Source of the DNA: Leucoraja erinacea
Taxonomy: Eukaryota
NCBI RefSeq assembly: GCF_028641065.1
Contig: NC_073386.1
Span: 55,180,001 to 55,244,000, forward strand
Length of the DNA: 64,000 bases
Direction of reading: 5' to 3'
A program made the position numbers and the translations under genes. Positions 1-64,000 of the stretch are shown here, piece by piece (position 1 is the first letter of the stretch; each line of letters starts with the position of its first letter). A model generated the notes under the pieces. That model did no database searches, was not told the DNA's origin, and saw only the letters and a program-made list of their open reading frames with translations.

Positions 1-337
1 CCTGCTTGAAGTGGTATGAAACTGCACTTGAATTTGGTGGCCTTGCACCCTGCTGAAAGTGGTAAGAAACGTGGATTTGAATTTGGTGGCCTTGCACCCT
101 GCTTGAAATGGAATTTCAAGGAATAGTCATGAGTCAACTGCCAGCCCACCAGCCGTGCGTGAGCTGCCAGCAGATCAGGCTTGAGGGACTGAGCTGCCAC
201 CCCAAGAATCCATACCAGCACTCCAGAAAGCCCCCCCACTACCACCAATATTGGAATTGGTGGAGAGGTGGAATATTGCGTCGGGGGACCAGCCCTCCCG
301 TGTGAACATGGGACCCAACGGGTCCCACTTAGTCTAG
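1..337 (+). mobile_element. 3' part of a non-autonomous Helitron-like element
   Basis: Subterminal hairpin TGGGACCC-AAC-GGGTCCCA (309-327) then CTAG (334-337); contains 48-bp repeats. Confidence 0.6.
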
Positions 338-1648
338 TCTATATTACTAAATCTCTGATCTTGACCGCTTTTGGCCGACTGTGCTGCGATTTTCGATAGA
401 ACGCCGCCACCTACGGCCGTCATGTTTGGCCACCTCGCTCAGAGCCCCCCTCCGCCATATCAGTGTGGAGGATTTTTTCTGTCGATGACAAATTAGAGGG
501 ATATTAATGTTTTTACAAAATTCCCCATTCTCTCTGCTGCCCCCACTGGCGGCAGGGGGAGGGACTATAAAACCAGGAAGCGTCTCTGCCAGACCAGGAA
601 GCGAGAGGGTCACAGTTCTCTGAGCTGCGAATAACACTGAACGCACGTCTAATCCACGGTGAGTCCCCTCGATGCGCCTGTAAAGTGGCTGCAGTCCTTT
701 TTAAAAAGTTGGTGTTCACAAAATGAATTTTGTTTGTTGGGTGTCTGCAGCCCAATTGCCTTGCCTTGGCTTTTAAAATCGTTGCAGGGAGGGATTATAA
801 AACCCAGAAGTGTGGGTGTGGCTCAGTCTCTGCAAGATGGGGGAGGGAGAAGACTCGACTGTCTGAGCTGTGAATCAACTGAACTGTGAGTGTCTACTGA
901 ACTGTGTGTGGTTTACATGTGGTGTTTTGTGTGGTTTAATGGTGGTTTCCCCCTGCTTGAAATGGTGTGAAACTGCATTTGAATGTGGCCTTGCACCCTG
1001 GCATGAAATGGTATGAAACTGCATTTAAATTGGGTGGCCTTGAGCCTTGCATGAAATGGTAGGAAACTGCACTTGAATTTGGTGGCCTTGCATCCTGCTT
1101 GAAATGGCATGAAACAGCACTAGCATTTGGTGGCTTTGCACCCTGCTTGAAGTGGCATGAAACTGCACTTGAATATGGTGGCCTTGCACCCTGCTTGAAG
1201 TGGTCAGAAACTACATTTGAATTTGGTGGCCCTGCACCATGCTTGAAGTGGTAGGAAAGTGCACTTGAATTTGGTGGCCTTGCACCCTGCGTGAAGTGGC
1301 AGGAAACTGCACTTGAGTTTGGTGGCCCTGCACCATGCTTGAAGTGGTAGGAAACTGCATTTGAATTTGGTGGCCCTGCCCCATGCATGAAGTGGTATGA
1401 AACTGCACTTGAATTTGGTGGCCTTGCACCCTGCTTGGCATGGAATTTCAAGGAATAGCCGTGTCAACTGCCAGCCCACCAGCCGTGAGTGAGCTGCCAG
1501 CACATCAGGCTTTAGTGACTGAGCTGCCACACCAAGAATCCATTTGGCCCCCAATGTCCCTACTAGCCCCCTAGAAACCAGTCCCTTCAGCCCACAACAC
1601 CCATACTAGCACTCCAGAACCCCCCCACACGGGTCCAACTTAGGCTAG
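338..1648 (+). mobile_element. Non-autonomous Helitron-like element with internal minisatellite
   Basis: 5' TC start, 3' CTAG|T at 1645-1649 after a degenerate hairpin; internal sequence matches 1-337. Confidence 0.6.
952..1450. repeat. 48-bp minisatellite (~10 copies)
   Basis: Unit CCTGCTTGAAGTGGTATGAAACTGCACTTGAATTTGGTGGCCTTGCAC; 16-aa periodicity in overlapping ORFs. Confidence 0.9.
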
Positions 1649-2049
1649 TACCCTATAAAGATAGGCCTCATTAAAAACTGGAGGTAAATCCCAGCTGTGA
1701 AAGGTTGCACAATGCCTGTTGCTGCACAGTAACATCAAATCTGGAATTAAAGTCGAACAAAATGCCTGTATCAAATTCCACACGCAGATTACTTGAATTT
1801 GCTTATTAATTCCCATGTGATATTGAGTTCCTCTCATCCACTCACCTCACCAATCTGTTGTAGAATCTAAATTCGGACCTTACTCAAGTTTTGTACAGAG
1901 ATGAAATTAAAATATATATTTTACGCTGAGTAATTGTTAACAAAAAAAACCCCTTCAATGACAGAAAATAACAGGTATAAATGTAAAATAAAACAACAAC
2001 TTCATTTATCCCTGAGTCTCCCATAACTCTTTACCTATTTTGACATTAA

Positions 2050-2540
2050 GGGCCTGTCCCACTTAGGTGATTTTTTTGGCGTCTGCTAGCAACTGTCATA
2101 ATGGTCGCCGAAAAACCGCCAACTGGACCCCCCTACAACAATGTCTACGACAAGCTACAATAACCTAGCACCTACTCAACATCAAGCTACCGCAAGCTAC
2201 CAACAGCGGGCGACCCATTAGGATGTCCACCTAAGACCACACCTACGTCCATCCGCGACCAGCTATGACAAGCTATGACCCTGTCGGCAACAACTGAAGA
2301 CAACTTCAGCCAATTCAGTCGCCGGTACCCGTCGCTGGTTGAGGGAGATTGACGGAGGTAGTCGCCAATGGAATTCACCGAAGTCAGCACCGGCGACAAC
2401 CTACGTCACCTGGCAACAATCTACGTCACCTGGCAACAACCCATGTCATCCTGGCGCCAACCTTGGACAACACCTACGTCAGGAGACGTCAAGCTAAGCT
2501 CATTGGCATCAAGCTCACTGTCGCCGACTGTCGACCGGAA
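2050..2540. mobile_element. Truncated non-autonomous PIF/Harbinger-like DNA transposon
   Basis: TAA then TIR GGGCCTGTCCCACTTAGG; internal sequence matches 30480-30915; second TIR missing. Confidence 0.55.
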
Positions 2541-3201
2541 ACTGGTGTATTTTTCAAGGATTGTAAAGCTGTTGTTACTGAAGGACAGCACATTTTCACT
2601 GTTGTTCACTACTTTCTTCCAGGTGAAATTGGCTGAGGGGATGTTATGAATGGTGCAGCCAATGGTGACCTTTTCTCGCCATATATAATAATCACCATGA
2701 CTTGTCAGCTCAAGTTTCTGTTCAAGGAATTAGTCACAAAAAGCTAGAAAGTCTCTCCACTCCTGTGCCAAAGGATGGCAGCAGTTAGTTACACTTTCAC
2801 ATACGTTGTTAAATTAAAACCCCCTCTAGTTGACATAAACGATTCTGCAACACAATTCTAAATTTAACGTGGCAGAGTTCTGCCCAGTTTATTCCTGGTC
2901 AATATTTATCACTAAACCAACATCAGTCTGAAGAAGGATCCCAGCTTGAAACGTTACCCATCCATGTTCTCCAGGGATGTTACCTGACACACTGAGTTAC
3001 TCCAGAACTTTGTGTCTTGTTGTTGTTGTAAATCAACATATACAATTTGTTTTTCTTCATCATTACAACTAATTGGTTTTCCTCACATTGCTCTTTGTGA
3101 GAATGTGCTGCACCACATTTCGTTGCTTCACATGTAATAATTCAAGTTAAAATACTTTCACTTTCAGTTCCTGTAAATTTCTCATAAGTTTCCATACAAA
3201 C

Positions 3202-4505
3202 CTTGAACCTGGAGTTTGTTGCTGTTGATCTGCCTCCCCAGAGCATTAGTGGCCTCACATTGATACAGCCCTGCATTAGCTGGCTGGACAGCACGGATTG
3301 TCAATGTCCCAGTGCCAGAGTCTATCTGAATATCTATTAGACCTCACTATCTCCATCGCAGGTGATAGACGACTGACCGACGTCCACTATAAACCCACTG
3401 ACTCCCATGACTATCAGGACTGCACTTCTTCCACCCTGCTTCCTGTAAGGACGACATCCCCTACTCCCAATTCCTCCGTCCACGCCACATCTGCTCCCAG
3501 GATGAGGTGTTCCACACCAGGGCATCGGAGATGTCCGCATTCTTCAGGGAAGGGGGGTTCCCCTCTTCTATTATAGATGAGGCTCTCACCAGGATCCCTT
3601 CTATACCATGCAACTCTTCTCTCACTCCCCATCCCTCCACTTGCAACAAGGGCAGAGTCCATCCACCTTGTCCTCACCTTCCACCCAACCAGCCGTCATA
3701 TACAACAAATAATCCTCCAACATTTTCGCCACCTCCAACGGGATCCCACCGCTGCCCATATCTTCCCATCTCCTCCCCCGTCTGCTTTCTGCAGAGCCCG
3801 CTCCCTCCATATCTCCCTGGTCCATTCGTCCCTTCCCCATCCAAACCCCCCCTCTCCTGACACTTTCCCTTGCAACCACAGGAAATGCTACACTTGTCGC
3901 TTTACCTCCACTCATGACTCCACTCAAGGACCCAAGCAGCCTTTCCAGGTGCGGCAGAGGTTCACCTGCACCTCCTCCAACCTCATCTATTGCATCCGCT
4001 GCTCTAGATGCCAGCTGCTTTACATCGGTGAGACCAAGCGTAGGCTTGGCGATCTCTTCGCCCAACACCTCCGCTCGGTCCGCATTAACCAACCTGATCT
4101 CCCGGTAGCTCAGCACTCCCATTCCAAATCCATCCTTTCTGTCCTGGGCCTCCTCCATGGTCAGAGTTGGGCCCATCCCAGTGGTTTGAACATTGACTTC
4201 TCCAATTTTAGGAAGGCCCTGCTTTCTCCTCCCCTCCCCAGCTCTTCCTCAGCCCACTGTCTCCACCTTTTCCTCAGCCCACTGTCTCAATTTTCTCCCC
4301 CCCCCACATGTCTGAAGAAGGGTCTCGACCCAAAATGTTGCCTATTTCCTTCGCTCCATGGATGCTGCCTCACCCACTGAGTTTCTCCAGTATTTTTGTC
4401 TATCTCTGACAGGGGGGTTGGAGTGGTTTGTGCAGCTGAACGTGACACGGTCTCCTTCCTTCACTTCGGAGGGGGTGATGGAGACAACGATGTCCCTGGG
4501 GCTAC
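3202..4505 (-). pseudogene. Copy B repeat-type pseudo-exon split by a Penelope element
   Basis: 5' part 4411-4505 (GSPRDIVVSITPSEVKEGDRVTFSCT), 3' part 3202-3324 with donor; polypyrimidine acceptor lost. Confidence 0.75.
3325..4408 (+). mobile_element. Penelope-like retroelement 3' fragment (RT thumb, Zn linker, GIY-YIG)
   Basis: ORF 3577..4380: FPCNHRKCYTC and NLIYCIRCSRCQLLYIGETKRRLGD. Confidence 0.88.
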
Positions 4506-5483
4506 CTCCCACACGAGCGCAGCTACCTCCCAACCTCAACTACCTCCTCTAGCAGCTTGTTCCATACACCCACCACCCTTGCTGTGAAAAAGTTACCCCT
4601 CAGATTACTCTTAAATCTTTTCCCCTTCACCTTCAACCTTTGTTCTCTGGTCCTTGATTCACCTACTCTGGGCAAGAGACTCTGTGCATCTACCCGATCT
4701 ATACATCCCGTGATGTCTATTAATGATTGTTACAACCATAGATTATTGCAATTTATAATGATTCAGTTCCTGTGTATTTCCCATTAATTTCCACACATAC
4801 TCATATATTCGTACTTACTTTATGAGCCAAGTATATATTGTAACATACGAGGAATTTTGATTTGCCATACAGTTATACAACTAAAAAGCAATAAAAAACA
4901 CAAAATACATTTTAGCATAAACATCCAGCACAGTGACTCCTCCACATTCCTCACTGTGATGGAAAGTAAAAAAAAGTTCGATCTCTTCCCTTCTTTGATC
5001 TCCAACGGTCGGGTGTCTTTCACCTTCCGTTGACGGGACGATCTTGAGTCCCGTAGCCGGCAGCAGGCCCTACGTCGGGAGATGTCAGTTCCCCGCGCCG
5101 GGCGATCGGACCCCGGGTCGGGGCTAGTCGAACATCATGTGGTTTTGGAGCTTCCCGACTTGGTCTCTCCCGAGGCTGCAAGCCCTTGATGTTAAAGTCC
5201 ACAGGCTGTGGATTGGAGCATCGATGCCAGGCAAAGGATCAGCTCCGATGTCAAGTCCACGCCTCCAGCTCCACGATGTTAGGCCGCAGAGTGACCAGAG
5301 ATACGACCCGGAAAACAATCGCATCTCCAGCAAGATAAGTGATTTCCCCTGACCCCACTCCCCACATAAACAAACCAGAGAACATTAACACAAATTTTTA
5401 AATAATAATAGAAATAACAAAAAAAAGACAAAAGGGGAGACTGTTGGCGAAGCTGCCATCGCGGCACCATCCGATATTGAACA

Positions 5484-5584
5484 TTGAACCTGGAGTTTGT
5501 TGCTGTTGATCTGCTGGGTTGTGCAGTTGAATGTGACCCTGTCTCCTTCCTTCACATCGGAGAGAGTGGTGTCCCTGGGGCTAC
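5484..5584 (-). pseudogene. Copy B repeat-type pseudo-exon with large internal deletions
   Basis: Start (GTAGCCCCAGGGACACC) and end (CTCCAGGTTCAA) of the 264-nt exon present in only ~100 nt. Confidence 0.7.
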
Positions 5585-5623
5585 CTGAGAACAGAGGCGT
5601 GAGAAATTAATTTATTGCTAAAA

Positions 5624-7076
5624 TAGAATATAGAGTAGAATAGTTTCTTTATTGTCATTGTAACATGAACCATGTACAACAAAATTTACAAATGTCAGCC
5701 AGTCAGTGCACCATTCAAACATTTCTAAAAGCTAACGATACATACAAGGTAAAATGTTAAAAAAAGATAAACTAAAATAAATATCATGAAAATAGCACGC
5801 ATAAACACCCAACCCTACATCCTTCTGTCGATTTCACAGTGTACCACAGTCCCTTAGTATGTATCGCCCCTGCGTTCCTTGGCAGCTACATTTAGTAGTG
5901 GGGTAAAAACAGTTTTTAAGTCTGTTTGTCCTTGTCCTTGTAGATCTGTACCGTCTGCCGGACGGCAACAGTTCAAACAGGGAGTGTCCGGGGTGGAAAA
6001 TGTCCTTTATAATACTCTGATGCAGCGGGAACTGTGTAAGTCCTCCAAGGTAAGGAGAGGGCAGCTGACAATCCTCTGGGCATTGTCAATGGCCCTCTGG
6101 AGCGCTTTCCTCTGAGCCGCTGGTGTACCACGCATACACAGTTTGTTAGGATGCTCTCAATGGAGCACCGATAAAAGGACAGCAGCAGTCTCCGAGTGAT
6201 GTTATTCTTCCCGAGCACCCTCAGGAAGTGCAGTCTCTGCTGGACCTTTTTCAGCAGCGCAGAGGTGTTCACGCTCCACATCAGGTCCTCCTCAATATGG
6301 ATTCCCAGGAAGCAGAAATCCGCCACCCTCTCCACACAGTCCCCTCTGATAATCAATGGTACCATGTCCGTTTTATTCTTCCTGAAGTCTATTATTATTT
6401 CCTTTGTCTTTAAGGTGTTGAGGAGCAGGTTATTTTCTCCACACCACACTGTCAGCTGCTCCGCCTCATCCCGGTAGGCGTACTCGTCCCCCCCGGAGAT
6501 GAGTCCCACCACCGTAGTGTCATCCGCAAATTTGACAATGGTGTTGCTGTGGTGGGCTGGGGTGCAGTCATGTGTGTAGATGGTGTAGAGCAGGGGGGCT
6601 CAGTACACAGCCCTGTGGAGAGCCGGTACTGAGGCTGAGGGCCGTGGATGTGTGATGGCCCACTCTGACTCTCTGGCTGCGACCCGATAGGAAGCTATTT
6701 ATCCACATGCAGGTGGAGTGTGGAAGTCCCAAGTCCCCCAGTTTGTCCCCCAGTTTGTGGGGAAGGATGGTATTAAAAGCAGAGCTGTAGTCCACAAAGA
6801 GCATCCACACGTAGCTCCCCCGCTGCTCCAGGTGGGACAGTGCAGCATGGAGAGCTGTGGCTACAGCGTCCTCTGTAGACCTATTCGCTCTGTGCGCAAA
6901 CTGGTGGGGGTCAAAGCTTCGGGGCAGGAGTGATGTGATATGACCCCGGACCAGTTTTTCAAAACACTTCATCACCACTGGTGTGAGTGCGACTGGCCGG
7001 TAGTCGTTGAGGCTGGAAATGTGGGTTTTTTTGGGCAAGGGGACTATGGTTGCGGACTTCAGACAGGGTGGAACAG
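5624..7076 (-). mobile_element. Rex1/Babar non-LTR retrotransposon, 5'-truncated and degenerate
   Basis: [53 protein letters not shown]; CTATT-type tail. Confidence 0.85.
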
Positions 7077-9315
7077 GTTTAGCCAAAACAGTGCAAAGAA
7101 ACATAGAGTCATAGTCATAAAGTGATACATTGTTGAAACAGGCCCTTCAGTCCAACCTGCCATCATGTCCCAGCTACACTAGTCCATGTCTCTCCAAATC
7201 TGTCCTACCCATGCACCTGTCTATTAAAGGGCCTGTCCCACTGATGCGACCTTTCAGCAACTGTTTTCAACCTTCAAGCTCGAGGGCACTCGCCTGAAAA
7301 ACCTCGAGCTGGATCGACCGTCAACGATAAAACCGTGAGCTGGATCGACTGACCGCACACATACATAAACACATCGCAAAGGTGGGGGCCAGGAAAGCGG
7401 GGGAGCGCGGTCTGAAATTCATACGTGTGATGAACAGGAAGGTAAAAGACGGTTGCACAGTGTACGGTAAGTCCTTTAGAGAGCGCGCGGGGGGGGGGGG
7501 GGGGGGGGGGGAAGGGGGGAGAAGAGGGAGAGAAGTGGGGGGAGAGAAGTGGGGGGAGAGACTTTTAAGAAGCTAGACAACTTATAATAAAGTTTAACAT
7601 TGCCGTCGGTTTTTTTGGTCCTGAAAACTCCAATAAGCCAATTAAAATGCCCAGTCAGCGAAGGAGATTGCCTATGGCTGCCTGTAACTACATAGCAACG
7701 CCACTCCACTGCACTACGAGTTCAAAAGAATCATGCCGACCAATTTTTACATGCGGAAAATTTTTCAACATGCTGAAACATTTTCCTCAACCTAATTGAG
7801 GCTGCGAGTATGCAGGAACTTCTCTCGAGAATCTCAAGGAGAGTTCCAGTGACATCATAGGACCTCCTAGGACAACGTGTCAACCATGCTGCACGTTTGA
7901 GTTGAGGGCAAACTCTTCTAGAACTCAAGTAGAATGGGATTATATGATTAAAGTATTGCAAAAATTTCAAATGGGAGAGAACTTCATCGCATGGATAAAA
8001 TTATTATATAACAAACCCACGGCTAGAATATTAACTAATAATATACTATCCACGAAATTCCAATTATCAAGGGGCAATAGACAAGGATGTTCATTATCAC
8101 CGCTGTTATTTGCTCTGGTAATTGAACCTCTAGCTGAAAAAATCAGAACACACCCGGATATTTACGGTTATAATACAAAATATTCAAATAACAAAATATC
8201 TTTATACGCAGACGATGTACTACTGTATATCACAAAACCCCAAATCAGTATACCAAATATTAAAGCAAATTGAGGACTTTGGATCTTTCTCAGGATACAG
8301 AATAAACTGAAACAAAAGTGAAATTATGTCGATAAAACCGAGAGACTCAACACTACTCTTGAAATTCCCCTTTAAAATAGCCACAGAAAAATTCAAATAT
8401 TTAGGAATTGATGTTACTAGAAACTATCACGCTATGTTTAACGCCAATTATAGCCCCTTACTTAAGAAACTAAATAATCTAATCAAATTCTGGAAAACGC
8501 TCCTGATGTCTTTAATAGGTCGAATAAATGCTATAAAAATGATCTTTTTACCACAAATCCTATATTTATTTCAATCAATACCTATATATCTTCCAAAAAA
8601 GTTTTTCAAAAAACTAGACTCGGACATTACAAATTTTATATGGGATTATAAATGCCACAGAATACAAAGAGCACACCTTAGTAAACCAAAAGAGATGGGT
8701 GGTCTAGCGCTTCCTAACTTCATGTACTATAATTGGGAAGTAAATATTAAAAATATGATTCACCTGCTGGACAATTCTGCCCAGCAGGTGGACTGGATTG
8801 TAATGGAGAGAGAGGACTGCTCTCTGTGTAATATAGGAGCGACTCTCCTCTCACCAACGAATCTGAATAACAAAAATTATAATAAAAATCCAATGATACA
8901 TAGCACAATTAGAACTTGGAAACAAAATCTAAAATTAAGAAATCCATCTCTTTTAATGCCAATAGTCAATAACCCATCATTTAAACCCTCAATTATAGAT
9001 AAATCATTTACACAATGGGAAAGAATGGGAATCAAAACGCTCGGAGACTTGTATGAATTAGGAAAATTATTATCATTTCATCAATTACAACTGAAATATA
9101 ATTTGAAAAATAATCAATATTTTAAATATCTTCAAATCCGTGCCTATCTGAAAAAATACACAAAAGACTATCATAACATGCCCCCAGACTTATTGGATGA
9201 AGCCATGAAGACAAAGGCTGAATCAGCAAATCTAATATCATACTTATACAACATTATTTTAAATATAGAAATACCTACAACCGATGGTATTAGAAGAGAC
9301 TGGGAACAAGAACTA

Positions 9316-12300
9316 CGCGATAGTGAGAGTAGGAATGGAGCGAGGTGGAGGATAAATGCATGGCTGAAAGACTGGTGCAGAGGGCAGGGATTCAAGTTTC
9401 TGGATCATTGGGACTTCTTTTGGAGAAGGTGGGACCTGTACAGAAAGGATGGATTGCACTTGAACCCGAGGGGGACCAATATCCTGGCGGGGAAATTTGC
9501 AAAGGCTACTGGGGAGACTTTAAACTAGAATGGTTGGGGCGAGGGACTCAAATAGAGAAAGCTAGTAGACAGAATGGAAGGCAGGAAGCAGAAAAGGGAA
9601 ACACTCGGACACAAGAGGAGAAAGAAGAACAAGGAAATAAACAGAGAATAAGAGGCGGGGGGTTTCTTAAATGTGCATATTTTATAGCTAGGAGCATTGT
9701 AAGAAAGGTGGATGAGCTTAGAGTCCGGATAGACACCAGGAAGTATGATGTTGTGGCGATCAGTGAAACATGGTTGCAGGAGGGCTGTGATTGGAAACTA
9801 AATATTCCAGGATTTCGTTGCTCCAGGTGTGATAGAATTGGAGGGGCAAGAGGTGGAGGTGTTGCATTGCTAGTCAGGGAAGATATTACAGCAGTGCTTT
9901 GGCAGGATAGATTTGAGGGCTCATCTAGGGAGGCTATTTGGGTGGAACTGAGAAGTGGGAAAGGTGTAGCAACACTTATAGGGGTGTATTATAGACCGCC
10001 AAATGGGGATCGAGAATTGGAAGAGCAAATATGTAAGGAGATAGCAGATATTAGTAGTAAGCACAAGGTAGTGATTGTGGGAGATTTCAACTTTCCACAC
10101 ATAGACTGGGAAACACATTCTGTAAATGGGCTGGATGGTTTTGAGTTTGTAAAATGTGTGCAGGATAGTTTTTTGCAGAAATACATAGAGGTACCTACTA
10201 GAGGAGGGCAGTGCTGGACCTCCTGTTAGGAAATGAGATGGGACAGGTGGCGGAGGTATGCGTTGGGGAACACTTCGGGTCCAGTGATCACAATACCATT
10301 AGTTTCAATATAATTATGGAGAGGGTCAGAACTGGACCTAGGGTTGAGATTTTTGATTGGAGAAAGGCTAACTTTGATGAGATGCGAAATGGAGTGAACT
10401 GGGACATTTTGTTTTATGGGAAGGATGTAGAAGAGAAATGGACTACATTTAAAGGGTACAGAATCTTTATGTTCCTGTTCGGTTGAAAGGAAACAGTAAA
10501 AATTGGAAAGAGCCCTGGTTTTCAAGGGAATTTGGACATCTTGTTCGGAAAAAGAGGGATATCTACAATAATTATAGGCAGCATGGAGTAAATGAGGTGC
10601 TTGAGGAGTATAAGGAATGTAAAAAGAAACTTAAGAAAGAAATTAGAAAAGCTAAAAGAAGATATGAGGTTGCTTTGGCAAGTAAGGTGAAAGTAAATCC
10701 AAAGAGTTTCTACAGCTATATTAATAGCAAAAGGATAACAAGGGATAAAATTGGTCCATTGGAGAGACAGAGTGGACAGCTATCTGCAGAGCCAAAAGAG
10801 ATGGGGGAGATATTGAACAATTTCTTTTCTTCGGTATTCACCAAGGAGAAGGATATTGAATTATGTGAGGTAAGGGAAACTAGTAGAGTAGCTATGGATA
10901 CTATGAGTTTCAAAGTAAAAGAAGTACTGACACATTTGAAAAATATAAAAGTGGATAAGTCTCCAGGTCCTGACAGGATATTCCCTAGGACATTGAGGGA
11001 AATTAGTGTAGAAATAGCCGGGGCTATGACAGAAATATTTCAAATGTCATTAGAAACAGGAATAGTCCCCGAGGATTGGCGTACTGCGCATGTTGTTCCA
11101 TTGTTTAAAAAGGGTTCTAAGAGTAAACCTAGCAATTATAGACCTGTTAGTTTGACTTCAGTGGTGGGCAAATTAATGGAAAAGATACTTAGAGATAATA
11201 TATATAAGCATCTGGATAAACAGGGTCTGATTAGGAACAGTCAACATGGATTTGTGCCTGGAAGGTCATGTTTGACTAATCTTCTTGAATTTTTTGAAGA
11301 GGTTACTAGGGAAATTGACGAGGGTAAAGCAGTGGACGTTGTCTATATGGACTTTAGTAAGGCCTTTGACAAGGTTCCTCATTGAAGGTTGGTTAAGAAG
11401 GTTCAACTGTTGGGTATAAATGCAGGAGTAGCAAGATGGATTCAACAGTGGCTGAATGGGAGACGCCAGAGGGTAATGGTGGATGGCTGTTTGTCGGGTT
11501 GGAGGCAGGTGACTAGTGGGGTGCCTCAGGGATCTGTGTTGGGTCCTTTGTTGTTTGTCATGTACATCAATGATCTGGATGATGGTCTGGTAAATTGGAT
11601 TAGTAAGTATGCAGATGATACCATGATAGGGGGTGTTGTGGATAATGAAGAGGATTTCCAAAGTCTACAGAGTGATTTAGGCCATTTGGAAGAATGGGCT
11701 GAAAGATGGCAGATGGAGTTTAATGCTGATAAATGTGAGGTGCTACACCTTGGCAGGACAAATCAAACTAGGACGTACATGGTAAATGGTAAGGAATTGA
11801 AGAATGCAGTTGAACAGAGGGATCTGGGAATAACCGTGCATAGTTCCTTGAAGGTGGAATCTCATATAGACAGGGTGGTAAAGAAAGCTTTTGGTATGCT
11901 AGCCTTTATAAATCAGAGCATTGAGTATAGAAGCTGGGATGTAATATTAAAATTGTACAAGGCATTGATGAGACCAAATCTGGAGTATGGTGTACAATTT
12001 TGGTCGCCCAATTATAGGAAGGATGTCAACAAAATAGAGAGAGTACAGAGGAAATTTACTAGAATGTTGCCTGGGTTTCAACAACGAAGTTACAGAGAAA
12101 GGTTGAATAAGTTAGGTCTTTATTCTCTGGAGCGCAGAAGGTTAAGGGGGGACGATAGAGGTCTTTTAAAATGATGAGAGGGATAGACAGAGTTGATGTG
12201 GACAAGCTTTTCCCTTTGAGAATAGGGAAGATTCAAACAAGAGGACATGACTTCAGAATTAAGGGACAGAAGTTTAGGGGTAACATGAGGAGGAACTTCT

Positions 12301-12530
12301 TTACTCAGAGAGTGGTAGCGGTGTGGAATGAGCTTCCAGTGGAAGTGGTGGAGGCAGGTTCGTTGGTATCATTTAAAAATAAATTGGATAGGCATATGGA
12401 TGAGAAGGGAATGGAGGGTTATGGTATGGGTGCAGGCAGGTGGGACTAAGGGAAAATAATTGTTCGGCATGGACTTGCAGGGCCGAGATGGCCTGTTTCC
12501 GTGCTGTAATTGTTATATGGTTATATGGTA
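9316..12530 (+). mobile_element. CR1 LINE (end of ORF1 SGNH esterase, ORF2 APE+RT, frameshifted)
   Basis: DGLHLN, VAISETW, GVYYRPP, GDFN, SDH, PQGSVLGP, YADD; (TTATATGG)n tail. Confidence 0.92.
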
Positions 12531-12726
12531 ATTAGCTATAAAAATTTCAAAAGAGAGCTGGGATAAACACTTACTATATGTGCATAAATGCTCGATAAAG
12601 GTACGACATACTCTAATGCAATTCAAAACATTACATAGACTATATTATTCAAAAACTAAAATAAATAACCTTTTTCCCAATGTCTCACCCATTTGTGATA
12701 AATGTCAGTCACAAGAAGCTACCATA

Positions 12727-15700
12727 ATAAGGAAAATAAAAGAGAACTTCAGCGGATAGAACAGAAGATAAAATTACTAGAACTGGACAATGCAACTGAC
12801 CCAACCATAAATAAACATAATAAGATAACTTTACTGAAATATAAAGTCAATAGAATATTATCGGCTAGAGTAATAAGATTATTCCAAATTACAAAACAAG
12901 CTCACTTCGAATTTGGGGATAAGCCACATAAACTGCTTGCGAGGCAACTGAAGCAACGAGAAAAGGAAAAAACTATTACAAAAATTAAATCGGACAAGGG
13001 TGAGTTTCTAACATTGCCTAAGGATATTAATAAGAGGTTTGCCCAATTTTATCATAATTTATACACATCCAAAATAAAGACAGATGTAAGTAAAATTACA
13101 AATGTTTTAGATAATTGCAAGCTGCCAAAATTGGATAGTTTAGAACAAGAGCAATTAGGAGCACGTATTACTAGTGAAGAAATAAAACTAATAATAAACT
13201 CATTGAAAAATGGGAAGACCCCAGGACCAGATGGCTTTAGTAATGAATTTTATAAAAGATTTCAGGAGTCAATTGTACCAAGATTATTTAACTTATACAC
13301 GCAGGCTTTTACTGAAAATAAACTACCAGAAACCCTAGCAGAAGCAACAATAACGCTTATACCAAAAAAAGATAAAGATTTAGATGAGCCTGGTTCTTAT
13401 AGAGCTATATCACTTCTAAATACGGATCAGAAAATTTTAGCAAAGATTCTAGCTAGAAGGCTAAATAATTATATTAACAATTTAATAAATACGGATCAAA
13501 CGGGATTTATACCCAAAAGACAATCATTTAATAATTTGAGAAGGCTTTTTAATATAATGTACTCTCATAAGAAGGACAATGAAGATATCTCAGTGGTCAC
13601 GTTGGATGCAGAGAAGGCATTTGATCAAGTAGAATGGCAGTATTTATACAAGGTACTCCAAAAATTTAATATGGGAGAGAATTTTATTAGATGGATTAAA
13701 CTACTTTATGATAGACCTACGGCAAGAATATTAACTAACAATACGCTATCTCCAAAATTTTACTTATCAAGGGGTAATAGGCAAGGGTGTGCCTTATCAC
13801 CATTGCTATTTGCCCTTATGATAGAACCGCTGGCCGAAAGGATTAGAAATCACCCGAATATTCACGGATATAACAGTAAGGACTCAAAGAATAAAATTTC
13901 ATTATACGCTGATGATATCCTTTTATATATTACTAATACACAAACGAGTATACCCACCTTATTAACACTAATTGAGGAATTCGGCTCTTTTTCAGGATAT
14001 AGAATAAATTGGAATAAAAGCGAAATTATGTCTTTAAATCCACAGGATTCGAGACACTTACTAAAATTCCCCTTCAAAATTGCAACAGAAAAATTCAAGT
14101 ACCTGGGTATTAAAATTACGAGAAGACACAAATCATTATTTAGTGCCAATTTTACACCACTATTAAATAAACTGAATGATACGATTAAATTTTGGAAAAC
14201 GCTTCCACTCTCATTGATAGGTAGAATTAACGCTATAAAAATGACTTTCTTACCACAATTAATATATTTGTTTCAAGCGATCCCAATATATATTCCAAAA
14301 TATTTCTTCAAAAAATTAGATTCCACTATCACTAATTTTATATGGGACTACAGAACACATAGAATTCAACGAAAGCATTTGTGCAAATCTAAAGAAGTTG
14401 GGGGTTTATCATTACCTAACTTTATATATTACTACTGGGCAGTGCATATTAAGAACATAATATACTGGCTGGATAGTTCCACTCAGCAGTTGGAGTGGAT
14501 AAGAATGGAGAAAGAGGAGTGCTATCCGCATGATATAGGAACGATCCTGCTCTCACCGATAAAATTGAATAGTATAATATATAAGAAGAACCCAATTATT
14601 CACAATATAATAAGAATTTGGAAACAAATAAAAGTATCCTTGAAATTAAATAATTTATCAGTACTAACTCCACTACTGAACAACCCCGCATTCAAACCTT
14701 CTCTCATTGACAACACATATCAACAATGGGATAGACTGGGGATTAGGAAAGTAGGGGACATGTATGAAGTGGGCAAACTGTTATCATTTCAACAATTAAA
14801 ATTAAAATTTAAATTGAAGGATAATCAATATTTTAAATATATACAGGTATGTGACTTTATGAAGAAATATACACATAGATTTCAAACTATATTTTTAGAT
14901 CCTTTAGAAGAAGCAATGAATATTAAGGCTGATTCACAAAAATTAATATCATACTTTTATAATAATATATTAAATAGAGAATCACCCTCAACAGAAGCAT
15001 TAAGGGAAGATTGGGAACAAGAGTTAATGATAAAGATCTCGAAGGATAGATGGGAAAAGTATTTGATGAATACACATAATTGTTCTATTAATGCAAGACA
15101 TAATTTAATTCAATTCAAATTATTACATAGACTATATTATTCAAAAACGAGGTTGAATAAATTTTATCCAAACGTCTCTCCCAGATGCGATAAATGTTTG
15201 TTTCAAAACGCTAATATAACACAATCATTTGCTGGATGTACAAAGTTGAATAAATTTTGGAGTGATATATTTGATATATTTACAAAGATTTTCAAGTCAA
15301 GAATAGAACCTAAAACGGAATGGATTATATTTGGAATAATAGGAGAAGATACCAATTTAAATAAAGATCAAAATGATTTTTTTAATTATGGGTTAATAAT
15401 TGGAAAGAAATTGATACTTAAATTTTGGAAAAATACAACCACACCAACTGTTAAAATGTGGATTAGGAATATGATGGACATAGCACGCCTTGAAGAAATG
15501 AGACTCCGACTAATAGATAAATATGACCAATTCTTAAAGAGTTGGTCTCCTTTCATCGACTTTTTGGAATCATGTGATGCAGCGGTGCCGTAAGGATTGC
15601 TGATTTCAGTTCATGACGCGGATAGAGTTACATCTCCGAATACAGATTTGAAAAATTCTCTTTTAAGGGGCCTTCTCTTCTATTTCTACTTTCCACTTTC

Positions 15701-15959
15701 TCTCTTCCTTTTTTTATTTTTCATATACACACTTCACGTTTTTCTACTCTCTACCATCTATTTTTCCACTTTTTCCCCTTTCTATTGTTTTCTTTTTCTT
15801 GTTCTGCTTACTTCCTTCTTATAACATAAAACTAGAGGTTGTACATAGAATGGATTACGGTATTACATAGTTGGCACCTAAAATTAGGTGCCACTGTACT
15901 GTTTTGTGCTGTATTAACTTCTTATAAAATAAACAAAAAAAAAACAAAACAAAAAAAAA
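12727..15959 (+). mobile_element. L1-clade LINE B, young, 5'-truncated, open ORF2 (RT + C-terminus)
   Basis: ORF 12702..15593 (963 aa: PGPDG, DAEKAFD, RQGCALSP, YADD), poly(A) tail, perfect TSD ACAAGAAGCTACCATA at 12711-12726 and 15960-15975. Confidence 0.95.
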
Positions 15960-17420
15960 ACAAGAAGCTACCATAGCGCACTCTTGTTTTTTGTATAAAA
16001 ATCCAAAAATTCTGGAACAAAATATTTTAAATCTTCACAAAATTAATTAAAATAAAATTGGTACCAAAAGCAGAATGGATCATTTTTGGAATATCGGAAG
16101 GTAACTCCGAACTAAACGCGTTTCAAAATAACTTACTTAATTACGGGCTAATAATGGGAAAAAAGCTTATACTCAAATTTTGGAAAAATGCTCCAATACC
16201 AACAATAAAAATGTGGATTTCACACATGTTCGAAACATTACACCTAGAAGAGATGAGACTCCTCCTAGCAGGCAAAGCAGACCATTTCCAAAAGAAGTGG
16301 TCTGTATTTATGGAACTATTACAAGCATAAGGTGCAATAGTAATTTAAAAGATAAATGGTACCAGGATCTGGTAATGGGGGGTAAAAAAAAAAAAAAAAA
16401 AAACATGGTTGGAATATCCTTTTTCGCAAAGTTTTGTGTTATAATAGAGCGATTGTTTCTCCTTTTTTTTCTTTCTAGGGTCTATTTCCTTTCTTTACTT
16501 CCTTCTCTAACTTCTTCCCTAAGGGGCTTTCTTTTCCCAACACTTTCCTGCACCTTCACGACTTGCTTACTTTCCTTACTTCTTTTATTTCTACCTTTTT
16601 TAAAGCTCGAAAAACGAAGTGGTACAACAAATGTAATAAGATATACATGATGTGTATTACTGTAATTTACTGTACTTCTAATAAAAATTAATTTAAATAA
16701 AATAAAATTTAAATAAAATTTAAATAAAATAAACTTACCAAATAGTGAAAAAAACCAAAAAGAAAAACCTCTTCTATACTCCCAGATTAGGTCGCCGCAG
16801 TGCGACAGCCCCTTTACTGTTCCTTAAATGTTGGGATCGTCCCAACTACCTCGTCTAGCAACTTGTTCCATACAACCAACACCTTTTGTGTGAAAAAGTT
16901 ACCCCTCAGATTCCTACTATATCTTTTCCCCTTCACCATAAATCTATGTCTGGTCATCAATGCACCCACTGATGCATCCGCCCAATGTATTCCTCTCATG
17001 ATTTATACACCTCTATAGGGTTATTTCACGAAAGGATAGATCCTCACCCACGTGACAGCAAAATTTAACTGGGGTACAAACGTCACTTCCAGTACATGTT
17101 ATTGATGCTGAAAACGCGCACTTTCAAACCTGTTAAAAACCGCGAAAACGGCCCGTTTTTGAGCTGTAAATAACTGTGCCAGTCGGGGTGACCGTGAGAC
17201 ACAGTTATCCTGCTTTAGAGTCCAGAAGATAGATAAAAACGAAGGTAAAGACAAGAGGGAGCAGAAGGAAAAATTACAACGGAAGTTGTTGGCCGTGCAG
17301 ATATAAAAATAGAAAATATCGGGAATTATCACGTTTGCTCTCTGCATTTCATCAAAACATCAATAATGCCTTGAAATGCAGAGAGCAAACGTGATAATCC
17401 GCGATCCATATACCTGTGTA

Positions 17421-18244
17421 AGGTACACAGGAATGCTGGAGAAACTCAGCGGGTGCAGCAGCATCTATGGAGTGAAAGAAATAGGCAACGTTTCGGTCCC
17501 AAACCCTTCTTCAGACTGATAGGGGGTGGGAAGAAGAAAGGAAAAAGGAGGAGGGGGAGCCCGAGGGCTGAGGGAGAGGTAGGAAGGGGAGGAGACAGCA
17601 AGGGTTAACAGAATTGTGAGAATTCAATGTTCATGCCCACAGGACGCAGACTCCCCAAGCGGAATACGAGGTGCTGTTCCTCCAATTTCCGGTGTTGCTC
17701 ACTCTGGCCAAGGAGGAGGCCCAAGACAGAGAGGTCAGATATGGAATGGAAGGGGGAGTTGAAGTGCCGAGCCACCGTGAGGTCAGGTTGGTTAATGTGG
17801 ACCGAGCGGAGGTGTTCGGCGAAACGATCGCCAAGCCTACGCTTGGTCTCACCGATATAGATCAGCTGACATCTAGAGCAGCGGATGCAATAGATGAGGT
17901 TGGAGGAGGTGCAGGTGAACCTCTGTCGCACCTGGAATGAACTGCTTGGGTCCTTGAATGGAGTCAAGGGGGGAGGTAAAGCGACAAGTCATCTCTTGCG
18001 GTTGCAAGGGAAAGTGCCTGGGGAAGGGGTGGAGCGGGAGGGAAGGGAAGAATTGACAAGGGAGTTACGGAGGGAGCAGTCTTTGCGGAAGACAGATGGG
18101 GGGGGGGAAGATGGGAAGATGTGGTGAGTGGTGGGGTCACGTTGGAGGTGGCAAAATTGACGGAGGACTATTTGTTGGATGTGCCAGCTAGTGGGGTGAA
18201 AGGTGAGGACCAGGGGGACTCTGCCCTTATTGCGAGTGGAGGGG
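17421..18244 (-). mobile_element. Penelope-like 3' fragment (GIY-YIG)
   Basis: ORF 17605..17967 IYCIRCSRCQLIYIGETKRRLGDRFAEH. Confidence 0.88.
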
Positions 18245-18414
18245 CGCATGTACATGTCCCTTAAATGTTGGGATAGTCCCAGCCTCAACTACCATGGATG
18301 GTATGAATGTTCCCCCATAAATCCAAATCATTCTTGTCCCCCTTCGTAATAATTTAAGTGAACATACTTTTCACATTCAGTTCCTGTAAATTTCTCATTA
18401 ATTTCCACACAAAC

Positions 18415-18678
18415 CTTGAACCTGGAGTTTGGTGATGTTGATCTGCTTCCCCAGAGCATTAATGGCCTCACATTGATACAGCCCTGCATCAGCTGGCTTG
18501 ACATCACGGATTGTCAATGTCCCATTCGCATAGTCTAGCTCGCTCCATCCGCTCGCTGACTGCCTCCTCAGTACAAGATGGGCAGGGCGGTTGGACTGGG
18601 TTGTGCAGCTGAACGTGACCCTGTCTCCTCCCTTCACAGCAGAGGGGGTGATGGAGAGAGTCGTGTCCCTGGGGCTAC
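18415..18678 (-). CDS. VCAM1: Copy B repeat-type Ig exon (only intact one)
   Basis: 264 nt, ORF 18398..18637. Confidence 0.72.
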
Positions 18679-19256
18679 CTGAGATCAGATGTGTGAGAAA
18701 TTAATAAATTGCAAAAAGTTGAGCCAAATCCGTGCAAAGAAACATAGTCATAGTCATAAAGTGATATAGTGTGGAAACAGGCCCTTCGGCCCAACTTGTC
18801 CAAACCAGCTACACTCGTCCCACCTGCCCGCATTTGGTCCATGTCCCTCCAAACCTGCCCTATCCATGTACCTGTCTAACTGTTTCTTAAATGTTGGGAT
18901 CGTCCCTGCCTCAGCTACCTCCTCTAGCAGCTTGTTCTATACACCCACCAACCTTTGTGTGAAAAAGTTACCGCTCAGATTCCTACGAAATCTTTTCCCC
19001 TTCACCATAAACCTATGTCTGGTCATCGATGCACCCACTATACCCAATCTATTCCTCTCCTGATTTATACACCTCTACAAGATCATCCCTCACCTGCTCT
19101 CCAAGGAATAGAGTCCCAGCCTGCCCAACCTCTCCCTATAGCTCAGACCCTTTAGCCCTGGTGACATCCTGGTAAATCTTCTCTCATCCCTTTCCAACTT
19201 GACCACGTCTTTCCTATAACAGTGATAGTAAAATTACAATAGTGAAACAAACGCAC

Positions 19257-19523
19257 CTTGAACGTGGAATTCCACCTCCTTGGTGATTGTCCCCAGTTTA
19301 TTGCCGGCTTCACAGCGGTACATTCCCGTGTCCCCGAACAGGGCCGGTGACAGGTGCAGAATCGCTCGGTCCTCGGCCACGACTGACCAGTTGCCGGCGG
19401 ATAACTTGCTCCACACTATCGTGGCAGCGGGGCTGCTGTCTGCAGCACAGGTTAGCCGAACATCCTGACCCTCTCTCACTGTGGCAGAGGGCTCTGCAGT
19501 AATGTCAATCCCCGTGGGAGCAT
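19257..19523 (-). CDS. VCAM1: Copy B exon 4, D3
   Basis: 267 nt, identical by eye to 58391-58657. Confidence 0.75.
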
Positions 19524-19640
19524 CTGTAGAAGGAGATGGGATAATTCACTACATTAAAGGCGGGCGACTTAAACCATTGTCCAGACTAGTCTATGACTGT
19601 GATTCCGTTCTCAATGTTATATCTCTGTCTCCATACTTAC

Positions 19641-19943
19641 AGTGAACCTGTAACGTTAGCGACCCCTCGGCCTTGCGTGGTTGGTTCTCCGTGAGTAATT
19701 GCACTCGGCATGTCAGCTCTTGTCCCGAGTCTCGCAATTCAGGCGTCAGTTCGTAGATGAAGTTCATCGCCGTTTCTTCCTCTGTGTAGTCACGGAAGCT
19801 GTCGGTCTTCACCAATGTTGTTCCTTTCAGCCACTCCACCTCCACTTGAGCGGGGTAGACTTTGGGGACCGTACATCTCACTGAGCCTCTCTGGCCAACT
19901 TCCAGACTGCCCACAGTCTCCACGATGAGTGTGTCGGACAGAG
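19641..19943 (-). CDS. VCAM1: Copy B exon 3, D2
   Basis: 303 nt, intact, ORF 19591..19923. Confidence 0.75.
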
Positions 19944-20124
19944 CTGCAACACAGAGAAAACAGAAGGAAAACTGCTCTCTTCAGACGCTGCGCTATAACG
20001 AGTGAAATCCCCCCAGAACAATGACCTTTCAGTGGAACAGCAGATGCTGGTTTAAACCGAAGATAGACACAAAAAGCTGGAGTAACTCAGCAGGACAGGT
20101 AGTATCTCTGAGAAAGAAGGAACG

Positions 20125-21575
20125 CAGGGCTGGGCTGGGCTTAAGCCCATTAGACCGATTGCTACCAATTGGGCCGCGCCCCGACGGGGGCAGCGCTGGA
20201 GTCATCCAAACATAGAAACATAGCAATTATGTGCAGGAGTAGGCCATTAGGCCCTTCGAGCCTGCACCGCCATTCAATATGATCATGGCTGATCATCCAA
20301 CTCAGTATCCCGTACCTGCCTTCTCTCTATACCCCCTGATCCCCTTAGCCACAAGGGTCACATCTAACTCCCTCTTAAATATAGCCAATGAACTGGCCTC
20401 AACTACCCTCTGTGGCAGAGAGTTCCAGAGATTCACCACTCTCTGTGTGAAAAAAGTTCTTCTCATCTCGGTTTTAAAGGATTTCCCCCTTATCCTTAAG
20501 CTGTGACCCCTTGTCCTGGACTTCCATAACATCGGAAACAATCTTCCTGCATCTAGCCTGTCCAACCCCTTAAGAACCTCCGCTCTAGGATCCGCTCCGC
20601 TCTAGGATCTTTGGAGAAATCTACTCTCGGCTCGGGTAGATCTACCCCGGGTGGAGGGAGAGTAGAGGGATGGAGGGGGAAGAAAGGGATAGATGGGGAG
20701 GGGGTGTGAGGGGGAATGGGGAAGGGGAGAAGGGGAGGGGGTGGGTCGTTCCATCACGGTCCCGGGATAGCGCACCCGCCCCTCCACTCGCCGTGCTTCA
20801 TGTACACATCCCCGGCTCCACCCCTCTCTCTCCCCGGGGACACGTGGTGAACAATACAGGGCCGGCCGGGGGTTGGAGCAATGTTTACAAACCTCGGCCT
20901 CAGCTCACACCCATCCGCCCAGACCCCAGCATCCGCTCATGCCGCCTCCCTCCCTTCTTTTCTTCGCTTCCTCCCTTCTCTCCTTTCCTTTCCTTTCTCT
21001 CCGCTCCATCCCTTCTTTCTCTCCTTCCCTCCATCCTTTGTCTACTTCCCCTCCCTGCCTTCTGTCCTTCCTCCCTTCTCTCCTTCCCTCCCACACACAC
21101 ACATAACGCACAGACAACTAACACACACACAACTAAGTTAGGATGGGGTAGATGCCCAAATGGTAGGATGGGGCTGAACCCCACAATTTAATGCCTGGAC
21201 TGGTTTTTCACGAATGGTTATTGGTTTTCCAGGATCTATTTAATTAAATTACTTTTTTTTCTTCATTTCACTGCCACTAAAACAAGTGGTATTGTAACGA
21301 TGTACTTTTCAGAGGTGATCTACACATTTTGTTTGTTACTTGTAGGCTTACATGTATGCAATTTTATATTAAAATGTAGCTTAGATCTGTTTGGTCCATT
21401 AACTCGCAGGCACATTTTAAGCGCACATTTTGACTACTTTCCATTCTACCATAGAGATATAAAGTCTATAATAGACTTTATTTGTATTTCTATGATTCTA
21501 CAGACCTTGGCTGGGATCCTGGGACTAACCAAAAGTGTCCCCAATTGGGCCCCGCACCTCCTAAGGCCGGCCATG
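20125..21575. mobile_element. Non-autonomous hAT-like insertion in copy B intron 2
   Basis: Absent from copy A; 8-bp TSD AAGGAACG (20117-20124) / GAGGAACG (21576-21583); TIR-like CAGGGCTGG...CCGGCCATG. Confidence 0.65.
20209..20576 (-). mobile_element. CR1 3' fragment
   Basis: TRGHSLR..FFTQRVVNLWNSLP; (TTTCTATG)n tail. Confidence 0.85.
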
Positions 21576-21725
21576 GAGGAACGGGTGAGGTTTCGGGTCG
21601 AGATTCTGTTTTTCTCTTCGTGGAGACTGCACGAATAATTGAGTGTTTCCAGTATTTTTTTAAACTTTTATGTGGCCGGACAAAGTTGCAACAAGTTTAC
21701 AGTCGGGAGATGGGTTAATACTCAC

Positions 21726-22002
21726 AGAATATATTGAGGTTGGCATATGTTCGTTTTTTCTTCTGTGCCGCATTTTGCGGAACAAGTGTACTTGTGTTGG
21801 TTCTGAGTAGTAACCGCGGAGATGGTGAATGTGGACACCGAGCCCCGAGTTGTGATTGTTCCGCCCAGGGGGTTATCGGTCCCGATTCTCCACGTGAAGG
21901 TCGGAGACGAGCAGTTCTTCGCCTCACAGTTCAACTCCAGCGAGTCCCCGATACGAGCCCACACGTTTCTAGACGGGTTTAACTCCAAATTGAAGGCGGA
22001 TC
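21726..22002 (-). CDS. VCAM1: Copy B exon 2, D1 (frameshifted near 3' end)
   Basis: Split across ORFs 21722..22030 and 21715..21927; 277 vs 276 nt. Confidence 0.7.
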
Positions 22003-22192
22003 CTGCAGTTTTGAAACAACACAAAAACAATATTATTTTTTTAAAAGCTTACAAGTTTAACGCTTTAAATATTCACCTCTTTGTTTCTTTAAACAAACAT
22101 ATACCAAAATTGATACTTTGGTGCCTGATATTTAACACAAGACGAATCGTAAGAAAATGCAGATTATTAATGGTGTAAAATAAATGAGAAAC

Positions 22193-22253
22193 CTGTGGCG
22201 AGCATCAATGCAAGAGTAATTGTAGCGGCTGGGTCGCATCTGTCTCCAGCCAT
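22193..22253 (-). CDS. VCAM1: Copy B exon 1, signal peptide MAGDRCDPAATITLALMLAT(G)
   Basis: 61 nt, same start and donor as copy A. Confidence 0.7.
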
Positions 22254-22359
22254 GGTTCAGCGGCACTCGGACACACACACACACACAAGCCGAGGTTGAC
22301 TTCACTTATGCAAGGGGCGTCAGGCTCTGGAGCTGTGAGCCTGGGCTCCGCCGCCCCGC

Positions 22360-22469
22360 TTTATAACCCCGTCTGGAAGAGCAGGGAACTTCCCTTGGCT
22401 TCAGGCGAGCAATCCCCACCACGCACCGCTCACTGGCTCCTGGTCTTTCTCTGCTGAAGGGAATTTACC
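22360..22469 (-). promoter_or_regulatory. Copy B promoter: TATAAA (22360-22365), kB-like sites 22384-22394 and 22459-22469
   Basis: Same motifs as the copy A promoter. Confidence 0.65.
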
Positions 22470-23769
22470 ACAAAGGGCATCGCAGTTCAAATAAACACAA
22501 ATAAAAAACATATTTTTCCCAGGTTTTCCAATTCCATATCTTGCAAATCATAACTAGACACTTATGGAAGCGCAGAATCACATTTTTTTGTTAAATGCAT
22601 TTTACGCACGAACGAGAGCCACTCGGCCCATCGGATTCGTGCCAGCACAAACTAAGGGCCATCCATTTGGATCCCACTTGCTCCTCTCCCCATGATCCTG
22701 CAAATCCTTCCATTAATGTTTCCAGCTTTCTTGGAATGCAAACACGGAATGTGTTTCGTTTCTCTCATGTCACTATTAATTATTTGCCAATCGCCTTAAT
22801 TCTTTTTCACCTCCTTTTTGACGCCAAGACCAATGGGTCCATTTATTTTCGACTTTCAACCATCTTCACTGACCTGTGCCCACATCAGTGTCCTCCCGTG
22901 TTATGTTTCAACGAGACTATAGAAGGACACGTATAGAATGTAGCACAGGGTGGGGGTTCTAAAGCGGGTCTCTACCAGAGCACCTCATAAGTCAGATCAT
23001 ACCCCAAGTACCTCTGCTCATGCACCTCTTTTGGGACAGGATGCTTCATTCCACATTGTCCTGCCCACCAAACTGCATCACTGTACTTTTCTCTGCTTGA
23101 GGATCAAAGGAAATATTTTAGGAGTGGATCATTTGTCCCCTCCAGCTTGCTCTGCTAATCATCAAGATCATAGCCTATCTTCGAACTCCATCTCATTTTC
23201 TCTGACTATTCATAAATCCTTCCCTGAATATCTGAATATTACTCCTCATCTGAGCCCTAAATTATCTAATGTTGTTCTGGTTCAAATTCCTGAAAGGGAA
23301 AACATTCTCCCTGCATCCTCTCATTCTAATCTAGAGAGAAAAACAGGTCCAGTCTATTCAATATCTCATCCCAATGAAAACTTACCATTCCTGGAAGCAG
23401 TCTGCTGATTTTATTTTTGCACTCCCTTTATACAAGAACATGTCTTTTGGTTACAGAGAACAAAACTGAACATAATGCCCCATGTGTGGTCTTCCTAAGG
23501 ATCTTTATAATTGCAGAAAGACATCCTATGCCTGGACTCAAATACTCTCATCATAAGGTTACATACTTTTGCTTCCTAAATTCTGCTCTAACTCCATTTA
23601 CATGTTTGTCGATGATACCACCATAGTGGATCGAAACTCAAACAATGATGAGATGGAGTACAGGAAGTAGAGAGATTAGTAATAGGGTAGACACAAAATG
23701 CTGGAGTAACTCAGCGGGACAGGCAGCATCTCTGGAGAGAAGGAATGGGCAATGTTTCGGGTCAAGACA

Positions 23770-24950
23770 GGTAGGTTTGCCACTGCTACACCGGTGGTTT
23801 TAAACTGAATAAGGGGATGGGGTGTCAAATGGGATAGTCGAGGATGGAGTTAAAGGGAAAGCGAGTAAAGGGATGGTTAATGACCTCAATATTAACAGGA
23901 AAGGAAGCTCACAAAGGGATAGGAGAGTATGGACAAGTGTAATAAGCATCGATGTGAAAGGTGAGATGTGTAAGGAATTAAAAGTATTGTATATGAATGC
24001 GCAAAGTATAAGAAGTAAAGTAGATGAGCTCGAGGCTCAGTTAGAAGTTGGTAGATATGACATTATAGAAACATAGAAACATAGAAATTGGGTGCAGGAG
24101 TAGGCCATTCAGCCCTTCGACGTTGTGGTAGAAATGTGGTTGCAGGAGAATCAGCCTGGGAACTTAATATTCAGGGTTATACATCCTATAGAAAGGACAG
24201 GCAGGTGGTCAGAGAAGGGGGGGTAGCTCTGCTGGTGAGGAGGGAGTTCAGTCTCTTGCGAGGGAAGACATAGGGACTGACGAGTTAGGGTCACTGTAGA
24301 TTGAGTTGAGGAATTGTAAAGGCAAGAAGACACTAATTGGTGTTATTTCAGACCCCCAAATAGTAGCCCGGATGTAGGGTGTAAGTTGCAGCAGGAGTTA
24401 AAACTGGCATGTAACAAAGGTAATGCCACTGTGGTGGTGGGGGATTTCAATATGCAGGTACACTGGGAAAATCAGGTTGGTTCAGGACCCCAAGAAAGAG
24501 AGTTTGTCGAATGCCTCCGAGATGGATTCTTCGAGCAGCTTTTAATGCAGCCGACCAGAGAAAAGGCAATTTGGGATTTAGTGTTGTCCAATGAACCAGA
24601 TATGATAAGAGAACTCGAGGAAAAGGAACCGCTTGGAGGTAGTGATCATAATATGATTAGTTTTAATCTCCAATTTGAGAAGGAGAATGTTAAATCGGAA
24701 GTGGCAGTGATGCAGTTGAACAAAGGGGACTATGAAGGCATGAGAGGGAAGCTGGCCAAAGTAGACTGGAAAGGGATCCTAGCAGGAATGACGGTGGAAC
24801 AGCAATGGCAGGAATTTCTGGGCATAATCCGGAAGACGCAGGAGCATTTCATTCCAAAAAGGAAGAAAGATTCTAAGGGGAGCAGGAGGCAACCGTGGCT
24901 GACAAGAGAAGTTAGGGATGGAATAAAACAAAAAGAAAAGGGGCCAAAGA
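23770..24950 (+). mobile_element. CR1 ORF2 endonuclease fragment
   Basis: YMNAQSIRSK, GGVALLV, VVGDFN, LGGSDHN. Confidence 0.8.
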
Positions 24951-25007
24951 TATAAGCAATGTTCCAGGCTTGTTGTTGCACGCAGCAGGATTTATTCATC
25001 GTTTTGG

Positions 25008-25310
25008 GTGGCACAGTGGCACAGCGGTAGAGTTACTGCCTGACAACACCTGAGACCCAGGTTCAATCCTGACTACTAGTGCTGTCCGTGTGGAGTTTGT
25101 ACATTCTCCCTGATTTCTGTGTTGGTTTCTCTGGGTGCTTCAGTTCCCTCCCACACTCCAAAGACGTGCAAGTTTTGTAGCTTAATTAGTTTCTGTAAAT
25201 TGTCCTTAGTGTGTAGGATAGAACTAGTGTATTGGTGATCGATGGTTGGCGTAGTGGGCCGAAGGGCCTGTTTCTACGCTGCATCTCTAAACTTAACTAA
25301 AACTAAACTA
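25008..25310 (+). mobile_element. tRNA-derived V-SINE (HE1-like)
   Basis: A box TGGCACAGCGG, B box GGTTCAATCC, V-SINE core GTGGAGTTTGTACATTCTCCC, tail GGGCCGAAGGGCCTG..CTAAA. Confidence 0.75.
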
Positions 25311-25719
25311 TATTTATATTACATCCCCTTCAAAATAAAAATGTAACTTCCTTTACTTTATTTGACTTTACCTTATTCTGCTGCATCCTGTGTTCATTAC
25401 ATAGTTAGTCTCTGTCCCTGGTTCAAAATATGCATTGATAGAGAGAGAAATACAGTTCTTAGCTCAAGTTGATTCATTTTCTTCAGAATTGAGGAAAGTT
25501 AGCAATTTATTGTGACAGTAAAGATTTTGCTGTTTTGATTTTCTCATTTATAAACTCAGCCATAAACTCGTCCAAAATGGAAAGTGGGCTTGTCCTGTTT
25601 AATAGGTACACAAAAATGCTGGAGAAACTCAGCGGGTGCAGCAGCATCTATGGAGCGAAGGAAATAGGCGACGTTTCGGGCCAAAACCCTTCTTATACTG
25701 CTCAAGATGTGAATGTGCA

Positions 25720-28700
25720 AAAATAGTAAGATTAAACGAGAACTTACCAGTTTGAAGTTTGATCTGTATTTTATGAGGAGTTACGATGAGGGATTACGTG
25801 AAGAACCCGCCTCAGCACGCATGCGCGGCATACTTCAAAGCAGCGGTGTGGAATCACAGATAGACACAGTTATTTGAAGTAAACATAGTAAAGACAAGGA
25901 GACATCAGTTTGCTAGTTTGACCCATATTAATGAGGGTGGGAGCGGAGGGCACGTAATCCCTCATCGTAACTCCTCATAAAATACAGATCAAACTTCAAA
26001 CTGGTAAGTTCTCGTTTAATCTTACTATTTTACTTCGGAGTCACGTGAGTGACTACGTGAAGATTTCAAAGCTCTGTGATTTCAAACCGTGTAACAGTTA
26101 TTACTACATCACTGCCGAAGTCTTTGAGGGAGGAAGTGTGTTATCGTAATCAACCAATGAATCTGTTTGTAGAAAAACACAATGGTATTTTTTACAATAA
26201 CAATGAAGAAATTTAAAATGCTCCCCTGGGCTTAATTTAAATATTTGCAGACTGGAATCTTTCCTGCAAATAAAACAGGTTTTGTCAACAGCTTATAATA
26301 TTTTTTTTCTGAACGTTTTACCCCCACCATTCTGCTGTAGCCAGGATGTGGTTTATAGGCACGTCCATTCTTTTTGCCGTTGACGTGGAAGCTTGTCCTG
26401 TGGAATGAACTTTGTACATGTTAGTTTTATCCCAGCAGCTTTAGTACCTGCTTGAGCCATCCCGAAATGGCTCGTTACCCGACCACAAGGTTTTTTGTGA
26501 CTGACCCACAAGGCTTTTCATCTCCCTCGAATATTTAGGTTGTGTCTATGTAGGATAATAGGGTCATGGCACATTACCGTGTTTTCTGGCGGGTAAGCCC
26601 GGATTCCACGACTGGATTAGGTGTTCCTGGTCTGGTTTGACCATTCCCTGGACAATGATAGAGATCTGGTCTGGAGCTATGAGCATGGTGTCCAGTTGCA
26701 ATAGGAGTAGTGACTGGACCCTCTGTGCAGCTCCAATTGCCATCAACATATGTGTTTAGAGCATAGATGGTTCAGGTTGAGGGAGCTGGCTGGTGGGCAT
26801 CCCCTGAGGTATGGCAGTACCACACTGTCATCCCATATATGGGTGTACCTGGTCTAGGGGTTTAGAGTTGTAATACCCTTCATAGATTTACCACCAGCCA
26901 GTGGGACCCCATGGCCTGTTGTCCTGGAGCTGTTTTGAAAAGACAGGCAGGGCAATTCTAGCTGTGTTGATGGTACTGTAGCCGAATCCTTCATCATGGT
27001 GAAGGTTCACCAGGAATTCCAGTACGTAGTAACTGTAGCGGTTGAGTAGGTTGTCCCTGTATCCATGCAGTACTTCTCTTGATGCTGGACAAGTGCTGTA
27101 GTCCAGTGGATGTTCAGAGGGATGCTGACATGGTGTCGACGGTTCGTTATGATAATCCCAGTCCCAGAAGTGGTTTGTGCAGAATCTGCAACCCAGGAGC
27201 TTGAATTTCCCATGGCACGGATGGCTTGTGCCCGACTCCGAGTGTTAATAATTCTGGGTCACTGGGGAATACCATCGAAGTTTCAACAACCATGTCATGG
27301 AGTATTGGGAACCATGGCTGCGTAGGCCAGTCGGGTACTATCAAAATACCCGAAGCAGAGTCCATTTGTACTGTGCGTAGTCCCCGACTGATGAGGCAGA
27401 AGGGAAGAAATACATAGAAAAATAATTTCCCCAATCCAGCGCGAACGCATTTGCTGCTGCTGCCTCAGGGTCTGGTTCCCAAGCGACATACATAGGACAT
27501 CAACCCAAACACCTGGTGATTTAGCGTTGATGCAAATAATCGATATCTGGCGTGTCATATAGCTTGATAGTTTTATTGAAACTTTTTTATAAAAACATCT
27601 AATCGATGTTGTCATTAAATTTATGTGACCTGGTGTCTGTCACTGTATTTAGCTTACCTGGCAGGTAAGTTGCTGATAGTCAAATACGTCTTTGGACACA
27701 CCATTGCCAAATTGTGTTGACCAACTTGTCGCATGATACCGACTTTATGCCGCCCATATGGTTAATGTAGGCCACCACCGTAGTATAGTTTATTTATAAC
27801 CGTACATGCAAGTGCTTTAAAGCCATAAAATTCACCCAAACATTTTTAGATAATTAATGCCCAGTGTAAGTGGTAACCCCACCACTGTCTTTCTGATATT
27901 ACTTCAGTGGGTAACTTCATGAGACGCTCAATGACGACCTGTATGTCGTTTTTGATACTAAGGTCCGAATTATGTAGCCAGAAATGCTACCATTTTCCCA
28001 ATTACTCTGTTACTTGTCGAGTAGTTGGTAGTTTGTTGACCATTAATTTGTTGCATGTTTGTGCCAATTCAACTATGTTGGCTCTTGGCAACATTATAGT
28101 CACACAGACTGAATTAATTATGAAGCCCAAGATAGTCCAAGAAAGAGCTCTATATGCTGGTAGGAACCAGATCCACCAACCTCCATGGCGATTCTGTTTT
28201 TTCATTTTCCTGAATGTTCTGTTCTGACGACGTGCTGGCGATGTTGGGGGGAGGCGCATTTTCCAGGGGGTCCGCTGCGGGCCCTGATCTAAAAAAGATC
28301 TTTGGGGATAATGTGCGGCCCCAAGCGTTCACCAGTCCCATATTCCGGACGTCGACTGGTGGATGCCGTGGGGTGCTGCCGCTTGGGTATCGGAGGTCTT
28401 GGTTTGCTCGTCCCGGGGCCTGCCCTCATTAGGCCGAAGGTTTTTGATGCCTCATCCATCTCCTTCAGCTTTATTAAGATCTTTCCCAAATAGCAGTGAG
28501 TCAGCCTCCGCAGCTGGGGCTTTACACAAGCCAGCAAATTTGGGATTGAGGGCAGGTCTTATGATTTCCCTCCGGAGATTGTTGATCTCGAATTGTGTGG
28601 TACACATTAATGCCAGCACATCCTGCTGGCATGTATTCATCTCCGTCGTCTCCACGGAACGAGCAAAGGCTGTGATGGCTGACGTCAGGAGCCTTAGGAT

Positions 28701-30330
28701 CCGCTGTAGCTTGAGTTCTTGGGTCCGGATGTGTGCCCCCACATGCCCCCGGATTAGGCTGTTGAAACTTTTTACTTTGAGGGCCTCACAGTTTTCTGGT
28801 GCTGTGGTTAATACTGGCTGCCATTTTTGGCTCCAGCGGTGTTCCAGCCCGTGGGGTTGCTACAAAACGGTCCATCACACCCAACAGCTGTTCCTGTTCC
28901 TGCACCCCTAGCATACTCCCGAGTTTGTCCGCCTGCCCCTGTTCCAGACCAGCCCTGCCCTGGTCACCAATGCTAGCCTCCTGGTATGAGGGAGCAAAGG
29001 GCAGTGCACAAGACACTGTGGAGGAGGTACCTGTCCTTTGTCCCCGGGAGCGCTGCTGTTCCCGGTGGACCATCTCCTCCAGGAGCTGCTGAATGCAGCT
29101 CAGGCGGCTGTCTCTCCTCCGCTTTGGTGGAGACATGTCCCCCTCCGACGAATCGGAGATGACCGGCCGATTGGTCTTCCTGGCCGCTTTCCCAGTCCGC
29201 CGTGCAGGCTCTGGCGAGACTGGGCTTGGCTCGGTCTCGGGGATAGCGAACCGCTCTGAGAGCGACGCTGCCGCCGGTTGCTGCCCCGCTGGTAGAGTTG
29301 GAGCGGGGCAGTTTCTCTTTGAGAGTTTTCTGCGTTGTGACATGTTTTCTGAAAGCCTGCAAAACACAACTGCAACTCTCCTCTGTTATTCCAATGCCCA
29401 AGAGCCGCTCCTGCAGCTCAGGCGGCTGTCTCTCCCCCTCCTGGGTGGAGAGACGTCCCCGTCCGATGTCGGAACCACCGGCCGGTTCTTGCATATACAT
29501 CCAGCCCGCTGCTCAGGCGCTAGCGGGGCTGGGCTCGGTCGCGGTGTCGGGGTAGCGGACCGCCCGGTAAGCGGTCCTACCGCCTGTTGCTGTCCCCGCA
29601 ATGAGACGCTCCTCCGTGGTCGAGCGGGCAGGTGCAGGCGGCTGTCTTTCTACCTGGGGGTGGAAAAAACGTCCCGTCCTTCGAGTCGGAACCACCGGCC
29701 CGACGCCTCCGTGGCGTTCTTCCCAGCCCGCGCTGCTGACGGGATGGCCTTGGCGCAGTGTCGGGAGCGGAGCGCTGGTTAGCGGTCCTGCCGCGGTGAT
29801 GCTTCCCCCTGCGATGGAACGGTCTTCCGTGGAGTCGAGCGGGGGCAGGACTGCACCGTTGTTGCCCCCTGGATGAAGGTGAGTCGTGCGGGGACAGGTC
29901 TCCCTCGTTGCTGCCCCCGCGAGAATGGGCTCGAGCGGGGACAGGTCTCTCTCTCACCGTTGCCGCCCCTGTGTGGAGTGGCACCGGCACCGGCACAGCT
30001 CCCTGTCCGTGGACCGCAGCGTGTGCGGTCCTGGTGGCGTCTTTCCCCCCCTTCCGCGAACGGAACAATCCTTCCCCGGAGTCCAAGGGGGCCGCTTGCG
30101 TGTGGAGTGGCACCGGCACAGCTCCCTGTCCATGGACCGCAGTCCTACGGGGAACAAACAGACGCGAGGGGCTGTTAGAGTGAAGGTAGTAATTACCTAA
30201 AGCTTCGTCTTTCAGGTTGTAGCGGGAGCCCTGACTCCCGCCTGCCGCTGTTGCCTGCTGAATCGTAATGCCGCGCATGCGTGCTGAGGCGGGTTCTTCA
30301 CGTAGTCGCTCACGTGACTCCGAAGTAAAA
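25720..30330 (-). mobile_element. DIRS1-type tyrosine-recombinase retrotransposon (decayed ORFs, intact termini)
   Basis: TTT termini; ITR 30268-30302 vs 25797-25831; ICR 25951-26063; gag-like (LLFGKDL), RT/RNaseH (ILGFIINS), MT-like (ILIVPDWPTQPWFP) and YR remnants (AQRVQSL, VHST..ASTS). Confidence 0.88.
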
Positions 30331-30477
30331 TCATTATTTTATTTGGCTTTTGGACAAATTTACAATTATTTTAATGGAAATTAGTCTGATTTGGTGTCAA
30401 ACATGGATTCATTCACTTTCTTGTTTTTACTTGTTCCTCAACTGCCTCTAGAATTCCTTGCAAAATGTTATTCAAAG

Positions 30478-31334
30478 AAAAACTGCTGACTGGACCCCCC
30501 TACGACACTGTCTCCAACACGTTACAACAACCTACCACCTAGTCGACATCAAGCTACTGCAAGCTACCAGCAACCGGCGACCCTTTAGGAAGTCCATCTA
30601 CGACCACACCTACGACAACCTACGTCCACCCGCGACAAGCTACGACCCTGTCGGCGACAACTGAAGACAACGTCAGCCAATTCAATCGCCAGTACCTGTC
30701 GCCGGTTGACGAAGGTTGACGTAGGCAGTCGCCAATGGAATTCACCGAAGTCAGCACCCGGCAACAACCTGCGTCACCTGGCGACAACCTGCGTTACCTG
30801 GCGACAAACTGCGTGATCATGGTGACAACCTACGACAGCACCTACGTCAGGAGACAGCACCTAAGTCAAGCTACGCTCATTGACATCAAGCCCACTGTCG
30901 CCCACTGTCGCCGAAAATTTTTGAACATTTCTAAATCCAGCGGGGACCAGAAAAATCTCTACAATTCTTTGGGCGACTGAGGAGACGACTCACGACCATA
31001 CAGGCGACACCCTGGCGACTATGTGGCGACAGCCTAGTCCCCTATAGTCATGTGAAAAATCGCCTCGGGCCTGTCCCACTTAGGCGATTTTTTAGGCGAC
31101 TACAGTCGACTGCCGAAAATTTTTTAACATGTTGAAAAATTTTCAGTGAGAGTGGCGACAATTTGGGCTGTCATAGATTGTCGTAGCTTGTTGTAGGGGC
31201 TGTCATAGGTGCTGCCGTAGCTTGTCGCCAGGTTAACGTAGCTTGTCGCCAAGTGACGTAGGTTGTTGCCGGGTGCTGACATTGTCCTTGTCACTGGCAG
31301 TCGCCTAGAAAAATAACCTAAGTGTGACAGGCCC
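30478..31334. mobile_element. Two adjacent Harbinger-like MITEs (30478-31066 truncated; 31067-31334 with both TIRs)
   Basis: TIRs GGGCCTGTCCCACTTAGG / CCTAAGTGTGACAGGCCC; homology to 2050-2540. Confidence 0.6.
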
Positions 31335-31346
31335 TTTACTGAAATA

Positions 31347-32273
31347 CAGTGGGACAGGCCCAGTGTGACAGGCCCAGTGTGACAGGCCCAGTGTGACAGG
31401 CCCAGTGGGCAGGCCCAGTGTGACAGGCCCAGTGTGACAGGCCCAGTGTGACAGGCCCAGTGTGACAGGCCCAGTGTGACAGGCCCAGTGGGCAGGCCCA
31501 GTGTGACAGGCCCAATGTGACAGGCCCAGTGGGACAGGCCCAGTGTGACAGGCCCAGTGTGACAGGCCCAGTGTGGCAGGGCCAGTGGGACAGGCCCAGT
31601 GTGACAGGCCCAGTGTGACAAGCCCAGTGTGACAGGCCCAGTGTGACAGGCCCAGTGGGACAGGCCCAGTGTGACAGGCCCAGTGTGACAGGCCCAGTGG
31701 GACAGGCCCAGTGTAACAGGCCCAGTGTAACAGGCCCAGTGTAACAGGCCCAGTGGGCAGGCCCAGTGTGACAGGCCCAGTGTGACAGCTCTGTGTGACA
31801 GGCCCAGTGGGCCGGCCCAGTGTGACAGGCCCAGTGGGCAGGCCCAGTGTGACAGGCCCAGTGTGACAGGCTCAGTGTGACAGGCTCAGTGTGACAGGCC
31901 CAGTGGGCAGGCTCAGTGTGACAGGCCCAGTGTGACAGGCCCAGTGTGACAGGCCCAGTGTGCCAGGCTCAGTGTGACAGGCCCAGTGTGACAGGCCCAG
32001 TGTGACAGGCCCAGTGGGACAGGCCCAGTGTGACAGGCCCAGTGGGACAGGCCCAGTGGGACAGGCCCAGTGGGACAGGCCCAGTGTGACAGGCCCAGTG
32101 GGACAGGCCCAGTGGACAGGCCCAGTGTGACAGGCCCAGGGGACAGGCCCAGTGACAAGCCCAGTGTGACAGGCCCAGTGTGACAGGCCCAGTGGGCAGG
32201 CCCAGTGTGACAGGCTCAGTGTGACAGGCCCAGTGTGACAGGCCCAGTGTGACAGGCCCAGTGTGACAGGCCC
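31347..32273. repeat. 14-bp minisatellite (CAGTGTGACAGGCC)n, ~66 units
   Basis: Read directly; variants CAGTGGGACAGGCC and 13-bp CAGTGGGCAGGCC. Confidence 0.95.
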
Positions 32274-33039
32274 TTTACTGAAATACAGAGGATTGTTCAC
32301 TATGAAAGGTTTGGCAGTAACTCTGCATTCTGCTGCTTCATAGAACAAAATCATTTCCGAAAGAACAGGATGTCTACTTTGCTGTTACAGCTGATATGTT
32401 CCACTTAGCATTCAACTCCCTGTTGCCATAATTGTTATTGTGTGATTTGGTTTCAAAGAATCACTTTTTGCAAAAGCTTCTTCGGAAAAGAAAGAAGTAA
32501 GGACACCGACTGGTTCGAGGCATACTTAGATGAAATGTCACTCATCATTGAAGCCATAGGTCCAACCATGTCCAAAATTGCTTCTCTGAAATCTGCAGAC
32601 CTGACCATCATCACTGGCAAAAACAAGCAGGTGGATCACTGTGTCGAACATCATTCTCAGCCACATTCATGCTAGGCTGACATCTCCTCTGCAACTCTTG
32701 ATGCTCTCCCTCAGGTGCCAGCAAACCCGAGTGCTCAGTTGCCGGAAACAGGCCCTTCGGCCCATTGTTTAATGAAGAGCCTGAACTCTGAATATGCAGA
32801 CACATACTGCAGCTCACCTACAAAATATTGGGGTGACATTGGTTCTTGAGTGGAAGTTGTGAAGGTTGATAGTTTTTCATCAGCCCGGTGGATTAGTAAC
32901 ATTCCAGTGGAATGCTTATTGTTTGCCCCTCTGATTCCATGCCCTCCCATCTGCTTTGGAGACTTGGACTGACCACAGCCGCCATCTCAAAGCACTGGTG
33001 AGGGACCACTAAAAATGGCTCACAAAAATCTTCCAATGA

Positions 33040-33575
33040 ACAGTTTTGGGCCTCATATCTGAGGAAGGATGTGTTGACTTTGGAGAGGGTCCGGAGGAGA
33101 ACAATCCCATGGATATTCGGGTTAACAGAGAAGGTGTGTTTGAAGGCTCTGGGCCTATACATGCTGAAGTTTAGATGGATGAGGAGGGATCTCATGGAAA
33201 CCCACTGAATAGTGAAAGGCCTAGATTGAGTGGATGTGGAGAGGATGTTTCCAGTAATGGGAGAATCTAGAAGCAGTTGGGGAACAGCCTCAGAATAAAA
33301 GGATGTTCCTTCTAAATGGAGTTGAGGAGGAATTTCTTTAGCCAAAGGGTGGTGAATCTGTGGAATTAATTGCCACAGATGGTTGTGGAGGACAAGTCAT
33401 TGGGTATTTTTAAGGCAGAGATTAATAGGTTCTTGATTACGGAAGGCGTCAAAGGTTATGGAGAGAACACAGGAGAATGGGGTTCAGAGGGAAAAAATAG
33501 ATCAGCCATGATTAAATGGCAGAGGAGACTCAATGGGCTGAATGGCCTAATTTTGTCTCTATGGTTTTGTGGTTT
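33040..33575 (+). mobile_element. Old CR1 3' fragment
   Basis: TTTAGCCAAAGGGTGGTGAATCTGTGGAAT; MPQMVVEDKSLGIFKAEINRFL. Confidence 0.7.
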
Positions 33576-34239
33576 TAATCTATCGGAAGGTAAAGCCAAT
33601 TATTGTCTACTCTCAGTATTTTTGGTATTGTGGTCCAAGGTACACCTAGTCTGCTCCATCAGATAGACCACATTGTACAGAAGCCTGACAATACACTCTC
33701 AAAACAGATTATAAATTCTAAGCTCCGTCATAGTAAGAGACACTGAGTTACACAAAGGTTCAGGGATAGTTTTCAAACGTGCTTGAAAGGATGTCACATT
33801 TCCACTGATTCCTGGGAATACCTGGTCCATTAGTGCTCAAGGTGGAGGGGATTCCAGATGATCATATAATCCTTGAGCCCATGTGTTGGGAGCTTCTAGG
33901 AGCCCAACATAAATGATGGATAGAGCACATCACCTCTGACGCTACACACTCGCTGGTCCCATTGATCCAGAGTTGCTGCCTGATCCAGGGTTGGTGTCGG
34001 TTCCTTTAAATGCACTCTGACCCATAGGTACATTTACGTTAATCTCTCCAACACCCCATTCTATTCTTATCAATATGTCACAGATCGTCACTGTGATCGT
34101 TACCATGCTGAAACCTCACTCCAGGATACTAGACTTGGTTTAGAGGTTTGTTATTACTATCCTAATAGCCAGCTCTTCTGCCTCCTATAGAGGCCTAAGT
34201 TGCCATGAGATTCGACCCACTGTTTCTTACTTCGTTTTT

Positions 34240-34515
34240 TTAGTTTAGAGAGATACAGCATGGAAAGAGGCCCTTCGGCCCACCGAGTCCGTGCTAACCA
34301 ATGATCATCCATACACCAGTTCTATCCTCTACGCTAGGGGCAATTAATCTACAAACCTGCACATCCCTAGGACATGGGAAGAAACTGGAGCACATGGGGA
34401 AAACCCGTGCGGTCACAGGGAGAGCGTACAATCTCCGCACAAACAGCACCCATAGTGAGGATCGAACCTGGGTCTCAGGTGCTGTATGGCAACAACTCTA
34501 CTGCTGAGCCACTGC
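34240..34515 (-). mobile_element. V-SINE (HE1-like), reverse orientation
   Basis: Reverse-complement similarity to 25008-25310. Confidence 0.65.
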
Positions 34516-35434
34516 ATAACGTTGAGCTTTCCTTTACTAGTGGAGATGGTCACACCATGCATTAATATTTTGTAGTCATCGTCTCATTAACATTCTACCC
34601 TGTCCCAACCTCTTTGTTTCATCTAAGAATGAAGGGAGGGGTAGTCCGTGTGCCTTGGCTCCACCATCAATTTGATGTTGACCTCAAATGCATTTTACCG
34701 CCCATTCCCCATAACCCATGACTCTTGTATAGTACAAAAATATCAACATTAAGCTTGAATATATTCAAAGACGGTCTCCAAAGATTCACAACATTCTGAG
34801 AGCTAAAATCCCTCCTTATCTCACACGTACTTGTCTGACCCACTATTCCTGGCTGGTGATCCGGGGAATAATCTTCAGTGTGGAAATAAACACTATCCAA
34901 CTAGTCTAAATAAACACAAAGATCTCAAAACAACTCTACTCCTCAAATGTTTCCACCCTGTGGTACTTCATAATCTTTGAAATTGCATTATCAAACCATT
35001 ACTTTATTTTCTGTTTCCTTCTCCCATACTCTTTTTTTTAAATCATTGGTGATATCCTATATACAGGGCCTTTGACCTATATGTGTTAGTAACTCATTTT
35101 AAATGATAAGAATTTTAAAGACAGTCATTTTGGTCTAATTGATATTCTATATCACAATTTCTTTGGGATACCGGGTTCCCAAGAGGTTGTGCAGCTCGTA
35201 TAGTTTATTTTTTCTGCAGCTCAAAAGTGTTTGTTAAATCAAAGTTGCTCTCCATATATTAAATTTCATAAACGTAGAAGATTTAGAAAGCTAAACTCTA
35301 AACAAATAAACTTGTCACATTTACAGTAAGTGCTTTGACTGAACCTATAGAGTAACATTGCTGTGATTATATTTAAATCTCAGACCATCAGGATTCACAG
35401 ACTATCATGAGAAAGAGCTCAGATAATTATACAG

Positions 35435-35440
35435 TTTATT
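35435..35440 (-). terminator. Candidate polyadenylation signal (AATAAA) for copy A
   Basis: AATAAA on minus strand ~1.2 kb after the stop, in AT-rich non-repetitive sequence; other candidates exist (e.g. 35204-35209). Confidence 0.35.
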
Positions 35441-36623
35441 AAAACCCGCAACATTAGTCAATATAATCAGTAGTACAAGTGTCCACACAAGTTCTCAGAT
35501 ATTCACTCGCTTTTAGAACCAGCCAAATCATTCATTCTAGACATGCAATCTTTCCTGGACTGACAGCATTGCAAAATGTACTGGAACTGGACTTTGTTTA
35601 AAATTATTGCAAATGTCACTGAAATTCCTGGTTTTAACGTTGGAAACTTATTATTCTCAAATGTTGACAACAGTAAAGTTGACAATATTATATTCTAATT
35701 GTGAAAAATCTTTGCTAATATTTTAAATTACTTAATTTGAGAGGTGTATTCAGTCAAAACATAAATAATATTGTAATTAATTTGTTTAATCTGTTCTTGA
35801 AGGCTTTGACATTAGGTGAAAAAATGATTGAAATAACATGTGGGGACAGTAATTGACTTTAACAATAGTTTAGTTCAATGAGTACAATTCATTTGGTTTG
35901 GATTTCCAGTTCCAGCTTCAGAAAACGGAGTCACTGATCAATAGTCCTCAGCTGAGAGTTCAGTACCTAAACCAGCACACAGTTCCGAGATTCAGCCACA
36001 ATGGAAGATGTCCCAGTTCAATGTGTAGGGAATGCATTGCAAAAGTGGTTCAAACGTTCTAGGAAGAATGCAGCAGCATTTAAAAAATATATATATACAG
36101 ATAATCACCAGCATCGCCGTAGGAGGTCAAATAATTGTTGATCCATAGACAGTAGAACAGTAAGTGTAAAGTGCCTTGCTCCTGGCTCACATATGGCCTC
36201 CCATTCCCCACAGGGGAAGGATGGGATCAAGTCCAGCACCATTTTGCATCTGAAAAAAATAGATCTGTTTCACTGAAGAATGCTAATAGTTTGAATTGTA
36301 CTTGGCACATGGGAGAGAGATATCGAAAATGCATTTTAGGCCAGAGAACTTTTTGAAGTGAATTGTTTGTGCACTATTTCCTTAGCACAGTACTATTCCT
36401 CACAAGAACACCAGCAAATTCAAATTACAGAGAATTATATACAATAAAGTGCCCTAAGTTTGTCTACTGTACACTTTTTAGATAGCAGCTGTTGGTAATA
36501 TTTTGAATCGTGTTATAACCCAACACCTTCATTTCCCAACTCCCTGCCCCTAGCAGCACAGTCCCAGAGATTGATCGGTGCTAGAAGTGTGAATGTCCAT
36601 TCCTTTGATCCTTTGTTTACACT

Positions 36624-36790
36624 TCACAGTATCTCTCCTGCTATATTGTAAGATTCTTTCAAGCTTCTGCGAAAGGCATAAAACAGAGCAGTAAATATCA
36701 GTCCTGCTGATGCAAGTGCGGCTCCTGTGCATAATGTTTCCAGAACACCCGGAGGAATCTCGGCAGGAGTTGCGATATCAGTTATTTTTT
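36624..36790 (-). CDS. VCAM1: Copy A terminal exon: stalk, transmembrane helix, cytoplasmic tail (EKITDIATPAEIPPGVLETLCTGAALASAGLIFTALFYAFRRSLKESYNIAGEIL*)
   Basis: Polypyrimidine acceptor TCTGTCTTTTTTCAG|, phase 1, ~21-aa hydrophobic segment followed by RR, KESYNI resembles VCAM1 KGSYSL, TGA at 36624-36626. Not in the ORF track. Confidence 0.85.
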
Positions 36791-39700
36791 CTGAAAAAAG
36801 ACAGAAGAATATTTTTAAAGAACAATATCAGTAAAATACATTCTCCACACAACAATTCTCAATCTAAACTTACCGATAACTTGTATTTCCACAAATCCTG
36901 TCTGTTTCCCAAGTTTATTAATCACTTTGACCTTACAAAGCCCAGTGTCACTTGGTGTATTTTTCAAGGGTTGTAAAGTTGTCGTTACTGAAGGACAGCA
37001 CATTTTCACTGTTGTTCACTAGTTTCTTCCAGGTGAAATTGGCTGAGGGGAACAGGAGGAGGAGCCATCTTGGGGAACAGCTGCTAACCAGCAGCCGTCC
37101 GTTTAACTCACTTTTTTTTGGAGTTTTTAGTAAGTCCTGTCCTTTGCCTGTTGGAGAATGGACTTTTTAATGTGGGGGGAAGGAGGTAATTATACTTCTA
37201 GGTCCCTACCTGGTCGGTGAGGCAGCTTTTTCTCCGGGCTGCCCCGTCGACCCGTCCTCGTGGCCTACCAGCAGGCGTGGAGCGCCGTTTCCTGGCGGGG
37301 ACCGCCCAGCACCTCGGCTTCGGTGGCGGCACAGCGCTGGGGTGCTATCGCGGAGTGGAGCGGGCGATGCCTTGCTTGGGTCACCGCGCTGGAGCTCCGG
37401 TGAGCTGTGACCGTCGAGATCAACACCTCCGGGCTGCGGGTCTGCGGAGCGGAGCGGCGCCGACTCTAACATCGGGAGCCTGGGAGCTCCAAACCGGCGC
37501 GGCCTTGTCGGCTTCGGAAGCCGCGGTCCCCAGTCAGGAAGCGGCCGTTCCAGGTGGCCCAGCCGCTGAGAGGACTCTCCCGACGCCGGGGCAACACCAC
37601 CCGGTGAGAACGGCCAGGAACATAGGGCCTCCGTTGAAGCAATAGCGGTGGCCTCAATAGGCCTGACTTTGGGTAAACTGGGGATGGGGACTGGACATTG
37701 TGCCTTCCCCCACAGTGGTAAACATTGTGGGGAGATTATTTTTTTTTGTGTGTAAGTAAACATGTTAGTCTGTGTCCAAGATGGCTGTCGGAAGGGAGAG
37801 TGGTCGCTGGCGCGCTTTAGCTGCCGCTGCTCTCTCTTCACATTGTGTTTTTGATTTTTTGTCTTTGGAATGAATTCTGTTTTTAATTTGTGTTTTGGTG
37901 ATGTCTTTATTATTTATTTTATTCCGATTATATGTTTTATTATTCTTGTTATTCTCTGTAAGGTGTCCCAACTTGAAACGTTACCCATCCATGTTCTCCA
38001 GGGATGATACCCGACACACTGAGTTACTCCAGAACTTTGTGTCTTGTTGTTGTTGTAAATCAGCATATACAATTTATTTTCCTACATCATTACAACTAAT
38101 TGGTTTTCATCACATTGCTCTTTGGGAGAATTGATACCAACCTGCATCAGTTGGCTGGACATCACGGATTGTCAATGTCCCATTCTCAGAGTCTAGCTCG
38201 CTCCATCCGCTCGATGACTGTCCTCTTCAGTACAAGCTGGGCAGGGGGGTTGGACTGGGTTGTGCAGCTGATCATGACCCTGTCTCCTTCCTTCACAGCA
38301 GAGGGGGTGATGGAGAGAGTGGTGTCCCTGGGGCTACCTGAGACCAGAGGCGTGAGAAATTAATAAATTGCAAAATGTTTAGACAAATCTGTGCCAAGAA
38401 ACATAGTCATAGTCATAAAGTGATACAGTGTGGAAACAGGCCCTTCCGCCCAACTTGCCCACACCAGCCATCATTTCCCAGCTACACTAGTCCCACCTGC
38501 CCGCCTTTATTCCATGTCCCTCCAAACCTGTCCTATCCATGTACCTGTCTAACTGTTTCTTAAATGTTGGGATAGTCCCAGCCTTAACTACCTCCTCTAG
38601 CAGCTTGTTCCATACACCTACCACCCTTGGTGTAAAAAAGTTACCCCTCAGATTCCTATTAAGTCTTTTCCCCAACACATTAAACCTATGTTCTCTGGTC
38701 CTTGATTCACCTACTCTGGGCAAGAGACTCTATACATCTACCTGATCTATTCATATCATTATGTCTATTAATGATTGTTACAATCATAGATTATTGCAAT
38801 GTATAATAATCACCATGACTTGTCAGCTCAAGTTTCTGTTCAAGGAATTAGGCACAAAAAGCTAGAAAGTCTCTCCAGTCCTGTGCCAAAGGATGGCAGC
38901 AGTTAGTTACACTTTCACATACGTTGTTAAATTAAAACCCCCTCTAGTTGACATAAACGATTTGGTAACACAATTCTAAATTTAAAGTGGCAGAGTTCTG
39001 CCCAGTTTATTCCTGCATCCTGGTCAATATTTATCACTAAACCAACATCAGTCTGAAGAAGGATCCCAACTTGAAACGTTACCCATCCATGTTCTCCAGG
39101 GATGTTACCTGACACACTGAGTTACTCCAGAACTTTGTGTCTTGTTGTTGTTGTAAATCAGCATATACAATTTGTTTTTCTTCATCATTACAACTAATTG
39201 GTTTTCCTCACATTGCTCTTTGTGAGAATGTGCTGCACCACATTTCGTTGCTTCACATGTCAAAGGCACTTTATTGGTGACAAAGTGTTTGCGTAGTCCT
39301 GAATGGTATGAATGTTCCCCCATAAATCCACATCATTCTTTCCCCCCCTAGTAATAATTCAAGTGAAAATACTTTTCACATTCAGTTCCTGTAAATTTCT
39401 CATTAATTTCCACACAAACCTTGAACCTGGAGTTTGGTGATGTTGATCTGCTTCCCCAGAGCATTAGTGGCCTCACATTGATACAGCCCTGCATCAGCTG
39501 GCTGGACATCACGGATTGTCAATGTCCCATTCTCAGAGTCTAGCTCGCTCCATCCGCTCGATGACTGCCTCTTCAGTACAAGGTGGGCAGGGGGGTTGGA
39601 CTGGGTTGTGCAGCTGAACGTGACCCTGTCTCCTTCCTTCACAGCAGAGGGGGTGATGGAGAGAGTGGTGTCCCTGGGGCTACCTGAAACCAGAGACATG

Positions 39701-42700
39701 AGAAATTAATAAATTGCAAAAATTGAGCCAAATCCGTGCAAAGAAACATAGTCATAGGCATAAAGTGATATAGTGTGGAAGCAGGCCCTTCGGCCCAACT
39801 TGCCCAAACCAGCCATCATTTCCCAGCTACACTAGTCCCGCCTGCCCCTGTTTGGTCCATGTCCCTCCAAACCTGTCCTATCCATGTACCTGTCTAAGGT
39901 TTCTTAAATGTTGGGATAGTCCCAGCCTGCAGCTACCTCTATGGAGCGAAAAGAATACGGCAGCGTTTGTTCCAAACACCCAGCACCCTTGGGTGGTAAA
40001 AAAGTTACCCCCTCAGATTCCTATTAAGTCTTTTCCCTGACACATTAACGAAGGGGAAGTGACAGCAAGGGGTCAGAATTGTGAGAATACTCTGTTCAAG
40101 AGACTCTATACCCCTACCTGATGCTATTCAAATTCATTGTGTCTCATTAATGCCAATTGTTACAATCAGAGATAGATACGGAATGGAATGTTAATGCTGA
40201 GCCACCATGACAGGTTGGTTAATGCAGCTCAAGTGTTCGGTCGAAAGGAATTAGGTCTACAAAAAGCTAGAAATTCTCTAGACTCCTGTGCCAAAGATGG
40301 GGTTGGAGGAGTTAGTTACACTTCGCACCTGGAACAACTGCGTTGAATGGAGTTAAAACCCCCTCTAGTTGACATCTCTTGCGGTTTAACACAATTCTAA
40401 ATTTAAAGTGGCAGAGTTCTGCCCAGTTTATTCCTGCATCCTGGTCAATATTTATCACTAAACCAACATCAGTCTGAAGAAGGATCCCAACTTGAAACGT
40501 TACCCATCCATGTTCTCCAGGGATGTTACCCGACACACTGAGTTACTCCAGAACTTTGTGTCTTGTTGTTGTTGTAAATCAACATATACAATTTATTTCT
40601 CTTCATCATTACAACTAATTGGTTTTCCTCACATTGCTCTTTGTGAGAATGTGCTGCACCACATTTCGTTGCTTCACATGTCAAAGGCACTTTATTGGTG
40701 ATAAAGTGTTTGCGTAGTCCTGAATGGTATGAATGTTCCCCCATAAATCCAAATCATTCTTTCCCCCCCCCTCGTAATAATTCAAGTGAAAATACTTTTC
40801 ACATTCAGTTCCTGTAAATTTCTCATTAATTTCCACACAAACCTTGAACCTGGAGTTTGGTGATGTTGATCTGCTTCCCCAGAGCATTAGTGGCCTCACA
40901 TTGATACAGCCCTGCATCAGCTAGCTGGACATCATGGATTGTCAATGTCCCATTCTCAGAGTTTAGCTCGCTCCATCCACTCGATGACTGCCTCCTCAGT
41001 ACAAGGTGGGCAGGGGGGTTGGACTGGGTTGTGCAGCTGAACATGATATTGTCTCCTTCCTTCACAGCAGAGGGGGTGATGGAGAGAGTGGTGTCCCTGG
41101 GGCTACCTGAAACCAGAGGCGTGAGAAATTAATAAATTGCAAAATGTTTAGACAAATCCATGCAAAGAAACATAGTCATAGTCATAAAGTGATATAGTGT
41201 GGAAACAGGCCCTTCGGCCCAACTTGCCCAAACCAGCCATCATTTCCCAGCTACACTCGTCCCACCTGCCCGCCTTTATTCCATGTCCCTCCAAACCTGT
41301 CCTATCCATGTACCTGTCTAACTGTTTCTTAAATGTTGGGATAGTCCCAGCCTCAACTACCTCCTCTAGCAGCTTGTTCCATACACCCACCACACTTGGT
41401 GTAAAAAAGTTACCCCTCAGATTCCTATTAAGTCTTTTCCCCGACACATTAAACCTGTGTTCTCTGGTCCTTGATTCACCTACTCTGGGCAAGAGACTCT
41501 ATACATCTGCCTGATCTATTCATATCATTATGTCTATTAATGATTGTTACAATCATAGATTATTGCAATGTATAATAATCACCATGACTTGTCAGCTCAA
41601 GTTTCTGTTCAAGGAATTAGGCACAAAGAGCTAGAAATTCTCTCCACTCCTGTGCCAAAGAATGGCAGCAGTTAGTTACACTTTCACATACGTTGTTAAA
41701 TTAAAACCCCCTCTAGTTGACATAAAATATTCTGTAACACAATTTTTAATTTAACGTGGCAGAGTTCTGCCCAGTTTATTCCTGTATCCTGGTCAATATT
41801 TATCACTAAACCAACATCAGTCTGAAGAAGGATCCCAACTTGAAACGTTACCCATCCATTTTTCCAGGGATGTTACCTGACACACTGAGTTACTCCAGAA
41901 CTTTGTGTCTTTTTGTTGTTGTAAATCAACATATACAATTTGTTTTTCTCCATCATTACAACTAATTGGTTTTCCTCACATTGCTCTTTGTGAGAATGTG
42001 CTGCACCACATTTCGTTGCTTCACATGTCAAAGGCACTTTATTGGTGATAAAGTGTTTGCGTAGTCCTGAATGGTATGAATGTTCCCCCATAAATCCAAA
42101 TCATTCTAGTAATAATTCAAGTAAAAATACTTTTTACATTCAGTTCCTGTAAATTTCTCATTAATTTCCACACAAACCTTGAACCTGGAGTTTGGTGATG
42201 TTGATCTGCTTCCCCAGAGCATTAGTGGCCTCACATTGATACAGCCCTGCATCAGCTGGCTGGACATCACGGATTGTCAATGTCCCATTCTCAGAGTCTA
42301 GCTCGCTCCATCCGTTCGATGACTGCCTCTTCAGTACAAGGTGGGCAGGGGGGTTGGACTGGGTTGTGCAGCTGAACGTGACCCTGTCTCCTTCCTTCAC
42401 AGCAGAGGGGGTGATGGAGAGAGTGGTGTCCCTGGGGCTACCTGAAACCAGAGACATGAGAAATTAATAAATTGCAAAAAGTTGAGCCAAATCCGTGCAA
42501 AGAAACACAATCATAGGCATAAAGTGATATAGTGTGGAAACAGGCCCTTCGGCCCAACTTGCCCACACCAGCCATCATGTCCCAGCTACACTAGTCCCAC
42601 CTGCCCCTGTTTGGTCCATGTCCCTGCAAACCTGTCCTATCCATGTACCTATCTAACTGTTTCTTAAATGTTGGGATAGTCCCAGCCTCAACTACCTCCT

Positions 42701-45700
42701 CTAGCAGCTTGTTCCATACACCCACCACCCTTGGTGTAAAAAAGTTACCCCTCAGATTCCTATTAAGTCTTTTCCCCGACACATTAAACCTATGTTCTCT
42801 GGTCCTTGATTCACCTACTCTGGGCAAGAGACTCTATACATCTACCTGATCTATTCATATCATTATGTCTATTAATGATTGTTACAATCATAGATTATTG
42901 CAATGTATAATAATCACCATGACTTGTCAGCTCAAGTTTCTGTTCAAGGAATTAGGCACAAAAAGCTAGAAAGTCTCTCCACTCCTGTGCGAAAGGATGG
43001 CAGCAGTTAGTTACACTTTCACATACGTTGTTAAATTAAAACCTCCTCTAGTTGACATAAATGATTCTGTAACATAATTCTAAATTTAACGTGGCAGAGT
43101 TCTGCCCAGTTTATTCCTGCATCCTGGTCAATATTTATCACTAAACCAACATCAGTCTGAAGAAGGATCCCAACTTGAAACGTTACCCATCCATGTTCTC
43201 CAGGGATGTTACCTGACACACTGAGTTACTCCAGAACTTTGTGTCTTGTTGTTGTTGTAAATCAACATATACAATTTGTTTTTCTTCATCATTACAACTA
43301 ATTGGTTTTCCTCACATTGCTCTTTGTGAGAATGTGCTGCACCACATTTCGTTGCTTCACATGTCAAAGGCACTTTATTGGTGATAAAGTGTTTGCGTAG
43401 TCCTGAATGGTATGAATGTTCCCCCATAAATCCACATCATTCTTTCCCCCCCCCCCCTAGTAATAATTCAAGTGAAAATACTTTTTACATTCAGTTCCTG
43501 TAAATTTCTCATTAATTTCCACACAAACCTTGAACCTGGAGTTTGGTGATGTTGATCTGCTTCCCCAGAGCATTAGTGGCCTCACATTGATACAGCCCTG
43601 CATCAGCTAGCTGGACATCACGGATTGTCAATGTCCCATTCTCAGAGTCTAGCTCGCTCCATCCACTCGATGACTGCCTCTTCAGTACAAGGTGGGCAGG
43701 GGGGTTGGACTGGGTTGTGCAGCTGAACGTGACCCTGTCTCCTTCCTTCACAGCAGAGGGGGTGATGGAGAGAGTGGTGTCCCTGGGGCTACCTGAAACC
43801 AGAGGCGTGAGAAATTAATAAATTGCAAAATGTTTAGACAAATCCATGCAAAGAAACATAGTCATAGTCATAAAGTGATATAGTGTGGAAACAGGCCCTT
43901 CGGCCCAACTTGCCCAAACCAGCCATCATTTCCCAGCTACACTCGTCCCACCTGCCCGCCTTTATTCCATGTCCCTCCAAACCTGTCCTATCCATGTACC
44001 TGTCTAACTGTTTCTTAAATGTTGGGATAGTCCCAGTCTCAACTACCTCCTCTAGCAGCTTGTTCCATACACCCACCACCCTTGGTGTAAAAAGGTTATC
44101 CCTCAGATTCGTATTAAGTCTTTTCCCCGACACATTAAACCTATGTTCTCTGGTCATTGATTCACCTACTCTGGGCAAGAGACTCTATACATCTACCTGA
44201 TCTATTCATATCATTATGTCTATTAATGATTGTTACAATCATAGATTATTGCAATGTATAATAATCACCATGACTTGTCAGCTCAAGTTTCTGTTCAAGG
44301 AATTAGGCACAAAAAGCTAGAAATTCTCTCCACTCCTGTGCCAAAGGATGGCAGCAGTTAGTTACACTTTCACATACGTTGTTAAATTAAAACCTCCTCT
44401 AGTTGACATAAATGATTCTGTAACACAATTCTAAATTTAACGTGGCAGAGTTCTGCCCAGTTTATTCCTGCATCCTGGTCAATATTTATCACTAAACCAA
44501 CATCAGTCTGAAGAAGGATCCCAACTTGAAACGTTACCCATCCATGTTCTCCAGGGATGTTACCCGACACACTGAGTTACTCCAGAACTTTGTGTCTTGT
44601 TGTTGTTGTAAATCAGCATATACAATTTGTTTTTCTTCATCATTACAACTAATTGGTTTTCCTCACATTGCTCTTTGTGAGAATGTGCTGCACCACATTT
44701 CGTTGCTTCACATGTCAAAGGCACTTTATTGGTGATAAAGTGTTTGCGTAGTCCTGAATGGTATGAATGTTCCCCCATAAATCCACATCATTCTTTCCCC
44801 CCCCTAGTAATAATTCAAGTGAAAATACTTTTTACATTCAGTTCCTGTAAATTTCTCATTAATTTCCACACAAACCTTGAACCTGGAGTTTGGTGATGTT
44901 GATCTGCTTCCCCAGAGCATTAGTGGCCTCACATTGATACAGCCCTGCATCAGCTGGCTGGACATCACGGATTGTCAATGTCCCATTCTCAGAGTCTAGC
45001 TCGCTCCATCCGCTCGATGACTGCCTCTTCAGTACAAGGTGGGCAGGGGGGTTGGACTGGGTTGTGCAGCTGAACGTGATATTGTCTCCTTCCTTCACAG
45101 CAGAGGGGGTGATGGAGAGAGTGGTGTCCCTGGGGCTTCCTGAAACCAGAGACATGAGAAATTAATAAATTGCAAAAATTGAGCCAAATCCGTGCAAAGA
45201 AACAGAATCATAGGCATAAAGTGATATAGTGTGGAAACAGGCCCTTCGGCCCAACTTGCCCATACCAGCCATCATTTCCCAGCTACACTCGTCCCACCTG
45301 CCCGCATTTGGTCCATGTCCCTCCAAACCTGTCCTATCCATGTACCTGTCTAACTGTCTTAAAAGTTGGGATAGTCCCAGCCTCAACTACCTCCTCTAGC
45401 AGCTTGTTCCATACACCCAGCACCCTTGGTGTAAAAAGGTTACCCCTCAGATTCGTATTAAGTCTTTTCCCTGACACATTAAACCTATGTTCTCTGGTCC
45501 TTGATTCACCTACTCTGGGCAAGAGACTCTATACATCTACCTGATCTATTCATATCATTATGTCTATTAATGATTGTTACAATCATAGATAATTGCAATG
45601 TATAATAATCACCATGACTTGTCAGCTCAAATTTCTGTTCAAGGAATTAGGCACAAAAAGCTAGAAAGTCTCTCCAGTCCTGTGCCAAAGGATGGCAGCA

Positions 45701-48700
45701 GTTAGTTACACTTTCACATACGTTGTTAAATTAAAACCTCCTCTAGTTGACATAAAAGATTCGGTAACACAATTCTAAATTTAACGTGGCAGAGTTCTGC
45801 CCAGTTTATTCCTGCATCCTGGTCAATATTTATCACTAAACCAACATCAGTCTGAAGAAGGATCCCAACTTGAAACGTTACCCATCCATGTTCTCCAGGG
45901 ATGTTACCCGACACACTGAGTTACTCCAGAACTTTGTGTCTTTTTGTTGTTGTAAATCAACGTATATAATTTGTTTTTCTTCATCATTACAACTAATTGG
46001 TTTTCCTCACATTGCTCTTTGTGAGAATGTGCTGCACCACATTTCGTTGCTTCACATGTCAAAGGCACTTTATTGGTGATAAAGTGTTTGCGTAGTCCTG
46101 AATGGTATGAATGTTCCCCCATAAATCCACATCATTCTTTCCCCCCCCTAGTAATAATCCAAGTGAAAATACTTTTTACATTCAGTTCCTGTAAATTTCT
46201 CATTAATTTCCACACAAACCTTGAACCTGGAGTTTGGTGATGTTGATCTGCTTCCCCAGAGCATTAGTGGCCTCACATTGATACAGCCCTGCATCAGCTG
46301 GCTGGACATCACGGATTGTCAATGTCCCATTCTCAGAGTCTAGCTCGCTCCATCCGCTCGATGACTGCCTCCTCAGTACAAGGTGGGCAGGGGGGTTGGA
46401 CTGGGTTGTGCAGCTGAACGTGACCCTGTCTCCTTCCTTCACAGCAGAGGGGGTGATGGAGAGAGTGGTGTCCCTGGGGCTACCTGAAACCAGAGGCGTG
46501 AGAAATTAATGAATTGCAAAAAGTTGAGCCAAATCCGTGCGAAAAAACAGTCATAGTGATACATTGTGGAAACACGTCTTTCGGCTCAACTTGCCCAAAC
46601 CAGCCATCATGTCCCAGCTACACTAGTCCCGCCCGCCCGTGTTTGGTTCATGTCCCTCCAAACCTGTCCTATCCATGTACCTGTCTAAGGTACACAGAAA
46701 TGCTGGAGAAACTCAGCGGGTGCAGCAGCATCTATGGAGCGAAGGAGATAGGCAACGTTTCGGTCCCAAACCCTTCTTCAGACTGATAGGGGGTGGGAAG
46801 AAGAAAGGAAAAAGGAGGAGGGGCCCGAGGGCTGAGGGAGAGGTAGGAAGGGGAGGAGACAGCAAGGGTTAACAGAATTGTGAGAATTCAATGTTCATGC
46901 CCCCAGGATGCAGACTCCCCAAGCGGAATATGAGGTGCTGTTCCTCCAATTTCCGGTGTTGCTCACTCTGGCCAAGGAGGAGGCCCAAGACAGAGAGGTC
47001 GGATACGGAATGGGAGGGGGAGTTGAAGTGCCGAGCCACTGTGAGGTCAGGTTGGTTAATGCGGATCGAGCGGAGGTGTTCGGCGAAACGATCGCCAAGC
47101 CTACACTTGGTCTCACCGATATAGATCAGCTGACATCTAGAGCAGCGGATGCAATAGATGGGGTTGGAGGAGGTGCAGGTGAACCTCTGTCGCACCTGGA
47201 ACGAACTGCTGGGGTCCTTGAATGGAGTCAAGGGGGGAGCTAAAGCGACAAGTGTAGCATCTCTTGCGGTTTAAGGGAAAGTGCCCGGGGAAGGGGTCGT
47301 GTCAGAGTTCTGCCCAGTTTATTCCAGTATACTGGTCAATATTTATCACTAAACCAACATCAGTCTGAAGAAGGATCCCAACTTGAAACGTTACCCATCC
47401 ATGTTCTCCAGGGATGTTACCCGACACACTGAGTTACTCCAGAACTTTGTGTCTTTTTGTTGTTGTAAATCAACATATACAATTTGTTTTTCTTCATCAT
47501 TACAACTAATTGGTTTTCCTCACATCGCTCTTTGTGAGAATGTGCTGCACCACATTTCGTTGCTTCACATGTTAAAGGCACTTTATTGGTGATAAAGTGT
47601 TTGCGTAGTCCTGAATGGTATGAATGTTCCCCCATAAATCCAAATCATTCTTTCCCCCCCTCGTAATAATTCAAGTGAAAATACTTTTCACATTCAGTTC
47701 CTGTAAATTTCTCATTAATTTCCACACAAACCTTGAACCTGGAGTTTGGTGATGTTGATCTGCTTCCCCAGAGCATTAGTGGCCTCACATTGATACAGCC
47801 CTGCATCAGCTGGCTGGACATCACGGATTGTCAATGTCCCATTCTCAGAGTCTAGCTCGCTCCATCCGCTCGATGACTGCCTCTTCAGTACAAGCTGGGC
47901 AGGGGGGTTGGACTGGGTTGTGCAGCTGAACGTGATATTGTCTCCTTCCTTCACAGCAGAGGGGGTGATGGAGAGAGTGGTGTCCCTGGGGATACCTGAA
48001 ACCAGAGACATGAGAAATTAATAAATTGCAAAAAGTTCAGCCAAATCCGTGCAAAGAAACATAGTCATAGTCATAAAGTGATATAGTGTGGAAACAGGCC
48101 CTTCGGCCCAACTTGCCTACACCAGCCATCATTTCCCAGCTACACTCGTCCCATCTGCCCCTGTTTGGTCCATGTCCCTCCAAACCTGTCCTATCCATGT
48201 ACCTGTCTAACTGTTTCTTAAATGTTGGGATAGTCCCAGCCTCAACTACCTCCTCTAGCAGCTTGTTCCATACACCCACCACCCTTGGTGTAAAAAAGTT
48301 ACCCCTCAGATTCCTATTAAGTCTTTTCCCCGACACATTAAACCTATGTTCTCTGGTCCTTGATTCACCTACTCTGGGCAAGAGACTCTATACATCTACC
48401 TGATCTATACATCTCATGATGTCTATTAATGATTGTTACAATCATAGATTATTGCAATGTATAATAATCACCATGACTTGTCAGCTCAAGTTTCTGTTCA
48501 AGGAATTAGGCACAAAAAGCTAGAAATTCTCTCCACTCCTGTGCCAAAGGATGGCAGCAGTTAGTTACAATTTCACATACGTTGTTAAATTAAAACCTCC
48601 TCTAGTTGACATAAAAGATTCGGTAACACAATTTTAAATTTAACGTGGCAGAGTTCTGCCCAGTTTATTCCTGCATCCTGGTCAATATTTATCACTAAAC

Positions 48701-51700
48701 CAACATCAGTCTGAAGAAGGATCCCAACTTGAAACGTTACCCATCCATGTTCTCCAGGGATGTTACCCGACACACTGAGTTACTCCAGAACTTTGTGTCT
48801 TGTTGTTGTTGTAAATCAACATATACAATTTATTTTTCTTCATCATTACAACTAATTGGTTTTCCTCACATTGCTCTTTGTGAGAATGTGCTACACCACA
48901 TTTCATTGCTTCACATGTCAAAGGCACTGTCTTGGTGATAAAGTGTTTGCGTAGTCCTGAATGGTATGAATGTTCCCCCATAAATCCACATCATTCTTTC
49001 CCCCCCCCCCCCCCCTAGTAATAATTCAAGTGAAAATACTTTTTACATTCAGTTCCTGTAAATTTCTCATTAATTTCCACACAAACCTTGAACCTGGAGT
49101 TTGGTGATGTTGATCTGCTTCCCCAGAGCATTAGTGGCCTCACATTGATACAGCCCTGCATCAGCTGGCTGGACATCACGGATTGTCAATGTCCCATTCT
49201 CAGAATCTAGCTCGCTCCATCCGCTCGATGACTGCCTCTTCAGTACAAGGTGGGCAGGGGGGTTGGACTGGGTTGTGCAGCTGAACGTGACCCTGTCTCC
49301 TTCCTTCACAGCAGAGGGGGTGATGGAGAGAGTGGTGTCCCTGGGGCTGCCTGAAACCAGAGACATGAGAAATTAATAAATTGCAAAAAGTTGAGCCAAA
49401 TCCGTGCAAAGAAACATAATCATAGGCATAAAGTGATATAGTGTGGAAACAGACCCTTCGGCCCAACTTGCCCAAACCAGCCATAATTTCCCAGATACAC
49501 TCGTCCCGCCTGCCCCTGTTTGGTCCATGTCCCTCCAAACCTGTCCTATCCATGTACCTGTCTAACTGTTTCTTAAATGTTGGGATAGTCCCAGCCTCAA
49601 CTACCTCCTCTAGCAGCTTGTTCCATACACCCACCACCCTTGGTGTAAAAAAGTTACCCCTCAGATTCCTATTAAGTCTTTTCCCCGACACATTAAACCT
49701 GTGTTCTCTGGTCCTTGATTCACCTACTCTGGGCAAGAGACTCTATACATCTACCTGATCTATTCATATCATTATGTCTATTAATGATTGTTACAATCAT
49801 AGATTATTGCAATGTATAATAATCACCATGACTTGTCAGCTCAAGTTTCTGTTCAAGGAATTAGGCACAAAAAGCTAGAAAGTCTCTCCAGTCCTGTGCC
49901 AAAGGATGGCAGCAGTTAGTTACAATTTCACATACGTTGTTAAATTAAAACCTCCTCTAGTTGACATAAAAGATTCTGTAAAATAATTTTAAATTTAACG
50001 TGGCAGAGTTCTGCCCAGTTTATTCCTGCATCCTGGTCAATATTTATCACTAAACCAACATCAGTCTGAAGAAGGATCCCAACTTGAAACGTTACCCATC
50101 CATGTTCTCCAGGGATGTTACCTGACACACTGAGTTACTCCAGAACTTTGTGTCTTTTTGTTGTTGTAAATCAGCATATACAATTTGTTTTTCTTCATCA
50201 TTACAACTCATTGGTTTTTCTCACATTGCTCTTTGTGAGAATGTGCTGCACCACATTTCGTTGCTTCACATGTTAAAGGCACTTTATTGGTGATAAAGTG
50301 TTGCGTAGTCCTGAATGGTATGAATGTTCCCCCATAAATCCAAATCATTCTTTCCCCCCTCGTAATAATTCAAGTGAAAATACTTTTCACATTCAGTTCC
50401 TGTAAATTTCTCATTAATTTCCACACAAACCTTGAACCTGGAGTTTGGTGATGTTGATCTGCTTCCCCAGAGCATTAGTGGCCTCACATTGATACAGCCC
50501 TGCATCAGCTGGCTGGACATCACGGATTGTCAATGTCCCATTCTCAGAGTCTAGCTCGCTCCATCCGCTCGATGACTGCCTCCTCAGTACAAGGTGGGCA
50601 GAGGGGTTGGACTGGGTTGTGCAGCTGAACGTGACCCTGTCTCCTTCCTTCACAGCAGAGGGGGTGATGGAGAGAGTGGTGTCCCTGGGGCTACCTGAAA
50701 CCAGAGGCGTGAGAAATTAATAAATTGCAAAAAGTTGAGCCAAATCCGTGCAAAGAAACATAGTCATAGTCATAAAGTGATATAGTGTGGAAACAGGCCC
50801 TTCGGCCCAACTTGCCCACACCAGCCATCATTTCCCAGCTACACTAGTCCCGCCTGCCCCTGTTTGGTCCACGTCCCTCCAAACCTGTCCTATCCATATA
50901 CCTGTGTAAGGTACACAGAAATGCTGGAGAAACTCAGCGGGTGCAGCAGCATCTATGGAGTGAAAGAGATAGGCAACGTTTCGTTCCCAAACCCTTCTTC
51001 AGACTGATAGGGGGTGGGAAGAAGAAAGGAAAAAGGAGGAGGGGGAGCCCGAGGGCTGAGGGAGAGGTAGGAAGGGGAGGAGACAGCAAGGGTTAAGAGA
51101 ATTGTGAGAATTCAATGTTCATGCCCCCAGGATGCAGACTCCCCAAGCGGAATATGAGGTGCTGTTCCTCCAATTTCCGGAGTTGCTCACTCTGGCCAAG
51201 GAGGAGGCCCAAGACAGAGAGGTCGGATACGGAATGGGAGGGGGAGTTGAAGTGCTGAGCCACCGTGAGGTCAGGTTGGTTAATGCGGACCGAGCGGAGG
51301 TGTTTGGTGAAACGATCGCCAAGCCTACGCTTGGTCTCACCGATATAGATCAGCTGACATCTAGAGCAGCGGATGCAATAGATGGGGTTGGAGGAGGTGC
51401 AGGTGAACCTCTGTCGCACCTGGAACGAACTGCTGGGGTCCTTGAATGGAGTCAAGGGGGGAGCTAAAGCGACAAGTGTAGCATCTCTTGCGGTTTAAGG
51501 GAAAGTGCCCGGGGGAGGGGTGGTGGCAGAGTTCTGCCCAGTTTATTCCTGCATCCTAGTCAATATTTATCACTAAACCAACATCAGTCTGAAGAAGGAT
51601 CCCAACTTGAAACGTTACCCATCCATGTTTTCCAGGGATGTTACCTGACACACTGAGTTACTCCAGAACTTTGTGTCTTGTTGTTGTAAATCAGCATATA

Positions 51701-54700
51701 CAATTTGTTTTTCTTCATCATTACAACTAATTGGTTTTCCTCACATTGCTCTTTGTGAGAATGTGCTGCACCACATTTCGTTGCTTCACATGTTAAAGGC
51801 ACTTTATTGGTGATAAAGTGTTTGCGTAGACCTGAATGGTATGAATGTTCCCCCATAAATCCAAATCATTCTTTCCCCCCCTCGTGATAATTCAAGTGAA
51901 AATACTTTTCACATTCAGTTCCTGTAAATTTCTCATTAATTTCCATACAAACCTTGAACCTGGAGTTTGGTGATGTTGATCTGCTTCCCCAGAGCATTAG
52001 TGGCCTCACATTGATACAGCCCTGCATCAGCTGGCTGGACATCACGGATTGTCAATGTCCCATTCTCAGAGTCTAGCTCGCTCCATCCGCTCGATGACTG
52101 CCTCCTCAGTACAAGTTGGGCAGGGGGGTTGGACTGGGTTGTGCAGCTGAATGTGACCCTGTCTCCTTCCTTCACAGCAGAGGGGGTGATGGAGAGAGTG
52201 GTGTCCCTGGGGCTACCTGAGATCAGAGGCGTGAGAAATTAATGAATTGCAAAATGTTTAGACAAATCCGTGCAAAGAAACATAGTTATAGTCATAAAGT
52301 GATACAGTGTGGAAACGGGTCTTTCGGCTCAACTTGCCCACACCAGCCATCATGTCCCAGCTACACTAGTCCCGCCTGCCCCTGTTTGGTCCATGTCCCT
52401 CCAAACCTGTCCAACTGTTTCTTAAAAGTTGGGATAGTCCCATCCTCAATGACCTCCTCTAGCAGCTTGTTCCATACACCCACCACTCTTGTTTAAAAAA
52501 AGTTACCCCTCAGATTCCTATTAAGTCTTTTCCCCGACACATTAAACCTATGTTCTCTGGTCCTTGATTCACCTACTCTGGGCAAGAGACTCTATACATC
52601 TACCTGATCTATTCATATCATTATGTCTATTAATGATTGTTACAATCATATATTATTGCAATGTATAATAATCACCATGACTTGTCAGCTCAAGTTTCTG
52701 TTCAAGGAATTAGGCACAAAAAGCTAGAAAGTCTCTCCAGTCCTGTGCCAAAGGATGGCAGCAGTTAGTTACACTTTCACATACGTTGTTAAATTAAAAC
52801 CTCCTCTAGTTGACATAAAAGATTCGGTAATACAATTCTAAATTTAACGTGCCAGAGTTCTGCCCAGTTTATTCCTGCATCCTGGTCAATATTTATCACT
52901 AAACCAACATCAGTCTGAAGAAGGATCCCAACTTGAAACGTTACCCATCCATGTTCTCCAGGGATGTTACCTGACAAACTGAGTTACTCCAGAACTTTTT
53001 GTCTTTTTGTTGTTGTAAATCAACATATACAATTTTTTTTTTCCATCATTACAACTAATTGGTTTTCCTCACATTGCTCTTTGTGAGAATGTGCTGCACC
53101 ACATTTCATTGCTTCACATGTCAAAGGCACTTTATTGGTGATAAAGTGTTTGCGTAGTCCTGAATGGTATGAATGTTCCCCCATAAATCCAAATCATTCT
53201 AGTAATAATTCAAGTGAAAATACTTTTTACATTCAGTTCCTTGAAATTTCTCATTAATTTCCACACAAACCTTGAACCTGGAGTTTGGTGATGTTGATCT
53301 GCTTCCCCAGAGCATTAGTGGCCTCACATTGATACAGCCCTGCATCAGCTGGCTGGACATCATGTATTGTCAATGTCCCATTCTCAGAGTCTAGCTCGCT
53401 CCATCCACTCGATGACTGCCTCTTCAGTACAAGCTGGGCAGGGGGGTTGGACTGGGTTGTGCAGCTGAACGTGATATTGTCTCCTTCCTTCACAGCAGAG
53501 GGGGTGATGGAGAGAGTGGTGTCCCTGGGGCTACCTGAAACCAGAGGCGTGAGAAATTAATAAATTGCAAAAAGTTTAGACAAATCCATGCAAAGAAACA
53601 TAGTCATAGTCATAAAGTGATACAGTGTGGAAACGGGTCTTTCGGCTCAACTTGCCCACACCAGCCATCATGTCCCAGCTACACTAGTCCCGCCTGCCCG
53701 TGTTTGGTCCATGTCCCTCCAAACCTGTCCAACTGTTTCTTAAAAGTTGGGATAGTCCCATCCTCAACTACCTCCTCTAGCAGCTTGTTGCATGCACCCA
53801 CCACTCTTTTTAAAAAAAAGTTCGCTCTCAGATTCCTATTAAGTCTTTTCCCCGACACATTAAACCTATGTTCCCTGGTCCTTGATTCACCTACTCTGGG
53901 CAAGAGACTCTATACATCTACCTGATCTATTCATATCATTATGTCTATTAATGATTGTTACAATCATATATTATTGCAATGTATAATAATCACCATGACT
54001 TGTCAGCTCAAGTTTCTGTTCAAGGAATTAGACACAAAAAGCTAGAAATTCTCTCCACTCCTGTGCCAAAGGATGGCAGCAGTTAGTTACACTTTCACAC
54101 ACGTTGTTAAATTAAAACCTCCTCTAGTTGACATAAAAGATTCGGTAACATAATTTTAAATTTAACGTGGCAGAGTTCTGCCCAGTTTATTCCTGCATCC
54201 TGGTCAATATTTATCACTAAACCAACATCAGTCTGAAGAAGGATCCCAACTTGAAACGTTACCCATCCATGTTCTCCAGGGATGTTACCTGACACACTGA
54301 GTTACTCCAGAACTTTGTGTCTTTTTATTGTTGTAAATCAGCATATACAATTTGTTTTTCTCCATCATTACAGCTAATTGGTTTTCCTCACATTGCTCTT
54401 TGTGAGAATGTGCTGCACCACATTTTGTTGCTTCACATGTTAAAGGCACTTTATTGGTGATAAAGTGTTTGCGTAGTCCTGAATGGTATGAATGTTCCCC
54501 CATAAATCCACATCATTCTAGTAATAATTCAAGTGAAAATACTTTTCACATTCAGTTCCTGTAAATGTCTCATTAATTTCCATACAAACCTTGAACCTGG
54601 AGTTTGGTGATGTTGATCTGCTTCCCCAGAGCATTAATGGCCTCACATTGATACAGCCCTGCATCAGCTGGCTGGACATCACGGATTGTCAATGTCCCAT

Positions 54701-57700
54701 TCTCAGAGTCTAGCTCGCTCCATCCGCTCGATGACTGCCTCCTCAGTACAAGGTGGGCAGGGGGGTTGGACTGGGTTGTGCAGATGAACATGACCCTGTC
54801 TCCTTCCTTCACAGCAGAGGGGGTGATGGAGAGAGTGGTGTCCCTGGGGCTACCTGAAACCAGAGGCGTGAGAAATTAATGAATTGCAAAAAGTTGAGCC
54901 AAAACCGTGCGAAAAAACAGTCATAGAGTGATACATTGTGGAAACACGTCTTTCGGCTCAACTTGCCCAAACCAGCCATCATGTCCCAGCTACACTAGTC
55001 CCGCCTGCCCGTGTTTGGTCCATGTCCCTCCAAACCTATCCTATCCATGTACCTGTGTAAGGTACACAGAAATGCTGGAGAAACTCAGCGGGTGCAGCAG
55101 CATCTATGGAGCGAAAGAGATAGGGAACGTTTCGGTCCCAAACCCTTCTTCAGACTGATAGGGGGTGGGAAGAAGAAAGGAAAAAGGAGGAGGGGGAGCC
55201 CGAGGGCTGAGGGAGAGGTACGAAGGGGAGGAGACAGCAAGGGTTAACAGAATTGTGAGAATTCAATGTTCATGCCCCCAGGATGCAGACTCCCCAAGCG
55301 GAATATGAGGTGCTGTTCCTCCAATTTCCGGTGTTGCTCACTCTGGCCAAGGAGGAGGCCCAAGACAGAGAGGTCGGATACGGAATGGGAGGGGGAGTTG
55401 AAGTGTCGAGCCACCGTGAGGTCAGGTTGGTTAATGCGGATCGAGCGGAGGTGTTCGGCGAAACGATCGCCAAGCCTACGCTTGGTCTCACCGATATAGA
55501 TCAGCTGACATCTAGAGCAGCGGATGCAATAGATGGGGTTGGAGGAGGTGCAGGTGAACCTCTGTCGCACCTGGAACGAACTGCTGGGTTCCTTGAATGG
55601 AGTCAAGGGGGGAGCTAAAGCGACAAGTGTAGCATCTCTTGCGGTTTAAGGGAAAGTGCCCGGGGAAGGGGTGGTGTCAGAGTTCTGCCCAGTTTATTCC
55701 TGCATCCTGGTCAATATTTATCACTAAACCAACATCAGTCTGAAGAAGGATCCCAGCTTGAAACGTTACCCATCCATGTTTTCCAGGGATGTTACCTGAC
55801 ACACTGAGTTACTCCAGAACTTTGTGTCTTTTTGTTGTTGTAAATCAGCATATACAATTTGTTTTTCTTCATCATTACAACTAATTGGTTTTCCTCACAT
55901 TGCTCTTTGTGAGAATGTGCTGCACCACATTTCGTTGCTTCACATGTTAAAGGCACTTTATTGGTGATAAAGTGTGTGCGTAGTCCTGAATGGTATGAAT
56001 GTTCCCCCATAAATCCACATCATTCTAGTAATAATTCAAGTGAAAATACTTTTCACATTCAGTTCCTGTAAATTTCTCATTAATTTCCATACAAACCTTG
56101 AACCTGGAGTTTGGTGATGTTGATCTGCTTCCCCAGAGCATTAATGGCCTCACATTGATACAGCCCTGCATCAGCTGGCTGGACATCATGGATTGTCAAT
56201 GTCCCATTCTCAGAGTCTAGCTCGCTCCATCCGCTCGATGACTGCCTCCTCAGTACAAGGTGGGCAGGGGGGTTGGACTGGGTTGTGCAGCTGAACGTGA
56301 CCCTGTCTCCTTCCTTCACAGCAGAGGGGGTGATGGAGAGAGTGGTGTCCCTGGGGCTACCTGAGATCAGAGGCGTGAGAAATTAATGAATTGCAAAATG
56401 TTTAGACAAATCCGTGCAAAGAAACATAGTTATAGTCATAAAGTGATACATTGTGGAAACGGGTCTTTCGGCTCAACTTGCCCACACCAGCCATCATGTC
56501 CCAGCTACACTAGTCCCGCCTGCCCGTGTTTGGTCCATGTCCCTCCAAACCTGTCCAACTGTTTCTTAAAAGTTGGGATAGTCCCATCCTCAACTACCTC
56601 CTCTAGCAGCTTGTTGCATGCACCCACCACTCTTTTTAAAAAAGGTTCGCTCTCAGATTCCTATTAAGTCTTTTCCCCGACACATTAAACCTATGTTCTC
56701 TGGTCCTTGATTCACCTACTCTGGGCAAGAGACTCTATACATCTACCTGATCTATTCATATCATTATGTCTATTAATGATTGTTACAATCATATATTATT
56801 GCAATGTATAATAATCACCATGACTTGTCAGCTCAAGTTTCGGTTCAAGGAATTAGGCACAAAAAGCTAGAAATTCTCTCCACTCCTGTGCCAAAGGATG
56901 GCAGCAGTTAGTTACACTTTCACACACGTTGTTAAATTAAATTGGATTGGTTAGTGCGGAACGAGCGGAGGTGTTCGGCAAAACGATCGCCAAGCCTACG
57001 CTTGGTCTCACCAATATAGATCAGCTGACATCTAGAGCATTTGGAGGAGGTGCAAGTGAACCTCTATCGCACCTGGAACGACTGCTTGGGTCCTTGAATT
57101 GAGTCAAGGGGGGAGGTAAAGCGACAAGTGTAGCATCTCTTGCGGTTGCAAGGGAAAGTACCTGGGGAAGGGGTGGAGTGGGGGGAAGGGAAGAATTGAC
57201 AAGGGAGTTACGGAGGGAGCAGTCTTTGCGGAAGACCGACGGGGGGGGGGGGAGATGGGAAGATGTGGTGAGTGGTGGGGTCACGTTGGAGGTGGCGAAA
57301 CTGATGGAGGATTATTTGTTGTATGTGCCAGCTAGTGGGGTGAAAGGTGAGGACCAGGGGGACTCTGCCCTTATTGCGAGTGGGAGGGCATGTACCTGCC
57401 CTTAAATGTTGGGATAGTCCCAGCCTCAACTACCATGGATGGTATGAATGTTCCCCCATAAATCCAAATCATTCTTGTCCCCCCTCGTAAGAATTTAAGT
57501 GAAAATACTTTTCACATTCAGTTCCTGTAAATTTCTCATTAATTTCCACACAAACCTTGAACCTGGAGTTTGGTGATGTTGATCTGCTTCCCCAGAGCAT
57601 TAATGGCCTCACATTGATACAGCCCTGCATCAGCTGGCTGGACATCACGGATTGTCAATGTCCCATTCTCAGAGTCTAGCTCGCTCCATCCGCTCGATGA

Positions 57701-60397
57701 CTGCCTCCTCAGTACAAGGTGGGCAGGGGGGTTGGACTGGGTTGTGCAGCTGAACGTGACCCTGTCTCCTTCCTTCACAGCAGAGGGGGTGATGGAGAGA
57801 GTGGTGTCCCTGGGGCTACCTGAAACCAGAGGCGTGAGAAATTAATAAATTGCAAAACGTTGAGCCAAATCCGTGCAAAGAAACATAGTCATAGTCATAA
57901 AGTGATATAGTGTGGAAACAGGCCCTTCGGCCCAACTTGCCCACACCAGCCATCATTTCCCAGCTACACTCGTCCCACCTGCCCGCATTTGGTCCATGTT
58001 CCTCCAAACCCGTCCTATCCATGTACCTGTCTAACTATTTCTTAAATGTTGGGATCGTCCCTGCCTCAGCTACCTCCTCTAGCAGCTTGTTCCATACACC
58101 CACCAACCTTTGTGTGAAAAAGTTACTCCTCAGATTCCTACTAAATCTTTTCCCCTTCACCATAAACCTATGTCTGGTCATCGATGCACCCACTATGGGC
58201 AAAAGACTCTGTGCATCTGCCCCTCACCTGCGCTCCAAGGAATAGAGTCCCAGCCTGCCCAACCTCTCCCTATAGCTCAGACCCTTTAGCCCTAGTGACA
58301 TCCTGGTAAATCTTCTCTCAACCCTTTCCAGCTTGACCACGTCTTTCCTATAACAATGATAGTAAAATTACAATAGTGAAACAAACGCACCTTGAACGTG
58401 GAATTCCACCTCCTTGGTGATTGTCCCCAGTTTATTGCCGGCTTCACAGCGGTACATTCCCGTGTCCCCGAACAGGGCCGGTGACAGGTGCAGAATCGCT
58501 CGGTCCTCGGCCACGACTGACCAGTTGCCGGCGGATAACTTGCTCCACACTATCGTGGCAGCGGGGCTGCTGTCTGCAGCACAGGTTAGCCGAACATCCT
58601 GACCCTCTCTCACTGTGGCAGAGGGCTCTGCAGTAATGTCAATCCCCGTGGGAGCATCTGTAGAAGGAGATGGGATAATTCACTACATTAAAGGCGGGCG
58701 ACTTAAACCATTATCCAGACTGCGTCTATGACTGTGATTCCGTTCTCAATGTTATATCTCTGTCTCCATACTTACAGAGAACCTGTAACGTTAGCGACCC
58801 CTCGGCCTTGCGTGGTTGGTTCTCCGTGAGTAATTGCACTCGGCATGTCAGCTCTTGTCCCGAGTCTCGCAATTCAGCCGTCAGTTCGTAGGTGAAGTTC
58901 ATCGCCGTTTCTTCCTCTGTGTAGTCACGGAAGCTGTCGGTCTTCAGCAATGTTGTTCCTTTCAGCCACTCCACCTCCACTTGAGCGGGGTAGACTTTGG
59001 GGACCGTACATCTCACGGAGCCTCTCTGGCCAACTTCCAGGCTGCCCACAGTCTCCACGATGAGTGTGTCGGACAGAGCTGCAACGACACGTGGATTCAG
59101 GAATCAAACAGGGAATCAGGGTGGAATGTACAGCACCCAAGTTGCCCATCGATTTAGTCAGAGGGTGGTGAATCTGCGGAATTCATCGCCACAGAAGGCT
59201 GTGGAGGCCAAGGCAATGGATATATTTAAGGCAGAAATAGGCAGATTCTTAATTAGTACGGGTGTCAGAGGTTATGGGGAGAAGGCAGGAGAATGGGGTT
59301 AAGAGGGAGAGATGGATTAGCCATGATTGAATGGCGGAGTAAACTCGATGGGCCGAATGGGCGAATTCTGCTCCTGTTATTTATGAACATGATTTGTTAC
59401 CAAACTCTCATTCGATCGGCAAAAGGACAACTTTCATGTCAGAAAACATTCATGAATCTGTTAACTAAAATATTTGTTGAAGACCAAAACAAAGACAATC
59501 GTTGGAAGGCCCTGAATAAAACAGCGTGTGCCGGAAATACTCATCTGGCAGGCAGTATTGGTGGAGAGAAAACAGAGGGAAAACTGCTCTCTTCAGACGC
59601 TGCGCTACAACGAGTGAAATCTCCCCAGAACAATGACCTTTCAGTGGAACAACAGATGCTGGTTTTAACCGAAGATAGACACAAAAAGCTGGAGTAACTC
59701 AGCAGGACAGGTAGTATCTCTGAGAAAGAAGGAACGGTCGAGATTCTGTTTCTCTCTTCGTGGAGGCTGCACGAATAGTTAAGTGTTTCCAGTATTTTTT
59801 TTTTTTTTAACTTTTATGTGGCCGGACAAAGTTGCAACAAGTTTACAGTCGGGAGATGGGTTAATACTCACAGAATATATTGAGGTTGGCATATGTTCGT
59901 TTTACATCTGCGCCGCATTTTGCGGAACAAGTGTACTTGTGTTGGTTCTGAGTAGTAACCGCGGAGATGGTGAACTTGGACACCGAGCCCCGAGTTGTGA
60001 TTGTTCCGCCCAGGGGGTTATCGGTCCCGATTCTCCACGTGAAGGTCGGAGACGAGCAGCTCTTCGCCACACAGTTCAACTCCAGCGAGTCCCCGATACG
60101 AGCCCACACGTTTCTAGACGGGTTTAACTCCAACTTGAAGGCGGATCCTGCAGTTTTGAAACATTACAAAAGCAATATTATTTTTTAAAAGCTTATACGT
60201 TTAACGCTTTAAATATCCACCTCTTTGTTTCTTTAAACAGACAGATACCAAAATTGATACTTTGGTGCCTGATATTTAACACAAAACGAATCCGAAGAAA
60301 ATGCAGATTATTAATGCTGTAAAATAAATGAGAAACCTGTGGCGAGCATCAATGCAAGAGTAATTGTAGCGGCTGTGTCGCATCTGTCTCCAGCCAT
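36624..60397 (-). CDS. VCAM1: VCAM1-like gene copy A (spliced CDS span): signal peptide + D1 + D2 + D3 + 14 tandem D7-like Ig domains + TM/cytoplasmic tail, ~1589 aa
   Basis: 19 exons with GT-AG boundaries, all phase 1, join in frame (61+276+303+267+14x264+167=4770 nt). D1 FKLELNPSRNVWARIGDSLELNC..C..P.FTWR.GTDNPL resembles human VCAM1 D1 (FKIETTPESRYLAQIGDSVSLTC..C..PFFSWRTQIDSPL). D2 has VYP and W/LLKG motifs. Tail KESYNI resembles VCAM1 KGSYSL. Confidence 0.88.
38131..38337 (-). pseudogene. Dead repeat Ig exon R15 (pseudo-exon)
   Basis: Acceptor intact, but there is a +1 nt insertion near 38221 and a deletion removing the second Cys codon, the exon 3' end and the splice donor. Confidence 0.8.
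39420..39683 (-). CDS. VCAM1: Copy A repeat Ig exon R14
   Basis: 264 nt, intact splice sites, ORF 39403..39699. Confidence 0.82.
40843..41106 (-). CDS. VCAM1: Copy A repeat Ig exon R13
   Basis: 264 nt, intact splice sites, ORF 40826..41065. Confidence 0.82.
42178..42441 (-). CDS. VCAM1: Copy A repeat Ig exon R12
   Basis: 264 nt, intact splice sites, ORF 42161..42457. Confidence 0.82.
43529..43792 (-). CDS. VCAM1: Copy A repeat Ig exon R11
   Basis: 264 nt, intact splice sites, ORF 43512..43751. Confidence 0.82.
44876..45139 (-). CDS. VCAM1: Copy A repeat Ig exon R10 (EGDNIT variant)
   Basis: 264 nt, intact splice sites, ORF 44859..45155. Confidence 0.82.
46220..46483 (-). CDS. VCAM1: Copy A repeat Ig exon R9
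   Basis: 264 nt, intact splice sites, ORF 46203..46442. Confidence 0.82.
46688..47301 (-). mobile_element. Penelope-like fragment in R8-R9 intron
   Basis: ORF 46869..47231 GIY-YIG. Confidence 0.88.
47732..47995 (-). CDS. VCAM1: Copy A repeat Ig exon R8 (EGDNIT variant)
   Basis: 264 nt, intact splice sites, ORF 47715..48011. Confidence 0.82.
49087..49350 (-). CDS. VCAM1: Copy A repeat Ig exon R7
   Basis: 264 nt, intact splice sites, ORF 49070..49366. Confidence 0.82.
50431..50694 (-). CDS. VCAM1: Copy A repeat Ig exon R6
   Basis: 264 nt, intact splice sites, ORF 50414..50653. Confidence 0.82.
50908..51525 (-). mobile_element. Penelope-like fragment in R5-R6 intron
   Basis: ORF 51093..51455 GIY-YIG. 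Confidence 0.88.
51953..52216 (-). CDS. VCAM1: Copy A repeat Ig exon R5
   Basis: 264 nt, intact splice sites, ORF 51936..52175. Confidence 0.82.
53271..53534 (-). CDS. VCAM1: Copy A repeat Ig exon R4 (EGDNIT variant)
   Basis: 264 nt, intact splice sites, ORF 53254..53493. Confidence 0.82.
54590..54853 (-). CDS. VCAM1: Copy A repeat Ig exon R3
   Basis: 264 nt, intact splice sites, ORF 54573..54812. Confidence 0.82.
55059..55676 (-). mobile_element. Penelope-like fragment in R2-R3 intron
   Basis: ORF 55244..55606 GIY-YIG. Confidence 0.88.
56097..56360 (-). CDS. VCAM1: Copy A repeat Ig exon R2
   Basis: 264 nt, intact splice sites, ORF 56080..56319. Confidence 0.82.
56945..57387 (-). mobile_element. 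Penelope-like fragment in R1-R2 intron
   Basis: Matches 17790-18244; VPLVLTFHP motif. Confidence 0.8.
57556..57819 (-). CDS. VCAM1: Copy A repeat Ig exon R1 (88 aa, D7-like)
   Basis: TTTCAG|GTAGCC...CAAG|GTTTGT, 264 nt, open frame, DAGLYQC. Confidence 0.88.
58391..58657 (-). CDS. VCAM1: Copy A exon 4, Ig domain D3
   Basis: CTACAG| ... |GTGCGT, 267 nt; EGQDVRLTC..P.ATIVWSK...DTGMYRCEAGNKLG...KEVEFHVQ. Confidence 0.92.
58776..59078 (-). CDS. VCAM1: Copy A exon 3, Ig domain D2
   Basis: TTGCAG| ... |GTAAGT, 303 nt; GSLEVGQRGSVRCTVPKVYP...WLKG...DSGQELTCRVQL resembles VCAM1 D2. Confidence 0.92.
59150..59385 (+). mobile_element. CR1 3' fragment in copy A intron 2
   Basis: FSQRVVNLRNSSPQKAVEA; region absent from copy B. 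Confidence 0.7.
59872..60147 (-). CDS. VCAM1: Copy A exon 2, Ig domain D1 (integrin-binding type, GTDNPL loop)
   Basis: acceptor CTGCAG|, donor |GTGAGT, 276 nt, 4-Cys pattern CxxxxC...CxxxC typical of VCAM/ICAM/MAdCAM D1; ORF 59861..60133. Confidence 0.92.
60337..60397 (-). CDS. VCAM1: Copy A exon 1, signal peptide MAGDRCDTAATITLALMLAT(G)
   Basis: ACCATGG Kozak start, hydrophobic stretch, donor CAG|GTTTCT, 61 nt (phase 1), ~105 nt downstream of TATAAA. Confidence 0.85.
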
Positions 60398-60438
60398 GGT
60401 TCAGCGGCACTCGGACACACACACACATAAGCCGAGGT

Positions 60439-60611
60439 TGATTTCACTTCTGCAAGGGGCGTCAGGCTCTGGAGCTGTGAGCCTGGGCTCCGCCGCCCCG
60501 CTTTATAACCCCGTCTGGAAGAGCAGGGAACTTCCCTTGGCTTCAGGCGAGCAATCCCCACCACGCACCGCTCACTGGCTCCTGGTCTTTCTCTGCTGAG
60601 GGGAATTTACC
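60439..60611 (-). promoter_or_regulatory. Copy A promoter: TATAAA (60502-60507), NF-kB-like sites GGGAACTTCCC (60526-60536) and GGGAATTTACC (60601-60611), IRF-like GAAGTGAAA (60442-60450)
   Basis: Motifs read directly; mammalian VCAM1 promoters are known to use tandem kB sites, a TATA box and an IRF-1 site. Confidence 0.7.
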
Positions 60612-60770
60612 ACAAAGGGCACCGCAGTTTAAATAAACACAAGTTTCCCAATTCCATATCTTGCAGATCATAACCAGACACTTATGGAAGCGCAGAATCA
60701 CGTAATCTTTTTTAAATGCATTTTACGCACGAACAAGAGCCACTCGGCCCATTGAGTTCGTGCCAGCACA

Positions 60771-62620
60771 TTCATTTGGGCCCCACTCTAGTGACTCTAA
60801 TGTTTCTTGAAACGTCACTACTAATGCCTCTACAACCTTTACAGCGATCTTTTTCAGAGCCCTCGGGTGCAATGAATCTTGTCCAGGTGACCTATCCACC
60901 TTCAATCTTTTAGCTTCCCGACACCTTCTCCTCATGAATAGCAACTGCACTCATTTCTGCCCCCTGACTCTCTTGAAATTCTGGCATGGTGCTGTGTCTT
61001 TCACTGTGAAACTGATGCAAAAAAACATTCAGTTCGTCTGCCATCTCTTTGTTCCCAACGACTACTTCTCCGGTATCATTTTCCAGTTGTCCAATGTCCA
61101 CTCGTGCGTCTCTTTTACCCCTTATACATCCGAAAAAAACCATGTAATATCCTCTTTTATATCATTGGCATGCGTACCCTCATCCCTTTCCCCCCATAAT
61201 GCGTTTTTAATTGCCTTCTCTTGGTTTTTAAAAGCTTCCTAATCATCTAGCTTCCTGATAATATTTGCCATATTATATGATTTCTCGTTAGGTTAATGCT
61301 GTCTTTGACTTCCTATGTCAGCAATGGTTGTTTCATTCTCCTTTTGGCATGTTTCTTCTTCTTTGGGGGAAAAAAAAGATCCTGCATCTTACAAGTCACT
61401 CCCAGAAACTCCTGCCATTGCTGCTCCTTCATCATTCCTGCTGGGGTCCCTTTCCAATTAATTTTGCCTGCTCCTCCCTCATGCTTCTGTTGTCACTTTT
61501 ACTCAACAGTAATACTGATACTTCCAATTTCAGTTTCCCCTTCTCAAACTGTAGCTTGAAACGTATCATATTATGATCACTGCCTCCTAGGGGTCCCTTC
61601 ACCTTAAACTCCCTAATCAAATCTGGTTCATTATGTCAAATCCAGAATCGCCTTTTCCCTAGTAGTCTCAACCGCAAGCTGCTCTAAGAAGCCATCATGC
61701 AGGCACTCCACAAATTCCTTCTCTTGGGATCCCGTACCAACCTGATTTTCCCAGTCTACCTGAGTATTGAAATCTCCCATGAGCACTGTGACATTGCCTT
61801 TCTTACATGCCGATTGTAGCTCCTGATGTCATTTGTACCCCACTTCCTGGCAGCTAGTTTTCGGAGGCCTGTATGTTACTCCTATCAGGGTCTTTTTTTT
61901 TACCTTTTTTGTAGTTTCTTAGCTGTACCCACAAGGATTCTACATTTCCTAATCCTATGTTACCCCTTGCTAAGGACTGAATTTCATTCCTTCGAACAGA
62001 GATACCCCACCACCTCTGCCTACCTGTCTGTCTTTTCGATAGGATGTGTATCCTTGTATATTCAGCTCTCATCTCTGATCTTCTTTCAGCCACGACTCTG
62101 TGATGCCCGCAATGTGGTACCTGCCAAATTCTAGCTATAAGCTCATCCTTATTTTATGTTCTGCATGCATTCAAATAAATCATTTTTAGTTCAGTATTCA
62201 CTCTTCTCGAATTGGCCCCCATGTTGCCTGACGTTAGACTCTTATCCCCTACTAAACTCCCAGTTCTATTTCTTATTCCTGAGACTTCAGTAACCTCTCC
62301 TGTGCTCTCCTTCCATTTAACTTTAACCCAAACGTTTCCAATCTGAAATCTGCTGAAACATTCCACCATTTAATTTAATCCACAGCACCAGTTATGTGAT
62401 TCGCCAGAACCCTGGTCCCAATAGTGTTCAGGTGGAGTCTGTCCCATCGGAACAGCTCCCTCCTTCCTCAATACTGATGCCAATGTTCCATGACTACTTC
62501 CACACTAAACTTTGAGCCAGCCATTCATCTCTTTAATCTTATCACGCCTATGCCAATTTGCACAAGGCTCAGGTAGCAATCCAGAGCTTAATTCCATTTT
62601 GGTTCTGATTTGTAATTTAA
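60771..62620 (-). mobile_element. Degenerate CR1 (ORF1 esterase end + ORF2 APE)
   Basis: YLNAC, LGGSDHN, SPGQDSLHPR, ELSSGLLPEPCAN..EMNGWLK. Confidence 0.8.
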
Positions 62621-62803
62621 TCCCTATCTGCTCAAATTCTCCCAGCAGAATCTCTTTCCTTGTTCCACTTCCATCAATGGTAGCCACAAGGACTCCGACA
62701 ACTGGATCTTCCCCCCTCCCACTGCACATTAATCTGCAGGTCAGAGGAAATGGCCTGAACATTTGAACAAATGTCCTGAACATCTGTTCTGAAATGTCCT
62801 GAA

Positions 62804-63156
62804 CAGATGCAGGAAGATTGTTCCCAATGTTGGGGAAGTCCAGGACAAGGGGTCACAGTTTAAGGATAAAGGGAAAATCGTTTAGGACCGAGATGAGAAA
62901 CATTTTTTTCACACAGAGAGTGGTGAGTCTCTGGAACTCTCTGCCACAGAAGGTAGTTGAGGCCAGTTCATCGGCTATATTTAAGAGGGAGTTAGATGTG
63001 GCCCTTGTGGCTAAAGGGATCAGGAGGTATGGAGAGAAGACGGGTACAGGATACTGAGTTGGATGATCAGCCATGATCATATTGAATGGTGGTGCAGGCT
63101 CGAAGGGCTGAATGGCCTACTCCTGCACCTATTTTCTATGTTTCTATGTTTCTATG
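62804..63156 (+). mobile_element. CR1 3' fragment
   Basis: ORF 62818..63057; (TTTCTATG)3 tail. Confidence 0.85.
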
Positions 63157-63374
63157 AACTTGGGCACCAGGCAGGCAACAGCCTTTTGGGCTCTTGATCC
63201 TTGCGAGAATGAAACTAAATGTCATGGCCATCTCCTATATCTATTCCTGTATCTCCCGCTGGCAATTGGGAGGCCTGCAGGGTGATTGCACTTTTCTTAT
63301 TTTTGAGCTCTAGTCATATTGCTTTGGTATCCGCCGTTAATGCAATGCCACCACCTCCTTCTCCATCACACCTT

Positions 63375-63560
63375 TTTTTATTTTTTTTATTTATTAGAAG
63401 TACAATACAATGGTACAAAAATTATGCTAATATAATACATTCTCTGTACAACTTCCTTTTTTTTTGAAAGAGAAAAGTAAGAAGAGAAAAATAAGAAAGA
63501 GGTTGTGGAAAGTGAAAATGAAAAACAGATAGTGAAAAAAAAGAATAAGTGAAGAAGGAG
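63375..63560 (-). mobile_element. L1 3' end fragment
   Basis: Reverse complement TGTACTTCTAATAAA + poly(A) matches the L1-A 3' end at ~16671. Confidence 0.5.
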
Positions 63561-64000
63561 AGCAGGAGGGAGTTTATTCAATCACCACAAGGAGATGAGT
63601 TTTTTATATTCTTTCACATCTGAAATATTAAAACGTGGGAACATTAAACTGCTAGACCCATCCCTCTCACAACTAAGACTCTGTAATGGTCACCACATCA
63701 TTGTTCCATGCACTGATGCAGGCTTTATATTCCTTCTTTACCCACATTACTCCTTGCATTTAAATAAACACACTTCAGCCCACCATACTCACCATGTTTA
63801 TTCATCTGTTCCAGCCTCTCATTCCTTTCAGACTTACTAAACATCTTCTTGTGACCATGTGTGTTTCCTCAAGGTGCTCCTGATTCTTGGCACATTCCAA
63901 AGCTGCGTGCATTGGTAGCTAACTGGCCACTGTAACCTGTCCATGGTATGTAGATGAACAGCAGAATCTGCAGTGAGCTGTTGGGAATGTGGTTTGAATG

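What the first reader, a model, noticed from the sequence alone, without database searches (positions are those of the whole stretch)
36624..60397. Giant VCAM1: a 17-Ig-domain adhesion receptor built by 14-fold tandem amplification of one stalk exon
Seen: after D1-D2-D3 come 14 intact, near-identical 264-nt exons (GSPRDTTLSITPSAVKEGD..DAGLYQCEATNALGKQINITKLQVQ), all with GT-AG sites, both Cys and no stops, then a VCAM1-type TM/tail exon. Known: human VCAM1 has 7 Ig domains from a D1-3/D4-6 duplication, giving two integrin sites. The repeat here resembles the membrane-proximal D7 (VKEGD..SCT..DAG.Y.CE..N..G.Q). Inference: this lineage lengthened the stalk instead of duplicating the binding head. 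One integrin-binding D1 would sit on a rod of ~65-70 nm (assuming ~4 nm per Ig), the same domain count as Siglec-1. Each repeat carries 2-3 N-glycan sequons (NGT, NIT, plus DNIT in R4/R8/R10). I know of no described VCAM1 with this architecture.
Basis: partly seen in the sequence, partly recalled or inferred. Interest (0 to 1): 0.9.

Follow-up and report, generated by a model that had tools for sequence, protein, structure and literature searches.

The report
Skate VCAM1 copy with 14-domain stalk
A little-skate copy of the blood-vessel adhesion gene VCAM1 carries 14 intact, near-identical stalk exons (17 antibody-like domains if all are used); related skates have the same long gene, but nobody has shown how many repeats reach the finished protein.

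Summary
On the minus strand, a VCAM1-type gene runs from ATG 60397 to stop 36624. It has a leader exon, D1, D2 and D3, then 14 intact 264-nt phase-1/phase-1 Ig exons, then a TM/tail exon. Exon lengths sum to 4770 nt, or 1589 aa in frame.

- a broken 15th repeat copy;
- a remnant of a lost last Ig exon;
- a second, degenerate VCAM1 paralog at 2-22 kb;
- a third, short paralog outside the window.

The window is Leucoraja erinacea. The architecture is not unique to it. Amblyraja radiata RefSeq XP_032885016.1, misnamed "hemicentin-2-like", has D1-D3 plus 14 repeats. A Rhinoraja longicauda model has 13. Sharks and rays have 1-5 copies of the same exon type.

All 14 units are distinct, which argues against an assembly artefact. 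The exons vary 2.7-fold less than their adjacent introns and carry no indels (p = 2e-5), so they are under constraint.

RNA-like contigs cover repeat exons and the TM exon but not unique intron. They do not show how many repeats a transcript holds.

Verdict: a real, skate-wide, undescribed long-stalk variant of VCAM1. Its function and full-length expression are unproven.

The parts
60502..60536 (-). Core promoter of gene A: TATAAA (60507-60502) with an NF-kB-like GGGAAGTTCCC (60536-60526) about 20 nt upstream
   Evidence: Read directly. Identical in paralog B. Consensus match only; function not tested.
60337..60397 (-). Exon 1 coding part: leader peptide MAGDRCDTAATITLALMLAT, ends in phase 1
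   Evidence: donor CAG|gtttct.
59872..60147 (-). D1 exon (276 nt): VCAM1-type I-set head with 4 Cys and the TDNPL loop
   Evidence: human VCAM-1 D1, E 4e-17. (42% identity to rodent D1). (I-set). (boundaries).
58776..59078 (-). D2 exon (303 nt)
   Evidence: rodent D2, E 2e-13. (C1-set / ICAM D2)..
58391..58657 (-). D3 exon (267 nt)
   Evidence: matches rodent D6 and D3..
57556..57819 (-). Repeat exon R1
   Evidence: 264 nt, phase 1-1, intact.
56097..56360 (-). Repeat exon R2
54590..54853 (-). Repeat exon R3 (FIC instead of FSC; the Cys is kept)
53271..53534 (-). Repeat exon R4 (extra DNIT sequon)
51953..52216 (-). Repeat exon R5
50431..50694 (-). Repeat exon R6
49087..49350 (-). Repeat exon R7
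47732..47995 (-). Repeat exon R8 (extra DNIT sequon)
46220..46483 (-). Repeat exon R9
   Evidence: Together with R1, it is an exact match to an RNA-like contig.
44876..45139 (-). Repeat exon R10 (extra DNIT sequon)
43529..43792 (-). Repeat exon R11
42178..42441 (-). Repeat exon R12
40843..41106 (-). Repeat exon R13 (the most diverged unit)
39420..39683 (-). Repeat exon R14
   Evidence: Covered by RNA-like contigs with a GT..AG joint at its donor.
38130..38337 (-). Pseudo-exon (15th repeat copy): 1-nt insertion near 38221, resulting stop at 38188-38186, 3' part deleted
36874..37051 (-). Remnant (3' part only) of the membrane-proximal 'Dlast' Ig exon that sharks keep. It has an in-frame TGA at 36950-36948. 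RNA-like contigs do not cover it.
   Evidence: depth 0 in bin 36901-37100. (Dlast present in sharks).
36624..36790 (-). TM/tail exon, enters in phase 1: ...VLETLCTGAALASAGLIFTALFYAF RRSLKESYNIAGEIL stop
   Evidence: RNA-like contigs at 97.6-98% identity run on into the 3' UTR.
2543..22253 (-). Paralog B, degenerate. It comprises exon 1 near 22253; D1 22003-21725 with a 1-nt insertion in an A run near 21760; D2 near 19929-19609; D3 19521-19252; one intact repeat exon 18678-18415; repeat fragments at 5585-5388, 4512-4408 and 3328-3200; and the 5' part of Dlast at 2727-2543, cut off by an insertion.

Best explanation
Gene A is a genuine, skate-wide long paralog of VCAM1.

An ancestral chondrichthyan VCAM1 had the layout leader, D1, D2, D3, a few copies of one I-set exon (R), a last Ig domain, then a TM/tail. 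In skates the last Ig exon decayed. In one tandem paralog, unequal crossing-over multiplied the roughly 1.35-kb R unit (exon plus intron with its transposon fragments) to 13-14 copies. Part of this happened as a three-unit block of about 4.2 kb.

Because every R exon is 264 nt and phase 1 at both ends, any number of them splices in frame, from D3 through to the TM exon. The most likely product is a type I membrane glycoprotein. It would have one integrin-binding VCAM1 head (Asp kept in the TDNPL loop) on a heavily N-glycosylated rod of up to 14 Ig domains.

Shown: the gene structure, family membership, constraint on the exons, presence of the long gene in three skate genera, and transcription of repeat and TM exons.

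Inferred: that most or all repeats are included in the mRNA, that the protein reaches the membrane, that it binds integrin, and that stalk length is what selection acts on.
For: Structure and frame.

VCAM1 identity. The nearest named proteins are chondrichthyan VCAM1(-like).

Not an assembly artefact:
- All 14 exons and units are distinct. Introns are 2-10% diverged and fall into unit length classes 1507-1522 and 1318-1355 nt in a long-short-short pattern.
- Independent assemblies of Amblyraja radiata (14 R) and Rhinoraja longicauda (13 R) show the same thing.

Constraint:
- 19 of 264 exon sites vary, against 53 of 269 sites in the immediately flanking intron (Fisher p = 2.3e-5).
- There are no indels in the exons against at least 21 gap runs in the flanks.
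- R is the best-conserved domain between Leucoraja and Rhinoraja: 87% identity, against 63% for D1, 75% for D2 and 80% for D3.
- Rare repeat variants (M22, Q34, K38, H58) are shared between the Leucoraja and Amblyraja arrays.

Expression:
- Contigs of two RNA-like runs cover R14 and the TM exon plus 3' UTR, but not unique intron or the broken last-Ig exon.
- A GT..AG joint leads from an R donor to an R acceptor.
- One contig equals R1/R9 exactly and differs from the short paralog's repeats.

The R-to-TM splice matches the annotated short paralog (LQVQ|EKIPDIATP).
Against: - Among the 14 copies, nonsynonymous to synonymous changes are 15:6, close to the neutral expectation. The constraint seen is therefore not clearly at the protein level.
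- The 3' end carries a frameshifted pseudo-exon and a broken Ig exon.
- The neighbouring paralog B is degenerate.
- The Amblyraja model ends without a TM.
- No Leucoraja protein model for gene A turned up in the range 390-2720 aa.
- Contig word depth on repeat exons is only 2-3.4 times that of the TM exon, not 6-14 times. The tool itself calls this a poor measure, and 3' bias is likely.
- The R-to-R joint and much of the repeat coverage could come from the short paralog C, whose two repeats are nearly identical.
- X15 and X16 are only guessed to be RNA.
Confidence: 0.55

Rival explanations
1. The array is real, but splicing skips most repeats. The usual protein would be a short VCAM1 with D1-D3 and a few R domains. 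The long array would then be a by-product of unequal crossing-over, or a reservoir for isoforms of different length.
For: - All R donors are the same weak AAG|GTTTGT.
- RefSeq isoforms in sharks differ by exactly one or two R domains: Heptranchias 712 vs 624 aa, Carcharodon 880 vs 704 aa.
- Repeat-to-TM contig depth is only 2-3.4 fold.
Against: - Exons that are rarely included should decay like the introns. Yet all 14 are intact and vary 2.7-fold less than their flanks.
- Long arrays persist in three genera.
- The contig that equals R1/R9 shows use of at least some gene A repeats.
Confidence: 0.22
2. Gene A is a decaying or non-functional duplicate. Its exons look intact only because gene conversion from the functional short paralog C keeps overwriting them.
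For: - Paralogs within a species are more alike than orthologs: RhL vs RhS 99-100%, LeA vs LeC 93-100%.
- The N:S ratio is near neutral.
- The 3' exons are broken.
- Paralog B has a frameshift in D1.
- The Amblyraja model has no TM.
- No protein model for gene A was found.
Against: - Conversion tracts would homogenise the adjacent intron as well, but flanks within 150 nt of the exons vary 2.7 times more and carry all the indels.
- The promoter, leader, D1-D3, all 14 repeats and the TM exon are open and in frame.
- The gene A-specific TM exon is present in RNA-like contigs.
- The 13-14-copy state is kept in three genera.
Confidence: 0.18
3. The 14 copies are an assembly artefact: over-expansion of a shorter array.
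For: Tandem units 95-98% alike are hard to assemble. No read-level check of this array succeeded: the DNA run X22 laid nothing.
Against: - Every unit is unique in both exon and intron, with structured indels.
- There are no N runs in the window.
- Two other skate assemblies give 13 and 14 copies.
Confidence: 0.03

Closest known systems
Mammalian VCAM1 (7 Ig domains; PDB 1VCA, 1VSC, 1IJ9 for D1-D2)
   Same: - D1 with four Cys and the acidic C-D loop (RIGTDNPL vs RTQIDSPL).
- Same D2 and D3 order.
- One-domain-per-exon, phase-1 gene structure.
- Single TM and a short tail with K-x-SY.

   Different: - No D1-3/D4-6 duplication, so there is a single integrin-binding head.
- 14 copies of a D7-like domain instead of one.
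- 17 domains against 7.
Shark and ray VCAM1-like proteins (e.g. Pristiophorus japonicus 709 aa, Carcharodon carcharias 704/880 aa, Pristis pectinata 446 aa)
   Same: Same domain types in the same order. The same R exon type, beginning G-x-PRDT, is repeated in tandem. The tail is the same.
   Different: They have 1-5 R copies. Most sharks keep a distinct last Ig domain (F-x-WKK motif) that is only a broken remnant here.
Amblyraja radiata XP_032885016.1 'hemicentin-2-like' and the long half of the Rhinoraja longicauda 'vascular cell adhesion protein 1b' model
   Same: D1-D3 followed by 14 or 13 R domains. R identity to this window's repeats is 93.6% and 87%. These are the orthologous or equivalent long paralogs.
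   Different: They come from other species. Both models lack a proper TM end. The name 'hemicentin' is not borne out: the precomputed Pfam list for the Amblyraja model (the one so named) has no VWA, EGF, G2F or TSP1 domains.
Sialoadhesin / Siglec-1 (17 Ig domains)
   Same: The same total number of Ig domains, and one binding head on a long Ig rod. Siglec-1 proteins are the next full-length hits, at 26-28% identity.
   Different: The head is a VCAM1 I-set domain, not a sialic-acid-binding V-set. Siglec-1 domains are diverged from one another, not near-identical recent copies. The resemblance is an analogy in shape only.

Membership tests
VCAM1 | N-terminal I-set domain with an extra disulfide (4 Cys) and the integrin-binding acidic C-D loop (human QIDSPL) | tested here: met
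   aligned to human VCAM-1 residues 1-77, E 4e-17. All four Cys are aligned, and TDNPL lies opposite IDSPL; 42% identity to rodent D1.
VCAM1 | D2 (C2 / ICAM-D2-like) and D3 (I-set) following D1 in that order | tested here: met
   D2 matches rodent residues 121-199, and D3 matches 222-309 and 510-597. Pfam C1-set / ICAM1_3_5_D2 for D2, and I-set for D3.
VCAM1 | Single-pass TM and a short cytoplasmic tail with K-x-S-Y | tested here: met
   RRSLKESYNIAGEIL against rodent RKANMKGSYSLVEAQKSKV and shark RRSNFKGSYQMPAEQIV. No Pfam model covers this part.
VCAM1 | Closest named relatives are VCAM1 orthologs | tested here: met
   the top hits are 'vascular cell adhesion protein 1(-like)' of sharks, rays, lungfish and amphibians. 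These names are automatic annotations.
VCAM1 | Internal D1-3/D4-6 duplication giving two integrin sites (mammalian 7-domain form) | tested here: not met
   Only one D1-type exon is present. The caecilian protein also gives only a weak second D1 match (E 1e-3), so this feature seems to define the amniote or mammalian form rather than the family.
VCAM1 | Binding of alpha4 integrins; cytokine-inducible endothelial expression | not testable with these tools
   The only lead is an NF-kB-like site next to the TATA box.
VCAM1 | Conserved synteny with the VCAM1 locus | not tested
Hemicentin (name given to the Amblyraja ortholog) | VWA domain, long Ig array, G2F, EGF and TSP1 modules | tested here: not met
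   The window exons are Ig only. The precomputed Pfam list of P0001 lacks VWA, EGF_CA, G2F and TSP1. The head is VCAM1 D1.
Siglec-1 / sialoadhesin | N-terminal V-set sialic-acid-binding domain | tested here: not met
   D1 scores as I-set, and its best single-domain structural relative is VCAM-1. Siglec-1 hits are only 26-28% identical overall.

The most novel reading that the evidence does not exclude
For tens of millions of years, skates have maintained a dedicated VCAM1 paralog whose stalk of 13-14 near-identical Ig exons is kept open by selection and homogenised by concerted evolution. It would give an ultra-long (about 60-70 nm) adhesion receptor. Exon skipping or copy-number change could tune its length, and read-through of the weak donors (in-frame stop after 5 codons) could yield a secreted form.
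Probability: 0.35. Interest if true: 0.65.

Novelty: new variant of a known kind. Interest (0 to 1): 0.5.

Why it matters
VCAM1 is a textbook leukocyte-adhesion receptor whose domain number is usually treated as fixed: 7 domains, with 6- and 3-domain splice forms.

The comparison made here has three consequences.
- The ancestral jawed-vertebrate layout looks like one head (D1-D3) plus a variable run of D7-like domains. The mammalian two-headed form would then be derived.
- One lineage, the skates, pushed the run to 13-14 domains in a separate paralog.
- If the long form is made, it is a natural experiment on how receptor reach above the glycocalyx affects integrin-mediated adhesion. It is also a clean case of exon-level concerted evolution.

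The work also corrects public annotation. "Hemicentin-2-like" in Amblyraja is a VCAM1 paralog. The Leucoraja RefSeq model fuses a degenerate copy with its neighbour.

Tried and rejected
- Tandem Repeats Finder missed the array because the period exceeds 500.
- A whole-unit MAFFT alignment gave an inflated 15% intron divergence, because units carry different transposon fragments. I replaced it with BLAST-based estimates and near-flank estimates. The far-flank windows are misaligned and were ignored.
- The TM exon peptide found no homologue in the word-indexed protein search. The length window probably explains this.
- Read laying gave less than hoped:
  - the raw RNA run X23 (another organism) gave only transposon reads and nothing on the exons;
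  - the DNA run X22 laid nothing, so there was no depth test of copy number;
  - contig runs cannot give stoichiometry;
  - the 13 letters upstream of the TM exon in contig record 9 were not shown, so the exon spliced to TM remains unidentified.
I therefore had no nucleotide sequence of the Amblyraja or Rhinoraja loci and could make no cross-species dN/dS estimate.
- Positional orthology of repeats between Leucoraja and Amblyraja showed no clear diagonal, only shared variants.
- A Dscam-like mutually exclusive exon array was considered and rejected. The exons are near-identical and symmetric, so alternative choice among them would add no diversity.
All searches were exon by exon by reference, and the 1589-aa length comes from summed exon lengths.
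- Literature searches found no description of a skate VCAM1 of this kind.


Full report
**What is there.** The feature lies on the minus strand. A motif scan and boundary mapping found 14 open 264-nt exons between 57819 and 39420. Each encodes G-S-P-R-D-T-T...L-Q-V-Q. Each is flanked by an identical acceptor (...tttcag|GT) and donor (CAAG|gtttgt), and each is phase 1 at both ends.

Upstream lie, in order:
- a TATA box with an adjacent NF-kB-like site;
- a leader exon, ATG at 60397;
- D1 (60147-59872), D2 (59078-58776) and D3 (58657-58391).

Downstream lies a TM/tail exon (36790-36624) that enters in phase 1 and ends in TGA. The exon lengths sum to 4770 nt, which is 1589 codons in frame. Everything was searched exon by exon, by reference.

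- Between R14 and the TM exon there is a 15th repeat copy (38337-38130). It has a 1-nt insertion that creates a stop, and its 3' part is deleted.
- There is also the 3' remnant (37051-36874) of a different Ig exon, with an in-frame TGA. Its 5' half has been replaced by GC-rich transposon sequence.
- A second tandem VCAM1 copy, gene B, occupies 22.3-2.5 kb. Its promoter, leader and D1-D3 are 97-100% identical to gene A in the exons and about 94% overall.
- Gene B has a 1-nt insertion near the end of D1. It holds one intact repeat exon (18678-18415) and three repeat fragments. The 5' part of its last Ig exon is cut off by an insertion.

**Species and annotation.** The RefSeq protein "vascular cell adhesion protein 1-like [Leucoraja erinacea]" (P0156, 1067 aa) is encoded 100% by gene B's odd pseudo-exons (5585-5388 and 2717-2460). 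It then continues into a third copy outside the window, with D1-D3, two repeats and a TM/tail. So the window is little skate. That model fuses a degenerate gene with its neighbour, gene C, and the species has a normal-sized short VCAM1 paralog. No Leucoraja protein model matching gene A appeared among proteins of 390-2720 aa.

**Family.**
- D1 aligns to human VCAM-1 D1 (PDB 1VCA, 1VSC, 1IJ9) at E 4e-17. All four Cys align, and TDNPL lies opposite IDSPL.
- Against a rodent 7-domain VCAM1, D1 matches D1 and D4, D2 matches D2 and D5, and D3 matches D6 and D3.
- Pfam gives I-set for D1, D3 and R, and C1-set / ICAM-D2 for D2.
- The tail RRSLKESYNIAGEIL keeps the K-x-SY motif of rodent, amphibian and shark VCAM1.

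**Comparative context.** An exhaustive search with one repeat exon returned, far above everything else, XP_032885016.1 "hemicentin-2-like" of the thorny skate Amblyraja radiata. It is 1554 aa and has D1-D3 plus 14 repeats, ending in a short non-TM tail. A Rhinoraja longicauda model (2100 aa) is a long copy with 13 repeats fused to a short copy with 2. Amblyraja also has a short 511-aa VCAM1-like protein on the same chromosome.

Sharks and rays carry the same exon type 1-5 times, usually followed by a distinct last Ig domain. RefSeq isoforms there differ by exactly one or two repeats. The caecilian VCAM1 also looks like D1-D3 plus repeat-like domains plus a last domain. Repeating this exon is therefore the ancestral theme. 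Skates lost the last domain and hold both a short and a very long paralog.

Paralogs within a species are more alike than orthologs between species, which indicates concerted evolution. Rare repeat variants (M22, Q34, K38, H58) occur in both the Leucoraja and Amblyraja arrays. R is the best-conserved domain between Leucoraja and Rhinoraja: 87% identity, against 63-80% for D1-D3.

**Is the array real and constrained?**
- The window has no N runs.
- All 14 exons are different haplotypes.
- Introns differ by 2-10%. Units fall into length classes that form a long-short-short block of about 4.2 kb repeated three times (units 2-10), followed by short units.
- The exons have 19 variable sites in 264 and no indel. 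The 150 nt on either side have 53 variable sites in 269 ungapped columns and at least 21 gap runs (Fisher p = 2.3e-5).
- Relative to the flank rate, nonsynonymous sites are clearly depleted: 15 seen, 39.6 expected, p = 7e-6. Synonymous sites are only marginally depleted: 6 seen, 12.4 expected, p = 0.04.
- The N:S ratio itself (15:6) is near the neutral expectation.

So there is constraint on the exons and on their frame. It cannot be assigned cleanly to the protein rather than to splicing signals or to exon-centred conversion.

**Expression.** Only one read-laying run was available.
- The raw RNA run X23 belongs to another organism and hit only transposon parts. The DNA run X22 laid nothing. 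Neither is a test.
- Two small runs of "organism A" (X15 and X16) are kept as contigs and only guessed to be RNA. They cover R14 and the TM exon plus 3' UTR at 97.6-100% identity. They give zero on unique intron bins and zero on the broken last-Ig exon.
- A GT..AG joint links an R donor to an R-type acceptor.
- Both alleles of the R38/K38 site appear at about 1:1 in X15, against 7:7 in the array.
- One 216-nt contig equals R1/R9 exactly and differs from both repeats of the short paralog.

Against this, the R-to-R joint could come from the short paralog. Contig depth on the repeats is only 2-3.4 times that of the TM exon, which is a poor measure. The exon spliced to TM could not be read. Transcription of gene A is therefore likely, but the number of repeats per mRNA is unknown.

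**Verdict.** The "giant VCAM1" is a real gene architecture shared by skates. It is present but misnamed in public annotation, and I found no description of it in the searched literature.

Noticed in passing
window 2543-22253 (minus strand): A second tandem VCAM1 paralog (gene B). It has an intact promoter and leader, a 1-nt insertion in D1, one intact repeat exon, three repeat fragments and a truncated last Ig exon. It is probably a pseudogene.
   Followed up: partly
window 5388-5585 and 2460-2717; protein P0156: The RefSeq Leucoraja erinacea 'VCAM1-like' model (1067 aa) strings gene B's pseudo-exons together and reads on into a third paralog left of the window (D1-D3 + 2 repeats + TM). It looks like a fusion artefact.
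   Followed up: partly
protein P0001 (XP_032885016.1, Amblyraja radiata): It is named 'hemicentin-2-like' but is D1-D3 of VCAM1 plus 14 stalk repeats, with no hemicentin modules. Its C-terminus (GIPRNQWKCDILSSTFENYP) appears to read a last-Ig remnant out of frame.
   Followed up: partly
window 39270-57819, introns of the array: Reading through any repeat donor gives G-L-C/Y-G-N-stop. An AATAAA/ATTAAA-like hexamer lies 135-150 nt downstream in 12 of 14 units (R1 has none within 400 nt; in R7 the first is at +253). This is the point of earlier notes s1-876325 and s1-876363. Whether it is used is unknown.
   Followed up: partly
window 55247-55645, 51096-51494, 46872-47270, 17608-17988; also 49203-49742, 48040-48387, 43837-44184, 41151-41498: The repeat-unit introns carry transposon ORF fragments that were amplified along with the exon. 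From the motifs alone, one type looks like a GIY-YIG (Penelope-like) piece and is found only in the long units. The other looks like a reverse-transcriptase C-terminal piece. Neither type was searched against a library.
   Followed up: no
window 60502-60536 and 22350-22385: A TATAAA box lies about 20 nt downstream of GGGAAGTTCCC, an NF-kB-like site. The arrangement is identical in genes A and B. From memory, it recalls the NF-kB-driven mammalian VCAM1 promoter.
   Followed up: no
window 31347-32273: A minisatellite with a 14-nt unit (CAGTGTGACAGGCC), about 67 copies, 91% matches. It lies in the intergenic stretch between genes A and B.
   Followed up: no
window 37100-38100: The GC-rich insert that replaced the 5' half of the last Ig exon is heavily covered, with strand bias, by polyA RNA reads of another organism (X23, depth up to about 1260). 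It looks like an expressed repeat family.
   Followed up: no
window 5976-7146 (minus strand): Open reading frames with reverse-transcriptase motifs (a LINE-type element) lie inside gene B's long intron region.
   Followed up: no
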